This document shows positions 1-64,000 of a DNA stretch of 64,000 nucleotides, piece after piece; position 1 is the stretch's first letter; the number at the start of each line of letters is the position of its first letter. The notes beneath the pieces are model-generated. The model was not told the origin of the DNA and searched no databases. It saw nothing but the letters and a program-made list of their open reading frames with translations. The position numbers and the translations under genes are program-made. Source of the DNA: Thiovulum sp. ES (lineage in GTDB: Bacteria > Campylobacterota > Campylobacteria > Campylobacterales > Thiovulaceae). Location: contig AKKQ01000003.1 in NCBI GenBank assembly GCA_000276965.1, positions 462-64,461 on the forward strand, read 5' to 3'.

Positions 1-161
1 TCAAGACCACTTTTTTCTGAAAGTTCGTGAATAATTGGAAGCCACTTCTTTACTAAAACTGCGGGACTTTGCTGAGGAACAACCCCAAAATTTAAACTCT
101 TTCCAAAGAGTATAGTTGAAAATAATAAATATAAAACAATCTTTAATACAAAATTTCTTTG
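1..161 (-). CDS. 5' portion of a periplasmic substrate-binding protein gene (PhnD/phosphonate-ABC-like); the gene continues past the window start
   Basis: Not in the ORF track because it is truncated. The reverse frame reads ..LKIVLYLLFSTILFGKSLNFGVVPQQSPAVLVKKWLPIIHELSEKSGL. That is a signal-like hydrophobic stretch followed by an FGVVPQ..P....W.P pattern I associate with PhnD-family binding proteins. There is an in-frame stop at 162-164. I saw no in-frame ATG/GTG/TTG, so the start is unresolved. Confidence 0.3.
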
Positions 162-258
162 CTAAATTATACAATTTTAAAACTATGAGAATTTTGTAAT
201 TTTAGAGTCTCTTTTTTGTGAGAATATTGACATATCAAAATTTTTAAAATGGTAATTC

Positions 259-1977
259 ATGATAGATGTCGAGAAAATTGTAAAAAGTAAATATCCCAAA
301 ATTGAGAAATATCCAAAAATTCTTTACAAGCCTTTTATTTTTTTCTTAAAGAGGTTTTTTCACGAAAAAGATATCAATGAGTTTTTGGCTGAAAGCAGTG
401 ATTTAGATGGATTTGATTTTATAGAATCTGTTCTTGACTATTTTAATTTTCGATACATGGCTTCAAACATCGAAAAAGAAAATATACCAACGGAGGGTCG
501 AGTGATGATTATTGCAAATCATCCGCTTGGTGCGTTGGATGCTCTTGCTCTTCTAAAGTTGGTAAGTGAAGTTCGGAAAGATATTAAAATTGTTGCAAAT
601 GATATGTTGTATTCTATTCCGCCGATGAGGTCCCTACTTTTACCAATTGACAATATGGAAAAACGATACACAAAAGAGAGTATAAAAGCCATTTATTCCT
701 CTTTAAAAAATGAAGAAGTTGTCATTATTTTTCCATCAGGTGAAGTTTCTCGTGCAAATCCAACAGGAATTAAAGACACAAAATGGAGAGATGGATTTTT
801 GAAATTTGCGAAAAAAACAGGAACTCCAATTCTCCCAATTTTTATAAAAGCTAGAAACTCATTCTCTTTTTACACACTTTCGTCAATCAATAAAAACTTT
901 TCTTCATTTATGCTTGTTGATGAAATGTTTAAGCAAAAGGATAAAGGTCTTCATTTCTCAATTGGAGGACTAATTCCAGCTGAAAACCTAAACTTTGGCG
1001 GTCTTGACACAAGCTCTACTGTTAAACTTCTAAAAAAGCATCTTTGGAAAATCTCAAAAGGCAAAAAAGGTATTTTTCAAACCCAAAAAGGAATTGCTCA
1101 TCCTGAAAGTCGCCAAGAATTAAAAAGAGAACTTTCTGAAACTTGCCAATTTATTGGAAAAACAAACGACCACAAAGATATTTATCTTTTTGAACATAGC
1201 GAAAGATCTATTATTTTAAAAGAGCTTGGGCGACTTCGAGAAGTTACATTTCGAAAAGTTGGCGAAGGTAGTGGAAAAAAACGAGACAAAGACAAATATG
1301 ATAAATATTACAAACATATAATTCTTTGGGACGATTATAATTTAGAGATTGTTGGCTCTTACAGAATAGGTGTTGTTTCTGAAATTGTTGAAAAGTTTGG
1401 TACAAGTGGTCTTTATACCTCTACACTCTTCCACTTTGGAGAAGAGTTCAAACCATATTTAGAAAACTCTATTGAACTTGGTCGAAGTTTTGTTCAACCT
1501 AAATATTGGGGAAGTCGTGCCTTGGACTCTCTCTGGTTTGGGATTGGTGCTTTTCTTCGTGCAAATCCTCAAATCAAATATATGTTCGGAACTGTTTCTC
1601 TCTCAAATTCACATCCAAAAGTCGCACAAGAGCAAATTATATATTTTTATCAAAACTTTTTTGGACAAAATGGAATTGTAGAATCCAAGAATAAAGTTTT
1701 AATTTCCGAGACCTCATCGCTAAAAAATACTTTTTCTGAAGAATCCTATTTAAAAAACATGGTCGTTCTAAAACGAAATCTCAAAGAACTAAATTTAACA
1801 ATTCCAACCCTATTTAAACAATATACTGAACTTTGTGAAAAAGGAGGGGTCAAATTTCTTGACTTTGGAGTTGATACAGATTTCAATAATGCTATCGATG
1901 GTTTTATTCTTGTTGATGTCCATTCTATTAAAGAAAATAAGCGAAAAAGATACATCGACAACGGTTTAGATTCTTAG
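259..1977 (+). CDS. Bifunctional acyltransferase, OlsF-like (N-terminal lysophospholipid-type O-acyltransferase fused to a C-terminal OlsB-like N-acyltransferase); putative ornithine/amino-lipid synthase
   Basis: 572 aa. The N-terminal half has acyltransferase motifs (IIANHPLGALDA, FPSGEVSR). The C-terminal half has the OlsB/GNAT-like pattern (LREVTFRKVGEGSGKKRDKDKYDKYYKHIILWD..LEIVGSYRI). Two-domain order and length match what I recall for OlsF. Confidence 0.6.
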   Translation: MIDVEKIVKSKYPKIEKYPKILYKPFIFFLKRFFHEKDINEFLAESSDLDGFDFIESVLDYFNFRYMASNIEKENIPTEGRVMIIANHPLGALDALALLKLVSEVRKDIKIVANDMLYSIPPMRSLLLPIDNMEKRYTKESIKAIYSSLKNEEVVIIFPSGEVSRANPTGIKDTKWRDGFLKFAKKTGTPILPIFIKARNSFSFYTLSSINKNFSSFMLVDEMFKQKDKGLHFSIGGLIPAENLNFGGLDTSSTVKLLKKHLWKISKGKKGIFQTQKGIAHPESRQELKRELSETCQFIGKTNDHKDIYLFEHSERSIILKELGRLREVTFRKVGEGSGKKRDKDKYDKYYKHIILWDDYNLEIVGSYRIGVVSEIVEKFGTSGLYTSTLFHFGEEFKPYLENSIELGRSFVQPKYWGSRALDSLWFGIGAFLRANPQIKYMFGTVSLSNSHPKVAQEQIIYFYQNFFGQNGIVESKNKVLISETSSLKNTFSEESYLKNMVVLKRNLKELNLTIPTLFKQYTELCEKGGVKFLDFGVDTDFNNAIDGFILVDVHSIKENKRKRYIDNGLDS

Positions 1978-1986
1978 AATTTTCTC

Positions 1987-2013
1987 TAAATTGTCTTTTT
2001 GTAAAGACGATAC
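1987..2013 (+). promoter_or_regulatory. Sigma28 (FliA)-type promoter upstream of the flagellin gene
   Basis: TAAA (1987-1990), a 15-nt spacer, then GACGATAC (2006-2013). The textbook sigma28 consensus is TAAA-N15-GCCGATAA. It lies 34 nt upstream of the ATG at 2047, and an AAGGG Shine-Dalgarno sits near 2034. Confidence 0.55.
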
Positions 2014-2046
2014 TATAAAGTAGATAAAAAATAAAGGGTTATATTT

Positions 2047-3579
2047 ATGAGTTATGTTATCAACACAAATATAGCAAGTATGAACGCTTATGCTCAATCT
2101 TCAAAAAGCAACAAAGCTTTAGCTGCTTCTCTTGAAAAATTAAGTTCTGGTGAAAGAATTAATAGAGCTGCTGATGACTCATCTGGTATGGCAATTGCTG
2201 ATGGTCTTCGATCTCAAGCAAATGCAATTGGTCAAGCTATCACAAATGCAAACGATGGTATCGGTATCATCCAAATTGCTGACAAAGCTATGGCTGAACA
2301 AGTAAATATCATTGATGCTATCAAAACTAAAGCTACTCAAGCTGCACAAGATGCTCAATCTTCAGAGAGCCGACGAGCTATCCAAACTGATATTCGACAA
2401 CTAATGGCTCAATTAGACAATATAGCTTCAACTACTAATTTTAATGGAAAACAACTATTATCAGGTAATTTTGTAAATAAAGAGTTCCAAGTTGGTGCAT
2501 TCAGTCGAAATACTGTTTCTGCTTCTATTTCTGCGACAAGCTCAGATAAAATCGGACACATCAGAACTGAAACTTCTGCTTCTAATGAGAGTGGAAATGG
2601 TATCACTGAAGGTACTGCTCTTCTTAAATTTGAAGGAACAAATATCCCTGGTGGTTCTATGACTATCGAGTCTGTTGAAATCGGATACGAAGCTGGTCAA
2701 GGTATTGGTGTTCTTTCTGAAGCAATCAACAGAAATAGTGATGTTCTTGGTGTTCGAGCTTCTTACAAAACTGAAAGTATTGGTAGTGCTGCTGTTTCTG
2801 CAGGTGATGTTGAAAACTTAGTTATCAATGGAACTACAATCGGTAGTATTTCTGGTATTTCAGCAAATGACTCTGATGGACGACTTGCTGCTGCAATCAA
2901 TGATTTCAAAAATGACACTGGTGTTGTTGCGACAATTGACGAAAGAGGACATTTAAGACTTACATCTTCTGATGGTCGTGGAATTAATATTGAATCTGGA
3001 AATGCTGGTGTAAATACATTGAATGATATTGCTGGGGTTTCTGAAGGTTTCAATGGCGGTCGATTAACTCTTACATCAATGGGAGCAAAAGATATTATTG
3101 TTTCTGATGTATCTGTTAATGCTGATGGAACTGGTGGTGTTCTCTCAAATGCACTTTCAAACTCTTCAGATGCAAATATCAACTTAAGAAGTATGCTTGG
3201 TGGATTTACTGGTGGAGAAGCTGATGCAATCGGTGCTTACTCTTCTGAAAATATGTTTGGATACGGTGCAGGACTAACAGCTGGTGTTACAACTCTTGAG
3301 GGTGCTATGGTTGTTATGGACATTGCAGATGCTTCTTTAAAACAACTTGACCTTATGAGATCTAACTTAGGTTCTATTCAAAATCAATTTGAGGCAACAG
3401 TTTCTAACTTGCAAGTTGCTGAAGTAACAATCAAAGCTAGTGAGTCTGCAATTCGAGATGTTGATTTCGCAAAAGAGACTGCTAACTTCTCAAAAAATAA
3501 TATTCTTGTTCAATCTGGTGCTTATGCTCTTTCACAAGCAAATATTGTTCAACAAAATGTTTTAAGACTTCTCCAATAA
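2047..3579 (+). CDS. flaA: Flagellin
   Basis: 510 aa. Conserved flagellin N-terminus (INTNIASMNAYAQ..LEKLSSGERINRAADDSSGMAIAD) and C-terminus (LGSIQNQFEATVSNL..ESAIRDVDFAKETANFSKNNILVQSGAYALSQAN). The central region is variable. The flaA (rather than flaB) label rests only on the sigma28-like promoter. Confidence 0.9.
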   Translation: MSYVINTNIASMNAYAQSSKSNKALAASLEKLSSGERINRAADDSSGMAIADGLRSQANAIGQAITNANDGIGIIQIADKAMAEQVNIIDAIKTKATQAAQDAQSSESRRAIQTDIRQLMAQLDNIASTTNFNGKQLLSGNFVNKEFQVGAFSRNTVSASISATSSDKIGHIRTETSASNESGNGITEGTALLKFEGTNIPGGSMTIESVEIGYEAGQGIGVLSEAINRNSDVLGVRASYKTESIGSAAVSAGDVENLVINGTTIGSISGISANDSDGRLAAAINDFKNDTGVVATIDERGHLRLTSSDGRGINIESGNAGVNTLNDIAGVSEGFNGGRLTLTSMGAKDIIVSDVSVNADGTGGVLSNALSNSSDANINLRSMLGGFTGGEADAIGAYSSENMFGYGAGLTAGVTTLEGAMVVMDIADASLKQLDLMRSNLGSIQNQFEATVSNLQVAEVTIKASESAIRDVDFAKETANFSKNNILVQSGAYALSQANIVQQNVLRLLQ

Positions 3580-3600
3580 TAACTTCTTAAAACTCATTTT

Positions 3601-3624
3601 TTTACGGTAATTTTTTACCGTAAA
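3601..3624 (+). terminator. Hairpin terminator after the flagellin gene
   Basis: TTTACGGTAA (3601-3610), loop TTTT, TTACCGTAAA (3615-3624), giving a 10-bp stem. It lies 22 nt after the stop codon, and a T-rich tract follows a few nt later. Confidence 0.6.
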
Positions 3625-3694
3625 ACCCCTTTATTTTTCTTACATTAAGCTAATTTAGATATAATCTATATACTTCACAAAATGGATTTTTTAG

Positions 3695-5890
3695 ATGGCA
3701 ACAGCAAAAACAACAAGTGCAAAAGAGAAAGCTTTAGAATCTGCTCTAAAAGAGATCGATAAGAAATTTGGAAAACATACCTTAATTAGAATTGGTGATA
3801 AAGAGATTGAGAAAATTCCGTCAATTAGTACGGGTTCGATCGGACTTGATTTATCATTAGGAATTGGTGGTTTGCCAGTTGGTAGAGTTATTGAGATTTA
3901 TGGACCAGAAAGTTCAGGAAAAACTACACTTTCATTACAAACAATTGCCGAAGCACAAAAAAAAGGTATGCGATGTGGATTTATCGATGCCGAACATGCA
4001 ATTGATATTCAATATGCAAAAAATTTAGGTGTTGATGTAGAAAATTTATATTTATCCCAACCAGACTACGGAGAACAAGCTTTAGAAATTACTGAAACAA
4101 TGGCAAGAAGTGGTGCTTTTGACCTCATCGTTATCGATTCCGTTGCGGCACTTGTTCCAAAAGTTGAGATTGAAGGAACAATTGAAGATCAGCAAGTTGG
4201 TGTTCAAGCTAGATTAATGAGTAAAGCACTTCGACGACTCGCTTCAGTTTTACACGATATGAATGCGACTGTGATTTTTATAAATCAATTACGACAAAAA
4301 ATAGGTGTTATTGGTTACGGGTGTTTCCATCATGACACACTTTTAAATTTTGCAGATGGTCGTTCACTTCCAATTGGTGAAGTTGTTGATAATAAAATTA
4401 AAGGTGAAGTTTTTTGTATCAATGAAAAAACAGGCGAAATCGAAACAAAACCTATTACAGCTTGGCACGATAATGGCAAAGTTGAAAAACATGAAGATTT
4501 TATACATTTCCAAACTCAGTCAATTAATGGTAGAGATAGATTTGGTTTTACAGCAACTCGAAAACATGAAATTCTTACAGATAGTGGATGGAAAACGGCA
4601 GAAGAAATTAGCTTTGAAGATAAATTAACTTCTAAATATTTAGAAACAGCGAATGGAACTTATGGGGAATTTTTAAGAGGTGTTTTTGTTGGAGATAGCA
4701 GAATTTCGATTAGAGATAAAAATACCGCAAATTTAAGACTTCAAGATAATTCAAATGCAGACTATGTAAATTGGAAACTTGATAAGTTGCAAAAATTTCT
4801 AAATTTCAATGAGTTGAAAGTTGAAAAAGGTTATCGATATGATTCTGAATTCAGTTATGAATTTGCAAAAATTAAAAGAGAACTTGGCGAACAAGATCCA
4901 ATTTATATGCTGGAAAATTATTCTCCTTTAAGTTTGGCAGTTTGGTATATGGATGATGGAAGCTACTATTCTGAAGACTATCACAGCAGAAGTGCTATTT
5001 CAATTGGACGATACAGAAATCAGACTCAAAAATTAAATGAGATTTTAGAGATTTTTAAATCTAAAACAGGCATTGATGAGGTAAGTATTCAAGATTCAAA
5101 ACTTCAATTTACAAAAAATGGAACAGATAAATTGGCAGAAATCATTTCAAAATATGTTCCCGACTCAATGCAATATAAATTGCCTAAAGATTTTAGAGGA
5201 AAATATGTTGATTTTGAACTAGAAAACAGTCCAAAATTGGTAACAGATTTTGTTGAAATTAAAGAGATTAGAGAAGCTTCTGACAGACAAATGAGAAATA
5301 AACGAAAATTTGATATTTCCATTGCGGACAACAAAAACTATATGGTTGGTGGTTCTCAAAATGGTGTAATTGTTCATAACAGTAACGAAACTACGACAGG
5401 GGGGAATGCACTTAAATTTTATGCTTCTATAAGACTCGATGTGAGACGAATTGCCAGTTTAAAAAATGGCGATGATATTATCGGAAATCGGACGAAAGTT
5501 AAAATTGTAAAAAACAAAGTTGCACCTCCTTTTAAAATTACTGAATTTGACATTATTTTTGGAAAAGGTGTTAGTAAAGTTGGTGAAGTGGTTGATTATG
5601 CCGTTAAATTTGATTTCATCGAAAAAAGTGGAGCTTGGTTCAGTTACAACGACAGAAAAATTGGACAAGGTCGAGAAAATGCGAAAAAATTTCTACTAGA
5701 TAATCCTGAAGTGATGAAAGAAGTCGAAGAAAAAGTTATTGCAAAATTGAAACCTGCTCCTGAAGAGATGAGTGAAGCTGAGAAAAAAGAGGCAATAAAA
5801 GAGAATGTTGATGAAACTTCAGAAGAGAAACCAAAAAAGACAACTCGAAAAAGAGCAACTAAAACAGAAGAAAAAAGTTCGGAAGAATGA
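3695..5890 (+). CDS. recA: Recombinase RecA interrupted by an in-frame intein (the extein totals about 378 aa and has a Lys/Glu-rich C-terminal tail)
   Basis: 731 aa. Walker A is GPESSGKTT. It also has FIDAEHA and [15 protein letters not shown] | intein | [23 protein letters not shown]...[12 protein letters not shown]. Confidence 0.95.
4322..5380 (+). mobile_element. RecA intein (353 aa) with a LAGLIDADG-type homing-endonuclease core
   Basis: Starts with the Cys codon TGT at 4322-4324, directly after ..GVIGYG. Ends ..GVIVHN (AAC 5378-5380), followed by Ser (+1). Block-B-like TRKH is present. LAGLIDADG-like motifs are [11 protein letters not shown] and [11 protein letters not shown]. Block F/G is [25 protein letters not shown]. 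The frame was checked against the recA start. Confidence 0.9.
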
Positions 5891-6057
5891 GAAATACTAT
5901 AATTCTTCTGTTTTTAGCAATTCCGCTTTTTGCATGTGAAACAAAAGAAATTTTTATTTGCGATGTAAATGAGACTATCGAGTCTCTCCCTGAAAATTTT
6001 GATGGTGATGAGGTCGATTTAGGAATTGCGGAAGAATTATTCCAATTTGAGAATTAG
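5887..6057 (+). CDS. Small putative lipoprotein (56 aa), below the ORF-track cutoff
   Basis: The ATG at 5887 overlaps the recA stop (ATGA). Sequence: [56 protein letters not shown]. It has a signal peptide with an LFAC lipobox-like end. The stop TAG is at 6055-6057, just before the queH ATG at 6060. Confidence 0.4.
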
Positions 6058-6059
6058 TA

Positions 6060-7112
6060 ATGCTTGTTCATATTTGTTGTAGTGTTGATAGCCACTTTTT
6101 TTTAGAATCCCTAAAAAGGGATTTTCCTGATAAAGAATTTGTTGGATTTTTCTATGATCCAAATATTCATCCATATAGCGAATATAAATTAAGACTTCTC
6201 GATGTTCGGCGAAGTTGTAAGATTTTGGATATTCCACTTATTGAGGGTGAGTATGATTATGAAAAATGGTTAAAGCAAGTTCATGGTTTAGAGGATGAAC
6301 CTGAAAAAGGGGAACGATGTAAAGTCTGTTTTGATAATCGTCTCGAAGTTAGTGTCAAAAAAGCAGTAGAACTTGGAAAAGATAGTTTTACAACTTCTCT
6401 TCTTGTTTCGCCAAAAAAATCACAAGATAGACTTTTAGAAATTGGAAATCAACTCGGAAAAGAGTATGGAATAGATTTTATTTTTAAAGATTATCGCTCA
6501 AGCGGTGGAATGCAAAAACAGGCGAAAACCGTAAAAAGCAATAATTTGTATCGCCAAGACTATTGCGGTTGTATGTTTGCTTTAAAAAAACAGAGAGAAC
6601 AGCAAGAACGAGAGCAAATTGAGACATACTCGTCAATTGGAAACGAGATTCTTCCCGCATCAATTGAAGAAAAATTTCACAACTACTCAAAAATGAAAAC
6701 ATGTTTTGAAGAGTCAAAAGAGAATATTTTAAATTATCGAATTCATAAAGGTCGAGTTTTGCACAAAAAAGAGGTCGTTCCCTCATATTTTCTGTTTTAC
6801 TCTTTTTCTGAACGAAATAGAATTTCTGGACGAATTGAAAGAATCGCTGATGAGGTCGCCTATTTAAATCGTGAAAGTGTAAAAATTATTACTATTTATT
6901 TTGTACGGAAATTCTTTGACGATAAAAAATTATCCCTCCCAAACTTACAAATCTCTGTTCAAAAACAGATTGAGTTGAGAGGTGTAATTGATAAAAATCC
7001 TTACTCTCTTTCTCCAATTATTGTTTTAAATGAAATTCCAGATGGCAAAGTTGATATTGAACTCGAAGCAAAAATCTTTCCTTCGATAGTCCAGAACTTT
7101 TCAGAAAATTAA
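6060..7112 (+). CDS. queH: Epoxyqueuosine reductase QueH (DUF208) with a C-terminal extension of about 170 aa of unknown function
   Basis: The N-terminal 180 aa or so carries DUF208 hallmarks: LVHICCSVDS, FFYDPNIHPYSEY, GERCKVCFDNRL, FTTSLLVSPKK, LYRQDYCGCMFAL. I did not recognise the rest (about residues 185-350). Confidence 0.7.
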   Translation: MLVHICCSVDSHFFLESLKRDFPDKEFVGFFYDPNIHPYSEYKLRLLDVRRSCKILDIPLIEGEYDYEKWLKQVHGLEDEPEKGERCKVCFDNRLEVSVKKAVELGKDSFTTSLLVSPKKSQDRLLEIGNQLGKEYGIDFIFKDYRSSGGMQKQAKTVKSNNLYRQDYCGCMFALKKQREQQEREQIETYSSIGNEILPASIEEKFHNYSKMKTCFEESKENILNYRIHKGRVLHKKEVVPSYFLFYSFSERNRISGRIERIADEVAYLNRESVKIITIYFVRKFFDDKKLSLPNLQISVQKQIELRGVIDKNPYSLSPIIVLNEIPDGKVDIELEAKIFPSIVQNFSEN

Positions 7113-7639
7113 ATTTTTTTTCCCGTTCTGTTTTGATATTTGAAAACTGTTTTTTTCCAATTCTCACTTTTAATTTCTCGACTAAAACTATTTACAATAA
7201 ATTGTTCGTCTTTTATTTCAAGAATTGCCACTTTACTTCTTGGAAAATCCCTCGCACAAGCTTCCCCAGAATTGACAAGGATTGTGTCATCATAGACTTG
7301 CGAGTGGAAAATATGAGTATGTCCATAAATTAAAACATCAGTATCTTTTGTCATGTAATAAGGATGATGCATCAACTTAAAAGTGTAATCTTTTATTTTG
7401 AAATAGTAGGGTTCTTGAACAAGATTATATTGATTGTGATACTGGTAAAGTGCCATATCATTATTTCCATAAACAGCAAGATAGACGATCTGTTTCTCTT
7501 CTAAATAGTCAAGAACCTCTTTTTTTACTATATCTCCAGCATGAATAATATATTCAGCACCCTCTTGTAAAAGAAGATCAATTGCCTTTTTTGCACGACC
7601 AATTTTCTTGTGTGTATCTGAAATAATGCCGATTTTCAC
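7109..7639 (-). CDS. Metallophosphoesterase, YfcE/MJ0936 family
   Basis: 176 aa with the motifs ISDTH, HAGDI, YGNND and GHTH in canonical order. Confidence 0.8.
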   Translation of the reverse strand: MKIGIISDTHKKIGRAKKAIDLLLQEGAEYIIHAGDIVKKEVLDYLEEKQIVYLAVYGNNDMALYQYHNQYNLVQEPYYFKIKDYTFKLMHHPYYMTKDTDVLIYGHTHIFHSQVYDDTILVNSGEACARDFPRSKVAILEIKDEQFIVNSFSREIKSENWKKTVFKYQNRTGKKI

Positions 7640-7692
7640 GACTTTTCCCTGTATTAATTTATTGTTGAAATTCTATCGGAAAAGAGAAATTC

Positions 7693-8484
7693 TCAAACCA
7701 TAGAACTTTTGATTTCTGGAAGAGCTTTTTTGTAGCAACTATCTAAATTCCTATCAACAATGTAGAGAACTGCGCCATCAATTTTATTATGTTCAGCCAT
7801 ATCTTTTAAAATTTTCATGATAATTTTTGGTTCGAGACCTTTTCGGTACGGACGATTTTGGGCAAGAGCTTGAAAAATATCAGCAACCGCGACAATTCGA
7901 GCAAGAAGCGGAATCTCCTCTTTTCCCTTTTCAAAAAAGATTTCAACTCGATCTTTATCTTTTATAATATTGACTGGATCACTTTTTTGGAGAACTTTTA
8001 AGAAAGCGTCAATTAAATTGGTATAAAAAAGAGTGTTCCTATTTCCCTCAAGAATTTTCAAAACCTCATCAACAGTTCTTCCAGTTGCAATTAAAATATC
8101 AATTCTATCTGCAAGATATGTGATATTTGCTCTTTCACGAATAGAAATATCAGTTTTTTTTGGAAGTTCATTACAATGAGTGTGATGATAAAAAATTGTT
8201 GGTGCATATTTCTTAAAAATTGGTGTATCGATAAGTAATTTGCTTCCACGAACACAATGTTCATGACTATTTTCCCAATCAAGTTCATTGATAAGTTTTG
8301 CATGTGTTACAGTTGATGAGACTCCGCAATCGTGAAGAAGTCCCTCAAAAATAATATCGTTTATATCTTCTTCTGAATATCCAATCTCTTTAGCGATGAG
8401 GTGCGATAAAAAACTGACTCTCTTGCCATGAAAAATATCATCAATTCCAACATAGTCAAGTGCAAGTTGAGAGAGAATAAACAA
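7693..8484 (-). CDS. HD-domain protein, degenerate HD-GYP-like
   Basis: 263 aa with LLHDCG and HHTHCNELP (where HD-GYP proteins carry HHE..GYP), plus VAVADIFQALAQNRPYRKG. TTG start. Confidence 0.5.
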   Translation of the reverse strand: MFILSQLALDYVGIDDIFHGKRVSFLSHLIAKEIGYSEEDINDIIFEGLLHDCGVSSTVTHAKLINELDWENSHEHCVRGSKLLIDTPIFKKYAPTIFYHHTHCNELPKKTDISIRERANITYLADRIDILIATGRTVDEVLKILEGNRNTLFYTNLIDAFLKVLQKSDPVNIIKDKDRVEIFFEKGKEEIPLLARIVAVADIFQALAQNRPYRKGLEPKIIMKILKDMAEHNKIDGAVLYIVDRNLDSCYKKALPEIKSSMV

Positions 8485-8521
8485 CCTCTCTTAAATTTAT
8501 TTTGTAAGGCATTTTTAAACC

Positions 8522-9787
8522 CTATTTACAGTTTTGGATTTTTTCCCAATGTTCTTTAATTTCAGATTCTTCTGCTCCAAGATTTTGAATCACTTTTTGC
8601 ATTTCAACTTTTGCATCAGAACATTTTCTAATTTTATACAATCCCCAAGCAAGAGAATCAACAATATAAAAATTATCTGGTTCGAAAACCAATGCTTTTT
8701 TTACATATTCCAAACCATCTAAAATCCGAATATTATTTTGAATCATTAAATAACCAAGGTAATTATAAAATGTCGGATCATTTAATTCATTGACAACTTT
8801 TTCTAATTTCTCAATTATTGGTTCGACTCTAAATTTTGCTTCAAGATTTTCGTATTCAAAAATTGCATTTTGTGCCAAATAAATTGGCTCTTCACTCTCT
8901 TCATAGAGTCTTTTAGAGAGTTTAAAACCCTCTTCAAAATTTCGGTCTCTCATGTAAAGTCGAAGCAGAAGATCATCATCATATTTAGAATCTTTTAAAA
9001 ACTGTAAAAGTTTCTCGTTCTCACCAAAAGTATTTAAAATTTTTATAACTGTTTGAGCAATTTCAGGGTCTTCTGTTTTCTCATAAATTTCAGAATAGAC
9101 TTCTGTCGCTTTGATGTAATTTGCGGAAGTGAGAAGCATTTTTGCATAAATCAAAGATAATTCCAAATTTGTATTGTCTCTATTTGCTTTTTCTAAAAAA
9201 TCTAAAGCCTGATCTTTTTCATTCAATTTATTAAAAAGAAGTTTTGCAATTGCAATAGCGACCTCATCGCTATTTTTGACTTCATATGACTCTTTTAAAT
9301 ATTGGAGACTTTCATTAAAATCTCCCTTTTGAAAACTGATTTCAGCAAGAATTCGATAGTCAATATCTTTTTTTTCAGTAATTTCAGAAAGAGATAAATA
9401 TCCATTTTCTAAATCTCCAAGAGAGATGTAAGCAACTGAAACTTCTCGTAAATGCTTGTCATCTCGCACCATCTTTAATTCACTAAATTCACTAATTGTT
9501 TGTTCAAAAAGTGCAAGTGCATTCAAATTTTTTAAATACTCAAGCGAGTATTCACTGTCGCCAGTATCTTCAAAAAGTTTTTTGAAAATTACGGCACTTT
9601 CAACATATTCTCCTTTTGCTTGACCGTCAAGTGCAATTAGCAAAAGGAAATTTTCATTTGGAGTTGGTTTTCTCTTCTCCCTTTTCTCAATATCTTTTTC
9701 TATTGAAAACTCTGAGACCCGATTTGCATGAGCTGAGCAGTTTGAAAGAAAAATTACCGCTGAAATTGAAAGAAGATGTTTAACCAA
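8522..9787 (-). CDS. TPR-repeat lipoprotein
   Basis: 421 aa. The signal peptide ends in the lipobox FLSNC. It has repeated amphipathic helical TPR-like units ending ..ALVFEPDNFYIVDSLAWGLYK. Confidence 0.5.
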   Translation of the reverse strand: MVKHLLSISAVIFLSNCSAHANRVSEFSIEKDIEKREKRKPTPNENFLLLIALDGQAKGEYVESAVIFKKLFEDTGDSEYSLEYLKNLNALALFEQTISEFSELKMVRDDKHLREVSVAYISLGDLENGYLSLSEITEKKDIDYRILAEISFQKGDFNESLQYLKESYEVKNSDEVAIAIAKLLFNKLNEKDQALDFLEKANRDNTNLELSLIYAKMLLTSANYIKATEVYSEIYEKTEDPEIAQTVIKILNTFGENEKLLQFLKDSKYDDDLLLRLYMRDRNFEEGFKLSKRLYEESEEPIYLAQNAIFEYENLEAKFRVEPIIEKLEKVVNELNDPTFYNYLGYLMIQNNIRILDGLEYVKKALVFEPDNFYIVDSLAWGLYKIRKCSDAKVEMQKVIQNLGAEESEIKEHWEKIQNCK

Positions 9788-9791
9788 ATAT

Positions 9792-10340
9792 TTACTCCGA
9801 TTCTATTTTTAAAATTCTAATGTTTTTGTTTGTGTAGATACAAAGGTCTCCAGCGATTTCTAAAGATTCTCGAACAACCTCTTCCGCCGAAAGATTAGAA
9901 TGTTTGGCCAATGCTCGAGCTGATGAAATCGCAAAATTTCCACCACTTCCAATCGATGCAATTGCTTTGTCCTCTGGTTCTACAACGTCGCCATTTCCAG
10001 TCAAAATGTAAATATTGTTTATATCCAAAACAATCATCATCGCCTCAAGCCGTCTTAAAACTTTATCTTTTCTCCAAGCTTTTGAAAAATCAATAACAGC
10101 TTTTACAAGATCGCCTTTTCGTTGTGAAAGAAACCCGTCAAACATATCAAAAAGATTCATCGCATCGGCGGTGCTACCAGCAAAACCCGCAAGGATTTTA
10201 CCAGAGTGAAAAGTCCGCAATTTATTCGCATTGCCTTTTAAAACAGTGTTCCCAAATGTAACTTGACCATCACCACCAATTACTGCCTCTTTTTCAGTTC
10301 GATAAGCAAGAATTGTTGTCGCCTTAATATTTTGTTCCAA
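9792..10340 (-). CDS. hslV: ATP-dependent protease subunit HslV
   Basis: 182 aa. [38 protein letters not shown] are canonical HslV motifs. Confidence 0.9.
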
Positions 10341-10787
10341 CTATTTAGCCTCAATTTCAACATTTAGTGAAGCATGAATTCCATGCCCCAATTTTAAATC
10401 GAGAGTATAAACACCAGTGTGTTTTAACACATGAGTCGTCTCGATATTTTTTTTGTCGATTTCGATTCCAAATTTTTCAGAATAAGCACTTACAATGTCA
10501 TCTTTTGTAACAGCACCAAATAAAGCTCCGCCTTTTCCTGCTTTTCTATTGAAAACAATTTTCAGATTTTTCAGTTTTTCTTTTAAAGTGTTTGCCTCTG
10601 CAATCTCTTTTTTCTCGTTTTCAGCTTTCTCTTTTTGATCAGCCTCAAACTTTTCGAGAACATCATCGGTAGCAATTTTCGCTAAGCCGTTTTTGACAAG
10701 GAAGTTCCGACCATATCCGTCTTTAACATCTTTGACTTCACCTTTAGCTCCAGTTCCTTTAACATCTTTTAAAAGAAGAACTCTCAT
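10341..10787 (-). CDS. rplI: 50S ribosomal protein L9
   Basis: 148 aa, beginning [36 protein letters not shown]. Confidence 0.9.
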
Positions 10788-10803
10788 TTAAAATCCTTAT
10801 ATT

Positions 10804-12399
10804 TTAATAATCTCGATCTCTTCGGTCTCTTCTGTCCCGTCGATCTCTTCTGAATCCACCATCACGGTCATCACGACGATTTCCACCTCGATATCCGCCT
10901 CGATCACCACCGCCATCACGACTGCCATCACGACCGCCATCACGACGATTTCCGCCTCGGTAGCCACCTCGATCACCACCGCCATCACGATGATTGCCAC
11001 CTCGGTATCCGCCACCACCTTTTCGGTAGCCACCTCGACCGCCTCGATCTCTACCACCACCGTGCGAACTATATTTTTTAATTCGTTCGATGTCATCAAG
11101 AGTCTTTCCAATTATATCAGAACCTCGGATTTTATAATCTTCAGCGATAATTGAAGCGAATTTATAAAGTAGTGTTTTGTCATCATACTCATTCTCAAGC
11201 ATAGTAACAAGTGTTGTTCCATCATCAGAATTTTCAGTCTCTTCAACTCTACTTGCAAAACTCTCCATTTTTTTCTCTCGAACTTCTGAGATATTTGGAA
11301 TTACTTTTGTAATAAGTTTTGAACCTGTGCTTTTTTCGATTTTTTGAAGACTTCTATACTCTTGCGGAGTAATAATTGAAACTGCAAATCCGTCTCGACC
11401 AGCTCGACCAGTTCGTCCAATTCTATGAACATAACTTTCGCTATCAAAAGGAATGTGGTAGTTGAAAACATGAGTTACATCAGAAACATCAAGTCCTCGA
11501 GATGCAACATCAGTCGCAATTAAGATTTCACCATCTTTACTTTTAAAGTCTCGAATTACAGCTTCTCGAACTCTCTGTTCAATATCACCGTGAAGTGCTT
11601 TTGCTGAAAAACCTTGAGAATTTAAAATTCCTGCAACTCTATCAACTTCTCTTTTTGTTCGGCAGAAAATAATAGATTTTGTTGGGTTTTTGTAATCGAT
11701 AAGTCGAACAAGAGCTTCGTCTCTCTCTCTCTCTTCAACAACATAGTAAGATTGTGTAATATTATCGTTTGTTACTTTGTCTTTTGTGATTGAGATTATT
11801 TTTGGATCAACAAGGAATTGCTCAGAAAGGTTTCTGATTTCATGTGGCATTGTTGCTGAAAAAAGTAGAGTTTGTCTCTCAGATGGCATGTAAGAGAAAA
11901 TCTCTTTAATATCGTCAAGGAATCCCATGTCTAACATCTCATCAGCTTCGTCAAGAATGAGAGTTTTTGGAGAAATATTTATCGGGTCTGTAACCTTACC
12001 TTTGATGAGGTCAAGTAATCTTCCTGGAGTCCCAATAACAATTGATGCATTTTTAATATGATCCAATTGTCTTTTATACGAAGTTCCTCCGTAAATTGTA
12101 GCTGTTCGAATTCCTAAACTTCGACCGAATTTAAAAATTTCATCACTAACTTGAACAGCAAGTTCTCTTGTTGGAACAACAATTAGGGCTTCAACTTGCC
12201 CATTTAATTCTAAATTTGATAATACTGGCAATCCAAATGCTGCAGTTTTTCCTGTTCCTGTGTGTGCCTGTGCAACGACATCTTTTCCCTCTAAAACGGC
12301 AGGAATTGCTTCGATTTGAACCGGACTAGGCTCTACAAAACCAGCTATCTCTACTGCCTTGAAAACTTCTTGTTTTAAATTAAATTCTTTAAAATTCAT
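10804..12399 (-). CDS. DEAD-box ATP-dependent RNA helicase with an RGG/RD-rich C-terminal tail
   Basis: 531 aa. Q motif and Walker A (AHTGTGKTAAF), DEAD box (LDEADEML), SAT, HRIGRTGRAG. The last 90 aa or so are GGRDRGGRGGYRKGGGGYRGGN...RRDRRDRRDRRDRDY. Confidence 0.9.
   Translation of the reverse strand: MNFKEFNLKQEVFKAVEIAGFVEPSPVQIEAIPAVLEGKDVVAQAHTGTGKTAAFGLPVLSNLELNGQVEALIVVPTRELAVQVSDEIFKFGRSLGIRTATIYGGTSYKRQLDHIKNASIVIGTPGRLLDLIKGKVTDPINISPKTLILDEADEMLDMGFLDDIKEIFSYMPSERQTLLFSATMPHEIRNLSEQFLVDPKIISITKDKVTNDNITQSYYVVEERERDEALVRLIDYKNPTKSIIFCRTKREVDRVAGILNSQGFSAKALHGDIEQRVREAVIRDFKSKDGEILIATDVASRGLDVSDVTHVFNYHIPFDSESYVHRIGRTGRAGRDGFAVSIITPQEYRSLQKIEKSTGSKLITKVIPNISEVREKKMESFASRVEETENSDDGTTLVTMLENEYDDKTLLYKFASIIAEDYKIRGSDIIGKTLDDIERIKKYSSHGGGRDRGGRGGYRKGGGGYRGGNHRDGGGDRGGYRGGNRRDGGRDGSRDGGGDRGGYRGGNRRDDRDGGFRRDRRDRRDRRDRDY
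10871..11008. repeat. Imperfect 69-bp tandem duplication encoding the RGG tail
   Basis: TCACGACGATTTCC begins at 10871 and again at 10940 (period 69 nt). The first 50 nt or so of each unit are nearly identical. They encode RDGGGDRGGYRGGNRRD twice. Confidence 0.7.
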
Positions 12400-12686
12400 G
12401 TTAATCTTTGTTTGTGAAAATCACAATTTATAATGTGTGTGTGTAATGTTTTTTGCTGTGAAGAACCAAATCTTGTGGGTTTGTTTGGAAATATTAAACG
12501 GAAAGTTTAAATATAAAGGTTCAAGCAGTAGTTCCTACCGCATATGATATACACACTTGTCTTAAAAATCAGCTTTTGTCTTACTGAAAAATATACAGGG
12601 GGAATTGTAACATAGTTTTAAAAATCATCTTTTTTATAAAATACAATTATAATGTGTAGATTTTGTAAGTTTTTTGTCCTTCTATT

Positions 12687-14825
12687 GTGGTAGATTCTAC
12701 TAAAAATAAATTGGATTATAAAATGGATTATAAAATGGAAAAACTTTTTAAACCTCGTTCAGTTGCTGTTATTGGTGCTTCAACAAATACAGAAAAACTC
12801 GGCTATAAAATTATGTCAAATATTATCTCTTCTGGTTATCAGGGAAAACTATATCCTGTTACACCAAAAGGTGGTGAAGTTCTCGGGAGAAAAGCCTACA
12901 AATCTCTACTTGAAATTGAAGGTGAAGTTGATTTTATCGCAATTGTTGTTCGAGTTGATTTTGTTCATGATGTTATTCGTGAAGCTGTTCAAAAAGGAGT
13001 CAAATTTGCTGAAATTATCACTTCTGGATTTAGTGAAGTTGGAGAAAAAGAGCTTGAAAATGAAGTAGTTGCAACTGCAAAAGCTGGTGGATTGAGAATT
13101 ATTGGTCCAAATATGTTTGGTGTCTATTCAAAAGCTTCTCACATGAATGCTACTTTTAGTGCGAAAAAAGTGCTTGAGGGAAATGTGGCGGTTCTTACTC
13201 AAAGTGGAGCGATTGGTGTTGCGATGGTTGGAAAAACTGAAGTTGAAAATGTCGGTCTCTCTTCTATTATCTCTTTTGGAAACAAAGCGGACATAAATGA
13301 AGCGGACATTGTTGAATATTTGGAAACTGATGAAAATACAAAAGCAATTCTTCTTTATGTCGAAGGAATTAAAGATGGTGAGAGAGTGCTAAAAAATCTC
13401 AAAAGTGTTGCAATGGTGAAACCGACAATTATTTTGAAATCTGGAGTGTCAAAACGGGGAGCAATGGCAGTTGCATCTCACACAGGTTCTCTTGCAGGTT
13501 CTGATCGAGTTTTCAATGAAATCATGAAACAGAGTGGAGTTTTACGAGCAACAACAATGAGAGAAGCGATAAATTGGAGTCAATTCCTCTCAAATTCCCC
13601 AGAGCCAAAAGGTTTTAACACTCTTGTAATTACAAACGGTGGAGGACTTGGAGCATTGGCAACAGACTCTGCGGAAAAGTGGAGTGTCGACCTCATCGAA
13701 GGTTCTGAATATATGAGTGAGAGATATAAAGCAATTGCACCAGATTTTGGAAGTTTGCAAAACCCAATCGATATTACAGGTGGTGCGGACGGAAATATGT
13801 ATCGGAAAGCTTTACGATTAGCTCTCGAAGACCCACAAGTTGATTCCGTAATTGTTCTTGGAACTGAAGTTGCTGTTTTTCCTGCTGAAGATATTGAAGC
13901 AATGATTCGAGAAGAGTTGGAAATTGGATTGAAAAAACCTGTTGCCTTTTCATTTGTTGGCGGAAAAGAGATGGAAGAGCGAATAGTTGAAATGAGAAAA
14001 GATGGAGTTCCAATTTTTGCAGATGTTGATGATGCACTTTCTGCTTTTGGTGCAATGTATCGACGATACCGAAATTTGATCCGAAGCCGTGAAACTGTTT
14101 TGCGACCGCAATTAGACAAACTCGATAAAAGTTGTAAGATTGTTGAAAAAGCAATTTCTGAAGGTCGTGATTCTCTTTTAACAACAGAAGCAATGAAAAT
14201 TCTCAAACATTTAAAAATCTCAAATCCAGAAAATGGTGTTGCTAAAAACAGCAAAGAGGCGAAAGAACTTGCGAAAAATATCGGTTTTCCTGTTGTTATG
14301 AAAATTCTTTCAAAAGATATTCTTCACAAATCTGATGCGGGTGGTGTTCTTGTTGGTCTTAAAAATGCAGATGAGGTCGAAAAAGGCTTTGAGAAAATTA
14401 TTAAAAATGCAAAAAAATATAAGTCAAATGCAAATATCGAGGGAGTTGAAATTGTTGAAATGGTGAAATCTTCCACTGAAATTATTCTTGGTGCTAGACG
14501 AGATGAGCAGTTTGGAACAACTGTTATGGCAGGTGTCGGTGGAATTTATGTCGAAGTTTTTAATGATGTCTCTTTCCGTTCATATCCGCTGACTCGTGAA
14601 GAAGTTTCTCGAATGTTCAAATCTACAAAACTCCAAAAATTACTTGGCGGTGTTCGTGGTGAAGCTCCTCGTGATTCTGAAATTCTTATCGATACGATTT
14701 TAAAACTTGGTGAAATTGTTGAGAGTTGTCCAAAAATCAGCGATATTGAAATCAATCCACTTTTCCTTTACGAAAAAGGTCTGAAAGCAGTTGATGCACG
14801 AATTATTTTAAATACAAAAAAATAG
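12687..14825 (+). CDS. Acetyl-CoA synthetase (ADP-forming) / NDP-forming acyl-CoA synthetase, fused alpha-beta type
   Basis: 712 aa. It has a CoA-binding N-terminus (FKPRSVAVIGASTNTEKLGY), a succinyl-CoA-ligase-like middle (SHTGSLAGS) and an ATP-grasp C-terminus. The true start is probably the ATG at 12735 (MEKLFKP) rather than the GTG at 12687. Confidence 0.8.
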   Translation: MVDSTKNKLDYKMDYKMEKLFKPRSVAVIGASTNTEKLGYKIMSNIISSGYQGKLYPVTPKGGEVLGRKAYKSLLEIEGEVDFIAIVVRVDFVHDVIREAVQKGVKFAEIITSGFSEVGEKELENEVVATAKAGGLRIIGPNMFGVYSKASHMNATFSAKKVLEGNVAVLTQSGAIGVAMVGKTEVENVGLSSIISFGNKADINEADIVEYLETDENTKAILLYVEGIKDGERVLKNLKSVAMVKPTIILKSGVSKRGAMAVASHTGSLAGSDRVFNEIMKQSGVLRATTMREAINWSQFLSNSPEPKGFNTLVITNGGGLGALATDSAEKWSVDLIEGSEYMSERYKAIAPDFGSLQNPIDITGGADGNMYRKALRLALEDPQVDSVIVLGTEVAVFPAEDIEAMIREELEIGLKKPVAFSFVGGKEMEERIVEMRKDGVPIFADVDDALSAFGAMYRRYRNLIRSRETVLRPQLDKLDKSCKIVEKAISEGRDSLLTTEAMKILKHLKISNPENGVAKNSKEAKELAKNIGFPVVMKILSKDILHKSDAGGVLVGLKNADEVEKGFEKIIKNAKKYKSNANIEGVEIVEMVKSSTEIILGARRDEQFGTTVMAGVGGIYVEVFNDVSFRSYPLTREEVSRMFKSTKLQKLLGGVRGEAPRDSEILIDTILKLGEIVESCPKISDIEINPLFLYEKGLKAVDARIILNTKK

Positions 14826-14827
14826 CT

Positions 14828-14849
14828 TTTGTCGGAGAAATCCGACAAA
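14828..14849. terminator. Bidirectional hairpin terminator; copy A of the TTGTCGGA/TCCGACAA hairpin family
   Basis: TTTGTCGGA (14828-14836), GAAA loop, TCCGACAAA (14841-14849). It lies between the convergent stops at 14825 (+) and 14853 (-). Confidence 0.7.
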
Positions 14850-14852
14850 TTC

Positions 14853-17800
14853 CTAACTTTCACCAATTCTACTTAAAAATGTATCCCCAAAATCACTCAA
14901 AACATAGAAATCTGTTTCAACTAAAAAATGTCTATTTTCATACCAAAAATAGATAATGAGTTGAAAATTTCCATTAAGCTCTTTTGCAGTTTCTCGAAGA
15001 AGAATCATTTCGCTTTTGTTTAAAAAGAAGTTCAAATTTAAATATGTTTTTCCTCTTTTAACTGTTTCTGTCGTTGGTTCATCATTTTCAATAACTTTTG
15101 GTTCAATATCTTCTTGAGTTTTGCCTTTTTTTAACTTTTTACTTTTTTCGACGACCTCATCGAGAGTAAAAAACTTTTTATAATTAAATTTGACTTCACT
15201 CCCTTCCAATTTAATTAAAGTTCTCATTCCAATCGGTTTTGATAAATCCATCTCTTTTAAAATCTCAATTTCACTCGCAAAGAAAATTAGACTAACTTCA
15301 CCAGAAGTATCTTCAATTTTTCCAATCGAATATGGATTACCAGCTTTTGAAATTTTTTCTTCACCAATATCTACAAAACCGACAAAAACCACTTCTTGTT
15401 CATGCTTGAAATTTACATTATCAATAATTTTAGAAACTTTTTTAAATTCGGAAATCTGTTCTTGAAATTCTTTAAATTTGGAATCTGAAAATTTCTGAAT
15501 TGCATCATCTAAAGAAAAAAACTCTTTGTTTTCCAATTTAAAATTCTCATCTTCTATTTTTAAAGAAGCTTTAATTCCAATTGGTTTTGATAAGTCAAGT
15601 TGCTTTAAAATTTGCATCTCTTTACCAAACATCATAAATTCAAGTTCGCCTGTGAAATCTGATATTTTTCCTTTTCCGTAGAGATTTCCAGCATTTGATA
15701 TTTTTTCCTCAAACTCAACAAAACCAACTAAAAATACTTTTTGCCAATTTTGAAAATCATCTTTTTCTGTTGTTTTTGAGATATTTTTTAATTTGGAAAT
15801 ATCTTCTCGATATTCGTCAAGTGGGTGAGCTGAAACATAAAAATTTAAAACCTCTTTTTCAAGTTCTAATTTTTCTTTCAGTCTATATTCAGTTCGTGGA
15901 ACTAATTTTAGTTCTTTTGTATTTTCGGTGAAATTGTCATCATCTCCGAAAAGTCCCTCGGAAGCACTTTTTTGTAATTTGCCAACTTCACTAGCAAATT
16001 GCACAATTTTCTCAATTTCGTCAAGTAGTGTTTTTCGATTGTAATTCGTTTTGTCAAAACCACCTGCTTTAATTAAGGATTCAAAAGTTCCTTTATTTGG
16101 TTTTACACGATTTAAAAAATCAGGAATATCTTTAAATTCTCCATTTTTTTGAGCTTCTACAATTGTTTCAACTGCACTACCGCCAACACCTTTAATTCCT
16201 TCAAGCCCAAAAAGAACTGCTTCTTTTCCATCTTTTTCAACAATTGAAAAACCTTTTTGAGATTTGTTTATATCTGGAGACAAAATTTCAATACCCATTG
16301 TTTTTGCTTCTTCAACATAAAGTGCAATTTTGTCCATGTTTCGGCTTTCAGTTGAGAGAAGAGAAGCCATAAATTCAGCAGGATAGTGTGCTTTTAAATA
16401 TGCAGTTTGGAAAGTGATCATCGCATAAGCGGCGGAGTGTGATTTGTTGAATCCGTAACCAGCAAATTTTTCGATGAGGTCAAACAGTTCTTCCGCAATT
16501 TCTCTATCAAGTCCCTGTTCTTCAGCACCGTCGGCAAATTGTGATTTATACTCTTTCATCAAATCAATCTTCTTTTTACCCATTGCTCGACGAACAATAT
16601 CTGATTTTCCAAGTGAAAAACCACCAATTTTTTGAACAATTTGCATAACTTGTTCCTGATACACAATCATTCCATAAGTTGGATCTAAAATCTCTTTTAG
16701 CTGTTCAGGAAATTCCTTACCTTCAAATGGATAAAAAATATCTTGTCGTCCATGTTTTCGTTCAACAAAATCGTCTAACATTCCCGCTTCCATTGGACCA
16801 GGTCGGTAGAGAGCAATAAGTGCGATGACATCTTCAAAATTTGATGGTTTCATTCGCTTATTCAAATCTCGCATTCCGCCTGACTCGATTTGGAACATAC
16901 CGATTGTTTTTCCCGCCGACATCATTTCGTAAACTTTTGGATCGTTCATATCGATGTCGTGCCAAACAATGTCAATATTTTTGTGTTTTTTAACCAAATC
17001 AATCGCACCAAAAATTACATCAAGTGTTTTTAAACCAAGAAAGTCAAACTTAATTAAATCAACATCTTCCAAATAATCAAGCGAATATTGGGTAACAAAG
17101 TCGCCCTCTTTTGAAAGGTGAAGCGGTGTTTTATTCCAAAGTGCCTCGTTTGAAATTACAAGTCCCGCTGCATGAATTCCTGTATTTCGTTTAAGTCCTT
17201 CTAGCTTTTCAGAAATATCCCAAACTTTTTGCAAATCAGGATTATTTTGTAGCGAGTCTGTGATTCTTGGCTCACTCTCTTTTGCTTTTTTCAGTGTAAT
17301 TTTTAGCTCTTCAGGAATCAATTTCACAAATTCATTCACAATTGGTAGCGGAATATCAAAAACACGACTCACATCTCGGATTACTCCTTTTGGCAAAAGG
17401 GAACTGAAAGTTGTAACTTGTGCTACATTTTCCCGTCCATATTTTTCCTGCACATAGCGAATAATCTCTTTCCGTTTGTTTTGTGCAAAATCCATATCAA
17501 TATCAGGCATTGAGACCCGTTCAGGATTTAAAAATCTCTCAAAAAGCAAATCATATTTTAGTGGATCGATGTCGGTGATTCTGAGAGCAAAAGCAACAAG
17601 CGAACCTGCTGCTGAATTATGAACCGTGTAATTTGTTGTTGTGTATGAGTGATCGTCTTTCACTGAAAAATCAAAAACTTCTGTTTTCTTCTTTGGGATT
17701 TTTGTGATTTTTCGAACTTTTAATTTAATGTGATCATCAAAAGTTTGATACTCTTCTTCATTGGAAGCAAAATGTGATTTTAAAACATATATATTATCAA

Positions 17801-19907
17801 GCACCTCAATAGATACTGGTTTATATGTGGATAACAAAAGCATTCTTGTATATTCAGCAATCTCTCTTTCTCTAAAAAAAAGTTCTAAATCTTCTGTACT
17901 GTTTGTATCACACATATTCTCAATATTATTACTTTGCCCTAATAACATATATAAAATGTTATTTTTTACTTCACTTGTTAAGCTATTTAATAAATTAAAT
18001 AAAGTTTGAACATTATTTTTCTTGAAAAATGAGAAAAGTATTCTGTCTTGAATTATAAAAGTCTCTTTATCTTTACTAAAAGCTCTATAAACTTTATAAC
18101 CCATTTCCAGTAAATAAATACCTAAATATCTTGACATAGAGCTACGATTTAAAACTAAATTAACAGTTTTATGCTTTTCATTTAAATAGCCATTGTATAT
18201 ATAATATATTATTAATTCAGCTAATAAATCTTTTCTAATATACCTTGAAACACCTCTTTCTGTTCGTCCAAAAAGTTCTACATCATCAAACTCTTCAACA
18301 GGTTCAAAGCTGTTTGATTTCTCATTGTAATTAAAAATTACAACTGGTTTTATAAAAATATCATTTTTGTAAAAAATTCTCTCTTTAATTAATTCAAAAT
18401 CACTGTCATCATAAAAATTTAATAAATCAAATTTGATGTCATCTGAAGTATCTTCCAAATATTTTGGAATTGGTTGAAAAAGACAATCTTTTTCAGTTAT
18501 CTCTTTTGCTTCTTTCCACTCACCATTTCCTAAATAGACTTTATGATCTCCAGTTAAAACAATTGGATTTACAAAATCTCCGTAAAAAGTCTCAATTTTA
18601 TAAAGCTCTTCTTCTATTTCATATTTGAAAGTTTCTAAAACTTCTTTTTCTCGGTTTTTGTGGCTTATGACAATATCGCCAACCTGAACCTCATCGATAC
18701 TTTTTTGAGTGAAACCAAATCCATCTTTTACATAAACTTGAGCTTCTTTTGTCAAACAGCCACGACCTGGTCCAACTGGAATATTTGTTTCACCAGAATA
18801 ACGGACAAAGTCCCAAACGATCAACATGTATCCTGGAAACTTCATACTATTTATAGTATTTATTTCGTGTTCAAGTCGGTCTCGATATTTTTGATGTTCC
18901 TCTTCTGGCACAAATTTTAATCGCTCTTCCAAACCTCTCCGAGACTGTTCAGTAAAAAGAACAGCATCATTTTCAAACGAAAATCTCTCCTCTTTTTGTG
19001 GAAGTTCTAAATCTATCTCTTTTGCATATTCAAGTGTGAATTTAAAATTTGGTGGAGTCGGATTTCCTAAATTTAGTTTCAAGTTGCATTTGTCAGCAAT
19101 CACATTTGTATTTTCAACTGCTTCAGGAATATCTTTGAAAACTTTTTCCATATCTGCGGGAGACTTGATAAAAAACTCATGAACAGTATGTCTCATTCGT
19201 TTTGGGTCGTTCCAAGTTTTTCCTGTTCCAATTGCCATATAAACTTCGTGAGCTTCAGAATCTTCTGCATTTGTATAGTGAGTGTCATTTGTCGCGACAA
19301 GCTGGATTCCCGTCTCTTTTGAAAGTCGGATGAGGTCGTTGTCGATATTAAATTGGTGTCCAATTCCGTGTCGCATAATTTCCAAATAGAAATCATCTCC
19401 GAAAATCTCTTTGTATTCTAAAGCAACTTTTTTTGCTTCTTCATACCCTTTTGAGCCTCTTTCCCGATTTTTATCACTCTGATTTAAATGAAAATTTACT
19501 TCACCAGCAAGACATGCAGAAGTGCAAACAAGACCTTCACTCCGCTCTTTCAACATTTTTTTTGGAATTCTCGGTTTGTAATACATATTTTCAAAAGCCT
19601 GAGAAGACAAATACATCAAATTTTGGTAGCCGACCTCATCTTTTGCATAGAGACAGAGGTGAAATATACCTTTCTCTTTCACTCCAAAATCGTGATTTGT
19701 TACATAAGCCTCCATTCCAATAATTGGCTTAATTCCTTCTCGACTCATTGTTTGATAAAAATCAATTGCACCGAACATATTTCCATGATCGGTGATTGCG
19801 ACGGAACTCATTCCAAGCTCTTTTATCTTTTTTGCCACATTCTTAATTTTGTTTGCACCGTCAAGTAAGGAATAGTCGGTGTGAAAATGGAGGTGTGTGT
19901 AACTCAT
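14853..19907 (-). CDS. dnaE: DNA polymerase III alpha subunit DnaE interrupted by an in-frame intein and carrying a duplicated C-terminal segment
   Basis: 1684 aa. It has an N-terminal PHP domain (HLHFHTDYSLLDG) and PVGPGRG | intein | SAAGSLVAFAL..PDIDMDF. The remaining conserved pol III alpha core runs through ..GYGFNKSHSAAYA. Confidence 0.95.
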   Translation of the reverse strand: MSYTHLHFHTDYSLLDGANKIKNVAKKIKELGMSSVAITDHGNMFGAIDFYQTMSREGIKPIIGMEAYVTNHDFGVKEKGIFHLCLYAKDEVGYQNLMYLSSQAFENMYYKPRIPKKMLKERSEGLVCTSACLAGEVNFHLNQSDKNRERGSKGYEEAKKVALEYKEIFGDDFYLEIMRHGIGHQFNIDNDLIRLSKETGIQLVATNDTHYTNAEDSEAHEVYMAIGTGKTWNDPKRMRHTVHEFFIKSPADMEKVFKDIPEAVENTNVIADKCNLKLNLGNPTPPNFKFTLEYAKEIDLELPQKEERFSFENDAVLFTEQSRRGLEERLKFVPEEEHQKYRDRLEHEINTINSMKFPGYMLIVWDFVRYSGETNIPVGPGRGCLTKEAQVYVKDGFGFTQKSIDEVQVGDIVISHKNREKEVLETFKYEIEEELYKIETFYGDFVNPIVLTGDHKVYLGNGEWKEAKEITEKDCLFQPIPKYLEDTSDDIKFDLLNFYDDSDFELIKERIFYKNDIFIKPVVIFNYNEKSNSFEPVEEFDDVELFGRTERGVSRYIRKDLLAELIIYYIYNGYLNEKHKTVNLVLNRSSMSRYLGIYLLEMGYKVYRAFSKDKETFIIQDRILFSFFKKNNVQTLFNLLNSLTSEVKNNILYMLLGQSNNIENMCDTNSTEDLELFFREREIAEYTRMLLLSTYKPVSIEVLDNIYVLKSHFASNEEEYQTFDDHIKLKVRKITKIPKKKTEVFDFSVKDDHSYTTTNYTVHNSAAGSLVAFALRITDIDPLKYDLLFERFLNPERVSMPDIDMDFAQNKRKEIIRYVQEKYGRENVAQVTTFSSLLPKGVIRDVSRVFDIPLPIVNEFVKLIPEELKITLKKAKESEPRITDSLQNNPDLQKVWDISEKLEGLKRNTGIHAAGLVISNEALWNKTPLHLSKEGDFVTQYSLDYLEDVDLIKFDFLGLKTLDVIFGAIDLVKKHKNIDIVWHDIDMNDPKVYEMMSAGKTIGMFQIESGGMRDLNKRMKPSNFEDVIALIALYRPGPMEAGMLDDFVERKHGRQDIFYPFEGKEFPEQLKEILDPTYGMIVYQEQVMQIVQKIGGFSLGKSDIVRRAMGKKKIDLMKEYKSQFADGAEEQGLDREIAEELFDLIEKFAGYGFNKSHSAAYAMITFQTAYLKAHYPAEFMASLLSTESRNMDKIALYVEEAKTMGIEILSPDINKSQKGFSIVEKDGKEAVLFGLEGIKGVGGSAVETIVEAQKNGEFKDIPDFLNRVKPNKGTFESLIKAGGFDKTNYNRKTLLDEIEKIVQFASEVGKLQKSASEGLFGDDDNFTENTKELKLVPRTEYRLKEKLELEKEVLNFYVSAHPLDEYREDISKLKNISKTTEKDDFQNWQKVFLVGFVEFEEKISNAGNLYGKGKISDFTGELEFMMFGKEMQILKQLDLSKPIGIKASLKIEDENFKLENKEFFSLDDAIQKFSDSKFKEFQEQISEFKKVSKIIDNVNFKHEQEVVFVGFVDIGEEKISKAGNPYSIGKIEDTSGEVSLIFFASEIEILKEMDLSKPIGMRTLIKLEGSEVKFNYKKFFTLDEVVEKSKKLKKGKTQEDIEPKVIENDEPTTETVKRGKTYLNLNFFLNKSEMILLRETAKELNGNFQLIIYFWYENRHFLVETDFYVLSDFGDTFLSRIGES
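17616..18758 (-). mobile_element. DnaE intein (381 aa); the endonuclease core appears degenerate
   Basis: Starts at Cys384 (codon at 18756-18758, minus strand) right after GPGRG. Ends ..NYTVHN (Asn codon 17616-17618), followed by Ser. Block B is LTGDHKV. Block F/G is VFDFSVKDDHSYTTTNYTVHN. The central region has only weak LAGLIDADG-like strings (LLAELIIYYIYNGYL) that lack the acidic residues. Confidence 0.85.
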
Positions 19908-19960
19908 TCTAGTTTAGATAACTTAAATTTATAGAGACCTATAAAGAAGCATCATTCCTT

Positions 19961-19990
19961 TCTTAAATTCTGCTAAATTCTAGCAAATTC
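19961..19990. repeat. Three tandem 10-bp repeats (nnnnAAATTC) upstream of dnaE
   Basis: TCTTAAATTC TGCTAAATTC TAGCAAATTC at 19961-19990 with exact 10-nt phasing, followed by the inverted AGAATTT. It lies between the hemA stop (19996) and the dnaE start (19907). Confidence 0.6.
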
Positions 19991-19995
19991 AGAAT

Positions 19996-21300
19996 TTATT
20001 TTTTTAAACCGATAAGACTCTCTTTCTCAATTACATGATCACACTTATAACTATTTCGAGTTTCCACTTTCTGAAAATCAAAAAGATAGTTTATCGACTC
20101 AATCATCATATCAACACTACTATCATTTGACAATTTTTTCATCTTCTTACTCATTCCATGTAGAAATTTTTTGACAGATTTTTGTGCAATTCTCTCAATT
20201 TTTTCTCGTTCATTTTCTGAAATATAGCCTTTCTGTAGAGAATATTCTATTTCGTCTTTTACACTCTCATCAGCTTTTAAATAGATATTTTTGATAAGTG
20301 GCTCGACTGAAAGAGTTGAAATCCATTTAAAAAATCGTCCAGTAAAATCACCAACTATTTTATGTGCGGATTCGATTTCCTCTTTTCGTTCAAGTTCATT
20401 TTTTCTCACACTCTCCTGTAAATCATCAATTCTAAAAATAGAAATGTTCTCAAAATTACAATTTTCAATATCCTTTGGAACAGCAAGGTCAAACCAAAAC
20501 CTCTGAAAATCAACATTTTTAATCATAAAATTGCGAATTATCGGTTCTTCTGAAGAAGTTGCTGAAAAAACCAAATCATTTGAATTGATAAGATTTTCAA
20601 GTTCAACAAAATCATGAACTTCAACACCTGCGACCTCATCGGCAATCTCTTTTGCTTTTGACCGTGTCCGATTTATAATCGTAACTTTAACACCTGCCGA
20701 ATGCAAATATTGAGAAACAAGCCGACTCATTTCTCCAGAACCAATAACAAGTGCCGAAACATTTTTTCCATCAACTAATTCTAAAGCTTTTGAAACTGAA
20801 ACACTTGCAATTGATACTTTCTTCTTTGAAATCGCAGTTTGTTGTCGAACTTCCGCCGAACACCGAAAACTATAATGAATTGCTCGAGAAATTTTTTGCC
20901 CCACAAATCCACCTTCAAATGCAAACTTGAAAGCATCTTTAATTTGTCCAACAATTTGAGTCTCCCCAATTACAAGCGAATGCAAAGACGACACAACTGA
21001 AAAAAGATGATAAATCGCCTCTTCCCGCCGAGAAATAGAAACAATTTCTAAAAGCTTTTCAAACGGTAATCCGCTGTGTTGCGAAATATCATAAAGTAGC
21101 GACCGTTCGCTTTTCTCAATTTTGTCCGCCGTAATAAAAAACTCGACTCGATTGCATGTGTTCAAAATCATAATTTCGTTCAAATAGACTTTTGCTCGAG
21201 TCATAAATTCAGAAAGTTTTCTATCGTCCTGAAATGAAATCTTGTCCCGATCGACAATATTTGTGTTTTTGTGCGAAAATGAGAGTAATAAATATTCCAT
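19996..21300 (-). CDS. hemA: Glutamyl-tRNA reductase
   Basis: 434 aa. ILNTCNRVEFF and the NAD-binding VIGSGEMS are present. Overall layout is HemA-like. Confidence 0.9.
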   Translation of the reverse strand: MEYLLLSFSHKNTNIVDRDKISFQDDRKLSEFMTRAKVYLNEIMILNTCNRVEFFITADKIEKSERSLLYDISQHSGLPFEKLLEIVSISRREEAIYHLFSVVSSLHSLVIGETQIVGQIKDAFKFAFEGGFVGQKISRAIHYSFRCSAEVRQQTAISKKKVSIASVSVSKALELVDGKNVSALVIGSGEMSRLVSQYLHSAGVKVTIINRTRSKAKEIADEVAGVEVHDFVELENLINSNDLVFSATSSEEPIIRNFMIKNVDFQRFWFDLAVPKDIENCNFENISIFRIDDLQESVRKNELERKEEIESAHKIVGDFTGRFFKWISTLSVEPLIKNIYLKADESVKDEIEYSLQKGYISENEREKIERIAQKSVKKFLHGMSKKMKKLSNDSSVDMMIESINYLFDFQKVETRNSYKCDHVIEKESLIGLKK

Positions 21301-22214
21301 TACGAACTCCTTTCAATAAGGGTTTCGACAATCTTTTTTAGCTCCACATCTTTTTCGTTAATTGAATTTAGAGCTTTTTCCGAAAACTCTTTTGCTAAAT
21401 CGAGAGCTTTTTGTAGAGAACCACTTGTTTCTAACTCTTCTAAAATCCATTCACTTTCACTTTCTGAAAGCTCTTTTTTGTGAAAACTCTCAATAATTGC
21501 TTTTGTGCTTCGATCCGATTTTTGGTGTAAATAGATATAAGGAAGAGTTGTTTTTCCCTCAACAAAATCATTCATTGCAGGTTTTCCAAGTTGCTCAGAA
21601 CTTGAAACAATGTCTAAAATATCATCAATAATTTGAAAAGCGAGACCTAAATTTTTTCCATATTCACCAAATTTTTCATCATCTCGACCTGAAATAATTG
21701 CCGAAGCACGACACGATGATTCTATTAAAGATGCTGTTTTTTTATAAATCATATCAATATATAAATATTCATCTACCGAAAAACTTTTTGACAAATTTAC
21801 ATCTAAAATTTCACCAATTGATAATTTTGTAACAGCTCCTGCAATAATTTCTATTATTTCTTTATCATATTTTCCAAGTTCCACAAATGCTTTTGAATAG
21901 AGAATATCGCCAAGCATAATAGAGATTTTGCTACCTTCAGTCGCATTTACAGAGGGAACACCTCGCCGAGTTTCTGAGTCGTCAATCACATCATCGTGAA
22001 GAAGTGAAGCAAGGTGAATAATTTCAACAATTGCTGAAAGTTCTACCATCTCATTTTCAAATTTTTCTCCACCGATGAGGTGCATTAATCGACTTCGCAC
22101 CATCTTTCCAGTTTGAATAGTTTGAAATGTTTCGCTTATATATTTATCATTTAAACTATCAACCCAAAAAGATATTTGTTTTTTTACTTTGTTTAAAAAT
22201 TCTTCTTTTTTCAT
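21300..22214 (-). CDS. ispB: Polyprenyl (octaprenyl-type) diphosphate synthase
   Basis: 304 aa with two Asp-rich motifs (LLHDDVIDDSETRRG and FQIIDDILD). Confidence 0.75.
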   Translation of the reverse strand: MKKEEFLNKVKKQISFWVDSLNDKYISETFQTIQTGKMVRSRLMHLIGGEKFENEMVELSAIVEIIHLASLLHDDVIDDSETRRGVPSVNATEGSKISIMLGDILYSKAFVELGKYDKEIIEIIAGAVTKLSIGEILDVNLSKSFSVDEYLYIDMIYKKTASLIESSCRASAIISGRDDEKFGEYGKNLGLAFQIIDDILDIVSSSEQLGKPAMNDFVEGKTTLPYIYLHQKSDRSTKAIIESFHKKELSESESEWILEELETSGSLQKALDLAKEFSEKALNSINEKDVELKKIVETLIERSS

Positions 22215-22282
22215 ATAACAATAAATAATTTACCTAAAAATTTGTCAAGTAGAAAAGTATATCGAAAAGAGAACTTTTTAAT

Positions 22283-22960
22283 TTATTTTGAGATTTTTTT
22301 GTAGAGTTTAAAGCAGGATTCAAGACTCTGTTCATTTGCAACAAATATTTGAAAGTGATCAGGAATTGCTTTTTTTGTTGTCTCTCCGATTGCAATAAAA
22401 ATTGCATCATTTGGAACTTCACTGTTTTTAAAAAGGCATTTTACAGAGAGAGGAGAAGTTGCAATAATAAAAGAGTTTTTCTCAATTGCATTGGATTTTT
22501 TGCAAACTGTTTGATACACAATCTCTTCTTTCTTAAAAACACCAAAATTTTGGAGATTTTTTCCAATTTCTCGAGCAACTTTTTGCGGACGAAAATATAG
22601 AAATTTTTTATCTTTAAATTTTTCCAAAATCAATTTTTCCAAACTTTCACCATTTCCCGATGAGGTCGCGAGAATTTTTCCACCAAATTTTAAAACTGCT
22701 TTTTTAGTTTTTTTTCCAACAGCAACTGCAGGATATTTTTTCCAATCTTCACTTATTCGATTTACAGCTTCTACTCCATTTTTAGAGGTAAAAATAAGTG
22801 TGTCAATTTCTGAAAAATCAATTTCTGGATCTAAAAATTGGATTTGAATTGTTGGATTTGAAATTGTTTCGTCAAATTTTGTCGGGGAGAGTAGATAAAT
22901 TCTATTCAAATTTTTCCTTCTTGATTGTATAATGAGAGTATGCAGGTTTTTTATGAACAT
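22283..22960 (-). CDS. hemD: Uroporphyrinogen-III synthase (probable)
   Basis: FTSKNGVEAV and a two-lobe HemD-like pattern; it sits beside hemA. The likely true start is the TTG at 22909 (residue 18, preceded by AAGGA), which removes the overlap with the divergent mcrC-like gene. Confidence 0.5.
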   Translation of the reverse strand: MFIKNLHTLIIQSRRKNLNRIYLLSPTKFDETISNPTIQIQFLDPEIDFSEIDTLIFTSKNGVEAVNRISEDWKKYPAVAVGKKTKKAVLKFGGKILATSSGNGESLEKLILEKFKDKKFLYFRPQKVAREIGKNLQNFGVFKKEEIVYQTVCKKSNAIEKNSFIIATSPLSVKCLFKNSEVPNDAIFIAIGETTKKAIPDHFQIFVANEQSLESCFKLYKKISK

Positions 22961-24058
22961 AATTATATTTCAAATGATAGTTTAGTTTCGTCAATTAGAA
23001 AAGATGTGTCGCTTCAAAGATACTTTACTTCTGATTTTGGTGGAATAAAAACCTCTTCATTTTGTGGCTCTCTCAAAGTTGGAAATAGCGATATTCTTAT
23101 TTTGCCAAAGATTTCAAAGAGTAGAGATGTGAATTTTAAAATATTCACATACATGATTCTCTATTCACACGATATTAAAAATAGGGATATAGACTCTTCC
23201 ACTTATCACGAAAACTTGCTTGAGGTTTTCATAGACATTTTTTCAAAAAGTTTGCTTGAAATAATAAACAGGAATGGTTTATACAAGGAGTATGTTTCTG
23301 TTCAAAATGAGAACAGTTTTTTAAAAGGGAAACTTATTCTTAAAGATTATATCTTAAAACGAAATGTTAGCAGTAAAATTTTATGCGAATATGATGAATT
23401 TAGTGCAAATCATAAATTAAATCAATTTTTTACCTACACAGTTCGGGAATTAAAAAAGTTTTCAAAGAACAAACTTTCTCTTATAAAACTTGAAAAAATA
23501 TTTAGCGAAGTCGAACCAATTTACAACGAAAAAATAGAATTCAATCACTTAAACATAAGGTTTAAAGAGAATTTTAATTTGGCAAAATTTTTGTTAAAAC
23601 ACTTGACAAATAAGAAAATTAGAAACTCTGAAAATTTCTCATTTATGTTTGATATGGATTTGCTTTTTGAAGATTTTATTGGAAAGATTTTTAAGGAAGT
23701 TGCAAATGCTAAATTGCAAGAAGTTGGATATTTTGGAAATTTAAAATTGACTCCAGATATTGTTTTAGATGACCTCATCGTAGATTTAAAATATAAGATT
23801 TTTAAAGATGAAGTTAAAAAAGAGGACAAGTATCAAATGTATATTTACGGGAACAATTTTGAGCGAAAAAATACTATGTTGCTCTATCCAAAACATTTTA
23901 AAAATGTTGAGACAAAATTAAAGCTAGGCAATAATGAACACGGTTTAAATCTTTTTGTGAGAACAATTGATTTAGACTCTGACTCAAATTATAAAGAGTA
24001 TATTTCAGAAATAAAAAAGAGAATAGAAAGGATTTTATATGATGAACGACTTAAGTGA
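22925..24058 (+). CDS. McrC-like PD-(D/E)xK nuclease subunit of a McrBC-type restriction system
   Basis: 377 aa. The C-terminal catalytic pattern is LTPDIVLDDLIVDLKYK (D...D-x-K), as in McrC. The likely start is the ATG at 22940 (MQVFYEHNY). The 3' end overlaps the next gene by 20 nt. Confidence 0.65.
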   Translation: MYNESMQVFYEHNYISNDSLVSSIRKDVSLQRYFTSDFGGIKTSSFCGSLKVGNSDILILPKISKSRDVNFKIFTYMILYSHDIKNRDIDSSTYHENLLEVFIDIFSKSLLEIINRNGLYKEYVSVQNENSFLKGKLILKDYILKRNVSSKILCEYDEFSANHKLNQFFTYTVRELKKFSKNKLSLIKLEKIFSEVEPIYNEKIEFNHLNIRFKENFNLAKFLLKHLTNKKIRNSENFSFMFDMDLLFEDFIGKIFKEVANAKLQEVGYFGNLKLTPDIVLDDLIVDLKYKIFKDEVKKEDKYQMYIYGNNFERKNTMLLYPKHFKNVETKLKLGNNEHGLNLFVRTIDLDSDSNYKEYISEIKKRIERILYDERLK

Positions 24059-26096
24059 AAAACTTAAAGGAATGAGTATATCAAATGACAATGATGTCGA
24101 AACTAAAAAGGAGAGTGAAGTAACAAAAGTAGAACAACTTGAAAAAGAGAATGATAAAGTTGAATTTTTCGTTAATGCCTCTATAAGTATTTTTATTAAC
24201 GATGGACTTTCTCAAAACTACATGTTTTTCCGTGATGCTTTTAGGGAGTTAAAACTGCTTTTAGAGAGTGCTGAATATATAAATATGGGTTATGAACCTA
24301 AAGTTGAAAAAAGTGATGCAGTCTATTTTCAGTCTAAAAGTTTTACATTTTTCTGTGCAACTGGAGAAAAAGGATTTTTAAGAGTTTTCCGTATCGAAAA
24401 AAGTGCTGAATACAATGAAGTGCAAGTTCGCAATGTCTTTAGTTTAATTGAAGAGTTAAATTGGAGCAAACCGAATTCTCATTTAGAGTATCTCTATTTC
24501 TCCCTAGATGTTGATAGAGGAATGATTAGTGGTGATTTTTTAAATGAGTTTTCAAACGATTCGATTCCTATTATATTTGAGACTGATAAAGTTCGAGAAG
24601 AGGATATTTTTTATGTAAAAGAGTATTTTAAAAACTCACAATATGTTGAGCTTTCTAAGGACAAAGAGAACTTAAATCTATATATTTACGGCTATAAATT
24701 AAAAGCGATTTTAAGTAGAAATAGAAACCACCTTTTTATTTTTAATATTGTTCTTGACTCTAGTAGTAAAAAGAGAGATTTCTATATTGATAGCTCAATA
24801 TTTAAATTTGGTTTGACTCAAGAAGAAGTTGATAACAAAGCAACAAATCCAGATGTAGACAGATTTTGGAATAGAGTGAGTCCGAAATTGGAATACTGTT
24901 TTAGCAATGTTCCAGACAAGGATATAGAACTAAATTTTCAAGCTCCAAAACACAATATTCCATTTAATAACGATATTGCAAATATTAAAAACGAGATTGT
25001 TGAACTTTTTTATAGAGGAAATCGAGCAATTATCTACACAAGCACACTCAAAATAGAGGCGATTGTTCATAAAACAAATTTCGATGTTAATGTAGATTTA
25101 ATCCGACACAATGGAAATCGAGAAACTCATAATAACTATGAGAAATTCCTTGTCAAAGGTTCTATCTTCGATGTTACCCAAGGGGACATAAAACAAAATA
25201 GAAAAGATAATCACAATCTTGTCTCTTTCCTAAGAAGCGGTTGCAAGAAAAAAGAGCAACAAAAAATTATTGAAACTCCTAAAATTGAATCAAAACCAGT
25301 TTTGACATCTAACAAGCAAGTAGCTTACAATTTTAAAAATATTATTCTTTCTGGAGTTGCTGGAGTTGGAAAAACTCACAACTACAAAAAACTTATCTCT
25401 CTTATTGAAAATGGTGTTCCTGAAAAAGATATTTTTAATGAATTGGTAAAAAACGATGAGGTTTTCTATGCAGATTTTAAAGATCGTGTTGAATTTATCA
25501 CTTTTCACCAAAGCTACTCTTATGAAGAGTTTATTGAAGGTTTCCGACCAAATGAACATGGTGGAATTTCAATTGAGAGCGGAGTTTTTAAAGACTTTGT
25601 TGATCGGGCAAAAAGAGACCAAAAGCAGAAATATTACTTTGTAATTGACGAAGTCAATCGTGGAAACATCTCAAAAATCTTTGGTGAGCTTATCACTCTA
25701 ATTGAAGATACGAAACGAGAAAATCTCTCCGCAAAATTACCTTACTCGAAAGAGAATTTCACAATTCCGAAAAACCTTTTTATTATTGGAACTATGAACA
25801 TTACAGACCAATCAATCTCTAAAATTGATATTGCATTGCGACGACGATTTATTTTTGTAAATATTGTTCCAAAACCGCAATTAGTTTGTGAAGAGTTCCG
25901 AGAAAGATTTGTTGAATTAAACAGATTTATTGGGGATAATTTGGGCGACGATTACTTGATTGGACACTCATATTTTATGAGATGTAATGGTGAGAATTTA
26001 AACTTTATTTTAGAACATCAAGTGATTCCGCTTGTTCAAGACTATTTTTATGGAGATAGAGAGAGTTTGGAGGCAATCGCTTCAATTTTGGTTTAA
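24039..26096 (+). CDS. McrB-like AAA+ GTPase/ATPase subunit with a long unrecognised N-terminal domain
   Basis: 685 aa. The C-terminal 250 aa or so has GVAGVGKTH (Walker A), FHQSYSYEEFIEG, FVIDEVNRGNISKIFGELITLIE (Walker B/McrB signature) and IIGTMNITDQSISKIDIALRRRF. I recognised no motif in residues 1 to about 430. Confidence 0.75.
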   Translation: MMNDLSEKLKGMSISNDNDVETKKESEVTKVEQLEKENDKVEFFVNASISIFINDGLSQNYMFFRDAFRELKLLLESAEYINMGYEPKVEKSDAVYFQSKSFTFFCATGEKGFLRVFRIEKSAEYNEVQVRNVFSLIEELNWSKPNSHLEYLYFSLDVDRGMISGDFLNEFSNDSIPIIFETDKVREEDIFYVKEYFKNSQYVELSKDKENLNLYIYGYKLKAILSRNRNHLFIFNIVLDSSSKKRDFYIDSSIFKFGLTQEEVDNKATNPDVDRFWNRVSPKLEYCFSNVPDKDIELNFQAPKHNIPFNNDIANIKNEIVELFYRGNRAIIYTSTLKIEAIVHKTNFDVNVDLIRHNGNRETHNNYEKFLVKGSIFDVTQGDIKQNRKDNHNLVSFLRSGCKKKEQQKIIETPKIESKPVLTSNKQVAYNFKNIILSGVAGVGKTHNYKKLISLIENGVPEKDIFNELVKNDEVFYADFKDRVEFITFHQSYSYEEFIEGFRPNEHGGISIESGVFKDFVDRAKRDQKQKYYFVIDEVNRGNISKIFGELITLIEDTKRENLSAKLPYSKENFTIPKNLFIIGTMNITDQSISKIDIALRRRFIFVNIVPKPQLVCEEFRERFVELNRFIGDNLGDDYLIGHSYFMRCNGENLNFILEHQVIPLVQDYFYGDRESLEAIASILV

Positions 26097-26170
26097 AAAA
26101 ATAGTTTTGATTTGATTTAAAAAAACAATTGTATTAGAATTTAAATAACTTTTTTTAAACAGGTAAATAA

Positions 26171-27166
26171 ATGGAAAAAATAGTTTTAAATTCCCCTCTT
26201 GACATGCATTTGCATTTAAGAGATGGTGATATGTTGAATGCAATTGGAAAATACTCGTTCTCTCAATTTTCTGGTGGTCTTGTTATGCCAAATATACTGC
26301 CACCAGTAACAACGAAAGAGGATTTGGAGAGTTACAGAAATCGTGTTTTAAGTGCTGTTGCAAACGAACCTTTTAAACCGTACATGTCAATCTTTTTTAA
26401 AAAAGAGTATGACAAAGAGTTTTTAAAATCGATAAGAGATGATATTCTTGTTGTAAAGCTCTATCCGAGTGGAGCAACAACAAATAGCGAAGGTGGTGTT
26501 GTCTCAATAAACCTCGATGAGGTCGGCGACACACTTAAAGCGATGGAAGATTTAAGAATTCCACTCTCAATTCATGGTGAAACTCTCGGAGATTCTTTTG
26601 AACGGGAGGCGGAATTTATTCCAACTTTTGAACTTCTTGCAAAAAGTTTTCCTAAATTAAAAATAGTGATGGAACACATTTCAGATCACAGAACTCTCGG
26701 AATTCTCGATAAGTATCCAAATCTCTTTGCAACTGTAACACTTCACCACTTGACAAAAACTCGTGATGATCTTCTTGGTGGCTCTCTCAACCATCATCTT
26801 TTTTGCAAACCAATTTTAAAACGAGATATTGACAGGGAGACAATTCGGGATTTTGTCTTTTCTGGACACTCAAAAATTATGTTTGGTAGCGATTCTGCAC
26901 CTCATCGACCAGAGGCAAAAATGAGTGGTTCTGCTGGTGTCTTTTCTGCTCCTGTTCTTCTTGAAGGTCTAACTACTCTTTTTGATAATTTTGGGAAACT
27001 AGATCTTCTTCAAAATTTTGTTAGTGAAAATGCAAAACGGATTTACGAAATCAATCCTCCAAAAAGAGAGATTGTTTTGGAGAAAAAAGAGAAAAATGTC
27101 CAAAAACTCTATGGCGGTGTTGTTCCTATTTTTGCAGGTGAAACTCTCAATTGGAGTATTGTTTGA
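26171..27166 (+). CDS. pyrC: Dihydroorotase (E. coli-type class II)
   Basis: 331 aa with LDMHLHLRDG, VMPN..PP and FGSDSAPH. Confidence 0.85.
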   Translation: MEKIVLNSPLDMHLHLRDGDMLNAIGKYSFSQFSGGLVMPNILPPVTTKEDLESYRNRVLSAVANEPFKPYMSIFFKKEYDKEFLKSIRDDILVVKLYPSGATTNSEGGVVSINLDEVGDTLKAMEDLRIPLSIHGETLGDSFEREAEFIPTFELLAKSFPKLKIVMEHISDHRTLGILDKYPNLFATVTLHHLTKTRDDLLGGSLNHHLFCKPILKRDIDRETIRDFVFSGHSKIMFGSDSAPHRPEAKMSGSAGVFSAPVLLEGLTTLFDNFGKLDLLQNFVSENAKRIYEINPPKREIVLEKKEKNVQKLYGGVVPIFAGETLNWSIV

Positions 27167-27579
27167 TTTATATTGAAAATTTGACAGACTTGTCTATTCC
27201 TGAAAAAGAGATTACAGATATTTTAAATGTTTTTTCTCAAAAAGAGGTCGAACTTGTTGTTTGCGGGAATGAAAAGATTAGAAGTATAAATAAAAATTTC
27301 CGTGGAAAAGATGAACCGACTGATGTTCTCTCTTTTCCTGTTTTGGATGAAACTGGATTTTCTCCACTTGGTAGTATTGTGATTTCCGCAGACATTACAA
27401 AAAATGTTAGTAGTGTTCTTGGACATTCAATTGAGAAAGAGTTTCAGGTTCTTTTTCTCCACGGACTTCTCCATCTATTGGGTTATGACCACGAGACAGA
27501 CAACGGAGAAATGCGGGAACTTGAGATGAAATATCGTCAAAAATTTGACCTGCCAGAAAGTTTAATCGAGCGAATTTAA
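27151..27579 (+). CDS. ybeY: Endoribonuclease YbeY (rRNA maturation factor)
   Basis: 142 aa with the HGLLHLLGYDHE zinc motif. TTG start overlapping the pyrC 3' end. Confidence 0.9.
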   Translation: MEYCLIYIENLTDLSIPEKEITDILNVFSQKEVELVVCGNEKIRSINKNFRGKDEPTDVLSFPVLDETGFSPLGSIVISADITKNVSSVLGHSIEKEFQVLFLHGLLHLLGYDHETDNGEMRELEMKYRQKFDLPESLIERI

Positions 27580-27641
27580 ATAAAATCTAATTGGATAAAA
27601 TTCTATCAGTGTCAAAATTTAATAAATTTTAAAGGTTTCTT

Positions 27642-30374
27642 TTGGAAAGAACAAAAGATGAATTATTAGAAGAAAATATACAACTGAAGCAGATAGGCGG
27701 GATTGTTGATGACTTCTTAATTATTACAAAAACTGATCCACAAGGAAAAATTACTTATGCAAATAAGAGTTTTCAAAAAATAAGCGGATATTCGCTAGAA
27801 GAACTTCTTGGTCGTTCTCATTCACTTGTTAAACACCCAAAAGTTCCTAGCAGTTTTTACAAAGTTTTATGGGAAAAAATTTCAAACAAACAGCCTTGGC
27901 GAGGAGTTGTTAAAAATATAAGTAAAACTGGTCATACTTACTATGTAGAATCATATATAAAACCAATTTTAAGTATAGATAATGAAATTATCGAGTATGT
28001 TTCTGTTCGTAAAGATATTACAAAAAGAATTGAAAAAGAGCGAGAAGTTCGAAGAGAAAAGATATTTTTTGAAGATGTCTTGAATCGTCAAGACTCTATT
28101 ATTGTTTTAACAGATAAAAAACAGGGAATGCTTGATGTAAATAATAAATTCTGGGAATATATTGAGTTTAACAATATGGCAGAGTTTAAAAAACACTTTC
28201 ATTGTATTTGCGATCTTTTTGTTTTTGATGATATGCTTGGAAATATCTGTGTTGAAAATTGTATGGAAGAGATTCACAAATCTCCCGATGCCGTTCACAA
28301 AGCAAAATTTGTTGATGGTGAAGGAAATATAAGTTTCTTTATTGTTAAAGTCGATGAAATTAAAGTTTCAGAAAGCAGAGCAAAAAAATATAATATAGAG
28401 AGTGATACAATTTTTCTTGTTACACTTCATGATATTACAGAGCTTGAATTAGCTTTACAGAGTGCAAAAGCGGCCACAAATGCTAAATCTCGTTTTCTTG
28501 CAAATATGAGTCATGAAATCCGAACTCCGATGAATGGAATTTTAGGATTTACAGAACTTCTGAAAAAAACACCTCTCACTGAAGAGCAAGGAAAATATCT
28601 TTCAACAATTTCATCAAGTAGTAAAACTCTGCTCGGAATTATTAATGATATTCTTGATTTTTCAAAAATTGAGAGCGGAAAACTTGGGCTTGAAACAACA
28701 CAATTCTCACCAATTAGTGAATTTGAACCAACAATTGAACTCTTTTCAGCACCCGCACTTGAAAAAAATATCAAATATCTTGTTTTTGTAAATCCTGCTT
28801 TTCCAAAACAGATATCTCTTGATTCGCTTAGAGTTAAGCAAGTTATTAGTAATCTTGTTGGAAATGCGATCAAATTTACTCCAGAAAAAGGAACAATTGA
28901 GATTGATATTACTTTCCGAAGAATTTCACCAGAAAAAATAAAACTTCACATCTCAATAAAAGATAGTGGAATCGGAATTCATGAAGATAAGCAAGAAGAG
29001 ATTTTTTCTCCTTTCTCTCAAGCAGACAACTCTATAACTCGTAAATATGGCGGAACTGGACTCGGTCTCTCAATTACCAAAAGTTTTGTTGAGTTGATGG
29101 GTGGAAAACTTCAGTTAAATAGTGAAGTTGGAAAAGGTAGCCGATTCTTCTTCGACCTCATCGTAGAAGCAAACAATGAAAAAAACTTAGAACTTGATTG
29201 GCTGAAAAGAAAAAATACACTTATATATTTACCAAACGGTGATACACCTGAAAGTATTCTTCTTGAAAAATATCTTTACGGTTTTGGTTTTCGAGTTGAA
29301 AAAAGCACAAACATAAATTTCTATAAACACTCTGAACTTGCTTGGATTCTCTCTTCAACAATTGATGAATTTGAGTTTATGAATATTATAAACAGAGTAA
29401 AAGATGTTCCTTTTATTGTTATTGATGCTGGTGAAAAATGGTTAAAGGAGTTTGGAAAAGAGAGAGTCCCTTATCGTGTCAAGCTTCCTGTAACAATTTC
29501 TAGAATTTATGATGTCATTATTGATAGCTTAAAAGAGGGAGAGGAAGAAGAGAAAGAGCATTTCAGTGATTTATCTGATCAAAAACGGAAAGATGGAAAA
29601 CTCTTTTTTGAAAATGTTTCTGTTCTTGTTGTTGAGGACACAGAAGTAAATCAGATGTTTATTGAAATTCTCCTAAAAGAGTACGGAATTGAGCCAGACA
29701 TGGCAGACAATGGACGAATTGGTGCGGACAAAGTCGCCTTAAAAGAGTATGATTTAGTTCTTATGGACATAAATATGCCTGTTCTTGGTGGAGTTGAAGC
29801 AACTCATGAAATCCGAAAAATGCCACACCGAAAAGATACAAAAATTGTTGCACTAACGGCAAATGCAATGGCTGGAGATCGCGAGATGTTTATTCGTGAG
29901 GGAATGGATGAATATCTTTCAAAACCTGTTGAAATTCCTGAACTTGAAAGAATTCTTTCAAAATTTCTTGTCAAAAATAGCAAAATTCTTAAAGAAAAAG
30001 AGAATTCTAAAGAGATACAGAATGGGAGTGTGGATGTTCCAAAGGACTCTTTTGATGCAATTTCCCAAGAATCTATTAGTCGAGAATTGATGTTACCTCC
30101 TCAAATTGTTGCCAAACTGATCAACAAATTTTTTGATGGTGTCTATATCGATTTTCAAAATATTGAAACAGCAATTTCTGAAAAAGATACAACAAAAATA
30201 AAAGAGATTGCACATAAAATTAAAGGTTCATCTGGAAATTTACGATTCGTCTATCTTTCTGAATTGATGAAGAAAATTGAATTTTCTGCAAAAAGTGGAA
30301 AAACTTCTGGTTATGACAAGATTTTAAAATCTGTCAAAAATGAACTAAGCCGAATTAAAGAGAATGTTTTATGA
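27642..30374 (+). CDS. Hybrid sensor histidine kinase (PAS - HisKA - HATPase - receiver(s) - Hpt)
   Basis: 910 aa. It has a PAS-like N-terminus ([21 protein letters not shown]), an H-box [14 protein letters not shown], an N/G-box ([22 protein letters not shown]), a receiver ([24 protein letters not shown]) and a C-terminal Hpt ([11 protein letters not shown]). Confidence 0.9.
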
Positions 30375-30383
30375 AGGAAAAAA

Positions 30384-30725
30384 ATGAGTGATTTACCAAA
30401 ATGTAAAAAGTGTGAAAGTCCTTACACTTATGAAGACCGTGGGCTTTTTGTCTGTCCAGAGTGTGGATATGAGTGGAGTGTTGATGAGGTCGAAGAGGAA
30501 AATAGTCTCGTTGTTAAAGATGCAAACGGAAATGTTTTGCAAGATGGAGACTCTGTTACAGTTATCAAAGATTTAAAAATAAAAGGTGCTTCTTCAAGTA
30601 TAAAAGTTGGAACGAAAATCAAAAATATTCGACTTGTTGAAAGTTCTGACGAACACAATATTGATTGTAAAATTGCGGGAGTTGGTTCTATCAAAATCAA
30701 ACAGAAATTTGTCAAAAAGAACTAG
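30384..30725 (+). CDS. yjdM: PhnA/YjdM zinc-ribbon protein
   Basis: 113 aa. [25 protein letters not shown]...[31 protein letters not shown] is very similar to E. coli YjdM as I recall it. Confidence 0.85.
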
Positions 30726-30734
30726 GATATTTTT

Positions 30735-31361
30735 ATGAGAGATGGAATTAGCGATGATGCGATAAAAGTCCAAATGGTTAAAAATATTCTTGATTTGGCA
30801 AATTCTGAAACATCAGAAGAAGATCGAGAATTTGCTCTCCGAATGTTGCGAAAATATTCAAATTTGAGTATGAAATATATCAAAGAGAATGCTTATTACG
30901 AAATTGCATTTATAAATTTTGTTTCAAAAGTAACAGATGATCATGAACTTGAAGCACAAACTATGCAAAAAATTTCAGAAATGTTTACGACAAAATCATT
31001 CACAAAAGAGCGGGATGAAGAATTAAAAAATATCTTTCGTAAAATTCTGAGTGAATTTGGTGAAGAGTATAAAGAGAAATACGAAAATACTCCAAATGCA
31101 GAAAAGCCTATTCCTGATGTTCTTCAAGTTATTATGGATTACATTGTTGAAAATAATTTAGAACCGACACTTGCAAAAGACATTGGACACTATTTTCACA
31201 ACATGATGGTAGAAGTTGTTGTTGATGACACCTTTGAAGATTTCAAAAATAAAAATCTTTTGGAACAGCTTCAAACTTTAGATATTAAATTGAGAGCAAT
31301 GGGTGTTGATATTGATGCGGGTCGAGAAGAGATCGAGGAAATTATGGAAAATGAAGTTTAA
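30735..31361 (+). CDS. Hypothetical acidic protein
   Basis: 208 aa ORF, helical and Glu-rich, with no recognised motif. Confidence 0.4.
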   Translation: MRDGISDDAIKVQMVKNILDLANSETSEEDREFALRMLRKYSNLSMKYIKENAYYEIAFINFVSKVTDDHELEAQTMQKISEMFTTKSFTKERDEELKNIFRKILSEFGEEYKEKYENTPNAEKPIPDVLQVIMDYIVENNLEPTLAKDIGHYFHNMMVEVVVDDTFEDFKNKNLLEQLQTLDIKLRAMGVDIDAGREEIEEIMENEV

Positions 31362-32259
31362 ATATTTGCCCGAATGGAGAGTTCAAAAAGGAACAATTTT
31401 GATTTTTCCAAAACGGAATTCTGATTGGAATTGCTGTTTTTCTGAAGTTGAAAGAGATTTTAAAAATTTTGTAGAAAAAGTTGCGAAATTTCAAAAAGTA
31501 TATTTGATTTCAGCGGAAAAATTGGATTGGAAAATTGAGAATCTCCAAATTATTTATGGCATTGATTACAACGACACTTGGGGGCGAGATTCCCTTGGTT
31601 TAGTTGTCTCAAATGGAGAAAGTGAAAAAGTCATAAATTATAATTTTAATGCTTGGGGCGGAAAATTTGATTCCACTTTGGACAATCAGATTTCTCGGAG
31701 ACTAGAAAAAAAAGGTTTTTGGTCTGACCTCATCGATATAGATTTTACAATTGAGGGCGGAGCAGTTGAAACCGATGGCGAAACACTTTTGATAACTGAA
31801 ACTTCTGTTTTGAACTCAAATCGTCCAAAAAATAGCAATCGCGATGAGGTCGAAAAGAGTTTAATTGAAAATTTGGGTGCTGAAAAAATTGTTTGGTTGA
31901 AAGAGAGTTTTTTAGCTGGAGATGACACCGACGGGCATATTGACATGTTGGCAAGATTTTCCAAAAAGGGCGAAATTCTCTATTCACTTCCAAAAATTGG
32001 TACTGAATTAAAAGAGAAATTTCCAAATCACAATTTAGTTAAATTTCCAAGTCCGACTTTTGAAAATTTTCCTGCAACTTATCTAAATTTTATTTTTGTA
32101 AATGGTGGAATTCTTTTCCCAACTTACGGAGTTTCAGAAGACTTGGAAGCTGAGAAGATTTTTCGTGAAGTTTTTCCAAATCGGGAAATAGTTCCAGTTG
32201 ATAGTCGGAATTTCATTCGTCAAGGTGGATCGCTTCACTGTTTGAGTATGCAAATTTAA
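31351..32259 (+). CDS. Agmatine deiminase / peptidyl-arginine deiminase family protein
   Basis: DDTDGHIDMLARF and the C-terminal GGSLHCLSMQI are family signatures. I place the start at the ATG at 31351 (MKFKYLPEW), in frame with track ORF 31303 and overlapping the upstream stop. Confidence 0.8.
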   Translation: MKFKYLPEWRVQKGTILIFPKRNSDWNCCFSEVERDFKNFVEKVAKFQKVYLISAEKLDWKIENLQIIYGIDYNDTWGRDSLGLVVSNGESEKVINYNFNAWGGKFDSTLDNQISRRLEKKGFWSDLIDIDFTIEGGAVETDGETLLITETSVLNSNRPKNSNRDEVEKSLIENLGAEKIVWLKESFLAGDDTDGHIDMLARFSKKGEILYSLPKIGTELKEKFPNHNLVKFPSPTFENFPATYLNFIFVNGGILFPTYGVSEDLEAEKIFREVFPNREIVPVDSRNFIRQGGSLHCLSMQI

Positions 32260-32312
32260 GTTGCAAAAAAGCATTTTTTGAGTATAATTCCGATCACGAT
32301 TTTAAATCGTTC

Positions 32313-32389
32313 GGGTCAATAGCTCAGCTGGTTAGAGCAGACGGCTCATAACCGTCTGGTCCGGGGTTCAAGTCCCTGTTGACCCACCA
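32313..32389 (+). tRNA. tRNA with CAU anticodon (elongator Met or lysidine-modified Ile2), CCA encoded
   Basis: 77 nt. The acceptor stem is GGGTCAA/TTGACCC, the D arm GCTC-AGCTGGTTA-GAGC, the anticodon arm GACGG-CTCATAA-CCGTC and the T arm CGGGG-TTCAAGT-CCCTG, followed by A-CCA. The G1-C72 pair argues against an initiator tRNA. Confidence 0.9.
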
Positions 32390-32788
32390 CTACAAATTCA
32401 ATTCAATGTTAAAATAGTCTGCAATATCATTTTTAATAAGTTTTAAAAGCTCTTCTGTTGTTTTGCCATCTTCTGGGAACGAGACATAAGCAGTTGGAAT
32501 TTCAACTTCTTCAAAAAACTCCTCAAGCATTCTTTTTACATGTACAGCCCCACTCCCGTCTGTTTGTTGTAGAATAAAAACAAAATTGTGTCCATTCTTA
32601 AAAACAAGATCGGAAGTTCTGAGTTCTTTAGCGATGAGGTCGATTTTGTCATCGTCAGTTTTATCTCGACCCTGAACGAAAAATATTGTTAAAGTTTCGT
32701 TATTATCTTTATCGAATCTTTCAATTCTGTTAATTTGCGAATTTACAAAGTTTCGCAATTCTGAATAAACCATTTTGGTTGCAGGCAT
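32390..32788 (-). CDS. Small hypothetical protein, possibly a degenerate GGDEF-like domain
   Basis: 132 aa. LRTSDLVFKNGHNFVFILQQTDGSGA aligns by eye to the R..D.v.R.GGDEF.ill pattern with GHNF in place of GDEF. The stop codon abuts the tRNA 3' end. Confidence 0.3.
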   Translation of the reverse strand: MPATKMVYSELRNFVNSQINRIERFDKDNNETLTIFFVQGRDKTDDDKIDLIAKELRTSDLVFKNGHNFVFILQQTDGSGAVHVKRMLEEFFEEVEIPTAYVSFPEDGKTTEELLKLIKNDIADYFNIELNL

Positions 32789-32843
32789 TAAAATCTCTTT
32801 AAAGTTTTGAGTTTAATGTTACCAAAAAGTTTTTAAAAAGGTG

Positions 32844-33614
32844 TTACTTTCGTCCGAAGAAAAGAGTTCCTTTTTCAAACACTCCATTAAGAATAAAGTT
32901 TTCAACATGATTTAAATCGAAGCCAGAAGTTAGAAAAGTGGGGATACCATATTTTTCTAATATTTTTGCGGATTTAAGTTTTGTAACTATTCCGCCTGTG
33001 GCAAATTCATTATTGGGGGAAGCAGTTTGAACTAATTCGCTGTCGCTGATTTTATCAACATATTTTTTAATTTTTGCATCACTATAAATTTTCGGATTTT
33101 TATCATAGTATCCGTCAATATCAGAGAGTAAAACAAGAAGATTGGCATCAGAAAGATTTGCCGTGTGGGCTGATAGAGAATCATTATCACCAAAAACAAG
33201 TTCATCAATTGCAACAGCATCGTTCTCATTAATAATTGGAACAATTCCGTTTTCTAGCAGAACTTCAATATTGTTTCTAGCATTTTTCCTTCTCTTTTTT
33301 GAAACGAAATCTGATTCAACAAGTAGAATTTGAGCAATATTTATTCCAAAAATACGGAATTTTTTGTAGTAAATGCTCATAAGATATAGTTGTCCGATTG
33401 AAGCAAGAGCTTGTCGGTTTTTAAGTAAGGATTTATCGAGAGGAACTTTTTTGTACCCCGCAGAAACTGCACCCGAAGTAACAAGAATGACATCTATTCC
33501 TGCCTCTTTAATTTTTGCAATAAGCGAAACTAAATTTATAATTCGATCTTTTGCAATTTCATCACCTTGTGAGAGAACGGCACTGCCAACTTTTATAACT
33601 ATTCTTTTTTTCAA
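32844..33614 (-). CDS. proB: Glutamate 5-kinase (short form without PUA domain)
   Basis: 256 aa with IVIKVGSAVLS, VTSGAV and the IINENDAV motifs. Confidence 0.85.
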   Translation of the reverse strand: MKKRIVIKVGSAVLSQGDEIAKDRIINLVSLIAKIKEAGIDVILVTSGAVSAGYKKVPLDKSLLKNRQALASIGQLYLMSIYYKKFRIFGINIAQILLVESDFVSKKRRKNARNNIEVLLENGIVPIINENDAVAIDELVFGDNDSLSAHTANLSDANLLVLLSDIDGYYDKNPKIYSDAKIKKYVDKISDSELVQTASPNNEFATGGIVTKLKSAKILEKYGIPTFLTSGFDLNHVENFILNGVFEKGTLFFGRK

Positions 33615-33683
33615 TTTTCTCCATTCTTTTATAGATTTGGGGTCTATTATATAGAAATTGTAAAAATCAGAGTTTTATAACTT

Positions 33684-33788
33684 TTACTTCTTTCTTGACT
33701 TTACCAAACCTACTCCAAAAAAGCTAAACATAATAATAATTGCTACTGTTGAAACGATAATTTCTGTTGTAACTGGTTCGTTGAACAT
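33684..33788 (-). CDS. Possible 34-aa single-pass membrane peptide (below the ORF-track cutoff)
   Basis: ATG at 33786-33788 (minus strand), preceded by GGA. Sequence MFNEPVTTEIIVSTVAIIIMFSFFGVGLVKSRKK, stop at 33684-33686. It has a hydrophobic core and a basic C-terminus. There is no homology evidence. Confidence 0.25.
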   Translation of the reverse strand: MFNEPVTTEIIVSTVAIIIMFSFFGVGLVKSRKK

Positions 33789-33911
33789 CTTAAATCCTTT
33801 TCAATAGATTAAAAATTTTATCAAAAAAATCGCTTTTTTATTTAAAAAATTTTTGCTACCATAAGAGTTAATTTGATTAGATGAAAATTTAAAAAAAAGG
33901 AGTCGAAAAAG

Positions 33912-35738
33912 ATGATAGCAAATTATCCAGTTTTAAAATTTTTCAACTCAAAAGACTTACTAAAAATAGTTACACAAGAGTTAGATGTAAATTTGGAAAT
34001 TCCACATCTTGCCTATATTGAAATAAAGAAGCCAAATCCAAAAGTTCTGCTTTTTATAAATCCAGTTGATAGAGAACTTGGGATTAAATATAAAACTCCA
34101 GTTGTTATGAATATTTTTGCATCAAAAGAGCTTATTCAACTTGCATTAACGAGAGGAATTGGTGAGATTATTAATGAGATTGAGAAATTTTTAAAGTATA
34201 GACCGCCATCAAGCTTCGCTGGAAAAATTGATTTATTAAAAGATATATTTTCACTTCGGAATGTGTTTCCAACAAAGATAAAAAAAGATGTTCGAGAAAC
34301 TCATAAACTTTTCCGAGGCGGATTAAATAAATTACCAATTTTAAAAACTTGGGGTGGAGATGCTGGAAAATTTATCACAATGGGGCAAGTTTATACACAC
34401 TCTTTAGATGGCGAAACTGTTAATTTAGGAATGTATCGATTGCAAGTTCATGATGATGACACTCTTGGAATGCATTGGCAAATTCATAAAGATTCTGCAC
34501 AATTCTTTTTAGAATATAAAAAGGCAGGAGAAAAAATGCCTGTTACGGTCGCGATTGGCGGAGACCCGCTTTTTACTTGGATTGCGACAGCACCAATGCC
34601 ACACGGAATAAACGAACTTCTGCTTTATGGATTTATTACAGGAAAAAGTCCAAAACTGATAGAAGTAAATACGAATTTTGTTCCTGAAGATAGCGATATT
34701 ATTATCGAAGGTTTTGTTGATCCTGAAAAGTTGATTCCAGAAGGACCTTTTGGAGATCACACTGGATACTACACACTTAAAGAGGATTATCCAGCGATGA
34801 GAGTAAATCACATCTGGACAAAAGAGCATCCACTCTATTATGCGACAGTTGTTGGAAAACCTCCGATTGAAGATAAGTTTATGGGTTGGGCGACTGAAAG
34901 AATTTTCTTACCACTGCTAAAAACAACGGCACACGACCTCATCGACTACTCTATGCCAGAAAATGGAGTTTTTCACAATTTGATTATTGGAAAGATGAAA
35001 GTGAAATATCGGGGACATGCACAGCAATTTATGCATGCATTTTGGGGAATTGGTCAAATGAGTTTTGTAAAACATGCTGTTTTTGTTGATGAAAATGCAC
35101 CAGATTTACGAGATATTGACACTCTTGTTCCTCACATTTTAAACCGAATCTCTTTTGAAAAAATTATGGTCTCTTCTGGTGTTCTTGATGCCCTTGATCA
35201 CTCCTCTCCGCAATCTCTTGTTGGCGGAAAACTTGGAATTGATGCAACTGGCGATGAGGTCAGAATGGTTAAATTAAATCTGATTTCTGATGAACATCTC
35301 ATGAAAAAAATGAAAGTTGCTTGTAACGGATGCAGTGTTGATGTCGTTGGCTTAAAACAGTATTTTACAAACACTCACAACCCAATTACTTTTATGACAA
35401 TTAATAAAAAGACAGGAATGAAAGGTAGATTACCAATTTTTGAAGATTATCGAGAACACATGAGGATTCTTGTTATTCTTGACGAAGAACGAAATGAGCT
35501 TGATAATCTCTACATGCTTCTTTGGAGAGTTTTAAACAACATCGATTCACAAAGAGATATTTACATAAGTAGAAATTTCTATGTTGTTGATGCTACAAAC
35601 AAAAACAAGGAGTATGATGACTTTGAGAGAGAGTGGCCAGATGATGTTCTTTGTGATGAAGATACACTTAAAACACTTGAACAAAAAGGTCTTATCTCAA
35701 TAAATGAGGGATTTGTAAAACAGTTTGGACTTCTTTAA
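33912..35738 (+). CDS. UbiD-family decarboxylase (the long form typical of menaquinone/futalosine-pathway organisms)
   Basis: 608 aa with UbiD-like blocks (GMYRLQVHDDDTLGMHWQIHKD, VAIGGDP, EGPFGDHTGYY). Confidence 0.8.
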   Translation: MIANYPVLKFFNSKDLLKIVTQELDVNLEIPHLAYIEIKKPNPKVLLFINPVDRELGIKYKTPVVMNIFASKELIQLALTRGIGEIINEIEKFLKYRPPSSFAGKIDLLKDIFSLRNVFPTKIKKDVRETHKLFRGGLNKLPILKTWGGDAGKFITMGQVYTHSLDGETVNLGMYRLQVHDDDTLGMHWQIHKDSAQFFLEYKKAGEKMPVTVAIGGDPLFTWIATAPMPHGINELLLYGFITGKSPKLIEVNTNFVPEDSDIIIEGFVDPEKLIPEGPFGDHTGYYTLKEDYPAMRVNHIWTKEHPLYYATVVGKPPIEDKFMGWATERIFLPLLKTTAHDLIDYSMPENGVFHNLIIGKMKVKYRGHAQQFMHAFWGIGQMSFVKHAVFVDENAPDLRDIDTLVPHILNRISFEKIMVSSGVLDALDHSSPQSLVGGKLGIDATGDEVRMVKLNLISDEHLMKKMKVACNGCSVDVVGLKQYFTNTHNPITFMTINKKTGMKGRLPIFEDYREHMRILVILDEERNELDNLYMLLWRVLNNIDSQRDIYISRNFYVVDATNKNKEYDDFEREWPDDVLCDEDTLKTLEQKGLISINEGFVKQFGLL

Positions 35739-35741
35739 GTC

Positions 35742-35763
35742 TGTTCGGGAAATTTCCCGAACA
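35742..35763. terminator. Bidirectional hairpin terminator
   Basis: The perfect palindrome TGTTCGGGAAATTTCCCGAACA lies between the convergent stops at 35738 (+) and 35772 (-). Confidence 0.7.
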
Positions 35764-35771
35764 CTTTTTGT

Positions 35772-36953
35772 TTAAAAAGAGTAGTTTGCAAAAACTCCGT
35801 ATCTTGTATAATCTTCATCTTCTTCACTCTCTTCATTTGCCTGATTCCACCCATTCCAATAAAGATCAATTGCAAAATCATCATTCATTGAGTAGCTAAC
35901 CATTAAATCTATCTCATTTATATCTTCTTCAAGATTATCACCATTCATTGTTAAATAGACTCCTGAAACTGAAACTTCTTCAAGAACTTGGTATCCAGCT
36001 GAAAATAGATAGGCATTTGATTCTGTTCCTCCACAAGGAATAAACATATTGTTTGCACTTGCATAATATGGTCCGCCACCAAATCCAGCTTGAGCCTCAA
36101 TATCTCCAGTTGCACTATTAAAAGCAAATCCTAGAGATAAATCATAAACTGAGGCTTCAAGCAAACCTCCAATCACAGAACCATCTTTCTCATCAACATT
36201 TAAATTTTTGAAAAAAGCATATTGACCAGCAATGTCAAAAGAGAGATTTTCATTGATTCCAAAAGAGTAAGAGGCATCAGCATAAGAGAGAGATTGATCC
36301 ATTCCTGACGAATCAACATCATTTAAATAGTAATGCCAAGCTTGAGCAGAAATTCCAGTCTCTTCATTTGAGTATATTCCAGCAAGAACTGAAACACCAT
36401 CTCCCTCAGTTAAATCAGAAAATTTATTTTTTATCTCTGCATCATAACCTGCTTGAGCTGTAACACGACCACCAACAAATTTGAAATTATCAATTGGATT
36501 GATTTCAATTAAAGCAACCTCATAAATATCTGGAGTCATTCCCATATCATCTGGATCAGCAAAAGGAGTCTCAATTACTTTTTTACCAAGAATAATTTCT
36601 GTTTTACCAATAATAGAATCTTCACTAAAGAGTTCTCCAGAAATATAAGCTTCGCCAACAAAAGAGTAGCTTTTTCCTTCATTGTTATGTAACCAACCAT
36701 CTGTATTTTGTCCAAACATAATTTGAGATGTGTAGTAAGTTGTTGTAAATCTAAAATTATTAATAACTGGAGTTTGAAGAGTTATCCAACCACCCGTTGC
36801 TATATCTGTTGTTGCATCATCACTTTCAACTGCTTGAGAGGTTAGAGCTGTTCTTAAATTTCCTGAGAGAGTCCAATTATTTTTATTATCTTCTGCAAAA
36901 AGTGTAGAGCTTGAAACGAGCAAAGTTGCCACAACCAAACTAATCTTTTTCAT
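35772..36953 (-). CDS. Outer-membrane beta-barrel (porin-like) protein, paralog 1
   Basis: 393 aa. Signal peptide MKKISLVVATLLVSSSTLFA, alternating beta-strand-like pattern, C-terminal ..FANYSF (terminal aromatic residue typical of outer-membrane proteins). Confidence 0.65.
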   Translation of the reverse strand: MKKISLVVATLLVSSSTLFAEDNKNNWTLSGNLRTALTSQAVESDDATTDIATGGWITLQTPVINNFRFTTTYYTSQIMFGQNTDGWLHNNEGKSYSFVGEAYISGELFSEDSIIGKTEIILGKKVIETPFADPDDMGMTPDIYEVALIEINPIDNFKFVGGRVTAQAGYDAEIKNKFSDLTEGDGVSVLAGIYSNEETGISAQAWHYYLNDVDSSGMDQSLSYADASYSFGINENLSFDIAGQYAFFKNLNVDEKDGSVIGGLLEASVYDLSLGFAFNSATGDIEAQAGFGGGPYYASANNMFIPCGGTESNAYLFSAGYQVLEEVSVSGVYLTMNGDNLEEDINEIDLMVSYSMNDDFAIDLYWNGWNQANEESEEDEDYTRYGVFANYSF

Positions 36954-37070
36954 TATAAATCCTAATAGTTTTTATTTCAGTAAAATTTTAACTTAAATAA
37001 AAAGAAATAGGTTTTTAAATTATATTTTTATAAGGTTTTGATGGTTCGAGACAAGAGTCTCGAAATGGAT

Positions 37071-38282
37071 TTAGAAGGAGTAGTTTGCAAAAATTGTGTA
37101 TCTTGTAAAGTCTTTCTCTCCCTCATTCCAAGTTGCCATATAAAGATCAAGAGCTAAATCATCACTTACGGAATAACTTGCACTTAAATCAACTTCACTC
37201 CAATCATCATCAAGATTATCACTACTCATTGTCATATATAGAGCAGAGAGTGAAAGTTCTTCTGTAACTTGGTAATCAGCTTTTCCTGAAAAAGCTGTAA
37301 TATCGGTAACACCTGGAGCAGCAATTGTTAAATAAATGTTTGCAATTGTGTAATATGGAGCAAAACTGAAACCACCTTGAGGAGCAATATCACCACTTGC
37401 TGTATCCATTGCAACTCCAAGACTTAAATCAGAAATTGAAGCTTCAATTTTTCCACCAACAAGAGAACCATCTTTTTCATCAAAATTTAATTCTTGGAAA
37501 AGTCCATACTCAGCTCCAACAGAAACAGACATATCCTCACTTAAACTCATTGTATAAACAAAGTCAGCATAAGTTAAAGACATATTTAAACCAGCTCCAT
37601 CTACATCATCTAAGTAATAATTCCATGCTTGAGCAGAAATTCCAGCTTCTTCATCAGAGTATAGACCAGCAACAATTGAAACACCATCACCTTGAGTTAG
37701 TTCAACAAATTCATCTTTGCTTTTTGCACCTGCTAGAGGAGCATCGTATCCACCAATTTTTGTTGCCCGTGCAGCAATAACTGTTAAGTTTTCAATTGGA
37801 TTTGCTTGGAGCATAGCAAGTTCAAATGAGTCTGGAGACATTCCCATATCATCTGAATTTGCAAAAGGAGTTTCAATAACTTTTCGACCAATTGTAATAT
37901 CTGTTTTACCAATTATAGAATCTGAACTGAAAAGTTCTCCAGAGATATATGCTTCACCAAAATATGTATAACTTTTTCCGTTTGTTTCACCAGCTCCACC
38001 ACTGTGTAACCACCAATCACTTTTTTGACCCATTAGAATTTGAGAAGTAAAAAGACTTGCTGTAACACTGAAAGTATTGACTTTTGGAGTTTGGAGAGTT
38101 AGCCAACCACCAGTTGCAGCACCTGTATTTGTTACACTATCTGTATTAGGTGCATCAACTGTTTCTGCTGTATAACCTGTTCTTAGATTTCCAGAGAATT
38201 CCCAATCATTTTTATTATCTTCTGCAAAAAGTGTAGAGCTTGAAACGAGCAAAGTTGCCACAACTAAACTAATATTTTTCAT
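37071..38282 (-). CDS. Outer-membrane beta-barrel (porin-like) protein, paralog 2
   Basis: 403 aa. Signal peptide MKNISLVVATLLVSSSTLFA. It shares blocks with paralog 1 (GKSY.F.GEAYISGELFS.DSIIGKT, ETPFA..DDMGM.PD, GISAQAW.YYL.DVD) and the same FANYSF terminus. Confidence 0.65.
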   Translation of the reverse strand: MKNISLVVATLLVSSSTLFAEDNKNDWEFSGNLRTGYTAETVDAPNTDSVTNTGAATGGWLTLQTPKVNTFSVTASLFTSQILMGQKSDWWLHSGGAGETNGKSYTYFGEAYISGELFSSDSIIGKTDITIGRKVIETPFANSDDMGMSPDSFELAMLQANPIENLTVIAARATKIGGYDAPLAGAKSKDEFVELTQGDGVSIVAGLYSDEEAGISAQAWNYYLDDVDGAGLNMSLTYADFVYTMSLSEDMSVSVGAEYGLFQELNFDEKDGSLVGGKIEASISDLSLGVAMDTASGDIAPQGGFSFAPYYTIANIYLTIAAPGVTDITAFSGKADYQVTEELSLSALYMTMSSDNLDDDWSEVDLSASYSVSDDLALDLYMATWNEGEKDFTRYTIFANYSF

Positions 38283-38373
38283 CTTTTTTCCTTGTTTTAT
38301 TCTTAAGCCAATTATTAATATATTGTTAAATCGGAACTTTTAGAATTATATCTAAGATTACTTTATGTTTATA

Positions 38374-39588
38374 TTAATTTGGTGAAATTACATCTGTTCC
38401 ATCTCGATTTGCCGAATGGAAAATTGTTACACCGCTAATATTTGAGAAATGTTGCATAAGTAATTTTTGTAAAGTTGGTTCGATTGAAGGCAAAAACCAG
38501 CCATTATTACTAATAACAATCATGAACGGAGGCGAGTTTTGGAAAAGCTTTTCACTTGTTCCCTCATAGCAAATTGCATTTCGGATTTTGACCTCATCGA
38601 TAATAAAATCAGTTGGAGTTTTTGCGGGAGTGAAATCTTTAACACCGTCAAAAAACATTTCACTAATTTTATCTTTGATAATTTTTGGAAGAGGAATATA
38701 TTCACCGAACGGAACAAGAACAACTTTTTTACCAATTTGCAAATTTCCATCTTTGAAAAAATATGTGGCATTAAATTGCTCTCCATTTTCTGAATAGAGA
38801 CCGCCCGTAAAAATTGCGATTTGGTGCGAAAGAAATTTTAAATTCTCCAAAACTTCAGGATAGCGATTTATGTAAATTGGAAAAGTGCTTTCTGGCAAAA
38901 CAACAATATCTTGTTTTTCATCAATTGCTTTCTCTATTTGTGCAAAATTCATATCAATAATTTTCCAACGATTTTCTGGTAACCATTTTTCTTCTTGCAA
39001 AATTTGAGTCTCCACAAGTTTAATATCTAAAGGAAACTCTTTTGTAACTTTTTCCCGAAAGTCAATTGCAAAAAGGAGAAGAAGCGGAGCAAAATACAAG
39101 AATTTCTTTCTTTCAAGAAATGCAAAAATTGACAGTGCGATTGAGAAAACAATAATTGCAAATTGCCAAGTCTCTGTTCCAAATGGTGTATTTACAAAAA
39201 TGATTTGCGGTTTAAACCAATTAAATCCAAACGGCTCAAAAAAAGTTAGCAAAATAAAAAGAGAAGCTTTTGTGGAAATCCGATCAAAATATCCGACAAT
39301 AAAAAAGAAAATCCCGTAGGCAATTCCAAGCAGAATTATTGACGGCGGAATGAGATACGGAAATCCGTAATATTGCATTGAAAACGGCATCCAAAAAAAC
39401 CACAAGATTCCTGTAAAAAACCCTGTCCAAAAAAATACTTTTCTTTCGTATTCAAAAAGTAAAAATCCAATTCCTGAAATCCCCAAAATTGTTTCTATAA
39501 ATTGGTTTTCAAATCCAAAGTGGTGAAGATAAATAAATGCGGAAAGGAGTGATGCAACTCCAAAACTCTTTAAAATTTCTTTAATCAT
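38374..39588 (-). CDS. lnt: Apolipoprotein N-acyltransferase
   Basis: 404 aa. The N-terminus is polytopic and hydrophobic, followed by a CN-hydrolase domain (IVVLPESTFP, NAICYE). Confidence 0.75.
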   Translation of the reverse strand: MIKEILKSFGVASLLSAFIYLHHFGFENQFIETILGISGIGFLLFEYERKVFFWTGFFTGILWFFWMPFSMQYYGFPYLIPPSIILLGIAYGIFFFIVGYFDRISTKASLFILLTFFEPFGFNWFKPQIIFVNTPFGTETWQFAIIVFSIALSIFAFLERKKFLYFAPLLLLFAIDFREKVTKEFPLDIKLVETQILQEEKWLPENRWKIIDMNFAQIEKAIDEKQDIVVLPESTFPIYINRYPEVLENLKFLSHQIAIFTGGLYSENGEQFNATYFFKDGNLQIGKKVVLVPFGEYIPLPKIIKDKISEMFFDGVKDFTPAKTPTDFIIDEVKIRNAICYEGTSEKLFQNSPPFMIVISNNGWFLPSIEPTLQKLLMQHFSNISGVTIFHSANRDGTDVISPN

Positions 39589-40109
39589 TTTAGTAAATTT
39601 AAAACATCAGAACGGATTTTTTCGGGAATCATCTCGATATTTTTTCCGTTTCGGATTTCTGTCGAACTCACGACCTCATCGACATTTAAGAGTTTAAAAC
39701 CGTTTGGCACTCTAATTCCATTTCGAGTAGCAACAACCCAATTTACAAGCGAGTCGATTTCTTCAAATTCATCCCATTTCTGAATCGAATTTACATTATC
39801 CGCACCGATGATGAGGTTGATGTTTTCGTATATTTCTGAAAAGTGTCGAACACTCTCAATTGTTAAAGTTGGACGACCGTTATCAATTTCAAAACGAGAA
39901 ATTTCTACATTCTCATTATTCTCAAAAAGCTTTGTCAGTAACTTGAATCTATCTTCTGGTGCAATTTTAAAATTACTTTTCCACGGATTAAGAAAATTTG
40001 GTAACACAATTACCTTATCAATTTCTAACATTTTTTGTGCGAAAATAACAACTTTTTCGTGTCCAATATGTGGCGGATCAAACGAACCTCCGTAAATAGC
40101 AACATTCAT
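39585..40109 (-). CDS. nadD: Nicotinate-nucleotide adenylyltransferase
   Basis: I place the start at the ATG at 40107-40109 (MNVAIYGGSFDPPHIGHEKVV), which is in frame (residue 43 of the track ORF 39585..40235). The track's N-terminal extension looks spurious. Confidence 0.8.
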   Translation of the reverse strand: MNVAIYGGSFDPPHIGHEKVVIFAQKMLEIDKVIVLPNFLNPWKSNFKIAPEDRFKLLTKLFENNENVEISRFEIDNGRPTLTIESVRHFSEIYENINLIIGADNVNSIQKWDEFEEIDSLVNWVVATRNGIRVPNGFKLLNVDEVVSSTEIRNGKNIEMIPEKIRSDVLNLLK

Positions 40110-40222
40110 AAAAATACCCTTAATTAATAATTTAAATAATATCAAGATTAATTTAAAAAAATCTGCTAGTATAATAGAAAACAAAAGAGATTTGCAAAAG
40201 GATGAAATTGAACCTATTCCAT

Positions 40223-40588
40223 ATGGAGCAAACAAAATTTACACCTGAAGTATTTTTAGATCCAGAAAAAATGGAGATGAAATTTATTGGAAAATCCTAT
40301 CCTGAAAATGCTTTTGAGTTTTATATGCCTATTCTTGACTGGATACACGAATTTTTCCAGAAAAAAAATCATGAAACTATAAAAGTTAATTTTGAAATAG
40401 TCTATTTTAATAGTAGTTCATCAAAAGTTTTTTTCGATATTTTCGATCTGTTCGAAGAGGCTCAAGCTGATGGAAGTCATATTGTTATAAATTGGATTTA
40501 CGATTCTGACAATGACACTGCTGAAGAGGCGGGTGAAGACTTTAGAGATGATTTTGAAAATCTAACTATAAATTTAATAGGAAAATAG
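40223..40588 (+). CDS. DUF1987 / SiaC-like regulatory protein
   Basis: TKFTPEVFLDPEKMEMKFIGKSYPENAFEFYMPILDWIHEF...VNFEIVYFNSSSSKVFFDIF matches the DUF1987 (SiaC) pattern from memory. Track ORF 40202 starts 7 codons earlier. Confidence 0.6.
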   Translation: MEQTKFTPEVFLDPEKMEMKFIGKSYPENAFEFYMPILDWIHEFFQKKNHETIKVNFEIVYFNSSSSKVFFDIFDLFEEAQADGSHIVINWIYDSDNDTAEEAGEDFRDDFENLTINLIGK

Positions 40589-40592
40589 AGTT

Positions 40593-41411
40593 TTGAGAGA
40601 GAATATTTTTATTGAAAATATAGAGAAGTTTATTGCTGGACAAAAAGAACTTTCACCAGATGAAACTAAAGAGTTTCTTTCAAAAATGCTTAAAGAATAC
40701 AAAAGAAAATCAAAAAGAGTTGATAGAATTTTTCAACAAAATGATCGGCAACAAAAAGAACTTGATAGGTTAAATAGTGGTTTAGAAGAGCAGAATACTC
40801 TTTTGCACGACGAAATTATTCAGACTCAAAAAGAGATTGTTTTCCGTATGGGCGATATTGCTGAATCAAGAAGCAAAGAGACGGGAAATCACATTAAACG
40901 AGTCTCACTCTACTCTTATATACTTGCAAAAAAATATGGGCTATCAAAATTTGAAATAGATCTAATTCGAGATGCCTCACCAATGCATGATATTGGAAAA
41001 GTTGGAGTTCCTGATAATATCTTGAATAAACCGAGTCGATATACACCCGAAGAGTTTGAAATTATGAAAACTCATACAACAATTGGATACAACCTTTTTA
41101 AAGAATCAAAAAGACCTCTTTTGCAAATGGCAGCAACAATTGCACATGAACATCATGAAAAATGGATTGGAAATGGATATCCTCAAGGATTGAGAGGAGA
41201 AGAAATTTCAATTTATGGAAGAATTACAGCAATAGCCGATGTTTTTGATGCACTTGGAAGTGCTAGAGTTTATAAAAAAGCTTGGTCTCTTGAGAGAATT
41301 ATAGACCTTTTTGAAGATGAACGAGGGAAACATTTTGACCCAGATTTAGTTGATATTTTCTTTGAAAATTTTCAAGAATTTGTAGGAATTAGAAACAGAT
41401 ATGAAGATTAG
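40593..41411 (+). CDS. HD-GYP domain phosphodiesterase with a coiled-coil N-terminus
   Basis: 272 aa with HIKRVS, PMHDIGKVGVPDNILNKP, HEHHEKWIGNGYPQGL and IADVFDALGSARVYKKAW. TTG start 4 nt after the preceding stop. Confidence 0.85.
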   Translation: MRENIFIENIEKFIAGQKELSPDETKEFLSKMLKEYKRKSKRVDRIFQQNDRQQKELDRLNSGLEEQNTLLHDEIIQTQKEIVFRMGDIAESRSKETGNHIKRVSLYSYILAKKYGLSKFEIDLIRDASPMHDIGKVGVPDNILNKPSRYTPEEFEIMKTHTTIGYNLFKESKRPLLQMAATIAHEHHEKWIGNGYPQGLRGEEISIYGRITAIADVFDALGSARVYKKAWSLERIIDLFEDERGKHFDPDLVDIFFENFQEFVGIRNRYED

Positions 41412-41461
41412 AACTTTCTGAATTTGATACAATATATTTAAGATTTTTATAAAGAATAATT

Positions 41462-43330
41462 ATGACTGAATTTTTAAAAAAGGCTTTTGGTTTTCAAAAA
41501 GAGAATCAAGAAAAGATAGAAGATTGGGATTTTTATAGCAATATTGTAAAAAGACTGGAGATTTCAAGAGAAATTCTATCTGAAAACAGGGACTATTTTG
41601 TAGCGAACTATAATAATTTAGAATTTGATAGGTTTATTTGTTTGACTGGTGAAAAAGACAAAAAGTCTTGCAGTATTATGATAGATCGCGAAACTGGAAA
41701 AATATATTTGCCAAAATGGTTTAATGAGCAAGTAGAGAAAAAAATATGGTTTTATAAAACTGGAGATACTGCAATTGAATATTTAGAGAATCTATCAGTT
41801 CGGAACATAGCAAATTGGAAAGCCGAAAACTATTCAGCACTCGACTATTTGAAGAAAAATGGAATTTTTGAGTGGCTCAATGTTGGCGACTACTTTAGTG
41901 GTTGGAATGATAAAATCATTTATAGACACAACAATTTGAGAAATTATATTGCCTTTCCAACTTCCGACTATTTTGCACTTCTTGATATTTGGGGAGAGGA
42001 TTTCACAACCCATAAATTCATAAATTTTGTAAAAAAACACAATTTTGTAATTGATGGACGAATCAATTTTGAAGATAACGATGAGGTCTCACCAAAATTT
42101 CAAACTGTTCCAAAAATTCTAAAAAACTTAGAAAAAGAGAGCGGAATAGTCCTTTACGGAAATAAAATTTCATTTCCAAATTCACTTTTTAAAAATAGTT
42201 CTCTCATTTCAAAATATGAAAATTTCATAGAATTCATAGATTTTATTCTTTGGAAAATTGAACTTTTTTCAGAAAAACATAATGAAGAGATTTTAAAAGT
42301 CTCGGAAATTCATAAAAACCTATCCGTTTTAGAAACAAAAAATAGCGACCTCATCGCATTCAATAAACTGCTTTTAGAAAATGTGGAATTCTCATTTGAT
42401 CCGACAGAAAAAATTCTACGAAAATATCGATATGAGATTTCGGAAGTTCTTAAAGATATTGAAAATCGGACAGACAACTTTTTTGAGAATAGTGAAAACT
42501 CAATTTTTGACTTTTTTCCAAATATTCAAGATTTCGATTTCAATTTAATTGGTGAAACTCTGACAAGAAAATACAATTCAAAAGTCTCAAAAATTGAAAA
42601 AATGTTTCAAAAATTGGAAGAAATTGGACAACTTTCAGAGAGTGTAAAAACAATTTTTCTCGAAGCCAACTCATTTGAAAATACAAAGAAAGATATTATA
42701 AAAAGCACTTGTGAAAAAGAGTATGTTCCTGAATCTTTTGAGGCAATTTACAGCGAATGGAATTTTCAAACTGAAATTATTTACAAACTTTATCCTGTGC
42801 TTTTCGAGAAATATTTTGAAAACACAATCTCAATAGATTCGACCCTATATATTTTGACTCTGCTTGAAAGCCTTAAAAAATACAACGAGGACTTTTTCCA
42901 AAACGAGCGAATTTCTATTATTCAAAAATATGACGGTTTAGCAAACGGAACTTTTTTGGAAAAAGCTGAGATTGAGACTCGGCTTTTTAAACATTTTCGA
43001 GATATTAGAAACGGTTTAAAAAATGCAGTTGAGAGTGAAGAGAAAATTGTCGCAAAGAAATTTATCCATTCACAAGCGGAACTATTTTTCTCATTTGAAA
43101 TTGAGAATATTTTGAACTTTTTAAAAATTGCTGGAGTTTCTGAAAAATTAAATGAAGATTTTGCTGAATTGAAAAATCGTAACTTTGAAATTCACTTAAC
43201 TAATTTTGATGTGTATGAAAAAGAGTTTGAAAAACGGGATAAAGATTTGCAAAGCTTACTTTTTAAAATGAAAAAAGAGCTTGAAATCAGGAAACTTGAT
43301 ACAAAAAAAACCAATTTGATCGATTCTTAA
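41462..43330 (+). CDS. Large hypothetical protein (622 aa)
   Basis: Long uninterrupted ORF with normal codon usage. It is Lys/Glu/Asn/Phe-rich and I recognised no motif. Confidence 0.5.
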   Translation: MTEFLKKAFGFQKENQEKIEDWDFYSNIVKRLEISREILSENRDYFVANYNNLEFDRFICLTGEKDKKSCSIMIDRETGKIYLPKWFNEQVEKKIWFYKTGDTAIEYLENLSVRNIANWKAENYSALDYLKKNGIFEWLNVGDYFSGWNDKIIYRHNNLRNYIAFPTSDYFALLDIWGEDFTTHKFINFVKKHNFVIDGRINFEDNDEVSPKFQTVPKILKNLEKESGIVLYGNKISFPNSLFKNSSLISKYENFIEFIDFILWKIELFSEKHNEEILKVSEIHKNLSVLETKNSDLIAFNKLLLENVEFSFDPTEKILRKYRYEISEVLKDIENRTDNFFENSENSIFDFFPNIQDFDFNLIGETLTRKYNSKVSKIEKMFQKLEEIGQLSESVKTIFLEANSFENTKKDIIKSTCEKEYVPESFEAIYSEWNFQTEIIYKLYPVLFEKYFENTISIDSTLYILTLLESLKKYNEDFFQNERISIIQKYDGLANGTFLEKAEIETRLFKHFRDIRNGLKNAVESEEKIVAKKFIHSQAELFFSFEIENILNFLKIAGVSEKLNEDFAELKNRNFEIHLTNFDVYEKEFEKRDKDLQSLLFKMKKELEIRKLDTKKTNLIDS

Positions 43331-43345
43331 ATTAAAAGAAGATAG

Positions 43346-44023
43346 ATGTTAGAAAATATAGATTGGAAAAAAGTAGATAATTTATTACCTGTGGTTGTGC
43401 AGGATTGGAAAGATAATTCGGTTTTGATGTTGGCTTATATGAATCGTGAAGCTCTTGAATTGACTTTAAAAACAGGATTTGCACACTATTTTTCGCGGAC
43501 AAAAGGGCGACTTTGGAAAAAAGGTGAAGAGAGCGGACATACTCAAAAAGTGATGGAAACTCTTCTTGATTGCGATGGCGACACAATTCTATTAAAAGTT
43601 GAACAAAAAGGTGTTGCTTGTCATACTGGTCGAGAAACTTGTTTTTTCACAAATCTTCAAAATGGCGATGAGGTAGCTGAAATAAAAGAGGATTTGAGTG
43701 AAAAATATTCGGTAATTGATCAACTTTTCCACACAATTGAAGAGCGAAAACGAGAAGGAAATTCTGATAAATCCTACACGGCAAAACTGCTCAATGGCGG
43801 AGCTAACAGAATTCTCAAAAAAGTTATTGAAGAGGCTGGAGAATTTTCACTTGCGGTAAAAGATAGAGATGAGAAAGAGATAATTTTGGAAAGTGCAGAT
43901 TTACTCTATCACACACTTGTCGCTCTTTCATACTCAAATGTGAATCCTGACAAAGTTCGAGAGGAAATTAAAAAGAGGTTTGGAATTGGAGGACTTGTAG
44001 AAAAAGCGTCGCGGGGAAAATAG
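43346..44023 (+). CDS. hisIE: Bifunctional phosphoribosyl-AMP cyclohydrolase / phosphoribosyl-ATP pyrophosphatase
   Basis: 225 aa. The HisI part is LLPVVVQD..VLMLAYMNREAL..FSRTKGRLWKKGEESGH..DCDGD. The HisE part is YTAKLL..G.NRILKKVIEEAGE. Confidence 0.9.
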   Translation: MLENIDWKKVDNLLPVVVQDWKDNSVLMLAYMNREALELTLKTGFAHYFSRTKGRLWKKGEESGHTQKVMETLLDCDGDTILLKVEQKGVACHTGRETCFFTNLQNGDEVAEIKEDLSEKYSVIDQLFHTIEERKREGNSDKSYTAKLLNGGANRILKKVIEEAGEFSLAVKDRDEKEIILESADLLYHTLVALSYSNVNPDKVREEIKKRFGIGGLVEKASRGK

Positions 44024-44788
44024 GTGGAACATTTCTCTTTTTTTCAGGGTGAAACGGTAATTTCGTTTCTCTTGCTTTTTGTGAGAATTTCATTTTTACT
44101 AGCACTTCTTCCGCTTTTTAGCAACATGTCGATTCCCGCAACAGTAAAAGCAGGACTTTCGCTTTATCTAACTTTTATATTCTATTTTTCAATAACTCCA
44201 CCAGAATTACCAGATAGTTGGTTTGCGATTGGAACGGCTATTTTTTCGGAAATGATTTTTGCACTTATTGCGGGACTTGTTTTAAATCTTGCAATTTACA
44301 TGCTAACTTATGCGGGGGAGCATATTTCTTTGATGATGGGATTTTCGATGGCGACAGTTTTTGATTATCAAACTTCGATTTCAATGCCGATGATAAGTCA
44401 ATTTCTAAGTTTTTTAGCACTTATGATGCTTTTTGCATTTGACGGACATCACATGATGCTACTTTTTATGCACGATTCAATTTCAAGTGTTCCACTTGGT
44501 GGATTTGTGATGGCGGATGGAATTTTTGATTATATCGTAGAGGCATTTAAAAATCTGTTTGTGATGGGACTCTCAATCGCATTTCCAATTTTGGCACTTT
44601 CGCTTTTGAGCGATATTATTTTTGGAATGCTAATGAAAACAATGCCACAATTCAACTTGCTTGTAATCGGGTATCCGATAAAAATCGGAATTGGTTTTAT
44701 TGTTCTCATTGCGGTAATAAGTTCGATGATGTTGATTTTCAAAACAGAATTTATAAAATATTACAACGACTTACCAATGCTATTTTAA
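44024..44788 (+). CDS. fliR: Flagellar export apparatus protein FliR
   Basis: 254 aa polytopic membrane protein. The N-terminus FLLLFVRISFLLALLPLFS...IPATVKAGLSL matches the FliR pattern. GTG start directly after the hisIE stop. Confidence 0.75.
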   Translation: MEHFSFFQGETVISFLLLFVRISFLLALLPLFSNMSIPATVKAGLSLYLTFIFYFSITPPELPDSWFAIGTAIFSEMIFALIAGLVLNLAIYMLTYAGEHISLMMGFSMATVFDYQTSISMPMISQFLSFLALMMLFAFDGHHMMLLFMHDSISSVPLGGFVMADGIFDYIVEAFKNLFVMGLSIAFPILALSLLSDIIFGMLMKTMPQFNLLVIGYPIKIGIGFIVLIAVISSMMLIFKTEFIKYYNDLPMLF

Positions 44789-44797
44789 TTATAAAAT

Positions 44798-44816
44798 ACC
44801 CTGAAAAAATCAGGGT
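44798..44816. terminator. Hairpin terminator between the convergent fliR and murE genes
   Basis: ACCCTGA, AAAAA, TCAGGGT, followed by TTTTA. Confidence 0.6.
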
Positions 44817-44822
44817 TTTAAT

Positions 44823-46120
44823 CTATTTAGAAAGATTTTGTAAAAGTTCTCGAGCGATTTCACGGTCGTCAAAGTGAAATTTTTGATCGTAAATTATCTG
44901 TTCAGTCTCATCACCTTTTCCAAGAATGAGAAGAACATCATCACCACTTTGCAGTTCCAAACCTCGGCGAATTGCCTCTTTCCGATTTAAAATTACATCA
45001 ACTTTTTCAAGTTTCTCAATTCCACTTAAAATATCGTTTGCAATTTCCTGCGGGTCTTCATTTCGGGGATTATCAGAAGTAACGATGAGGTGCTTTGCCA
45101 TATTGTTTGCAATTTTTCCCATTTTTGGTCTTTTGATTTTATCGCGGTCGCCACCTGCACCAAAAACAACAATCACATCTTTTTCACGAAGGGAATCTAA
45201 AACTTTTTCCATACCGTCGGGAGTGTGTGCAAAATCAACAATGACAAGTGGTTTTTCTGAAATCACTTCCATTCGCCCAGAAACTCCTGCAAAATTCTCA
45301 ACTACTTCGCAAATTTCTCGCATCGGTTTTTGAGTCAAAAGTTTCACTCCAGCCACAGATGCAAGAATGTTGTATAAATTGAAAAATCCATACATCGGAC
45401 TATGAAAATCTTCGACCTCATCGAAAAATTGGACAACTCCAGAAACTCCCTCCCGCATTGTGTAGGCAAGAAGCTTAAAACTGCTACCAGACTCAAGCGA
45501 ATATGTGTAGGCATTTTTGTAGTTGAACTCCACATATTTGTCGTCTCGATTTAAAAGTTTCATCGATTCGTCGGTGAAGAAGCTGTTCTTGACTTTGACA
45601 TATTCTGCCATTGTTCCATGAAAATCCAAATGGTCGCCCGTGATATTTGTATGAACTTTGAGAGCAAAATCCAAACTCTCAATTCTATTTTGAGAAATCG
45701 AGTGTGAAGAAACCTCCATTACAAAAAAATCACAATTTTCTGACCGAGCCTGATAAATGTGTCGGTAAGTATCTAAAATTGGTGGAGTTGTGTGAGATTT
45801 TTCTTCAATTTTTTCGTCGTTTATAAAAAATCCCCGTGTGTGCCTTGAAGTGCAACAGAAAATCCTAAATCCAACAAAATTGAGTAAAAAAGTGAAGCTG
45901 TTGTTGTTTTTCCGTTTGTTCCTGTGATTCCGATGATTTTTATTTCACCAACTCCAAAAAGTTCGCGAATTTCAGAAAGTGCGATATTGCATTGACAACC
46001 GTTTTCAGAAAATTCTCGGTTTTGACTTGTCAGCAAAAAAGCAGTTTCAGAATCGCAAAAACGAGAATCATCAGTTATAAATTTGTATTTTCGATCGGGA
46101 ATTCCAATTTTTCTCATCAA
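44823..46120 (-). pseudogene. murE: UDP-N-acetylmuramoyl-tripeptide synthetase MurE, split by a frameshift in an A6/T6 run (a true pseudogene, slippage or a sequencing error)
   Basis: ORF 45821..46120 encodes the N-terminus, ending IIGITGTNGKTTTASL..ALQGTHGDFL*. ORF 44823..45719 encodes MEVSSHS..TNITGDHLDFHG... The frame of the second ORF stays open upstream and reads ..FFINDEKIEEKSHTTPPILDTYRHIYQARSENCDFFVMEVSSH. The two frames meet at the homopolymer 45825-45830. Confidence 0.8.
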
Positions 46121-46209
46121 TATTTTGGCACAAAGATTCCTAAAAATAGAAAGTGCCTATCCTTTGTAAATTTTTTTGTGTAGAAATATGATTTTAACTC
46201 AAAAAAATA

Positions 46210-46230
46210 TTGTCGGAAAAAATCCGATAA
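46210..46230. repeat. Hairpin family copy B (one mismatch)
   Basis: TTGTCGGA, AAAAA, TCCGATAA, immediately 3' of ORF 46234..46500 (minus strand). Confidence 0.55.
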
Positions 46231-46233
46231 AAA

Positions 46234-46500
46234 TCACAAAATTATTTCAAGTTTCCATTTAATCGGTGAAAATTTTCCTGCGATTTTGTCAATTTGAAAA
46301 AGTTTAAAGGCGGTTTTGTTTTCCAAAAGTTCTGAAATTTTTATCGCAATTTCAGTTTGTTCAAGAATTTCAGAAAGAGAAATTTCTTGGGGGTTTGTTT
46401 CGCTTTTTTGTAAAGAGTGATTTTGTAACTGAGTTCTCATTTCAAAAAATGCACGAACCAAATCAACTTTAAAATAAACAACAACTTCATTATTTCTCAA
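46234..46500 (-). CDS. Fragment resembling the C-terminal part of a phage Rha/antirepressor-type protein (probable remnant)
   Basis: TTG start in the track. The frame is open upstream to 46563 without a good start and reads ..NEPQATLLLTFLRNNEVVVYFKVDLVRAFFEMRTQL. That resembles the ..Lte.qa.lL....n.......k..lv..F..mr..L tail of phage regulatory proteins (from memory). Confidence 0.3.
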   Translation of the reverse strand: MRNNEVVVYFKVDLVRAFFEMRTQLQNHSLQKSETNPQEISLSEILEQTEIAIKISELLENKTAFKLFQIDKIAGKFSPIKWKLEIIL

Positions 46501-46546
46501 AAAAGTTAAAAGAAGAGTTGCTTGGGGTTCGTTTAGAAAGAAAATT

Positions 46547-46735
46547 TTAGCTTTTTTTATAGTTTATTATAAAAGGTTTAACCCACTTTGGAATTTGAAC
46601 TTCTCCCCTTGCCCATCTGCTAACTGTATTTGGACTTAATTGAACTTCATTAGCAAAAGATGTTAAATTCAAACCTAGATTTTTTAACTCAAATTTTAAA
46701 TCAAACATTTCTTTTTGTTCCAAAAAATCCTCCAT
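46547..46735 (-). CDS. XRE-family helix-turn-helix protein (phage repressor/Cro-like)
   Basis: 62 aa. LGLNLTSFANEVQLSPNTVSRWARGEVQIP is a classical HTH_XRE pattern. Confidence 0.6.
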   Translation of the reverse strand: MEDFLEQKEMFDLKFELKNLGLNLTSFANEVQLSPNTVSRWARGEVQIPKWVKPFIINYKKS

Positions 46736-46798
46736 GCACTTTTTGAAATTTTATCGCTTTTTCCGACTTGACTATTTAATCTCCTTCACAATTTTAAA

Positions 46799-46820
46799 TT
46801 GTCGGAAAAAAATCCGACAA
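46799..46820. repeat. Hairpin family copy C (terminator of the RND-type gene)
   Basis: TTGTCGGA (46799-46806), AAAAAA, TCCGACAA (46813-46820), 4 nt beyond the stop at 46825. Confidence 0.65.
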
Positions 46821-46824
46821 AAAG

Positions 46825-48894
46825 CTAAATTCTTTTTCTTGTCTCTAAAATTGCGACTGGTAAAATAAAAATGTCTGTGATAAGAGAAAGAATGATTAGG
46901 GAAGCTGAAAAAATTCCAATCAGTGTGATTGATTGAACAGAAATTGTAATCATTAAAAGAAAAGTTAAAGCGAGAATGAAGTTTCCTAGAATTAGTGGAG
47001 ATTCGACATATAAAAATAGTTTTTCAACTCCATCAGTATCAAACCGCTGTTCTCTGTCCAATTTGTAGTAGTAATCCAAAAGGTGAATTGAGGCATCACT
47101 TGAAACAGCGAGAGAGATGATTATTGCAACAAACATCTCGGTCATAATTGGATAATTTAGAACAATTGTGATTGAGATAAGCCAAACAACAGGGATTATG
47201 CTAACAACGATTGCCATTACAGAATATATGTGTTGCCGAGTCATTATAAAAACGACTGCACCAATAATAAGAAGAATTGAGAGAATCAGGATTGAGATTG
47301 TTTCAATTGTGTCAAGTTTTGCACTTTGTAAAAGTGTATCGCTGTCATTAATGTAGATATTTAATTCGCTATTTCGGATAATTTCAATTATTTCGCCTTT
47401 TTTCTCATAATCTGAGAGATAGACATCAAAAATAATTTTATTATCAACAAAAAACTTATCTGAACCACCAAACATATCAAGCATAAAAATGTATCTATCT
47501 AAATCTAGATTTTGCAGATCAAATTTCTCTTTGCTCTCTTTTTCAAAAATATCACGAATTGAATGATACGGACTACTAATTTTTTCGACTCCACTATTTT
47601 TGGAAAGAAGTTCATCTAGTTTTTGAAAAGTATCCATTGTTTTTTTATTTAATTCACTTTTATCAATTGAGAGTTTTAAAATATTTGAACTTTTTTCAGT
47701 AAAAACTTGAAATTCTCCATTGTAAATATGGAAAGAGGAGAGCAGAAAAAGAGATACTGTTATTACGACAAAAGAGCTGAGAAGCTTTGAAGAGTAAGTT
47801 TTTATTTTGCCAGAAAAAAAGTGAGCAAAATTCTCAGATTTTAAGTGCGGATTTTTAATAGTAACAAAGGAGAAGAGGATTGGTAAAAGTGTAAAAGAGA
47901 AAACTAAGCCAATGATTGAAGAGATAATTACCATTAAACCGAGCGATTGTAAAATCATTGAATCTACAAAACTTAAAGCACCAATTCCAAGACTATTTAC
48001 AATTGTTGTATAGAGAATGGGGGAAAAAGTTCGTTCAATTGTTCTGTTTATGCTGTAAAAAGAGCTTCGTTTTTTTTGCAACATGAACCATCGATAGTAG
48101 ATATAGATGTAATCCATAAAAGTTATTGAGAAAGAGAGAATCAGAATTGAGATGTGCGGAGTATAGTCACCAACAAAATTTTTAAAGATGTAGATTGTTA
48201 GCGATGAGGTCATCACAATAAAAATTATTCCAATAATTGGTGCAGAGAACGAGTGGAAAAAAATTGTTAGTAGAGTTGCCAAAATAAAAACAAGTGCAAA
48301 AAGCAGAGTATATTCTTGAATATTTCTGTCGCTTGATAAGAGGCTCTCAACTTTATATTCCAAATCTGTTTTTAGCTCAAAAATTGAAATATCACTTTCA
48401 GAAAAAATAAAAAAATTTACTCCATTCTCTAAAAAATATTGAGTGAAATCTTCTTTGTGTTCCTTAAAAAGTTTAAAAGAGTTTTCTTGCTCTCCAAGTG
48501 TTGTTAGTTCAACAAGCGAACTATCAAATTCATCTTCAAATTTGATACTAATCAGGTGGTTAAAAATTGAATTTATATGCACCTCATCGCTACACTCTTC
48601 TTTTAGGTCTTTATAGATTTTTTGGAGTTCTAAAAACTCTTTTTCCGAAATCTCATCTGATAAAAAAACCGTGATCTTTTTTCCCATAAACTCTTTTTGA
48701 TCGTTTTCCAAAAGTTTCTGATATTCAGAACTTCCATTTAACCACTCTTTTTCATCATTTGAAATATATCTACTTTCCAGATTTAAAAGCGAAAAAATTG
48801 TTAAACCTACAAAAAAGAGAAGAATTGGAATTCTAAATTTTGTTAAAAAATTAAGATAGTAAAGTGAAATCATATGTCTATTTTCCTCGTCCAT
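46825..48894 (-). CDS. RND-superfamily (MMPL/HpnN-like) membrane exporter
   Basis: 689 aa. Its topology is two repeats of one TM, a large soluble loop and then a cluster of about 5 TMs. That is the 12-TM RND/MMPL architecture. No residue-level assignment. Confidence 0.55.
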   Translation of the reverse strand: MDEENRHMISLYYLNFLTKFRIPILLFFVGLTIFSLLNLESRYISNDEKEWLNGSSEYQKLLENDQKEFMGKKITVFLSDEISEKEFLELQKIYKDLKEECSDEVHINSIFNHLISIKFEDEFDSSLVELTTLGEQENSFKLFKEHKEDFTQYFLENGVNFFIFSESDISIFELKTDLEYKVESLLSSDRNIQEYTLLFALVFILATLLTIFFHSFSAPIIGIIFIVMTSSLTIYIFKNFVGDYTPHISILILSFSITFMDYIYIYYRWFMLQKKRSSFYSINRTIERTFSPILYTTIVNSLGIGALSFVDSMILQSLGLMVIISSIIGLVFSFTLLPILFSFVTIKNPHLKSENFAHFFSGKIKTYSSKLLSSFVVITVSLFLLSSFHIYNGEFQVFTEKSSNILKLSIDKSELNKKTMDTFQKLDELLSKNSGVEKISSPYHSIRDIFEKESKEKFDLQNLDLDRYIFMLDMFGGSDKFFVDNKIIFDVYLSDYEKKGEIIEIIRNSELNIYINDSDTLLQSAKLDTIETISILILSILLIIGAVVFIMTRQHIYSVMAIVVSIIPVVWLISITIVLNYPIMTEMFVAIIISLAVSSDASIHLLDYYYKLDREQRFDTDGVEKLFLYVESPLILGNFILALTFLLMITISVQSITLIGIFSASLIILSLITDIFILPVAILETRKRI

Positions 48895-49363
48895 TTGTTA
48901 TTATGTAAGGTCTTTTATAAACTCCAATTTCTCGAGCAACCTCTTCTATTGCTTCTATTTGAGAATCTATATCAGGATCATCTAATTCCTCTTCCAAATA
49001 TTCCAACCCAGATAATTTTGAAACCATAAAAGCCTTTAAAAGAATATTCGGATACTCTGAATCAAAAATGTTGCGAATTATGTTTTTGCTATTTTTTCTT
49101 TTTAATTCATAGAGATAAAGGTATATTTTATACCGTCCAAACATCTGTTTCTCTCTTTTAAAAAGGTATTGAAGGTATCTTTGAGACATTGAACACTTTG
49201 GGTCTATAAAAGAGTGAACCTCTTTTTCTCCATCTCCAAGAACAATTGCATACTCTTTAATTTCTTGGAGTAATTCGTTTGTCTCTTCTGGTGATGTTAG
49301 CTGTTCATGTCCCAAAATCTGGAGAGTTGTAAGCAGGAAAATGAAGAACGATAACCAAGGCAT
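48878..49363 (-). CDS. Secreted thioredoxin-fold (DsbC/DsbG-like) protein with a C-x-x-S active-site variant
   Basis: 161 aa. Signal peptide MPWLSFFIFLLTTLQILG. It has FIDPKCSMSQ where Dsb proteins carry F.DP.CP.C, and a C-terminal VYKRPYIITNG like V.GTPT.. .NG. It overlaps the downstream RND gene by 17 nt. Confidence 0.4.
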   Translation of the reverse strand: MPWLSFFIFLLTTLQILGHEQLTSPEETNELLQEIKEYAIVLGDGEKEVHSFIDPKCSMSQRYLQYLFKREKQMFGRYKIYLYLYELKRKNSKNIIRNIFDSEYPNILLKAFMVSKLSGLEYLEEELDDPDIDSQIEAIEEVAREIGVYKRPYIITNGRGK

Positions 49364-49545
49364 TTTTCGCTTCTCCTATTTAAAATAATGATATTATACG
49401 GTAGAAATCCTTAACAATAACTTTTTTTATTTTTAAGGAATCGAAAAAGATTCGGAGTTCTTTTAAACTCTATGTATCTTTTTTCTGTTATAATTTTTAA
49501 AGATAAGATTCTAATATCTTAATTTCTTATTTAAAAGGAAGGTAG

Positions 49546-50673
49546 ATGGCTCTATTTGGTTCAGCTTCAAGTATCAACCTTGAAGATTTAATTCGTGAAA
49601 ATGAGAGTTTAAAGCATAAACTTAAGACAACGGAAGACGAAGTAACAAGACTACAAGGTGAAAACGAAAGATTAGAGAAGCGACTAAACACAAAAGGTGA
49701 AAGTTTCACTGATATTATGGTTTCTCTTGTAGAAGATCAAAATTTTAATATTAATGAAGCACTTGCGGATATGAAAGAGAGACTTGACGAAACAGTTGAT
49801 AAAGCTACTCAAGTTTTAAACGAAGCTCTTAGTATTAAAGACAGTGCAATTGATGCAAGTGATAATATTGAGCTAATAACGACAAACATGTCTGAGCTTG
49901 TTGAATTATCAAATGATTCAAACAGTTCAATTGAGTCTCTCTCTTCAAGAGCAACTGAAATTAACTCAATTATCTCTCTTATTAAAGATATTGCTGAGCA
50001 AACAAATCTACTTGCACTTAATGCTGCAATTGAAGCTGCTAGAGCTGGTGAGCATGGTCGAGGATTTGCAGTTGTTGCCGATGAGGTACGAAAACTTGCC
50101 GACCGAACTCAAAAAGCGATTGGTGAAATCTCAATTGTTATTCAAGCAATCCAACAAGAGATTCAAGATATTACTACTAAATCAGAAAGTATGCTTGAAA
50201 ATATGGAAACTGCAACAGAAAAAGTTAATAAGCTTGATGATGTTCTTTCAACTGCAATTAACTACTCTACTGAAATTGCTGAAACTCAAAATGTTGTTAG
50301 AAACCAAATTGTTGCTAAATTAATTAAAGTAGAGCATATTCAATACAAAATTTATGCATACCAAGCTATGTATGGACATTCACATATGAAACATATCGAA
50401 ACATTCAACCACTGTACTCTTGGAGGCTGGATGAATGCGGATAAAACAAGAAAAGAGTTTGCTAAATCAACTTCATTCTCAAGACTTGAATCTCCACACC
50501 GACAACAACATGATATTCTTGACAAGATTTCTGAACTATCAAAAGAGGGGAAACCAAACAAACAATTCCTTTCACTTGCAAGAGAGCTTGAAAGTTCTAC
50601 AAATATTGTATTTGAAACTCTCAATAAAGTTGTTGAAGAGAGAGAAAAACAGATAGAGAACGAGATTGTTTAA
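49546..50673 (+). CDS. Soluble methyl-accepting chemotaxis protein with a C-terminal CZB zinc-binding domain (TlpD-like)
   Basis: 375 aa with no TM segment. The MCP signalling core is [41 protein letters not shown]. The C-terminus has [10 protein letters not shown]....H..QH, typical of CZB. Confidence 0.8.
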
Positions 50674-50905
50674 AAACGATCCTGTTAAAGAACTTCTACT
50701 ATTAGCAATATATAAAAAAGAGAGAGACTCCTCTCTCAATGAAGTTTTTGCAGAACTTGTAGATGTAGGAGCTATGAAACAAGATGAACTCCAGAAAGGT
50801 TTAGAGACGTTAGAAAATGAAAACCTTTTTTTGAACAATCAATTGACTTTTGTAGGTATTTCTGAAGCAAAACAGATAGAAGATAATTTCAAAATTCAGA
50901 AGTGA
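50666..50905 (+). CDS. Small hypothetical protein (possibly winged-helix-like)
   Basis: 79 aa. The TTG start overlaps the upstream stop. No firm motif. Confidence 0.3.
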
Positions 50906-50927
50906 TTTAAAAACACAGAAAACTTGA

Positions 50928-50947
50928 TTGTCGGAGAAATCCGACAA
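50928..50947. terminator. Hairpin family copy D (bidirectional terminator)
   Basis: TTGTCGGAGAAATCCGACAA is identical over 20 nt to copy A. It lies between the convergent stops at 50905 (+) and 51017 (-). Confidence 0.7.
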
Positions 50948-51016
50948 AACTTAGATTTTATTACTCAAAAATCTTAAAACATTCAAAAAAATTATTTCTA
51001 ACCTGAATACCTTAAA

Positions 51017-52819
51017 TTATCTTCCTACAACAATTTGAGAGCAGTTTTTAACTTTCCAAACTCTATATCTTTTGTCCCAGCCAATCAACTCGTTTTCATT
51101 TGTCGAGTTTTCTAGCTTATGAAAAATTTCTTTTACTCTTTTATCATTAAATGATTTCTTAGAAACTATTAACTCACTGTAAAGTCTTGAATTAACAGAA
51201 ACAAAACTTTTAACTTTAGTAATGAGCTGATCTTTATTTCCACTCTCAAGAACTCGACATTTATTCATTTGATCAGATAAGAAACTATCCTTTTGAATAA
51301 TTCTTGAAACATCTTGCTCCAACACATCATCAAACTTTTTAATCTCTTTCATGCTATCTGATACGGAATATTCATAATCAACAGAAAATTGATCAAACTT
51401 TTTTCTTTTAGGTTCTTTTTTAACAATAAACATTATTGAGAAATCAGAAATACTATTTGTTGTTGCTTTATTTACAAATATAGACTTTTTCCTAGGATGT
51501 AAAGCGACTTGAATAACTTCATCTTTATTCAAAAGTTTCTTGATTGTCTTCTCAACAATTTTTTGAATTGTATCTTCATTGCTATTTACAAATTTATGTT
51601 GAATGTCTAAATGCTCATAAGTTGGAGTTTGAAACTTTAGTTTCCTAAATTCGTTTTGAGAATATATATAATTCTTTCTAGCTTCTTTTAATGTTTCTAA
51701 AGCACCTTGTGTTACTTTAAGAGTAGAATTTATACTAGAAATTAAACTTTTACTACTTGTAATGAAATGATTTTTAAATTCTCTAATTGCTTTTGTGTCA
51801 GTAAATATTTTTAAAATCTGACTTTCAATATCTATTGAAATTGAGTTTTCTTCAAATTTTCTCTGTTCTCCTAAACGAAGTTTCAACTCACTTTTTTTAC
51901 CGATACTAAAATCATCTAAAAAGCTTAAATCTGTATTGTCGTCTATTAAAATAGGTTTTACTTTAAAACTTCTATTTAGAGAAATCTTCTTATTTTTTAC
52001 TCTTGCATTTTTTGCAACACACACCATTGTAAAGTCTGAATGGCTGCTATCTATTGATTTTACTGCAGATGGAAAACATTTAATTTCAGGAACAATAGAA
52101 ATAGAACTTTGGTGAGTTTTAGATATATTTGTTTCTAAAGTTTTTTCATTTTCAGAAAGTTCATAAATTGTTTGTAAGAATTCTCGCTGATGTGCTTGAA
52201 AATTTTTCGCAAAATCTATTTCAATTTGTGGCTGTAATTCATCTTCAATCTGTTTTTCAGAAAGAGTGCTATTTTCAACTTTTACATAATAGTATTTTTT
52301 CAAATTAATTCTATTCATGTAATCAAAAACATTTCCAAGCTCTTTACTAACTCGTTCTTTATTGATTTTAATTCTTGATTTATATTGCTGAATAAACTCG
52401 CTTTTGGTTTTTTGCAGTTTTGTTTTTAAAGCAATTAATTCTTGATTGTTTTTGTAAAAAATACTTTCTGCTTCATAAAACTTTCGGGATGTTTCATTTA
52501 GATTTTCTTTCGCTTTTTGGATTTTCTCATCATTCTTGTTAGTTTCTTTATCAAGAACAACTCCTATTTCTTTAAAAAACTCTTCTGATTCTTTGTAAGG
52601 AGAAAAACTATTTTCCTCAAAATACTTTTTTACATGTGAATGCAATTCATATTTATTAGAAATATCAATAAATTCAAATTCATCAAATTTAATAGAATTA
52701 TCTTCTTCAAAAACAATCTCTTCTACCGTTTCTACTTCTACTTGTGGCTCTTCTCGAGCCACTTCTTGTTGAGAACAACTTGTAAGGAAAAGTAATACGA
52801 AAGTTGCAAAAAACTTCAT
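51017..52819 (-). CDS. Large coiled-coil lipoprotein, function unknown
   Basis: I place the start at the ATG at 52817-52819 (MKFFATFVLLFLTSCSQQ, lipobox LTSC). The track's 16-codon extension overlaps the upstream gene. The rest is Lys/Glu-rich and helical. Confidence 0.55.
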   Translation of the reverse strand: MKFFATFVLLFLTSCSQQEVAREEPQVEVETVEEIVFEEDNSIKFDEFEFIDISNKYELHSHVKKYFEENSFSPYKESEEFFKEIGVVLDKETNKNDEKIQKAKENLNETSRKFYEAESIFYKNNQELIALKTKLQKTKSEFIQQYKSRIKINKERVSKELGNVFDYMNRINLKKYYYVKVENSTLSEKQIEDELQPQIEIDFAKNFQAHQREFLQTIYELSENEKTLETNISKTHQSSISIVPEIKCFPSAVKSIDSSHSDFTMVCVAKNARVKNKKISLNRSFKVKPILIDDNTDLSFLDDFSIGKKSELKLRLGEQRKFEENSISIDIESQILKIFTDTKAIREFKNHFITSSKSLISSINSTLKVTQGALETLKEARKNYIYSQNEFRKLKFQTPTYEHLDIQHKFVNSNEDTIQKIVEKTIKKLLNKDEVIQVALHPRKKSIFVNKATTNSISDFSIMFIVKKEPKRKKFDQFSVDYEYSVSDSMKEIKKFDDVLEQDVSRIIQKDSFLSDQMNKCRVLESGNKDQLITKVKSFVSVNSRLYSELIVSKKSFNDKRVKEIFHKLENSTNENELIGWDKRYRVWKVKNCSQIVVGR

Positions 52820-52820
52820 A

Positions 52821-55187
52821 TTAAATTGCTTCCGCAACATAAGAGTATGAAACTGCGACCTCATCATTTGTTGCTAACTCAGAATAAATAACAATAGAAT
52901 TACTTGATTCGATATAACTCCAATCATCTTCATCGATTTTAGAATTATTAACATAAACTTCAATTGATGGAACAACAACACCTTTTTGAGAAAGCTGAAT
53001 TCCAACTGCACTACCAGAAATGTCATTTGCAATTGTTGTCATAATTCCCGAAAAGTCAAGATTCCCATCACGATCTGAATTTCTAATATTCGCAAAAAGT
53101 CCGCCTGTATTTGTTGCCAAATCATCATACTGAGAATAGTCATTTTGTTCAGGCTCAATAAGTGCATAAACTTTATATCCATTTTGCACAAAGATATTGT
53201 TTTCAACATCAAAAGATACATATTCACTTCTATCTTCATATTGACTTGGTTCGTCTGAAATAATAATCACATAAACAGGAGAGTCCGCTTCAACTTCTAA
53301 AAGCTCTTTTGCCAATCCGCCATTTGATAGAGAAATTTCTGCATTGTAAATTCCTGTTTCAGTTCCTGAACCATTTATTCCAAGAACAACCATATCTTCT
53401 AATTTTGTTAAATTATCTTCAGCGATTCCATATGTTAAAAGAGAGTAATTTGCTACACCTGAATAAGGATTATAGCTATAAGAAGTTGTCTCTATATTAT
53501 CTCCTGTTCCAATTACACCTGCTTTAAACGAAACACCTGATTTTTCAATTGAATTACCAAAGTCAATTACAGCTTTTTGAACAGCATCTTGGTCGTCTCC
53601 CATACTTCCTGAATCATCAACAACCCAAAGAAAAATTGCTTTTTCAATATCTTCTTTATTTTCAACAACTTTAACATCTTCGTTTGAAAAAAGTTCATAA
53701 TCATTTGGATAGACATTTGAACAAGAAGTTAGTTTTTGAACTTTTGAAACAAGGCTTTGATAAAGAGATTCTTCAACAACTGAAACACTTGCAAAAACTT
53801 CGCCATCAACTTTTGTAATTGTAAGTCGAATTGTGAAATATTCCGAAGTTGTTGTTGTCTCACTTGCTACATTTACATCTTGACCAACGATAGCTTTTAC
53901 AATTCCTTTTAAAAGTGTTGAAGAGTCGATGAGGTTCGGATTTTTAATATTGATTTCTGTTGTTACGGATTCTTCGCAAGAACTTGAGTGTTGAAGTGTA
54001 ACTTGAGAAAGTTCAGCTCCAGTCTCCTGTTCAATTGTTGTCTCAAGACCTGAAATAATATCCTCTACACTATCTTCTGTTTTAAGAGCAAGAACGGCAC
54101 TAGGAACATTTGGCACATCTAAAACAACAAAGTCATCTCCGCTATCACCAACTTGCACATCTTCACCAAATGAGAGGGAAACAGAACTATCCGTACCAAA
54201 AGAGATCGCTTCAAAGTTTATATTTCCGTTTAATTCAGCCTCAGCATAACATCTTATGTATGCCCAATTATTTTGAGTAACTATATCAATAAAGTTGATT
54301 TCAGTTCCACCAAATTCACAACTAGAAGTATTAATATCTAACTCATTTATTTCTAAGTAAGTAGAATTTATTAGACTACAATTTTCACAAAGGCAAGTTT
54401 TAGTTTCATATTTATATGCAACCTCATCATCAGCAAAACGAACAACATTTTCAGCGATTTCACAATCATCAACTTCTTTTGTTTGATTTATTTCAGTTGT
54501 TAAACCACAAATAAATTTTTCATCTGTTGAATAAAAGACTCCATCTTTATATTCTTTTGTTTTGATAGACTTTCCACCATTTGGACAATTTCTATCACCC
54601 GCCATAACTAATTTTTGAGTAATTTCTGTTGAAATATTTAACTCAACTGGATTTATATTAATTGCAGAACCACTATTTAAAATCCAAAAACCTCTATTTG
54701 ATCCAACTTCAACTGCTTCATTAAAATTGTTTCTTTGAATTCTTGTTTTGTATTTTTCAATTGGAGAGTAGATTTCCCAATCTTGAATTTCAGAATTGAA
54801 TGTCCAAACAATATCTAAATCTTTAAAACTTTTCTCTAAATCAATTCTCGTATTTCCTGAAGAAATTAAACTCCATCCATTTTCAATTGTTGGAAAAATC
54901 TCATTTCCAGTTGAAGTTATATTAAGTTCAAAAGGATTTCCACTATTGTAAATCCAATATCCTTGACCACTTTCAATAACTGAAATCTCATCATTTGAAC
55001 TATTTAAATCATTTTTAAAAGTTTTCCAAGAATTATCCTTATAAACGATGAGGTGAGATACATTTGTGTCTGAGAAATTTCTAGATATATCTATTTCTCC
55101 ACTTGAACCAAGTAAGCTCCACCCACTTTCAATATATTCTGCTGAAAGAGAGAGAGTTACAAAAAGAAGAACAAATAACTTTTTCAT
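52821..55187 (-). CDS. Secreted protein with two N-terminal GWSL-type repeats, a Cys-rich middle and a von Willebrand factor A (vWA) domain
   Basis: 788 aa. Signal peptide MKKLFVLLFVTLSLSA. It has tandem units of about 90 aa each. The MIDAS-like motif is FLWVVDDSGSMGDD, followed by ..VYVIIISDE. Confidence 0.6.
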   Translation of the reverse strand: MKKLFVLLFVTLSLSAEYIESGWSLLGSSGEIDISRNFSDTNVSHLIVYKDNSWKTFKNDLNSSNDEISVIESGQGYWIYNSGNPFELNITSTGNEIFPTIENGWSLISSGNTRIDLEKSFKDLDIVWTFNSEIQDWEIYSPIEKYKTRIQRNNFNEAVEVGSNRGFWILNSGSAININPVELNISTEITQKLVMAGDRNCPNGGKSIKTKEYKDGVFYSTDEKFICGLTTEINQTKEVDDCEIAENVVRFADDEVAYKYETKTCLCENCSLINSTYLEINELDINTSSCEFGGTEINFIDIVTQNNWAYIRCYAEAELNGNINFEAISFGTDSSVSLSFGEDVQVGDSGDDFVVLDVPNVPSAVLALKTEDSVEDIISGLETTIEQETGAELSQVTLQHSSSCEESVTTEINIKNPNLIDSSTLLKGIVKAIVGQDVNVASETTTTSEYFTIRLTITKVDGEVFASVSVVEESLYQSLVSKVQKLTSCSNVYPNDYELFSNEDVKVVENKEDIEKAIFLWVVDDSGSMGDDQDAVQKAVIDFGNSIEKSGVSFKAGVIGTGDNIETTSYSYNPYSGVANYSLLTYGIAEDNLTKLEDMVVLGINGSGTETGIYNAEISLSNGGLAKELLEVEADSPVYVIIISDEPSQYEDRSEYVSFDVENNIFVQNGYKVYALIEPEQNDYSQYDDLATNTGGLFANIRNSDRDGNLDFSGIMTTIANDISGSAVGIQLSQKGVVVPSIEVYVNNSKIDEDDWSYIESSNSIVIYSELATNDEVAVSYSYVAEAI

Positions 55188-55293
55188 AAAGTTACTCCTA
55201 AAAAAAATTGTATAGATTATATCAGATTATGATAGACTGGAAATGTCTGATTTAGAAGACAAGTTTAAGAATCCCCAATTTTGGGGAAGAGTT

Positions 55294-55980
55294 TTACCGC
55301 AGTTTGTAGCCGATTCCTCGAACGGACTCAATATATTTTTTTGAGCCATCTTCGTCAATTTTAGATTTTAGTCTTTTGACTGCAACATTTACACTTTTTT
55401 CATTGCAATGCTCATCAAAGACTCCACAATTCCAAACAACATCAAGAAGATAATCACGATTTAAGACATTCCCAATATTTTCCATAAAAACTTGTAATAG
55501 CTTAAACTCTAGCTTTGTAAGTTTTACCTCATCGCTACCAATTTTTACTTCATATTTTTCTAGATTTATTGAAATATCTCGATGAGTCATTGTGTTATTG
55601 AAGCCAATTTTTCCAGTTCGTCGGAGAATTGCCTCAACTCTCATAAGCAACTCATCATTATCAAAAGGTTTTGTGATGTAGTCATCTCCACCTCTTGAGA
55701 AACCTTCTAACTTCTCCTCTTTGCTGTTTTTTGCTGTTAGAAATATAACTGGTGTTTTATCTCCTGATTTTCTCAACTGCTCTACAAATTCAGTTCCCTC
55801 AACACAAGGCAAATTTCTATCAACAATCATAAGTGAAAAATCACCGTCATAAAGAAAAGTATGAACTTGCTTTGAATCTGGTAGTGCCGTTACTCGATAT
55901 CCCTCTTTCTTTAAGAGAAAATCCAATAACTCTAAAAGGTCTTTATCATCATCAATAACAAGTATTTTGCTTTTTTTCAT
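55294..55980 (-). CDS. OmpR/PhoB-family response regulator
   Basis: 228 aa. The receiver is ILVIDDD...MIVDRNLP..FLTAK..DDYITKPF. The winged-helix C-terminus is LTKLEFKLLQVF....VAVKRLKSKI...IESVRGIGYKL. Confidence 0.9.
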   Translation of the reverse strand: MKKSKILVIDDDKDLLELLDFLLKKEGYRVTALPDSKQVHTFLYDGDFSLMIVDRNLPCVEGTEFVEQLRKSGDKTPVIFLTAKNSKEEKLEGFSRGGDDYITKPFDNDELLMRVEAILRRTGKIGFNNTMTHRDISINLEKYEVKIGSDEVKLTKLEFKLLQVFMENIGNVLNRDYLLDVVWNCGVFDEHCNEKSVNVAVKRLKSKIDEDGSKKYIESVRGIGYKLR

Positions 55981-55985
55981 TAAAA

Positions 55986-57086
55986 TTATTTTCCGTCGTT
56001 AATTTTTTCATCAAGAATAATGTCGAGAATCTCAAATACAGAACTACTTGCTCTCTCCATTTTTCTAAATGTATTTATCACTTCTTCAAAATTTATCGCA
56101 TCTTGATTTATAAGAGCAAAAACATCTTTTGTCGCATTATGAACAGAGCCATGTGGTGCTTCCAAATCTGGATATTTGCTTGTGTGTGAGAAATGCTCCA
56201 ATCCTTCTCCTTTTTCATACCATCTACCAAGTCGGCAAGAGTGGTGATCCACAAATTTAAATACCTGTTTTTTCTGTGCAACTGAATCATAAGTATTGAA
56301 TTTCCAAATAACATGATCTATTTTTGCCAAAGATAAGAAAATTCTATCTGTTGTATATTCAAAATTTAAGAATGATTGTCTTACATCTTTTATGTTACTT
56401 CTTAGGTCTGTATCAAATTCACTGAACTTTTCATGAAAATGATTTATTGTTTCAACCGTTTCAGAGGCTTTTTTATTAACAGAGCCAACATCTTGTTTCA
56501 TTGAAGTTAGAGCAAGATTAATGTCTCCAATTGCTTTTTGAGTTTTGTCTGCAAGTTTCCGAACCTCATCAGCAACAACCGCAAATCCACGACCATGCTC
56601 ACCTGCTCTTGCTGCTTCAATTGCAGCATTTAGTGCAAGTAAATTTGTCTGTTCTGAAATATCTTTTATCAAAGTTAAAATTCCATTGATGTCTTCTGTT
56701 CTCTCCAAAAGCATCCCAGAAGCCGTAAATGTATCTGATGACATTGTTTCAAGGTCTGTAATATTTGTTGTGATTTCTGAAAAACCTGTTGCCAAATGAC
56801 TCACATGATCAAGCATTGAATGAGAATCTTCCAAGTTCTTTTTTCCAGACGAAACAGCATCAACAAGGTCGCTTTGAACATCCATCAAGCTCCCCTTTAC
56901 ATGCTCATTCTGAAAACGAAGAACCTTATAGAATCCCTCTCCTTCATCATTGTATTTCAATCTTCGAATCTCTTCTTCGAGACTGTCAATTCTTTGCAGT
57001 AAATCTTCTTCTCTTGTTCTTAGAGATGTGTTTTCTCTCTCAAGTTGCTTAATATAAAACTTATCTTGTTTGTTTAAAGCTATCAT
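55986..57086 (-). CDS. Soluble methyl-accepting chemotaxis protein with a CZB domain (second TlpD-like paralog)
   Basis: 366 aa. [41 protein letters not shown], and the C-terminus has [10 protein letters not shown]...H. It ends 6 nt before the response-regulator gene. Confidence 0.8.
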
Positions 57087-57247
57087 AATTTGCCGTTCCT
57101 TTTAAACTTTCAATAATTTAAACTTTTGAAAACTTCTAATCAATTTTACCATTTTAATAGTTTAAAAAGAATTATTTCTCTTTTCTTAAGCTTTAATTGA
57201 TTTTTTTCTACATGATACAATTTTAAAAAATATCTGGGATTCAAGCC

Positions 57248-58318
57248 TTGAACGAAATCATCAAAATAATAAGAAAAATAAATAGAATAGAGAAAGATAT
57301 AAGCGAAAATCAGACTCTAATTTCAACAATATTGCCACTTTTTCAATATTTGGATTGGGATATTTTTGATGAAGAGAGAGTTCTTTTTGAAGATACAACT
57401 TCGACAAAAAAAAGAGTTGATGCAACATTCGTAGGGAAAGATCGACAATTTATTATAGAGGCAAAAAGATTTTCAAGAAAATTATCGATGAAAGATTTTG
57501 AGCAATTAACTGTTTATATAAATAGTGATGAAGCTATAAATTTTGGACTTTTAACAAATGGATCTGAATATTGGTTGGCAGATAATAAAGGCGAGGGTCT
57601 AGAAAATAAACTTATTTATAAATTTGATGTAAAAGATTTAAGTGATTGTGATTTAAATATTCTTAAAAAATTTCTATCCTTTAATGCGAAATACGATATT
57701 GATGATATTACAAAATATATTCAATATATTGAAATTGGACAATCTTTTGGCGATAAAGAGTGTTTGAAAATTTATAATGCAAGAAGAGAAGAGGAAAAGA
57801 GAAATTTACACCCTGTAAGAGAGAATTTTGATATCGAAGCTCCAAAAAAAATTGATGAAAAAGAGATCGAAGAAGCAAAAGAAGAATCGGAACAGGAAGA
57901 TATTAAAGAGGAAAAAAGTTCTGAAGAGGTGAAAAAAAAAGTAAACTCATCTGATGATTTAGATGGAATTCAAATTATTGAAGCAGAAGCAGGTGAAAAT
58001 ATAGAGTATTTTGAAATCATAAGTAAAAGTGAAGCGAAGATATTCTTTTTAGAGCAGTTTCACATTGTTAGAGATGTAGATTTTTCGGCACTTTCAATAA
58101 AAATCCTAAATTATGTTCTTAAAAAACTAAAAGAGACTCCAGTTCTATATCAAGATGTTGTTTCTAAATTTGATTTTATTGTTGCAACTGGTGATAGAAA
58201 TATTCACTCTGGTGTTTATGAAAAAATTGGAGATGGAGTATATTTTAATTCCAATGTGCCAAATGTAGATAAAATAAGAAATATCGAGAATCTATTAAAA
58301 TATCTACATGAACAGTAA
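57248..58318 (+). CDS. Protein with an N-terminal HsdR_N-like PD-(D/E)xK domain, an acidic linker and an unknown C-terminal domain
   Basis: 356 aa, TTG start. ILPLFQYLDWDIF...KKRVDATFVGKDRQFIIEAKRF....EQLTVYI.....NFGLLTNGSEYWL fits the type I restriction HsdR N-terminal-like fold pattern (D...E-x-K). Confidence 0.45.
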   Translation: MNEIIKIIRKINRIEKDISENQTLISTILPLFQYLDWDIFDEERVLFEDTTSTKKRVDATFVGKDRQFIIEAKRFSRKLSMKDFEQLTVYINSDEAINFGLLTNGSEYWLADNKGEGLENKLIYKFDVKDLSDCDLNILKKFLSFNAKYDIDDITKYIQYIEIGQSFGDKECLKIYNARREEEKRNLHPVRENFDIEAPKKIDEKEIEEAKEESEQEDIKEEKSSEEVKKKVNSSDDLDGIQIIEAEAGENIEYFEIISKSEAKIFFLEQFHIVRDVDFSALSIKILNYVLKKLKETPVLYQDVVSKFDFIVATGDRNIHSGVYEKIGDGVYFNSNVPNVDKIRNIENLLKYLHEQ

Positions 58319-58322
58319 TTCG

Positions 58323-58341
58323 GATGAGGTCAGACCTCATC
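58323..58341. repeat. Perfect 19-nt palindrome made of two inverted copies of the abundant 9-mer (candidate terminator)
   Basis: GATGAGGTC A GACCTCATC. It lies between the stop TAA at 58316-58318 (+ gene) and the stop at 58340-42 of the minus-strand ORF. Confidence 0.85.
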
Positions 58342-58660
58342 AAGCCTTTTTATCTAATTTGTGTCTTGGTTCAAGAAGTGATTTCAAATTTTTGATATTT
58401 CGCTCGACTTTCACCATGTTTGTTTTAAGATTATTCCGAAAATCCACAAGCAAAATTAGAATTTCTCTAACAAGAAATTGTGCTTTTCGCATATCTTCTA
58501 TGCTTTGAAATTCTGGTAATTCACCTGCTGAAAGAGTTTCTAATCTATTAAAATCTTCAACAACAATAGCGGATTTGACAGCATCAAACCACTCTTTACT
58601 ACTCTGCTTCTTGCTCTTTTGTTTCTGCTGAATTGATTCCAGTTTCTTCTCTCCATGCAT
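58340..58660 (-). CDS. Small helical protein downstream of fliS (positional FliT-like candidate)
   Basis: 106 aa. It occupies the position after flaG-fliD-fliS where Helicobacter/Campylobacter carry a small chaperone-like ORF. It overlaps fliS by 62 nt, and no alternative in-frame start exists downstream of the overlap. Confidence 0.4.
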   Translation of the reverse strand: MHGEKKLESIQQKQKSKKQSSKEWFDAVKSAIVVEDFNRLETLSAGELPEFQSIEDMRKAQFLVREILILLVDFRNNLKTNMVKVERNIKNLKSLLEPRHKLDKKA

Positions 58661-59045
58661 CTAAAAGACCTCTAACAACATTTGTAACACTTTCAAGTTT
58701 TTCCAAATCATCGTTTCTATTAACTTCAAAAAGAACTTGAATTTGGTGAGAATATAACCCTTCGAGATATTCTGAAATTGTTCCTTCAGCTTTTTTATCA
58801 AGTGCTGAAATCAATTCCGCAAAAATATCACCAGTCCGATTTAGCCACTGGATTTTTGCCTCAACATCACCTTCTTGAATCGCTTTTGCCGTATTTCTAT
58901 TAAATGTAAGAATTCCTTCGTAAAGAGCCTCTACAAGTTTGATTTTTGATTCAATGTGTAGATTATTTCTTTTATAAGCTGTAACAGCACTGTTTTCTTC
59001 GTCTTCGTTTGCTTTTTTCTGATTTAAAAGTTCTTGAGTTGTCAT
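58599..59045 (-). CDS. fliS: Flagellin-specific chaperone FliS
   Basis: 148 aa. LVEALYEGILTFNRNTAKAI....IFAELISALD....ISEYLEGLYSH....GLLDAW is the FliS pattern. Confidence 0.85.
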   Translation of the reverse strand: MTTQELLNQKKANEDEENSAVTAYKRNNLHIESKIKLVEALYEGILTFNRNTAKAIQEGDVEAKIQWLNRTGDIFAELISALDKKAEGTISEYLEGLYSHQIQVLFEVNRNDDLEKLESVTNVVRGLLDAWREETGINSAETKEQEAE

Positions 59046-59057
59046 TTTCTTCCTAAA

Positions 59058-60437
59058 TTATTTAGATGATTCCATGTCGATCATCATTTGAATTGAGTTA
59101 AATTGTTGATTCCACTGTGCAATCAATGTATCCGCCTGAATAAATTGTTCAGCCATTCGTGCATATCGTCCGTCAAGCATCGCAATATTTTTTTCCCGTT
59201 CATCATTCAATCGGTCTTGTTCAGTTGTAATATTATTAGAAATATTATTTAAAATCCCGTCTGAATTTGTGTACATTTCCATAATTTGATTTAAATCATA
59301 GAAAACACCATCTTCGTGAGTTGTTATTCCACGATCTTCGACATCTTGTCCGAGAAAGAAATTCTCAATATTTTCTGGGTCTTCATTAAATTTTTCAAGA
59401 AAAGTTTCGCTGTCAAATTCAAGAGAACCAACATTATTAAGTGAGATTCCAAATTCAATTAAAGAACGATTTTCTGAATCCATCGATAAAAGTTTTCGCT
59501 TAATTGTTTGAGTGATTGCCGTGATATTATTATCACCCTGAAAAGCTCCAGTCTCATCACCTTCTTGATCGAATTTTGTCATCTCTTCAATTAAAACTGA
59601 AAGCTCATTGTAAGCATCAACAAAAGATTGGACTTGCAACATAATACTATTTGTGTCTGGTTCGATTGTGATTTCAATTGGATTTTCATTCACTTGAGTT
59701 AATTCCAATTCAATTCCAACAACTAAATCGGTAATTGAATTACTATTTCTTGTGATTGGAGTTCCGTTAAAAAGAAATTCCGAATCAACCCCTTTTTGAA
59801 TGTGATTTTCTTCAGCAGAAAAGTTTGTAGAAAGACCCTCTTCAGAAACAATAATTTCTGAATCATCGCCAGTGTCATTACTTGTAATTGTTAGTCGATA
59901 TTCAGAGTCGCCAGTTTTTAAAACTTTCGCAGTAACAGGAGCAGAAGAATCATTGATCAAATCTTTCAAATCCGTCATAGTTGTTGATGAGGTCAAATCA
60001 AAAGAGTATTCTATTCCACCAACTGTAATACTCATTGTTGTATCTTCACTCGCAACTGTTTCAGTCAAAGATGAAAATCCATCGCTTTGAACAATATCTT
60101 GTTTCGCAAGTTGCAAAGTTTCAACAGTGATAGTTTGTGGAGAAACACCTTTATCTATTGATAAATTTATACCCTCTTCAGAAACATAAGCACTTCTTTG
60201 CAGAAATAACATTTCATCATTAAGAGATTCTACTGTTGAGCTAAAAGCAGTTACTTTTTCAGAAATAAGACCGAAAGCTTCAGACCGAGCAGCCGCACCT
60301 TCAATATTTCTATCAATAGGATCAATAATCACGGCATCATCGGCAGCACGAAGTTTATCAAGAGTCTCTTGACTTAATCCCGTGCTTGTTCCAGTAACCG
60401 CTTCAGAACCGAGTCCAATTAGACCTGTTGAAGCCAT
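59058..60437 (-). CDS. fliD: Flagellar filament cap protein FliD
   Basis: 459 aa. The N-terminus is LGSEAVTG...LDKLRAADDAVIIDPIDR. The C-terminus is LDGRYARMAEQFIQADTLIAQWNQQFNSIQ. It sits between flaG and fliS. Confidence 0.85.
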   Translation of the reverse strand: MASTGLIGLGSEAVTGTSTGLSQETLDKLRAADDAVIIDPIDRNIEGAAARSEAFGLISEKVTAFSSTVESLNDEMLFLQRSAYVSEEGINLSIDKGVSPQTITVETLQLAKQDIVQSDGFSSLTETVASEDTTMSITVGGIEYSFDLTSSTTMTDLKDLINDSSAPVTAKVLKTGDSEYRLTITSNDTGDDSEIIVSEEGLSTNFSAEENHIQKGVDSEFLFNGTPITRNSNSITDLVVGIELELTQVNENPIEITIEPDTNSIMLQVQSFVDAYNELSVLIEEMTKFDQEGDETGAFQGDNNITAITQTIKRKLLSMDSENRSLIEFGISLNNVGSLEFDSETFLEKFNEDPENIENFFLGQDVEDRGITTHEDGVFYDLNQIMEMYTNSDGILNNISNNITTEQDRLNDEREKNIAMLDGRYARMAEQFIQADTLIAQWNQQFNSIQMMIDMESSK

Positions 60438-60440
60438 TCC

Positions 60441-60815
60441 CTATCCTTTTTTGTCTAAGATTGAACCAATCTCTTTCATAAGACTAGATAATTTTAGAGC
60501 TTCATCACTAGGGATTTTTCTGATTTCATCACCGCTTTTTTTGTCAGTAACAACTATATACATTGAATCAGCCTCTTCGTGATAATGAAAAGAGACTTTT
60601 TCGTTCATTGAAGTATTCATACTTTTAACTAGATTTTGCATTTTTTCCCGCATTTCTCGTTGTTCAGTTGTTACCGCAATTGACTCTTGTTGAAATTCTC
60701 GAATAGCTTTTTCACCAGCTCCTTGTTGAAATGGAGTTTGTGCATGTGTTTGTGTAGGAACACTTTGCTGAACTTCAGTAGGAACACTTTGTGCAGTTGT
60801 ATTTGAAATGTTCAA
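60441..60815 (-). CDS. flaG: FlaG family protein
   Basis: 124 aa. VSFHYHEEADSMYIVVTDKKSGDEIRKIPSDEALKL is the FlaG core. TTG start with an AAGGAG Shine-Dalgarno. Confidence 0.8.
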   Translation of the reverse strand: MNISNTTAQSVPTEVQQSVPTQTHAQTPFQQGAGEKAIREFQQESIAVTTEQREMREKMQNLVKSMNTSMNEKVSFHYHEEADSMYIVVTDKKSGDEIRKIPSDEALKLSSLMKEIGSILDKKG

Positions 60816-60861
60816 GGCTTCTCCTTATCTTCTGTTTAAATCTAAATATTATTCTGTAAAA

Positions 60862-60887
60862 ATATCGTCTATCAAACTTTTAATTTA
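60862..60887 (-). promoter_or_regulatory. Sigma28-type promoter for flaG-fliD-fliS
   Basis: On the minus strand: TAAA (60884-60887), a 14-nt spacer, then GACGATAT (60862-60869). The -10 element shares GACGATA with the flagellin promoter. Confidence 0.5.
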
Positions 60888-60890
60888 ATT

Positions 60891-61673
60891 TTAAATTTGT
60901 AAAAGTTCGATTTGTTTGTTCCGAAAAATCGCAATTTCTTTGAAACCAATATCCTTTAAAAGTCTATCAATTTCACTCTTAAACATTCCAACTTGGGTCG
61001 GAGAGTGGGCATCGCTACTTGTTGTTATTGGAATATTAAAATCGCGAACAAGTTCTAAAATTTCTCGACTTGGGTAAGTTTCTGCAATAGGTTTTCGGAG
61101 ACCAGATGCATTTATCTCAACCGCCATTTCTGATTTTTTGATCGCTTTTAAAGTATCCTGAACTAAATCACCAATTCTGTTTTTCTTTGGTAGAAATTTA
61201 AAAACTTTAAGCAAATCAAGGTGTCCAGCAATTTGAAAAAGTCCGCTTTTTGCCATATTTTCCATTTCTGAAAAATAGACTTTCCAAAGTTCATCAATAT
61301 CAACATTCTCATAGTTTCCCATAAATTCAGGATTATCAAAACCCCAACCTTGTAAAAAATGAATTGAGCCGATGAGGTAATCGACATTGCTTTTTAAAAC
61401 TCTGTTATCGTGATATTGTGGGAGATAATCGACTTCAAAACCTTTAAGAATTTCAATTTTTCCGCGATATTTTTCGGCGACCTCATCGATCAATCCAAAA
61501 TATTTATCGATTTCAGAAAAATCCATTCGATAAGTTGGATCAAAATTCATCGGAGCATGATCTGTAAAACCAAAAAACTTTATACCTTTTTCAATCGCTC
61601 GTTCAACATATTGGAAAGGCTCTCCCTCCGCATGATGACAAAGAGTTGTGTGATTGTGTAAATCTGCTATCAA
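60891..61673 (-). CDS. PHP-family histidinol phosphatase
   Basis: 260 aa with IADLHNHTTLCHHAEGEP, FTDHAP and SSDAHSP. Confidence 0.75.
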   Translation of the reverse strand: MIADLHNHTTLCHHAEGEPFQYVERAIEKGIKFFGFTDHAPMNFDPTYRMDFSEIDKYFGLIDEVAEKYRGKIEILKGFEVDYLPQYHDNRVLKSNVDYLIGSIHFLQGWGFDNPEFMGNYENVDIDELWKVYFSEMENMAKSGLFQIAGHLDLLKVFKFLPKKNRIGDLVQDTLKAIKKSEMAVEINASGLRKPIAETYPSREILELVRDFNIPITTSSDAHSPTQVGMFKSEIDRLLKDIGFKEIAIFRNKQIELLQI

Positions 61674-61674
61674 A

Positions 61675-62859
61675 TTAATCTCCTAAATATTTTCTGATTT
61701 TCAAGCCATCAAAGTTTGAGAAAATATCTCGTGCTTCTCGCCGTTCTTCGATAAAGAATTTCTTTGGCTGTTTTCCAATAAATTTTGATAAATCCACATT
61801 ATCAACTTTTGCATCACTGCTAAAAAGCTCTTTATTCACTTTCATGTAGGCAGACATTTGTCGCTCTCCCTCCACAAAATAGAAAATAAAATAGTTTGGC
61901 ATGTCCGATTTGAGCGATGAAAAATAGTCTTGAACATCTTCCATTGTTTCAACTTTCTGATTATCAATTGCAACAAGTCGGCTGTTTTTCTTAACACCTC
62001 TTTTCAAAAATGGAGAAATCATTTTTAAGTGCAAAATATTTAATTTATCATCAAACCAAATACCTAAAGATTCCAAAAAAGTATCTCCCAAAACTCCACC
62101 GCCATAATACGGCATCGATTTTGTTTGGACATCAAGAACTTCACCATTTCTCTCAATTGTCATTTTCATATCAGCATAATTTTCAGAAAACATAATGTCG
62201 AGTTGTAATTTCTCAAGGTCTGCATATTTTTCACCGTTTAAAAAAATGAGTCGATCGCCCTCTTCAAACGGATTGTCTGTAAAAAATGGATTCACTCGAT
62301 AAATATAAATATCATTGCCATCTTTTACAAATCTTGCCCCGATGTCGGAAAGATATTTTTGATCATTTTTAGAAGCTCTTTCGACAAATTGTGCGGAGAC
62401 ATATTTATTTCCACCAAGCGAAATTCCTGTCATTACACAACATCCACTAAAAACAAGCGAATTTGGAGAAACTTCTTGAGAAAAAAGTGCAGGAATAGAA
62501 GCAATTTGTTTTTGAATCATTCTACCTGCATAATAATTTTTGTCGTCCATCACAAATCGAATATTATTACGAACTTGTCGTATTTTTAGAGGTAAAGAAT
62601 CTTTTCCTAGTTTTAACCCGTGAGAAACAAAATAGACACCAAATTGCGGAACACTCCGAATAATTTCTAACTTGTAAGGAACTTTTGTAGAAAAAAGAAC
62701 AGCTTGTTCATCATCAATAACCCAAGTTCGCTTTTCACCATCAGCTAAATATAGACTTTTAAAAAGTTTGTTTTGACAAAGAGTATTTGCAGAAAGAAAA
62801 GAACTAATTATAAAAGTTAGTAAAAAAAGGGGTTTCAAAATACATCCTATTTTTTGCAA
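61675..62859 (-). CDS. Secreted hypothetical protein with PDZ-like segments
   Basis: 394 aa, TTG start, signal peptide LFLLTFIISSFLSANT. GDRLIFLNGEKYADLEKL and NSRLVAIDNQKVETMEDV resemble PDZ cores. Confidence 0.4.
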   Translation of the reverse strand: MQKIGCILKPLFLLTFIISSFLSANTLCQNKLFKSLYLADGEKRTWVIDDEQAVLFSTKVPYKLEIIRSVPQFGVYFVSHGLKLGKDSLPLKIRQVRNNIRFVMDDKNYYAGRMIQKQIASIPALFSQEVSPNSLVFSGCCVMTGISLGGNKYVSAQFVERASKNDQKYLSDIGARFVKDGNDIYIYRVNPFFTDNPFEEGDRLIFLNGEKYADLEKLQLDIMFSENYADMKMTIERNGEVLDVQTKSMPYYGGGVLGDTFLESLGIWFDDKLNILHLKMISPFLKRGVKKNSRLVAIDNQKVETMEDVQDYFSSLKSDMPNYFIFYFVEGERQMSAYMKVNKELFSSDAKVDNVDLSKFIGKQPKKFFIEERREARDIFSNFDGLKIRKYLGD

Positions 62860-62898
62860 ATTCTATCAAAAATAGGTTTTCTGAAAATTTGATTTTTT

Positions 62899-62915
62899 GT
62901 CGGAAAAATTCCGAC
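62899..62915. terminator. Hairpin family copy E (variant) with T-runs on both sides
   Basis: TTTTTT GTCGGAA AAA TTCCGAC TTTTTTT, just 3' of the SulP-type gene. Confidence 0.65.
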
Positions 62916-62966
62916 TTTTTTTAGTAGTTGTAAGCAACTTTGTAATTTGGATCATCTTCGTTATAT

Positions 62967-64000
62967 TCACAAAAAGGACCAGCATTTTTGTAGAGTAATT
63001 TTGCAATCTTCAGAAAGGTGTCGGATTGTCAACTTTTTTCCATTTTCACTATATTTTTTTGTAATCGAGTCAATTGCTTCAACTCCAGAAATATCCATAA
63101 CTCTTGCTCGTTTAAAATCAAGAACGACCTCATCAGGATCGTTTTTTAAATCAAATTGCTCAAAAAATGAAGTTGTCGAGCCAAAAAATAGAGGACCTTC
63201 AAATTCGTATATTTTTCTGTTTTCTTCCATTCGAGTTCGTGAAAATACTTTAGCATGTTGCCAAGCAAAAACAAGAGCAGAAATAATAATTCCCGTGATG
63301 ACGGCAATTGCCAAATCAAAGAAAATTGTAATAACTGTTACGGCAATAAGAACAAAACGATCACTATTTTGCATATATTTTATTCGATTTCCGCTTTCCC
63401 ACTCAAAAGTTCCAATTGAAACCATAAACATAATTCCAACAAGCACGGCAACAGGAATAATTGCGATGAGGTCAGTCAAAACAATCACAAACAAAATTAG
63501 TAAAATTGAAGCAACAAGTGCGGAAAGTCGTCCCCAGCCACCATTTGAGAAATTGATAATTGATTGTCCAATCATCGCACAACCTGCCATTCCACCAAAA
63601 GCACCGCATGTTACATTTCCAACTCCTTGAGCTACACATTCCTGATTTCCGCTACCTCGTTTTCCTCCCATTTCATCAAGAACTGAAAGAGTTAAAAGAG
63701 ATTCAATCAAACCAACAAGTGCTACAAGAACCGCATATGGAAGAACCATCAAAATTGTTTCAAGTGAAATTTGAACTTCTGGAATTGAGAAAGTTGGCAA
63801 TGAACCTGAAATATCAGCTAAATCTCCAACTCGTTTTGTGTCTAAATCAAAAAGAACTACAATTAAAGTAATTGTGATAATTGCAACAAGTCCAGAAGGA
63901 ACAGCTTTTGAAAGTTTTGGAAAAAATTCCACAATCACCATTGTTAAAGCAACAAGAGAATACATAATCCAATTTTCGCCCTCAAAAAGCGGAAATTGTG
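62967..64000 (-). CDS. SulP-family anion permease with a C-terminal STAS domain; the N-terminus lies beyond the window end
   Basis: It has hydrophobic TM segments, GQSIINFSNGG, and a C-terminal STAS (IYEFEGPLFFGSTTSF...VVLDFKRARVMDISGVEAID). The frame is open to position 64000. Confidence 0.8.
   Translation of the reverse strand, partial: QFPLFEGENWIMYSLVALTMVIVEFFPKLSKAVPSGLVAIITITLIVVLFDLDTKRVGDLADISGSLPTFSIPEVQISLETILMVLPYAVLVALVGLIESLLTLSVLDEMGGKRGSGNQECVAQGVGNVTCGAFGGMAGCAMIGQSIINFSNGGWGRLSALVASILLILFVIVLTDLIAIIPVAVLVGIMFMVSIGTFEWESGNRIKYMQNSDRFVLIAVTVITIFFDLAIAVITGIIISALVFAWQHAKVFSRTRMEENRKIYEFEGPLFFGSTTSFFEQFDLKNDPDEVVLDFKRARVMDISGVEAIDSITKKYSENGKKLTIRHLSEDCKITLQKCWSFL

Follow-up and report, generated by a model that had tools for sequence, protein, structure and literature searches.

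The window, the whole 64,000-nt stretch analysed here from the uncultured Thiovulum sp. ES, carries recA and dnaE (each with an intein part), hemA, pyrC, hisIE, fliD, a response regulator gene, two genes for CZB-type chemoreceptors, and McrBC together with a type I restriction fragment. Throughout this stretch we observe a single short word, the 8-mer GATGAGGT/ACCTCATC, in 55 copies (29 on the + strand and 26 on the - strand), which corresponds to one copy in about 1.2 kb. The 9-mer GATGAGGTC/GACCTCATC accounts for 37 sites (18 on + and 19 on -) and the 11-mer CGATGAGGTCG for 14 (4 on + and 10 on -). This recount is identical to the preliminary description in all three totals and in every coordinate, the minus-strand 9-mer starts listed there being, as expected, the 8-mer starts minus 1. 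The word copies are given below by coordinates, strand, sequence and context, followed by the one inverted pair.

624..631, +, CGATGAGGTCC, sense, ORF 259..1977(+)
1711..1718, -, CGATGAGGTCT, antisense, ORF 259..1977(+)
4122..4129, -, CGATGAGGTCA, antisense, recA 3695..5890(+)
5075..5082, +, TGATGAGGTAA, sense, recA intein part 3695..5890(+)
6007..6014, +, TGATGAGGTCG, intergenic
6849..6856, +, TGATGAGGTCG, sense, ORF 6060..7112(+)
8063..8070, -, TGATGAGGTTT, sense, ORF 7693..8484(-)
8395..8402, +, CGATGAGGTGC, antisense, ORF 7693..8484(-)
9261..9268, -, CGATGAGGTCG, sense, ORF 8522..9787(-); also in L087
12004..12011, +, TGATGAGGTCA, antisense, ORF 10804..12399(-); also in L087
13690..13697, -, CGATGAGGTCG, antisense, ORF 12687..14825(+); also in L087
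14370..14377, +, AGATGAGGTCG, sense, ORF 12687..14825(+); also in L087
15154..15161, -, CGATGAGGTCG, sense, dnaE 14853..19907(-); also in L081/L087
16473..16480, +, CGATGAGGTCA, antisense, dnaE; kept in 5/5 dnaE orthologues compared
18688..18695, -, CGATGAGGTTC, sense, dnaE intein part; also in L082
19329..19336, +, GGATGAGGTCG, antisense, dnaE; also in L082
19633..19640, -, AGATGAGGTCG, sense, dnaE; same DEV peptide in L082 encoded GATGAAGTT
20633..20640, -, CGATGAGGTCG, sense, hemA 19996..21300(-); also in L087
22074..22081, +, CGATGAGGTGC, antisense, ORF 21300..22214(-)
22659..22666, +, CGATGAGGTCG, antisense, ORF 22283..22960(-); also in L087
23772..23779, -, CGATGAGGTCA, antisense, mcrC-like 22925..24058(+); also in L087
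25455..25462, +, CGATGAGGTTT, sense, mcrB-like 24039..26096(+)
26516..26523, +, CGATGAGGTCG, sense, pyrC 26171..27166(+); also in L087
26899..26906, -, CGATGAGGTGC, antisense, pyrC; also in L087
29155..29162, -, CGATGAGGTCG, antisense, ORF 27642..30374(+)
30483..30490, +, TGATGAGGTCG, sense, ORF 30384..30725(+)
31727..31734, -, CGATGAGGTCA, antisense, ORF 31303..32259(+)
31843..31850, +, CGATGAGGTCG, sense, ORF 31303..32259(+)
32633..32640, +, CGATGAGGTCG, antisense, ORF 32390..32788(-)
34936..34943, -, CGATGAGGTCG, antisense, ORF 33912..35738(+)
35253..35260, +, CGATGAGGTCA, sense, ORF 33912..35738(+)
38591..38598, -, CGATGAGGTCA, sense, ORF 38374..39588(-)
39673..39680, -, CGATGAGGTCG, sense, ORF 39585..40235(-)
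39810..39817, +, TGATGAGGTTG, antisense, ORF 39585..40235(-)
42080..42087, +, CGATGAGGTCT, sense, ORF 41462..43330(+)
42348..42355, -, CGATGAGGTCG, antisense, ORF 41462..43330(+)
43667..43674, +, CGATGAGGTAG, sense, hisIE 43346..44023(+)
45084..45091, +, CGATGAGGTGC, antisense, ORF 44823..45719(-)
45415..45422, -, CGATGAGGTCG, sense, ORF 44823..45719(-)
48203..48210, +, CGATGAGGTCA, antisense, ORF 46825..48894(-)
48581..48588, -, CGATGAGGTGC, sense, ORF 46825..48894(-)
50080..50087, +, CGATGAGGTAC, sense, MCP 49546..50673(+), conserved ADEVRKLA motif
52858..52865, -, TGATGAGGTCG, sense, ORF 51017..52867(-)
53928..53935, +, CGATGAGGTTC, antisense, ORF 52821..55187(-)
54421..54428, -, TGATGAGGTTG, sense, ORF 52821..55187(-)
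55047..55054, +, CGATGAGGTGA, antisense, ORF 52821..55187(-)
55526..55533, -, CGATGAGGTAA, sense, response regulator 55294..55980(-)
56563..56570, -, TGATGAGGTTC, sense, MCP 55986..57086(-), conserved ADEVRKLA motif
58323..58330, +, GGATGAGGTCA, intergenic, left arm of inverted pair
58334..58341, -, TGATGAGGTCT, intergenic, right arm of inverted pair
59986..59993, +, TGATGAGGTCA, antisense, fliD 59058..60437(-)
61371..61378, +, CGATGAGGTAA, antisense, ORF 60891..61673(-)
61480..61487, -, CGATGAGGTCG, sense, ORF 60891..61673(-)
63127..63134, -, TGATGAGGTCG, sense, ORF 62967..63965(-)
63465..63472, +, CGATGAGGTCA, antisense, ORF 62967..63965(-)
58323..58352, no strand assigned, inverted pair GATGAGGTC-A-GACCTCATC + AAGCCTTTTT, between convergent ORFs, terminator-like

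Enrichment and coding context of the word

The strong enrichment claimed earlier is borne out in the window against all null models, with 37 copies of the 9-mer versus 0.21 expected from dinucleotide shuffling (100 rounds, never more than 1 copy), and order-3 Markov expectations of 2.0, 0.36 and 0.02 for the 8-mer, 9-mer and 11-mer, respectively. Under a codon-aware null of 500 synonymous-codon shuffles within genes, coding sequences are predicted to hold 8.2±2.4 copies of the 8-mer (max 17) and 1.2±1.1 of the 9-mer (max 6), versus 53 and 35 observed. From k = 7 to 12, each top-enriched k-mer is a sub-string or super-string of the GATGAGGT word. Its core is very sharp: the 24 one-mismatch variants sum to 23 copies versus 55 exact ones, and the variants GATGAGGA/C/G have 0 copies in the window. 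The consensus in the source genome is [C/T]GATGAGGT-C-g, with preferred flanks that lengthen the motif to 10-11 nt.

Nearly all copies are intragenic (52/55), 28 in sense and 24 in antisense to transcription. They are read as D-E-V (26), x-L-I (19), T-S-S (4), M-R-S (2) and P-H (1), which leaves the earlier frame tally intact for x-L-I, T-S-S and P-H and corrects it for D-E-V (given as about 28) and M-R-S (given as 1). Furthermore, 27 of 31 DEV tripeptides are encoded by GATGAGGTN and 12 of 17 DLI tripeptides by GACCTCATC, in both cases with minority codons, and DEV itself is 4.6-fold over-represented (31 observed versus 6.8 expected). This is in line with the report that USS and DUS double the tripeptides they encode (Findlay & Redfield).

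Since the copies divide almost evenly between sense and antisense and the synonymous shuffle falls far short of the observed count, the word is fixed at the level of DNA, and not by protein sequence or codon use, as the preliminary description had argued. An artefact of protein motifs or codon usage, or a leftover from some dispersed repeat or mobile element, deserves practically no credence. The peptides DEV and xLI are both common and tolerant, and the copies at 50080 and 56563 do sit, as noted before, in the conserved ADEVRKLA motif (DEVR) of the MCP signalling domain, but the host proteins are unrelated, the codons used are minority codons, similarity around the copies is confined to 8-11 nt with dissimilar flanks beyond, and no repeat or RNA family overlaps any copy in the window. 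Orientation balance, synonymous shuffle and unlike flanks together refute this candidate.

The intergenic inverted pair described earlier is confirmed at 58323/58334, where an 8-bp stem with a 3-nt loop (-11.1 kcal/mol) is followed by a U-run; a pair of this terminator-like form counts in favor of an uptake role. Intergenic sequence makes up 6.8% of the window and holds 3 of the 55 copies (about 3.7 expected). The lack of an intergenic excess, the single inverted pair in 64 kb and the absence of competence genes from the window speak against an uptake role.

Distribution in relatives and other Campylobacterota

Ten contigs from relatives, two of them from Ca. Thiovulum stygium and Ca. T. karukerense, carry 0.37-0.80 copies/kb (4 in 6.5 kb, 13 in 16.3, 13 in 23.9, 17 in 21.8, 12 in 23.8, 8 in 21.4, 9 in 17.7, 10 in 18.7, 12 in 19.3 and 9 in 21.8), and both gene-relative orientations are used in all ten. 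Across 80 loci of other Campylobacterota we find 54 copies in 1.37 Mb (0.04/kb) and no comparably dense word. A comparison of flanks, as suggested earlier, reveals preferences that differ between lineages: CGATGAGGTCG in the source genome, GG(C/T)GATGAGGT(T) in L083 and TGATGAGGTT in L095. The word is thus a trait of the Thiovulum clade with lineage-specific flanks, or "dialects".

With respect to orthologues, species differ in whether they use the word to encode the same DEV/DLI peptides of dnaE, and one copy is kept in all five orthologues compared. The window was also compared with the sister species L087, at 90% nucleotide identity, and each of the 11 copies present in L087 has a counterpart in the window (P = 2.7e-4). 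The proposed check of word against residues shows that the word is kept at 11 of 13 copies with conserved peptide (P = 0.014). In these comparisons, copies turn over at synonymous sites.

Strand alternation and spacing

The balance of strands (29:26) without a switch point along the window agrees with the earlier claim of no top/bottom skew and speaks against polar words of the KOPS type and of the classical, skewed Chi type. Strand skew is likewise absent from every relative contig. The description of the word as orientation-neutral holds in number (29:26, and 28:24 in genes) but not in arrangement, which is non-random. Adjacent copies lie on opposite strands in 40 of 54 neighbour pairs in the window, and in 11 of 12 and 14 of 16 pairs in two independent relative contigs (combined P = 2.6e-6). 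Same-strand copies are evenly spaced (CV 0.44-0.50), are never less than 585 bp apart, leave a largest gap of 4.6 kb and amount to about 1 per 2.3 kb for each orientation, whereas copies on opposite strands occur independently of each other (12 close pairs versus 9.3 expected). When all copies are pooled, they too are distributed more regularly than expected by chance (CV 0.68, P = 0.0016), with 2-5 copies in each 4-kb bin.

Alternation with short-range exclusion on the same strand is a new finding. Control contigs show neither property, be it those carrying Neisseria DUS (132 opposite, 126 same) or those with Pasteurellaceae USS (67 opposite, 121 same). Alternation is not expected if double-stranded DNA is recognised regardless of orientation; exclusion and alternation indicate that the word is read strand-specifically, and this fits a Chi-like signal as well as an uptake signal acting at the level of single strands.

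These patterns also bear on the idea that the word is a by-product of methylation and repair without a signalling role, a modification target continually restored by very-short-patch-type repair and so accumulating, the explanation suspected for the HIP1 palindrome of cyanobacteria. The sharp core with its scarce near-miss variants, the clade specificity and the active restriction-modification environment shown by McrBC and the type I fragment would suit such an origin. Repair bias would not, however, give even spacing or same-strand exclusion, the word is not palindromic, and all repair-driven effects known to us stay below its roughly 27-100 fold enrichment with a reshaped proteome, and we regard this origin as very improbable.

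A Chi-like signal is the main rival of an uptake signal, although we consider it rather unlikely. Single-stranded 5'-GATGAGGT-3' would be read by a translocating AddAB (RecBCD-type) helicase-nuclease, which at the word would halt degradation and begin RecA loading. With breaks arising anywhere and resected both ways, each orientation would be needed at regular short intervals, and word-less alleles would be resected and copied from a word-bearing template, a gene-conversion drive that might, speculatively, be amplified if the giant cells are polyploid. Strand- and direction-specific reading defines Chi and directly predicts such orientation-specific redundancy, in agreement with the same-strand gaps, the independence of opposite strands and the alternation. 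The 8-nt core equals E. coli Chi in length, the per-orientation density lies within the range reported for Chi in AT-rich Firmicutes, and annotations of Thiovulum genomes include AddA and RecB-family genes, so that on gene content a Chi-like role is equally possible. That no Chi is known for any Campylobacterota, e.g., H. pylori, also counts in its favor. The absence of skew does not, since all characterised Chi sequences are, to our knowledge, skewed toward the leading strand. Chi sequences are also not known to be nearly as strongly enriched, and scarce one-mismatch variants and flanks extending the motif to 10-11 nt fit a Chi poorly. AddAB is believed to occur in other Campylobacterota as well, yet the 80 loci analysed from them lack a comparably dense word, and the biased-conversion drive itself is conjectural.

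Another strand- or direction-specific transaction is less probable still. The word might be a nicking or relaxase-type site from which single-stranded chromosomal DNA is donated, the pac-like point at which a gene-transfer agent or a headful packaging machine starts, or a tag of self recognised by a translocating defence nuclease. Exclusion and per-strand spacing agree with any machine that starts at the word and then moves in a single direction over a few kb. The largest gap between same-strand copies would be compatible with a small packaging or transfer unit, and clade specificity fits a lineage-specific machine. Against this, neither the window nor the relatives' loci hold relaxase, terminase or GTA-like genes, we know of no packaging or nicking site at such density inside genes, and viral contigs scanned for the inverted pair gave chance-level matches only, with no word-rich virus.

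A candidate uptake signal and its known counterparts

Tentatively, and at somewhat less than even confidence, we favor a role of the word in DNA uptake or transformation, similar to that of DUS but with recognition on single strands; it would be a genus-wide mark of "self-DNA" in Thiovulum-type Campylobacterota. Published Thiovulum genomes are equipped with complete type IV pilus gene sets, and ComEA, ComEC, ComFC and DprA appear in their annotation tables; in L094, a prepilin-type protein adjoins dnaE. Word-bearing donor DNA may be favored in natural transformation (type IV pilus, ComEA, ComEC, DprA, RecA), and biased recombination (molecular drive) would then spread new copies until nearly every recombining fragment has one, overriding codon preference and adding Asp-Glu-Val and x-Leu-Ile to proteins. 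Unlike classical DUS and USS, the word would be read on one strand only, probably during transport or protection of the single strand, and each strand would then need its own copy every ~2.3 kb. Such reading would result in same-strand repulsion, opposite-strand indifference and alternating orientations. The classical double-strand receptor model misfits, because the controls do not alternate and USS orientation is irrelevant to uptake in published work; thus, an unprecedented recognition at the single-strand level must be assumed.

Within the searchable literature, Neisseriaceae and Pasteurellaceae are the only groups for which sequence-specific uptake is described, in support of the view in the preliminary description that no such uptake word has been described for Campylobacterota; for C. 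jejuni, methylation-based discrimination is described. An uptake signal or a Chi-like signal would be equally new for Campylobacterota.

The DUS-like reading proposed at the outset retains the DNA-level word, density, balanced counts, clade dialects, DEV inflation, even spacing and pilus/Com genes, and is at odds with the alternation, the lack of an intergenic excess and the single inverted pair, both intergenic copies and inverted pairs being more prominent in Neisseria and Haemophilus than in the Thiovulum window. DEV is inflated by the Thiovulum word as tripeptides are by USS and DUS, and the overall density lies within the DUS/USS range. Even spacing, reported for USS, is common to both, and DUS spacing matches fragment length in published work. 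The working mode proposed here is likened to that of the uptake sequences of Neisseriaceae and Pasteurellaceae.

Abundance of the word and its effect on proteins

A recount of the window reproduces exactly the counts and positions of the preliminary description. The 8-mer GATGAGGT or its reverse complement ACCTCATC occurs 55 times (29 forward, 26 reverse), with 37 copies matching the 9-mer GATGAGGTC, split 18/19 between the strands, and 14 matching the 11-mer CGATGAGGTCG. At the window's G+C content of 32.5%, an order-3 Markov model predicts 2.0, 0.36 and 0.02 copies of the 8-, 9- and 11-mer, respectively, and dinucleotide-preserving shuffles (n = 100) give an expectation of 0.21 for the 9-mer, with a maximum of 1. 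The top-ranked k-mers of the window for k = 7 to 12 are all fragments or extensions of this one word, in agreement with its initial description as hyper-abundant. In the logo of the 55 copies, the 8-nt core is invariant, the 5' flank base is preferentially C (38/55; T in 13/55), and the 3' flank has C at the first position (37/55) and then G (25/55), with no further position beyond this C-core-C-G clearly belonging to the motif. The 24 one-mismatch variants of the core sum to only 23 copies in the window, mainly AT-rich background words, and the variants GATGAGGA, GATGAGGC and GATGAGGG have 0 copies each.

The window is ordinary chromosomal DNA, with products including OlsF, flagellin, RecA, QueH, HslV, L9, an RNA helicase, an ADP-forming acyl-CoA ligase, DnaE and HemA; McrBC, PyrC, YbeY, a hybrid kinase, ProB, a futalosine-pathway decarboxylase, HisIE and FliR; and two chemoreceptors and FliS/FliD/FlaG. 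The loci to which we refer individually are as follows.

Loci of the window
3695-5890: recA (RecA, 731 aa), with an intein
14853-19907: dnaE (DnaE, 1684 aa), with an intein
22925-26096: pair of McrC-like and McrB-like restriction genes; GC is low here (0.29), and L087, the sister species, has the pair conserved in synteny
44823-46120: Mur ligase (MurE-type) that appears split into a 99-aa N-terminal piece with P-loop (45821-46120) and the 298-aa rest (44823-45719); a sequencing error, a frameshift or pseudogene status may account for this
46234-46500: small ORF
46547-46735: small ORF with a Cro/C1-like HTH
49546-50673 and 55986-57086: paralogous chemoreceptors with MCPsignal and CZB zinc-binding domains
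57248-58318: type I HsdR N-terminal fragment protein

Fifty-two copies of the word lie inside ORFs, 28 sense and 24 antisense. They are read mostly in two frames, D-E-V in 26 sense copies and x-L-I in 19 antisense copies (together 45/52); the frame xGA-TGA is barred by its stop codon. Among the 31 DEV tripeptides of the window, 27 are encoded by GATGAGGTN and 17 by GATGAGGTC, with GAG accounting for only 30% of Glu and GTC for only 11% of Val codons, and 12 of the 17 DLI tripeptides are encoded by GACCTCATC, a combination of three minority codons. Composition predicts 6.8 DEV tripeptides, and counts of DDV, EEV, DEI, DEL and EDV equal expectation. When synonymous codons are shuffled within genes, the 8-mer falls to 8.2±2.4 copies versus 53 observed in CDS, and the 9-mer to 1.2±1.1 versus 35, so that the density of this short, specific word, far above both the Markov and the codon-aware expectation, is of the kind known from uptake sequences. 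Sense/antisense balance, codon choice and synonymous shuffle thus agree in ruling out a protein-motif or codon artefact, as had been argued from the sequence, and we consider the chance that artefacts of any kind explain the word to be negligible. Since the word exceeds the synonymous shuffle and DEV is inflated, it is the DNA word that has shaped the proteins and not the reverse. Such coding reshaping, by frame preference and tripeptide inflation, is expected of an uptake sequence, and is in line with the work of Findlay and Redfield, in which encoded tripeptides were approximately doubled by uptake sequences. In the two chemoreceptors, a copy coincides with the conserved peptide ADEVRKLA; these are the sole copies plausibly held by protein constraint.

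Distribution and turnover among relatives

Uncultured Campylobacterota supply the DnaE homologues nearest to that of the window (62-85% identity), and DnaE of ordinary Sulfurimonas, Sulfuricurvum and Sulfurovum reaches at most about 59%. All ten contigs around these closest homologues are enriched in the core, at 0.37-0.80 copies per kb (order-3 Markov expectation 0.45-1.0 per locus in L093, L094, L095, L099 and L100), with both sense and antisense copies in every locus.

Word copies in contigs of Thiovulum-clade relatives
L081: 4 in 6.5 kb
L082: 13 in 16.3 kb
L083: 12 in 23.8 kb
L086 (JAMJTX, Ca. Thiovulum karukerense; Bizic et al. 2022, PMC9938260): 8 in 21.4 kb
L087 (sister species): 13 in 23.9 kb
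L093: 9 in 17.7 kb
L094: 10 in 18.7 kb
L095: 12 in 19.3 kb
L099: 17 in 21.8 kb
L100 (CP091137.1, GCA_021582295.1, Candidatus Thiovulum stygium strain Movile): 9 in 21.8 kb

The identities of L100 and L086 indicate that the word-bearing clade is Thiovulum plus close relatives. Other Campylobacterota carry 54 copies in 80 loci (1.37 Mb; 0.04 per kb), with no locus enriched; these loci are among the matches listed to an MqnL-type decarboxylase query, all at ≤56% identity, from genera including Sulfurovum, Arcobacter, Sulfurimonas, Sulfuricurvum, Sulfurospirillum, Nitratifractor and Campylobacter, and they serve as the negative control. Flanking bases vary between lineages, with C-core-C-(G/A) in the window, L082, L087 and L099, GG(C/T)-core-(T) in L083 and T-core-T in L095, and this constant core with drifting flanks resembles the "dialects" of DUS. 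A word common to relatives, with lineage variants, and missing from neighbouring families is what is expected of an uptake sequence.

A literature search for the word sequence returned primer-type matches only. In two metagenome scans, an orphan 622-aa protein used as query had no match, and a HisIE query gave three distant loci, none of them word-enriched. Scanning viral contigs for the inverted pair gave 92 matches of mixed GC content that look like chance, and no word-rich virus.

We also observe other repeated words in further loci. Sulfuricurvum sp. MLSB (L055) has 8 copies of ATCTCTTCG in 21.8 kb, on a single strand throughout, and in another Sulfuricurvum sp. (L053) the overlapping AAGAGATCG occurs 7 times, 6 of them on one strand; this could be a skewed word or a Glu-Glu-Ile codon effect. 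AACACGCAA, found 7 times (5 forward, 2 reverse) over 17.8 kb of a Sulfurimonas MAG (L052), may be another lineage-specific over-represented word. In a further locus (L010), a tandem half-site CTGTGACGCAAACTGTGACGC, repeated at 13677-13709, 16799-16831 and 18110-18142, looks like a regulator operator.

At the level of single sites, a codon alignment of five dnaE orthologues has one DLI copy (GACCTCATC) kept in 5/5 while adjacent synonymous sites vary. Other dnaE copies are lineage-specific, with orthologues often differing at synonymous positions only: DEV is encoded by GATGAGGTC in the window versus GATGAAGTT in L082, and DLI by GACCTCATC in the window, GACCTAATC in L081 and GATTTGATA in L086. 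The sister species L087 is syntenic with the window, at 84-98% amino-acid, 90% nucleotide and 80% third-codon-position identity. In aligned genes, 11/11 of its copies are common to the window, versus 47% full conservation for random 8-mers (P = 2.7 × 10⁻⁴), and at peptide-conserved sites the word is retained in 11/13 cases versus 51% expected (P = 0.014). Synonymous divergence between the two is variable (0.60-0.97), with no tie to word positions found in this comparison. With respect to the inteins, which are based on an NCBIfam intein N-terminal match and on Pfam Intein_splicing in relatives, RecA (377 aa) and DnaE (1302 aa) of L087 are intein-free, and the DnaE intein is present in L082 and Ca. 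T. karukerense (L086); each of the two inteins of the window contains one copy of the word.

Strand arrangement and spacing

Strand counts are balanced in the window (29:26) as well as in the relatives, with no switch point by cusum test, as expected of an uptake sequence, which has equal strands and no replication-linked skew. Neither the leading-strand skew of Chi, given the alternation in the window and the balance of independent contigs, nor the more than 85% replication co-orientation of KOPS/SRS is observed, and cusum and permutation tests show no skew or switch point, which argues against a polar word (KOPS or classical Chi); the GC skew of the window follows gene orientation and transcription and hence gave no replication direction.

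The word had been characterized as orientation-neutral, which holds for the strand counts but not for their order, in which the strands alternate. The strand switches at 40/54 neighbour steps of the 8-mer in the window versus 27.4 expected (P = 4.5 × 10⁻⁴), at 28/36 for the 9-mer alone (P = 0.001), and at 11/12 (P = 0.007) and 14/16 (P = 0.0045) in two contigs of a more distant relative with other gene content (Fisher's combined P = 2.6 × 10⁻⁶). In the 15 genes with at least two copies, all 19 neighbouring pairs are opposite. Deeper Thiovulum relatives show weak, non-significant alternation overall (32 opposite versus 22 same), with 14/15 neighbour pairs opposite below 1 kb (P = 5 × 10⁻⁴).

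Each strand on its own carries copies more evenly spaced than random, with coefficients of variation of 0.50 for forward (P = 2 × 10⁻⁴) and 0.44 for reverse copies (P < 5 × 10⁻⁵) and same-strand gaps of 585 to 4557 bp in the window. With both strands combined the coefficient is 0.68 (P = 0.0016), and no 4-kb bin has fewer than 2 or more than 5 copies. Neighbour gaps below 400 bp comprise 12 opposite and 0 same-strand pairs. The 12 close opposite pairs are not in excess (9.3±2.3 expected), which rules out attraction between inverted copies as the source of alternation, and a single inverted pair in 64 kb forms a terminator-like hairpin. Alternation is thus an effect of same-strand exclusion: because close gaps are all opposite without attraction, the orientations behave as two independent, self-avoiding series. 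Unlike in an uptake sequence with interchangeable orientations, only same-strand copies exclude each other. Copies of both orientations are distributed uniformly along genes (KS P = 0.85 and 0.21), with no difference between sense and antisense copies, which rules out a transcription-linked role and indicates that alternation is not tied to transcription.

As controls, 120 viral or prophage contigs each for Neisseria DUS and Pasteurellaceae USS were put through the identical count with close inverted pairs removed. In these prophage-type contigs, which were seeded by inverted pairs and are not whole chromosomes, DUS show no alternation (132 opposite versus 126 same), and USS (L313-L432) show a same-orientation excess (67 opposite versus 121 same, P = 1 × 10⁻⁴), the reverse of Thiovulum, which may stem from co-oriented phage genes together with USS frame preference.

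Among the longer word-free stretches is one of 2.8 kb (45423-48202), the longest being 3.3 kb between 35253 and 38591. It contains the two small ORFs at 46234-46500 and 46547-46735 and may be a small acquired module.

Reading of the word and likeness to known systems

As closely spaced copies are redundant only when they share a strand, the reader would act on one strand or in one direction. Published work in Haemophilus found orientation immaterial to uptake, and if a surface receptor bound double-stranded DNA regardless of orientation, the orientations would be interchangeable and the alternation would not arise. Two mechanisms would fit the pattern, a transformation signal acting after strand separation or a Chi-like AddAB signal, and under either one a second same-strand copy nearby gains nothing, which would lead to even spacing per strand.

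We tentatively favor, by analogy with known uptake systems, a transformation signal, possibly recognized in transforming DNA after its strands separate. Either donor strand may enter and recombine, so each strand would need its own copy. This reading is consistent with density and enrichment of DUS/USS magnitude, the reshaped proteome and existing dialects, the lack of replication-type skew, the one inverted pair as a terminator-like hairpin, and spacing as even as published for USS and expected from drive models. To our knowledge, complete type IV pilus sets are unusual among Campylobacterota. Published Thiovulum genomes have such complete sets, and their annotations list ComEA, ComEC, ComFC and DprA, which would fit a transformation signal; none of these DNA-uptake genes (type IV pilus, ComEA/ComEC, DprA) lies within the 64-kb window. 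However, the function is predicted from sequence, uptake specificity at the single-strand level has no precedent known to us, and an intergenic excess is absent. As a separate observation, a 169-aa protein directly 3' of dnaE in L094 (8688-9197) matches PF07963, the prepilin N-terminal methylation motif, above cut-off (28.3 bits) and is a candidate pilin or pseudopilin.

Somewhat less probable, in our view, is a Chi-like signal, recognized as single-stranded DNA by AddAB moving off a break, with two resection directions making both orientations necessary. Chi is by nature read strand-specifically, Thiovulum annotations include AddA and RecB-family genes, and no Chi is known in the literature for Campylobacterota. 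Nevertheless, every characterized Chi that we know of is skewed with replication, known Chi are less enriched and less sharp than the Thiovulum word, and the motif reaches 10-11 nt. The other Campylobacterota sampled lack such a word though they are thought to carry AddAB, which again favors the transformation signal. Another strand-specific transaction, such as nicking or donation, packaging or a defence self-marker, appears improbable, and a by-product of repair or methylation very improbable.

The view that no uptake word had been described for Campylobacterota agrees with the literature searched, which has sequence-specific uptake for Pasteurellaceae and Neisseriaceae only and methylation-based discrimination for C. 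jejuni; the Thiovulum genome paper (PMC9938260) does not mention competence or transformation. What is new here is the architectural feature, alternation with same-strand exclusion, and a new phylum for a hyper-abundant, putative self-DNA word. Sequence-tagged self-DNA recognition for transformation is so far known from two proteobacterial families only; the Thiovulum-clade signal is as strong as DUS/USS and adds a previously unreported strand architecture that narrows the mechanism to strand-specific reading. Both leading explanations are testable, as word-dependent uptake or transformation or as word-dependent AddAB switching. In addition, the word is of practical use as a marker by which metagenomic contigs can be assigned to Thiovulum, and molecular-drive models that derive spacing from fragment length could be tested in this natural system. 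A bolder and rather doubtful proposal is that a third family of transformation-specificity sequences arose independently in Thiovulum, whose phylum has none known, and that it is recognized in single-stranded form, when the strands separate or later, for example at ComEC, ComFC or DprA or by a protecting factor, with each strand carrying its own regular series. If true, no uptake or transformation signal before it would have had a strand-specific genomic architecture, and the word would give access, through sequence, to gene exchange in a giant sulfur bacterium that is uncultured.

By sequence, the core GATGAGGT lies outside both the Neisseriaceae DUS (GCCGTCTGAA and AT-DUS) and the Pasteurellaceae USS (AAGTGCGGT / ACAAGCGGT) families. 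Like the word, DUS are non-palindromic, 10-12 nt long and present at about 1 per kb, with balanced strands, a conserved core with lineage flanks (dialects), copies inside genes, occasional inverted pairs as terminator hairpins, spacing near recombination tract length and hosts with type IV pili. DUS differ in their unrelated sequence and phylum, in an intragenic share of about 35% versus 95% for the word, which has its lone inverted pair, and in lacking, in the control contigs, the alternation and same-strand exclusion of the word; furthermore, DUS have a known receptor, the minor pilin ComP, whereas for the word an uptake role is predicted by analogy. USS share with the word a 9-nt core at about 1 per 1.2 kb, a largely intragenic location (65% in ORFs), frame preferences that inflate encoded tripeptides, even spacing and no replication skew. 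Their sequence is unrelated, their AT-rich flanking tracts are not seen around the word, and their neighbours tend to the same orientation in the controls whereas the word alternates. One-mismatch USS are common in Haemophilus; the corresponding forms of the word are nearly absent.

Chi sites (RecBCD/AddAB) are, like the word, short (5-8 nt), asymmetric, over-represented words of genome identity, read from one direction on one strand as the per-strand spacing of the word implies, but known Chi are replication-skewed and far less enriched. We know of no even spacing or alternation described for Chi. The RAATTY methylation mark of C. jejuni (CtsM), the sole known self-DNA discrimination for uptake in Campylobacterota, consists in methylation of a short motif that is AT-rich and common, is not over-represented and has no signature of genomic accumulation. 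Cyanobacterial HIP1 (GCGATCGC) is likewise a hyper-abundant intragenic octamer of unsettled function, found about once per kb; it is palindromic, whereas the word differs from its reverse complement and alternates between strands. KOPS and SRS, the FtsK- and SpoIIIE-guiding octamers, and other architecture-imparting sequences are also over-represented and asymmetric, with KOPS/SRS more than 85-90% co-oriented with replication. The word thus departs from DUS and USS in the interchangeability of orientations, from Chi and KOPS in skew and from HIP1 in its asymmetry.

Follow-up and report, generated by a model that had tools for sequence, protein, structure and literature searches.

The recA gene of Thiovulum sp. 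ES is located at positions 3695-5890 of the window (the whole stretch of 64,000 nt that was analysed), as taken from the list of open reading frames; like all features described below, it lies on the plus strand. Including the stop codon, this interval encodes a RecA precursor of 731 aa (82.6 kDa). A profile search with the 731-aa protein yields a RecA Pfam match (3.9e-120) that is broken into two stretches, together with RecA_C, and the product scores 490.8 bits with TIGR02012. The N-extein (209 aa, 3695-4321) carries the Walker A motif GPESSGKT (3902-3925) and ends in ...KIGVIGYG, the first half of loop L2. The C-extein (169 aa, 5381-5887) starts with Ser+1 (AGT) and Asn+2 and provides the second half of the loop. 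The best named RecA matches, found in Arcobacteraceae, Campylobacter blaseri, Sulfuricurvum and Sulfurovum, are all only 72-73% identical. The gene is a chromosomal housekeeping gene, situated between flagellin and queH. In the Rfam annotation of the window, a single tRNA is the only entry.

The two exteins are separated by an in-frame insert of 1,059 nt (4322-5380), which begins with TGT (Cys, 4322-4324), ends with AAC (Asn, 5378-5380) and is followed by AGT (Ser, 5381-5383). The original prediction had interpreted this insert as a LAGLIDADG intein. Its coordinates, reading frame, boundaries, flanks and motifs were all correct on recheck, and the intein call is supported by sequence, profile, predicted structure and the comparison with an empty sister allele. 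The product is a class-1 intein of 353 aa (41.0 kDa) that extends from Cys1 to His352-Asn353. By arithmetic from base composition, 353 codons without a stop would occur by chance in DNA of roughly 30% GC with p ~1e-12. All four splicing blocks A, B, F and G are present by alignment. Block A (4322-4360) contains the first nucleophile Cys1, which is invariant along with Thr6 and Gly13, and its region aligns with the Npu and Ssp DnaE inteins. Block B (4544-4579) contains Thr79 and His82 of the TxxH motif (TRKH, intein residues 79-82). Blocks F and G (5303-5380, ...NGVIVHN) include Asp331, His352 and the cyclising Asn353. Conservation was read from two alignments of 7 and 13 sequences (A2 and A3). 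In both, the block B pair and, in blocks F and G, Lys329, Asp331, Tyr340, Val342, Gly348, His352 and Asn353 are invariant, and the six residues Cys1, Thr79, His82, Asp331, His352 and Asn353 are invariant throughout the intein family alignments.

Profiles and predicted structure agree with this anatomy. The NCBIfam model intein_Nterm (TIGR01445) is matched with 25.8 bits (cut-off 24.5), and TIGR01443 scores 13.1-14.4 bits on the C-terminus, just under its cut-off of 15.6. DnaE inteins are matched by the first 60 aa (2e-5), and the N-terminal part also resembles the DnaB and M. tuberculosis (Mtu) RecA inteins. An AF2 model of the intein (pLDDT 87.3) retrieves PI-PfuI (1.9e-11) and PI-SceI in Foldseek, and the Mtu RecA mini-intein superposes on the splicing domain of the model over 104 columns with an rmsd of 1.2-1.6 A. 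The Hint fold, Cys1, TxxH, the block F Asp, His-Asn and Ser+1, which characterize class-1 inteins, are thus all found. A group I or group II intron with a LAGLIDADG ORF was considered and dismissed, because the insert is read in one frame with the exteins, its ends belong to a Hint fold, and no intron was reported by the Rfam search of the window.

In block F, Asn-Tyr takes the place of the His-Asn-Phe seen in many inteins. As it is conserved within the intein family, this variant is probably tolerated. At +2, the window has Asn, the other intein-bearing relatives examined have Pro, and locus L086 has Ser. Such an unusual residue among intein-bearing alleles would fit an insert that does not splice, with recA as a pseudogene or as the gene of a permanently enlarged protein. 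However, this reading is highly improbable, given that the catalytic residues are all conserved, the Hint fold is confidently predicted and the exteins are strongly constrained (95% identity to the sister RecA). Furthermore, RecA could not function with 41 kDa inserted in its L2 loop, and a second recA is not found within the 64-kb window. Asn at +2 is also native to the lineage, since P0015 and P0017 read GYGPNETT.

The central part of the intein (4655-5230, roughly residues 112-303) is a LAGLIDADG homing-endonuclease domain of the I-SceI type. Its approximate borders follow the secondary structure of the model and the extent of the deletion that occurred naturally in the mini-intein P0009. 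The LAGLIDADG assignment of the original prediction was right and can be narrowed to PF03161, which matches residues 116-252 with 38.2 bits (cut-off 25, E = 1.8e-9). Motif 1 (4673-4705, residues 118-128) includes the presumed catalytic Asp125 (4694-4696); Gly124 and Asp125 show little or no variation, and the motif aligns with GLILGDAYI of I-SceI. Motif 2 (4934-4966, residues 205-215) includes the presumed catalytic Asp212 (4955-4957); Met210, Asp211, Asp212 and Gly213 are invariant, and the motif aligns with LAYWFMDDGG of I-SceI. Asp125 and Asp212 therefore align to both catalytic Asp positions of I-SceI. The middle part of the model resembles I-SceI and I-WcaI in Foldseek (TM 0.56-0.59). The domain is whole in relatives at 45-69% identity, and PF03161 proteins also exist in free-standing form (P0011-P0013). 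P0009 is a natural mini-intein of 162 aa that is devoid of the endonuclease segment, which shows that the endonuclease is a separable module.

The intein interrupts the L2 DNA-binding loop at G/S-x-ETTTGG (slashes mark splice junctions). At least 516 related inteins from species-representative genomes sit at the same point, and all inspected loci read G/C...HN/SPETT. The junction FINQLREKIGVMFG/C...VHN/SPETTTGG recurs unchanged in dozens of Actinomycetota, such as M. flavescens (L078), M. interjectum (L056), Mycobacterium spp., Nocardia and Micromonospora. The actinobacterial inteins are homologous over query residues 1-353 (tblastn, 26-31% identity, E = 1e-34 to 1e-42), and P0010 aligns throughout with the window intein. 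This site corresponds to the RecA-b allele, of which the M. leprae intein, with the endonuclease PI-MleI, is presumably a member. The original prediction had called the site M. leprae-type. The identity with the M. flavescens and M. interjectum junction agrees with this, and a review states that the Mtu and M. leprae RecA inteins differ in location (PMC5874633). According to the same review, the M. leprae RecA intein splices in mycobacterial hosts only and fails in E. coli (PMC5874633), so that splicing in the RecA-b family may depend on context.

The M. tuberculosis-type insertion point (RecA-a, VKNK/(C)SPPFK) had been described as intact, and it indeed runs uninterrupted through the C-extein at 5501-5536. 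Similarly, NF007072 reaches only 389 bits against a cut-off of 1024; in its coordinates, the window junction falls at ~206 and the Mtu intein starts at ~252-253.

With respect to distribution, 77 of the 80 best species-representative matches are Actinomycetota. The statement that RecA inteins are unusual outside Actinobacteria thus broadly holds for cellular genomes, but not for phages, in which the intein family is common (recA genes on at least 338 viral contigs). A 2015 survey lists Proteobacteria among the hosts of RecA inteins (PMC4760082), and no paper in the literature searched pairs inteins with Campylobacterota by name. The nearest inteins are encoded on a few Campylobacterales chromosomes (67-69% identity), followed by phage recA genes (55-60%). 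The latter were found in IMG/VR contigs (L084-L091 and P0005/L082), and their phage context is confirmed by genes for capsid, DNA polymerase, clamp, DnaB, primase and RNR. Proteins of this clade are rare: just 12-13 were found among 5.8 billion, and a search of 241 million metagenome records yielded very few loci. Since its closest relatives sit in phage recA genes, the intein is a bona fide but unexceptional representative of an established family, and it is the host that is unusual.

Inteins and exteins tell different histories. Against the phage loci L085-L090, identity is 56-58% for the intein and 29-49% for the exteins, whereas against M. flavescens it is 30% for the intein and 61-63% for the exteins. 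The intein is therefore more conserved than the surrounding RecA in the comparison with several phages, which indicates horizontal transfer. Transfer is also supported by base composition, since inteins of this clade keep 23-37% GC even in hosts of 45-53% GC. The intein most likely entered the lineage horizontally, with phages as the probable carriers.

An empty allele is available from a sister lineage. The recA of P0014/L164, which is present in the JGI metagenomes 3300079457, 3300079495, 3300079446 and 3300079456, is 95% identical in protein and 92% in DNA, is syntenic (flagellin, recA, a 56-aa ORF, queH) and is free of exactly the 1,059 nt, with an L2 loop of equal length. In a blastn comparison, the alignment breaks at window positions 4308-5386, which face 20 nt in L164; the N-extein can be aligned to L164 recA as far as window position 4307 and the C-extein from 5387 on. 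Around the junction, 15 of 29 nt differ between the window and this nearest empty allele. The fused-extein site of the window is GGTGTTATTGGTTACGGG/AGTAACGAAACTACGACA and the corresponding site of the sister allele is GGTGCGATGAGTTATGGA/CCATCTGAGACAACCACA, with AGT (Ser) at the +1 codon in the former and CCA (Pro) in the latter. Because the nearest empty allele has diverged at these positions, the endonuclease may be left without a cleavable target in the local population.

This divergence bears on a reading in which splicing continues while the endonuclease is inactive or lacks a target, so that the element would be fixed, vertically inherited, late in the homing cycle and immobile. Such a state is possible, though not probable. 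It would fit the finding that no near-identical copy of the window intein exists in the collections searched, with 69% as the best identity, and the decay seen in relatives, where P0009 is without the endonuclease and the intein of P0007/P0008 is broken inside it. The composition of the intein and the presence of a lineage-specific 8-mer also fit the host. A dead endonuclease is, in contrast, not what the domain itself suggests: the catalytic Asp pair, both LAGLIDADG helices and the SMQYKLP motif near the C-terminus have been kept without change throughout the clade, and the 353 codons contain neither frameshift nor stop. This pattern is most simply read as purifying selection on the endonuclease part. 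At the 55-69% protein identity of the relatives, synonymous sites are saturated.

The 8-mer had also been put forward as a sign of long residence. It is GATGAGGT or ACCTCATC, with 55 copies in the window, and the single copy at 5075 within the intein was confirmed. One copy in 1,059 nt equals the genome-wide density and has a chance expectation of roughly 2%, and the 8-mer occurs in none of 13 related inteins. The intein copy is a bare 8-mer without the usual C...C flanks. The 8-mer is thus no more than suggestive of long residence. The low GC content of the intein is uninformative in this regard because the whole clade is AT-rich in any host (23-37% GC, even where the host has 45-53% GC).

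When the 29-nt patch is polarised with the outgroups P0015, P0017 and P0016, changes are evident in the window as well as in the sister allele. The window flanks look native except for Ser+1 and one Ile, and a long foreign co-conversion tract is therefore unsupported. When the 30 nt to either side of the junction were compared with those of 14 loci that carry an intein, none proved close (15-21 and 10-15 mismatches), so that no donor can be named. A more speculative reading, and on balance a doubtful one, holds that the clade is mainly phage-borne and moves during infection between the recA genes of phages and the chromosomal recA of Campylobacterota hosts. The intein-free alleles with Pro at +1 and a scrambled L2 patch (GYG-PN/PS-ETTT, where the slash denotes alternatives) would then be selected 'immune' alleles that could not be cut and, if invaded, could not splice productively. 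If true, the L2 region of recA would be the scene of a small arms race in which the host faces a selfish element carried by phages.

Overall, the insert is interpreted, with a probability of about 85%, as a full-length bifunctional class-1 intein at the RecA-b site in the L2 loop of a chromosomal Campylobacterota recA, which would be capable of splicing and homing and most likely has a horizontal origin, with phages as the probable carriers. Translation would yield the 82.6-kDa precursor, which should not be a working recombinase because its L2 loop is split. Along the canonical class-1 pathway, Cys1 and Gly-1 would form a thioester, helped by Thr79 and His82. Attack of Ser+1 on this thioester would give a branched ester, and cyclisation of Asn353, helped by His352 and Asp331, would release the intein. 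An O-to-N shift would finally produce RecA with a restored L2 loop. The predicted masses of 41.6 kDa for spliced RecA and 41.0 kDa for the intein agree with the approximately 41 and 40 kDa of the original prediction. The free intein would act as a monomeric I-SceI-like LAGLIDADG endonuclease using Asp125 and Asp212. In recA alleles that have no intein, it would cleave the stretch encoding L2, and repair of the double-strand break would then insert a copy of the intein. The element itself belongs to the AT-rich sub-clade that is common to Campylobacterales chromosomes and phage recA genes.

The expected inactivity of the precursor, with the functionally critical L2 loop disrupted, would also suit an intein co-opted as a conditional switch, in which splicing and RecA activity respond to redox state, metals or DNA damage. 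Such regulation has been proposed for RadA, DnaB and Mtu RecA inteins (PMC4760082, PMC11377839, PMC5874633), and a second cysteine, Cys32, is present in the window intein and in P0001-P0004. However, Cys32 is not kept in the phage or actinobacterial members, and no benefit is needed to explain the intein since close relatives do without it, which makes a switch function quite unlikely.

For annotation, the locus is best recorded as one recA gene with an intein and neither as a fusion nor as a pseudogene. The insert adds a chromosomal recA of Campylobacterota to the hosts of the classic mycobacterial RecA-b allele. Occupied and empty alleles in sister lineages make up a natural homing pair and, together with the phage relatives, are convenient for studying intein movement between phage and host recombinases. 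For engineering, the element provides a mesophilic, AT-rich intein of the Cys1/Ser+1 kind whose I-SceI-type nuclease can be separated from it, and the 162-aa mini version marks where it can be trimmed.

Compared to known systems, the RecA-b inteins of Actinomycetota share the insertion point and the combination of a class-1 Hint domain with an I-SceI-type PF03161 endonuclease. The window intein is slightly shorter (353 versus 359-368 aa), has Asn instead of Pro at +2, resides on a Campylobacterota chromosome of 32% GC rather than in a high-GC host, and falls into a distinct AT-rich sub-clade in which most of the other members are phage-encoded. The phage recA inteins use the same site at 55-60% identity and have the motifs CFHYDTLVNF, WHDNG and FIHIQT in common with it, but they sit in divergent phage RecA proteins (exteins 29-66% identical) within phage replication modules.

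PI-MtuI, the RecA-a allele, interrupts the same host protein and is also a class-1 intein, with a splicing domain that superposes on the model at 1.2-1.6 A. Its insertion site, in contrast, is about 46 residues downstream, and this intein of 440 aa has an unrelated endonuclease domain. I-SceI is the endonuclease of a yeast mitochondrial group I intron. Together with P0011-P0013 it has both LAGLIDADG motifs in almost identical form (e.g. LAYWFMDDGG in I-SceI), and the C-terminal MxYKLP motif and the fold are common to these proteins and the window endonuclease. While these endonucleases are stand-alone or intron-encoded, the window domain is nested in a Hint domain and made as part of RecA.

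The recA gene of the window is a single long ORF of 731 aa (3695..5890, + strand), on which the Pfam RecA domain (3.9e-120) is split over two stretches and RecA_C is also found; the NCBIfam recA equivalog TIGR02012 scores 490.8 bits. The N-extein ends with KIGVIGYG. DNA reading and translation place the first intein residue, Cys (TGT), at 4322-4324, the last, Asn (AAC, preceded by His), at 5378-5380 and the first C-extein residue, Ser (AGT), at 5381-5383, all on the + strand. The original prediction of a LAGLIDADG intein here gave the boundaries of this insert (1,059 nt, 353 aa) exactly to the base, and the motifs it quoted, TRKH (intein residues 79-82) and two LAGLIDADG-like motifs (residues 118-128 and 205-215), are all found in the translation; its observation is correct and its interpretation essentially so. 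The precursor is predicted at 82.6 kDa, spliced RecA at 41.6 kDa and the free intein at 41.0 kDa. A 56-codon ORF with a lipoprotein-like start (5887-6057, + strand) overlaps the recA stop codon (ATGA), and its position is conserved in sister contigs (7131-7301 in L164).

A protein search with the conceptually spliced RecA retrieved P0014, a RecA of 377 aa that is present on 19 contigs and has 95% identity from end to end. The gene order flagellin, recA, 56-aa ORF, queH is common to the window and the P0014 contigs L164-L167. By blastn, the window and L164 are collinear at 87.5-90% identity; the sole break sets window positions 4308-5386 opposite just 20 nt of L164. Once the 353 codons are removed, the L2 loop is equal in length in the window RecA and P0014. 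The recA gene of L164 is an empty site, and the window insert is a real, clean insertion.

Residues 1-60 of the intein match the Npu and Ssp DnaE inteins (2e-5), and its N-terminal part more weakly matches DnaB and Mtu RecA mini-inteins. TIGR01445 (intein N-terminal region) lies over its cut-off, TIGR01443 slightly under. Pfam PF03161 (LAGLIDADG_2) covers the middle of the intein with 38.2 bits (cut-off 25), which together with the alignment to I-SceI bears out the LAGLIDADG call: both motifs align, the second facing the I-SceI segment TPMSLAYWFMDDGG, and the C-terminal M-x-YKLP motif of I-SceI is matched as well. An AlphaFold2 model built from a 7-sequence alignment (mean pLDDT 87.3, pTM 0.79) has full-length inteins as its top Foldseek matches in the PDB, namely PI-PfuI (1.9e-11), intein homing endonuclease II, the PhoVMA intein and PI-SceI. 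At 1.2-1.6 A over ~104 columns, the modelled splicing part fits onto the M. tuberculosis RecA mini-intein, and the modelled nuclease part matches I-SceI and I-WcaI at TM 0.56-0.59. No change is seen at Cys1, Thr79, His82, Asp125, Asp211-Asp212-Gly213, Asp331, His352 or Asn353, either in the 7-sequence alignment, which includes one actinobacterial member, or in an alignment of 13 sequences from the close clade. The intein call is thus upheld by TIGR01445, the DnaE matches, the Hint-type structural matches and the invariant splicing residues. P0009, a natural mini-intein of 162 aa, is without roughly residues 113-303, which marks the nuclease as an inserted module. Sequence, structure and conservation together identify the insert as a full-length class-1 intein with an I-SceI-type homing endonuclease, the activity of which is predicted.

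By analogy with the established class-1 pathway and LAGLIDADG homing, the precursor, whose L2 DNA-binding loop is split by 41 kDa, should be inactive. Cys1, assisted by Thr79 and His82, would form a thioester, Ser+1 would attack to give a branched ester, and cyclisation of Asn353, assisted by His352 and Asp331, would be followed by an O-to-N shift restoring the L2 loop. Once free, the monomeric nuclease, with Asp125 and Asp212, would cleave L2-coding DNA that lacks the intein, and the intein would be copied into recA during repair of the break. The RecA intein of M. leprae, of the same allele family, spliced in mycobacteria, whereas in E. coli it did not (PMC5874633), so that a negative splicing result in E. 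coli would not be decisive for the window intein.

A pattern scan of GTDB representatives (one genome per species) confirmed at least 516 related loci. Among the best 80 of these, 77 belong to Actinomycetota, with Mycolicibacterium flavescens, Mycobacterium interjectum, several other Mycobacterium spp., Nocardia, Micromonospora, Intrasporangium, Streptomyces and Ilumatobacteraceae as hosts; the others are an "uncultured proteobacterium" MAG (L001, 44% identity), one Saccharibacteria MAG and one unclassified bacterium. The Actinomycetota inteins align with the window intein over residues 1-353 at 26-31% identity (E = 1e-34 to 1e-42). All parsed junctions read FINQLREK(I/V)GV(M/L/F)(F/Y)G|C...VHN|SPE(T/V)T(T/P/S)GG, and the insertion codon is identical to that of the window in every one. 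The window intein occupies the RecA-b site, which we take to be that of M. leprae as well as M. flavescens, the latter being among the loci compared. The M. leprae-type site of the original prediction therefore stands as far as the shared codon and full-length homology with M. flavescens and others reach. In contrast to PI-MtuI (RecA-a), the M. tuberculosis-type site is intact in the window recA, as predicted, being contiguous at 5501-5536 (+ strand, translation). NCBIfam NF007072 (intein-containing RecA) falls far under its cut-off on the window RecA; on this profile the window junction lies at ~206, whereas PI-MtuI starts at ~252-253. According to a review, the RecA intein of M. leprae is unlike that of M. 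tuberculosis in size, in sequence and in where it is inserted (PMC5874633).

Proteins of the close clade are rare, with only 12-13, all RecA, among 5.8 billion proteins searched; the best are 68-69% identical, and one of these is labelled Campylobacterales bacterium. Scanning metagenomes brought in L168, a cellular Campylobacterales contig of 45 kb (rsmE-, moeA- and mqnA-like neighbours), in whose recA an intein of 67-68% identity occupies the same site. On a 5.9-kb NCBI contig from a Campylobacterales MAG, an intein-bearing recA is called as two ORFs (P0007 and P0008). The break falls within the endonuclease domain, where ~40 residues between ...YLNWK and MLEKAYS... are absent, owing to either decay of the nuclease or an assembly error; P0001 is an intact, near-identical counterpart.

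In the viral collection, at least 338 contigs encode relatives of the window intein; among the matches listed, eight are 55-60% identical and sit in recA at the window's site. Four loci were examined for phage context. A major capsid gene is found near P0005, whose recA is further split by an HNH/NUMOD4 ORF; P0009 is surrounded by DnaB, primase, RuvC and PD-(D/E)XK genes; L084 and L085 encode DNA polymerase, clamp, DnaB helicase, primase and RNR. On the P0005 contig (L082, 6560-9617), recA has two interruptions: its N-terminal part is an ORF of 205 aa, after which come a free-standing NUMOD4/HNH endonuclease ORF and then the intein-bearing rest. The gene is either split or holds an intron with an HNH ORF. 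The P0009 contig (L081) carries a second intein-containing gene (11371-13624; Intein_splicing and LAGLIDADG_3) ~8 kb downstream of recA. Further viral inteins (L092-L131; for example L092 6001-7056, L095 6001-7083, L112 151-1236) are homologous to the window intein along its whole length (32-39% identity) and interrupt phage RecA 3-4 residues downstream of the RecA-b site. Their junctions (GNPEY|C..HN|TPGG, GDPT|C..HN|CTPGG, GKDNT|C..HN|TTTGG) imply that one intein family occupies several adjacent L2-loop points.

RecA normally evolves far more slowly than inteins. Between the window and phage loci L085-L090, the intein is 56-58% identical, the N-extein 42-49% and the C-extein 29-47%; the respective values are 30%, 63% and 61% for M. 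flavescens and 68%, 74% and 61% for L168. An intein better conserved than its host RecA indicates lateral movement, putatively into the host lineage by way of phages. Intein GC in the clade is 23-37%, even where the locus has 45-53% (L001, L082), which suggests that the inteins come from a pool that is itself AT-rich.

Aligned by codon, the L2 region reads GVIGYG|SNETTTGG for the window, GAMSYGPSETTTGG for P0014, G(T/V)MGYGPNETTTGG for P0015 and P0017, and GYGSPE(T/I)TTGG for P0016 and L168. In other intein-bearing alleles +2 is Pro, or Ser in L086; Asn+2 is a lineage trait, odd solely among intein-bearing alleles. The +1 position is Pro (CCA) in the three closest intein-free relatives examined (P0014, P0015, P0017). 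Proline is unable to act as splicing nucleophile, and +1 must be Ser, Thr or Cys. The window AGT differs from CCA at all three bases (+1/+2 codons at 5381-5386, + strand; homologous codons in sister contigs L164, L225 and L226). Of 92 differences to the sister recA over 1,137 positions, 15 fall inside 29 nt at the junction. Possibly a very short co-converted patch arrived with the intein; a donor flank, sought with 30 nt on each side in 14 intein-bearing loci, gave no match. It is also possible that the empty allele diverged from the nuclease target, or that L2 evolution is relaxed in the host clade; relative to outgroups, both the window and the sister side have changed. The L2 loop, nearly invariant across RecA in general, is unusually variable in the host clade (PS, PN, SN, SP).

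The GC content of the intein (30.5%; GC3 17%) resembles that of the exteins (34-36%; GC3 18-21%) and the whole window (32.5%), but since AT-richness marks all of this intein clade, the resemblance gives no date for the insertion. Long residence had been proposed from an abundant 8-mer, GATGAGGT/ACCTCATC, which has 55 copies in 64 kb (~1 expected by chance), 29 on the + and 26 on the - strand, evenly spaced ~1.2 kb apart (for example 624, 4122 (-), 5075, 6007 and the pair 58323 (+)/58334 (-)), ~38 of them extended as C-GATGAGGT-C. The intein does hold one copy, at 5075, which equals the genome-wide density (chance expectation estimated at ~0.02), and the motif is absent from all 13 related inteins; however, this lone occurrence is without the C...C flanks and hints at some time in the host lineage or at acquisition from a conspecific. 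The 8-mer is enriched in the sister-lineage contigs L164, L225, L226 and L227 and was not found in L168 or the phage loci. Given the lack of strand bias, a Chi- or KOPS-like signal is less likely, and the motif looks like a candidate DNA uptake sequence; to our knowledge, none has been described for Campylobacterota.

RecA inteins, the RecA-b insertion site and the architecture of intein plus endonuclease were already known in the 1990s. The RecA inteins in a 2015 census number 56, from Actinobacteria, Cyanobacteria and Proteobacteria (PMC4760082), and phages have been proposed as disseminators of inteins (PMC5050341). The present locus adds modestly to these: a Campylobacterota chromosomal host for a RecA-b intein, an AT-rich intein sub-clade common to a Campylobacterota chromosome and phage recA genes, and a matched empty recA allele beside the occupied one.

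Follow-up and report, generated by a model that had tools for sequence, protein, structure and literature searches.

The window analysed here, a stretch of 64,000 nucleotides of contig AKKQ01000003.1 from Thiovulum sp. ES, contains a dnaE gene that carries a long in-frame insert within a highly conserved motif of the polymerase. We aimed to establish what kind of element this insert is, whether it is likely to be spliced out, and which of the following alternatives applies to its large central part: the centre could be a homing endonuclease that still works, a decayed remnant of one, or a domain of another origin.

In the model of the homing cycle, an intein invades an empty site and becomes fixed, its endonuclease then decays, and finally the element is lost. 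Goddard and Burt in 1999 and Gogarten and Hilario in 2006 are said to have described this cycle and inteins with degenerate endonucleases.

Structure of the dnaE gene and position of the insert

The dnaE gene (14853..19907, minus strand), identified in the list of open reading frames and by Pfam, encodes the alpha subunit of DNA polymerase III as a precursor of 1684 aa, intein included, with the PHP, DNA_pol3_alpha, DNA_pol3_finger and HHH_6 domains. The N-extein (aa 1-383; 18759..19907, minus strand) ends with ...IPVGPGRG and shows 65.6% identity to the metagenomic relative P0124, described below. The C-extein (14853..17615, minus strand), delimited by the open reading frame and the junction coordinates, starts with SAAGSLVAFAL, the first Ser being the +1 residue. 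Between them lie the 381 aa of the intein (DnaE aa 384-764; 17616..18758, minus strand), assigned to class 1 and recognised by Pfam Intein_splicing. The preliminary description had placed a 381-aa intein at GPGRG/SAAGS, with CLTKEAQVY... following GPGRG and ...SYTTTNYTVHN preceding SAAGSLVAFAL; its limits are exact and both junction sequences were verified.

Excision of the 381-aa insert in silico rejoins GPGRGSAAGS, and the corresponding motif GPGRGS[AG]AGS is uninterrupted in 113 of 129 proteins, a set consisting mainly of the 120 best DnaE matches. According to the alignment to E. coli chains, the junction VGPGRG/SAAGS is equivalent to G363/S364 of the E. coli Pol III alpha, where the Asp pair is 401/403. 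It is situated in the Gly-Ser motif of the palm domain, beside the polymerase active site, the catalytic PDIDMDF following in the C-extein 37 residues downstream. No second dnaE or polC was seen within the window. For the purposes of annotation, the dnaE product should be read as the spliced protein of 1303 aa.

Novikova et al. (2016; PMC4760082) report 116 Pol III alpha inteins from nine phyla, including Proteobacteria, with insertion points a-g clustering in the catalytic domains; points a-d and g form a hot spot located in the fingers, the inteins at point a being split without exception. The intein of the window shares its host protein with the cyanobacterial split DnaE intein and with the other Pol III alpha inteins, but it is contiguous and is located in the palm at G363/S364, whereas the hot spot described in that paper is in the fingers. 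In our literature search G363/S364 was not matched to a published Pol III alpha insertion point, although it may correspond to one; the same search, which was limited, brought up no published intein for the dnaE of any Campylobacterota.

The splicing domain

The insert matches Pfam Intein_splicing (PF14890) with 45.1 bits, compared to the cut-off of 35.8 bits (E=1.2e-11). The N-terminal splicing (Hint) lobe (intein residues 1-99; 18462..18758, minus strand) comprises block A, CLTKEAQVYV (18729-18758, minus strand), and block B, LTGDHKV (intein residues 68-74; 18537-18557, minus strand). The C-terminal splicing lobe (intein residues 338-381; 17616..17747, minus strand) comprises block F, VFDFSVKDDHSYTT (17637-17678, minus strand), and block G, NYTVHN (17616-17633, minus strand). 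The residues of class-1 splicing, that is, C1, T69-G-D-H72, D363, H370, H380-N381 and S+1, are present, and all of them are invariant in P0124. Thus, the splicing blocks listed earlier (Cys1, LTGDHKV, the terminal His-Asn and the +1 Ser) are all found, and block F and NYTVHN can be added to them. The interpretation of the insert as an intein is fully supported. At 381 aa, with approximately 240 aa between the lobes, it is larger than a mini-intein, which consists of the lobes and a short linker (about 130-200 aa) and lacks a nested domain; the 228-aa intein of P0124 comes nearer to that form. It is also one continuous open reading frame, unlike split inteins, whose halves are encoded by separate genes, each with its own start and stop.

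The N-terminal and C-terminal lobes are 66.7% and 70.5% identical, respectively, to those of P0124, compared to 62-67% for the exteins, so that splicing and the polymerase are under equally strong purifying selection. In a third lineage (locus L009), 24 of the 37 residues compared in the C-terminal lobe are identical. From the conserved residues, and from the lobe identity being equal to that of the exteins, we infer that the intein splices. The likely course of splicing can be read from the same residues. Translation would yield the 1684-aa precursor; Cys1, aided by Thr69 and His72 of block B, would perform the N-S acyl shift at Gly383-Cys384; the resulting thioester would be attacked by the +1 Ser, forming a branched ester; cyclisation of Asn381, aided by His380, would free the 381-aa intein; and the final O-N shift would create the GPGRG-SAAGS peptide bond of the active 1303-aa polymerase.

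The central region

The region between the lobes consists of three parts. The first one (intein residues 100-169; 18252..18461, minus strand) shows no relation to any family, is absent from the 228-aa intein of P0124, and gives neither a Pfam signal, not even as a fusion with an anchor sequence (see below), nor significant similarity to the central remnant of that intein. It contains a LAGLIDADG-like string, the third in the intein, FDLLNFYDDSDF (residues 110-121), that bears acidic residues.

The second part, half 1 (residues 170-254; 17997..18251, minus strand; GC content 22%), has local similarity to the remnant and contains the degenerate motif LLAELIIYYIYNGYL (residues 178-192; 18183-18227, minus strand), with Asn189 at the position of the catalytic Asp/Glu. 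The third part, half 2 (residues 255-337; 17748..17996, minus strand), is the positional counterpart of the remnant and contains the degenerate motif NNILYMLLGQSNN (residues 266-278; 17925-17963, minus strand), with Gln274/Ser275 at the motif end and no acidic residue. The motifs end with ...IYYIYN189-G and ...MLLG-Q274-S275, and hence carry no Asp or Glu where LAGLIDADG helices would have one, in agreement with the earlier remark on weak LAGLIDADG-like strings lacking the catalytic acidic residues. Neither half has a Pfam signal of its own, and there is no significant similarity between them.

The proposed check of the centre with LAGLIDADG and HNH profiles was performed with the centre taken alone, fused to a strong LAGLIDADG sequence (an anchor that carries the query past the HMMER filters), or arranged as tandem copies, and no match to these or to any other family was obtained, while both positive controls did match (the recA intein of the window, LAGLIDADG_2, 1.8e-9; a terminase intein, LAGLIDADG_3, 1e-9). 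As tandem copies inflate chance families in shuffled controls, this variant served solely to address LAGLIDADG, which had been specified in advance. Pfam, NCBIfam, PHROGs and PDB contained no family, endonuclease or otherwise, that matched the approximately 240 aa; in PDB, neither sequence-based nor profile-based searches with the centre gave anything relevant, and among 1.84 billion representative proteins phmmer returned no real homologue, only two spurious repeat proteins. A home-made LAGLIDADG half-domain HMM (approximately 0 bits) and hhalign against a small LAGLIDADG set (probability 0.1%) yielded nothing, both being without power, and the homologue search made for building LAGLIDADG profiles returned no sequences. 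The AlphaFold single-sequence models (pLDDT 35 and 47) did not have the quality needed to reveal a fold, such as the pseudo-dimeric alpha-beta-beta-alpha-beta-beta-alpha one of LAGLIDADG enzymes. The Foldseek comparison of these models with PDB, which gave nothing significant and placed I-CreI at rank 41 (E=0.66), therefore carries no meaning.

Within the gene, the AT content is highest in the centre, where GC accounts for 22-25%, compared to 29-31% for the lobes and 33-37% for the exteins. With such composition, 244 codons should include about 24 stops, and the other five frames contain 11-41; the absence of the expected stops indicates that the open frame across the centre is maintained, as the essential extein downstream requires. 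There are only two His and one Cys in the centre.

Relatives and distribution of the intein

The relative P0124 (locus L010; ENA ERZ27236675, contig k127_55073), with 72% extein identity near the junction, has an intein of 228 aa at the same site, with a single central remnant of approximately 85 aa; the difference in the centre length is 153 aa. The lobes of the two inteins are 67-70% identical and the exteins 62-67%, whereas the centres retain 27-31%. Given the latter value, synonymous sites are saturated between the two centres.

The remnant matches Pfam LAGLIDADG_3 with about 10 bits, below the cut-off of 22.5 bits. When fused to the anchor, it appears as a third LAGLIDADG_3 stretch, adding 10.4 bits in both orders (shuffled controls, 0/8), and in tandem it gives about 10 bits per copy at LAGLIDADG_3 profile positions 30-64. 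The remnant is weakly similar to both halves of the window centre. For half 1 (blastp E about 0.005) the alignment score was reached by 10 of 2000 shuffles; for half 2 it was reached by 15 of 2000, the blastp value (E=1e-22) coming from an alignment that extends into the C-terminal lobe. Strings of a hydrophobic helix followed by Gly, as well as L-L-E-x-G-(I/Y) lobes, recur in both halves and in the remnant. These observations, that is, an approximately 10-bit match in one relative and alignments at p about 0.005-0.008, point indirectly, via the remnant, to LAGLIDADG ancestry of the window centre.

The third lineage is represented by a fragment (P0006, locus L009) comprising only the last 45 aa or so of the intein before the contig end. 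Its contig is full of frameshifts, and the final 36 or so intein residues are preceded by AGGAG and stops in all frames. P0124 and L009 share with the window intein the site, the Hint family and the blocks, e.g. DDHS(Y/F)TTTNYTVHN.

At one more locus, L001, on scaffold_226 of sample SAMEA4470836 from ANDE17-1, dnaE has a stop after intein residue 108 or so, at the endonuclease insertion point, and is followed by an unrelated AAA+ open reading frame; no separate gene for a C-terminal half of this intein was found. We considered a split intein here and rejected it, since L010 is 100% identical to L001 over the first 1447 nt and yet goes on as a contiguous intein, and the two genes that meet at the L001 junction both seem to be truncated.

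The survey of empty and occupied sites, also proposed earlier, showed that most related DnaE sequences, including the nearest relatives, have an empty site, so that the distribution is patchy. A word-indexed search of 5.8 billion proteins with the whole intein yielded one cluster only, and no match was observed in the scanned genome and viral contigs. In the metagenome scan only unrelated inteins sharing the EWKEAK string came up, residing in a terminase, an RHS toxin, GyrB, PolB and one multi-intein open reading frame.

Origin and fate of the central region

The dnaE intein is probably spliced and immobile, with a degenerate LAGLIDADG-derived core. In full, we consider it likely that the element is an intein of class 1, splicing in cis, that has become fixed in the essential dnaE gene of what would be a Campylobacterota-like bacterium, the centre being an eroded LAGLIDADG endonuclease and the mobility having been lost. 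The centre (approximately 240 aa) would sit where endonucleases are canonically inserted in the Hint fold, as the remnant of a two-lobed homing endonuclease that formerly spread the element into empty dnaE alleles. Its acidic metal-binding residues would have been lost (Asn189; Gln274/Ser275), and it would now drift under AT mutation pressure, with selection keeping just the open frame and a splicing-compatible shape. As removal of the element without cell death needs a precise deletion, it may persist by vertical descent, homing being lost. The 228-aa intein would represent the next stage, reached by an in-frame loss of about 153 aa. The apparent decay of the endonuclease, suggested in the preliminary description, is thus supported by the negative profile searches, by the lack of real homologues in the proteins searched, by this loss in a relative whose lobes are conserved to the degree of the exteins, and by the AT-rich centre; the loss of activity and the direction of decay we infer from the sequences. 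The longer centre in the window could reflect some constraint.

If the centre is inert or decayed but never was a LAGLIDADG domain, its source being instead a nuclease of a different class or some unrelated domain inserted there, one would expect what is seen in the window itself, namely zero LAGLIDADG signal and the hhalign value mentioned above, and unrelated Pfam families also reach the approximately 10 bits of the relative in the tandem test. However, LAGLIDADG_3 was specified in advance and is the second-best family in that test, with none of the eight shuffles producing it; LAGLIDADG_WhiA also came up; the helix-Gly strings and the L-L-E-x-G-(I/Y) lobes are repeated in the halves and the remnant; and the scarcity of His and Cys argues against an HNH or His-Cys box origin. 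We regard a non-LAGLIDADG origin as unlikely.

A highly divergent homing endonuclease that still works, with non-canonical or shifted metal ligands, in an intein that is still mobile, has a small chance of being the correct explanation. The centre is of full size, with two motif-plus-lobe units 85 residues apart, which is roughly the canonical spacing; acidic residues are present near each motif, candidate ligands being, for example, the Glu after NGYLNE and NNIEN or the Asp residues of FDLLNFYDDSDF; and the patchy distribution among related DnaE implies past mobility. Conversely, the two strings have Asn and Gln/Ser, respectively, at position 8 of the motif, and profiles of endonucleases give no signal even with the filters bypassed. 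The sister lineage tolerates a centre shortened by 153 aa, the conservation of the centre relative to P0124 is far below that of the lobes, and its composition has drifted towards AT. Active homing should also leave close copies, whereas no real homologue came up among the 1.84 billion proteins searched.

There is a slim chance, slightly below the previous one, that the centre is a functional but unrecognised nuclease or DNA-binding module, or that the intein family also exists as a naturally split dnaE. The split variant, to which the stop in L001 and the AGGAG and stops ahead of the intein end in L009 could point, would, if true, provide a matched pair of contiguous and split inteins in a bacterial replicase outside cyanobacteria.

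Co-option of the centre, as a non-catalytic DNA- or protein-binding module or as a sensor of redox state, temperature or DNA damage gating the maturation of DnaE, is very improbable. It would explain why the centre is kept at full length in the window lineage, and inteins cluster at the active sites of replication proteins, hence the regulatory proposals (PMC4760082). However, the centre is not conserved between the two lineages and is mostly deleted in the sister one, its drift in composition fits neutrality, no sensor-like sequence feature is present, and the sole Cys besides Cys1 in the N-terminal lobe and the centre is not conserved in the relative. Finally, the possibility that the insert does not splice, dnaE being a disrupted pseudogene or the insert being kept in the mature protein, is practically negligible, as all the catalytic splicing residues remain intact and are shared by the lineages, neither extein is truncated and both are conserved, and an unspliced insert splitting a motif beside the polymerase active site should leave the protein inactive.

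Under the preferred explanation, an eroded LAGLIDADG core in a splicing intein, the element fits the decay phase of the homing cycle: the splicing parts would be kept, the endonuclease would be shrinking, and related hosts carry the element patchily. With their 381 and 228 aa, the two forms appear to represent successive stages of decay, and may serve to illustrate this phase by showing, within a single family, how an endonuclease erodes in nature. Compared to known degenerate inteins, this one is the same in kind, the lineage being new and the site possibly so, but the loss of signal is unusually complete for a centre that is still full-length. Such complete-looking decay of the core is normal for inteins late in their life cycle. 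The observations add a new lineage of DnaE inteins, in Campylobacterota-like bacteria and at the palm Gly-Ser motif; their practical value is modest, and no new biological question is opened. With about 143 aa and Gly(-1)/Ser(+1) junctions, the splicing core defined here could be tried in protein engineering.

The recA intein and the abundant 8-mer

The window also contains recA (3695-5890, plus strand), whose intein of 353 aa (4322-5380) lies about 12 kb from that of dnaE. The RecA intein of M. tuberculosis is a bacterial class-1 intein with a nested LAGLIDADG homing endonuclease. Both inteins of the window have the same layout: an N-terminal Hint lobe (approximately 100 aa) is followed by a central domain, located at the canonical insertion point, and then by a C-terminal lobe (approximately 45 aa). 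Each possesses Cys1, TxxH, His-Asn and a +1 nucleophile, and each interrupts a conserved motif of a replication or repair enzyme. The centre of the recA intein matches LAGLIDADG_2 (1.8e-9) and retains both Asp motifs (VGDS and MDDG), whereas that of the dnaE intein has neither the match nor the motifs. No relation between the two is detectable beyond the Hint fold. Thus, the proximity of two intein-bearing genes, pointed out earlier, is real, but no link between them was found, as the Hint sequences and the endonuclease types differ.

An abundant 8-mer, ACCTCATC/GATGAGGT, occurs in 55 copies in the window, and its presence in the insert, also noted earlier, was confirmed: the single copy, ACCTCATC (18688..18695, plus strand), falls in the N-terminal lobe, where the minus strand codes for ..IDEVQ... 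It is incidental, since one copy per 1143 bp corresponds to the window-wide density.

The dnaE gene and its insert

The dnaE gene (14853-19907, minus strand) encodes a DNA polymerase III alpha subunit of 1684 aa with PHP, DNA_pol3_alpha, finger and HHH_6 domains. Its translation contains an insert of 381 residues (17616-18758, minus strand), exactly at the coordinates proposed in the preliminary description; it lies between IPVGPGRG (aa 383) and SAAGSLVAFAL, begins with CLTKEAQVYV and ends with SYTTTNYTVHN. Removal of the insert restores GPGRGSAAGS, a motif unbroken in 113 of the 129 proteins compared (mainly the 120 best DnaE matches). Against the Pfam family Intein_splicing, the insert scores 45.1 bits (cut-off 35.8, E = 1.2e-11), and, judging by the sequence, a chance resemblance to an intein is ruled out.

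The class-1 intein residue set is complete, comprising the nucleophile Cys1, Thr69 and His72 of block B in LTGDHKV, Asp363 and His370 of block F in VFDFSVKDDHSYTT, His380-Asn381 of block G, and Ser at the +1 position of the C-extein; it includes all the splicing blocks recognised earlier (Cys1, LTGDHKV, terminal HN, +1 Ser). When the junction as it reads after splicing is aligned with E. coli Pol III alpha chains of known structure, the insertion falls between G363 and S364, and the Asp pair of PDIDMDF matches D401/D403, 37 residues downstream. The junction Gly-Ser is reported to be part of the Pol-beta-like palm motif touching the incoming dNTP (Lamers et al. 2006; Bailey et al. 2006), and hence the precursor with the intein retained should be inactive.

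The dnaE intein adds to an already known class. Novikova et al. 2016 (PMC4760082) counted 116 inteins in Pol III alpha, spread over insertion points a-g; most are cyanobacterial, the fingers are the hot spot, and point a holds split inteins. Unlike the latter, the intein studied here is contiguous, and, in a comparison by domain rather than by lettered point, it is situated in the palm and not in the fingers.

Near the C-terminus of DnaE (15093-15752, minus strand; aa ~1386-1605), an OB-fold-like module is duplicated in tandem (QKVFLVGFVEF..DLSKPIGIK.. and QEVVFVGFVDI..DLSKPIGMR..; local alignment score 231). The metagenomic relative P0124 has one copy, and its C-extein is shorter by 93 aa.

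Distribution of the intein

A word-indexed protein search with the whole intein as the query yielded one cluster (representative P0001). The other protein in this cluster, P0124, is a metagenomic DnaE of 1431 aa (ENA, locus L010) whose contiguous intein of 228 aa occupies the identical insertion site; in this sole full-length relative found, all class-1 splicing residues are invariant. The third lineage, P0006 (locus L009), comes from a 3-kb JGI contig full of frameshifts and keeps KLKVKRVKKVSKKLREVYDLD-EDDHSYTTTNYTVHN followed by SAAGS.

A neighbor-joining tree built on C-extein residues 1-200 joins the window protein and P0124 as sisters (72% identity), and P0006 clusters with P0007 and P0008 (76% identity), whose sites are empty. 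The site is also empty in the Campylobacter upsaliensis DnaE cluster and two further close fragments. Thus, the survey of sites suggested in the preliminary description finds them occupied in the window, P0124 and P0006 and empty in close DnaE relatives, so that the distribution is patchy, as is usual for inteins.

At L009 (1-190; JGI 3300003151, Ga0051092_1001519), the contig end leaves just the final ~45 residues of the intein, at the shared site, with stops in all three frames upstream; AGGAG stands 14 nt ahead of a TTG able to start a 36-residue C-intein, which is not interpretable in a frameshifted contig. A related DnaE with an empty site (L011, about 700-800; JGI 3300005095), its gene interrupted by frameshifts, contains a short additional stretch, AKDPSRHLRGDGNKIPVGPGRG, immediately before the motif. 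At L001 (11440-11734; ENA ANDE17-1 scaffold_226), dnaE is 100% identical to that of L010 over 1447 nt and then ends (IDEGG followed by two stops) at precisely the point where the endonuclease is inserted in the intein; the next ORF, situated 280 nt before the contig end, overlaps dnaE by 17 nt and opens directly with a sigma-54-activator AAA+ domain. This junction is probably a chimeric join; less probably, L001 is a real split-dnaE variant.

Selection on the splicing domain and the centre

Between the window and P0124, identity is 65.6% in the N-extein (GC 36.8%), 62-67% in the C-extein (GC 32.9%), 66.7% in the N-terminal lobe (GC 31%) and 70.5% in the C-terminal lobe (GC 29%), and 27-31% in the centre (GC 22-25%), which differs in length by 153 aa. 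Selection on the splicing domain appears to be as strong as on the polymerase, which argues that the intein splices; a non-splicing insert is hardly conceivable given the complete residue set. The centre seems to evolve almost freely, with the catalytic acids apparently lost and a likely in-frame deletion shortening it in the sister lineage. Its 244 very AT-rich codons are open, with ~24 stops expected from composition and 11-41 stops in the other five frames; as an essential extein lies downstream, the open frame is uninformative on endonuclease function.

Origin of the centre

Intein endonucleases are always nested at the position held here by residues ~100-337, according to PMC6801210. For this centre we observed no match in Pfam, NCBIfam or PHROGs at E up to 10, including any LAGLIDADG or HNH family, and none among PDB sequences with a single-sequence or profile query; among 1.84 billion representative proteins there were two matches, both repeat proteins summing weak stretches. 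The controls did match, the recA intein of the window to LAGLIDADG_2 (1.8e-9) and a metagenomic terminase intein to LAGLIDADG_3 (1e-9). Structure modelling and structure search of the centre gave no usable fold. Both motif-like strings, LLAELIIYYIYN-G and NNILYMLLG-QS, lack the acidic residue, as initially noted.

Since weak matches are masked by HMMER filters, the terminase endonuclease (41.8 bits unfused) was used as an anchor to which test segments were fused. With the centre of the window intein, whole or in parts, the LAGLIDADG_3 score was 37.8-39.9 bits (2 stretches), not above the shuffled controls (37.8-40.1 bits, 2 stretches), whereas the ~85-aa central remnant of the P0124 intein gave 50.2 bits (3 stretches) in both orders, against 39.7-39.9 bits (2 stretches) for its eight shuffles. 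Four tandem copies of the remnant scored 40.9 bits, TDLSLARELKIVLLETGIPASLKKVDDKYQ matching profile positions 30-64 (estimated p roughly 0.005), a value valid only for the pre-stated LAGLIDADG hypothesis, as tandem copying also yields chance families at similar scores. The remnant aligns with residues 255-337 of the window intein, continuing into the C-terminal lobe (E = 1e-22); for the centre portion alone, E is about 0.006 (score reached by 15 of 2000 shuffles), and for residues 170-254 about 0.005 (10 of 2000). These two halves show no significant mutual similarity.

The most plausible reading of the centre is an inactivated homing endonuclease, most likely of LAGLIDADG origin, and the intein would then be at the decay stage of the homing-cycle model. 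The decayed endonuclease of the preliminary description is thus supported, the evidence for LAGLIDADG ancestry of the centre in the window intein being indirect and its inactivity presumed. There is a small chance that the domain decayed from another origin, consistent with the centre of the window intein scoring like shuffled controls; the remnant points to LAGLIDADG. An endonuclease still active and diverged beyond recognition is improbable, and a co-opted binding or regulatory module is more improbable still: P0124 has deleted part of the centre, and no centre is conserved between the lineages.

The recA intein and other features

The only other intein within the window is that of recA (3695-5890, plus strand), 353 aa at 4322-5380 (GVIGYG/CFHHDTLL...GVIVHN/SNETTTGG). 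Its Hint sequence differs from that of the dnaE intein, its GC content is 30.5% against 35.1% in the recA exteins, and both Asp motifs are retained in its centre (FVGDS, YMDDG), so that its endonuclease looks I-SceI-like, apparently intact and potentially active. Both genes do host inteins, as had been noted, their closeness having no demonstrated meaning.

The 8-mer ACCTCATC/GATGAGGT occurs in 55 copies in 64 kb (26 plus, 29 minus), about every 1.2 kb, and is the sole non-AT-rich word among the most frequent 8-mers of the window; with flanks it widens to roughly (G)ACCTCATC(G). It resembles a signal word used across the genome, of the DNA-uptake-sequence type or of another. The copy reported inside the dnaE intein is indeed there (18688-18695), at background density. 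Finally, a DEAD-box helicase (10804-12399, minus strand) has a long Arg/Gly-rich C-terminal repeat tail (GGRDRGGRGGYRKGGGGYRGGN...RRDRRDRRDRDY).
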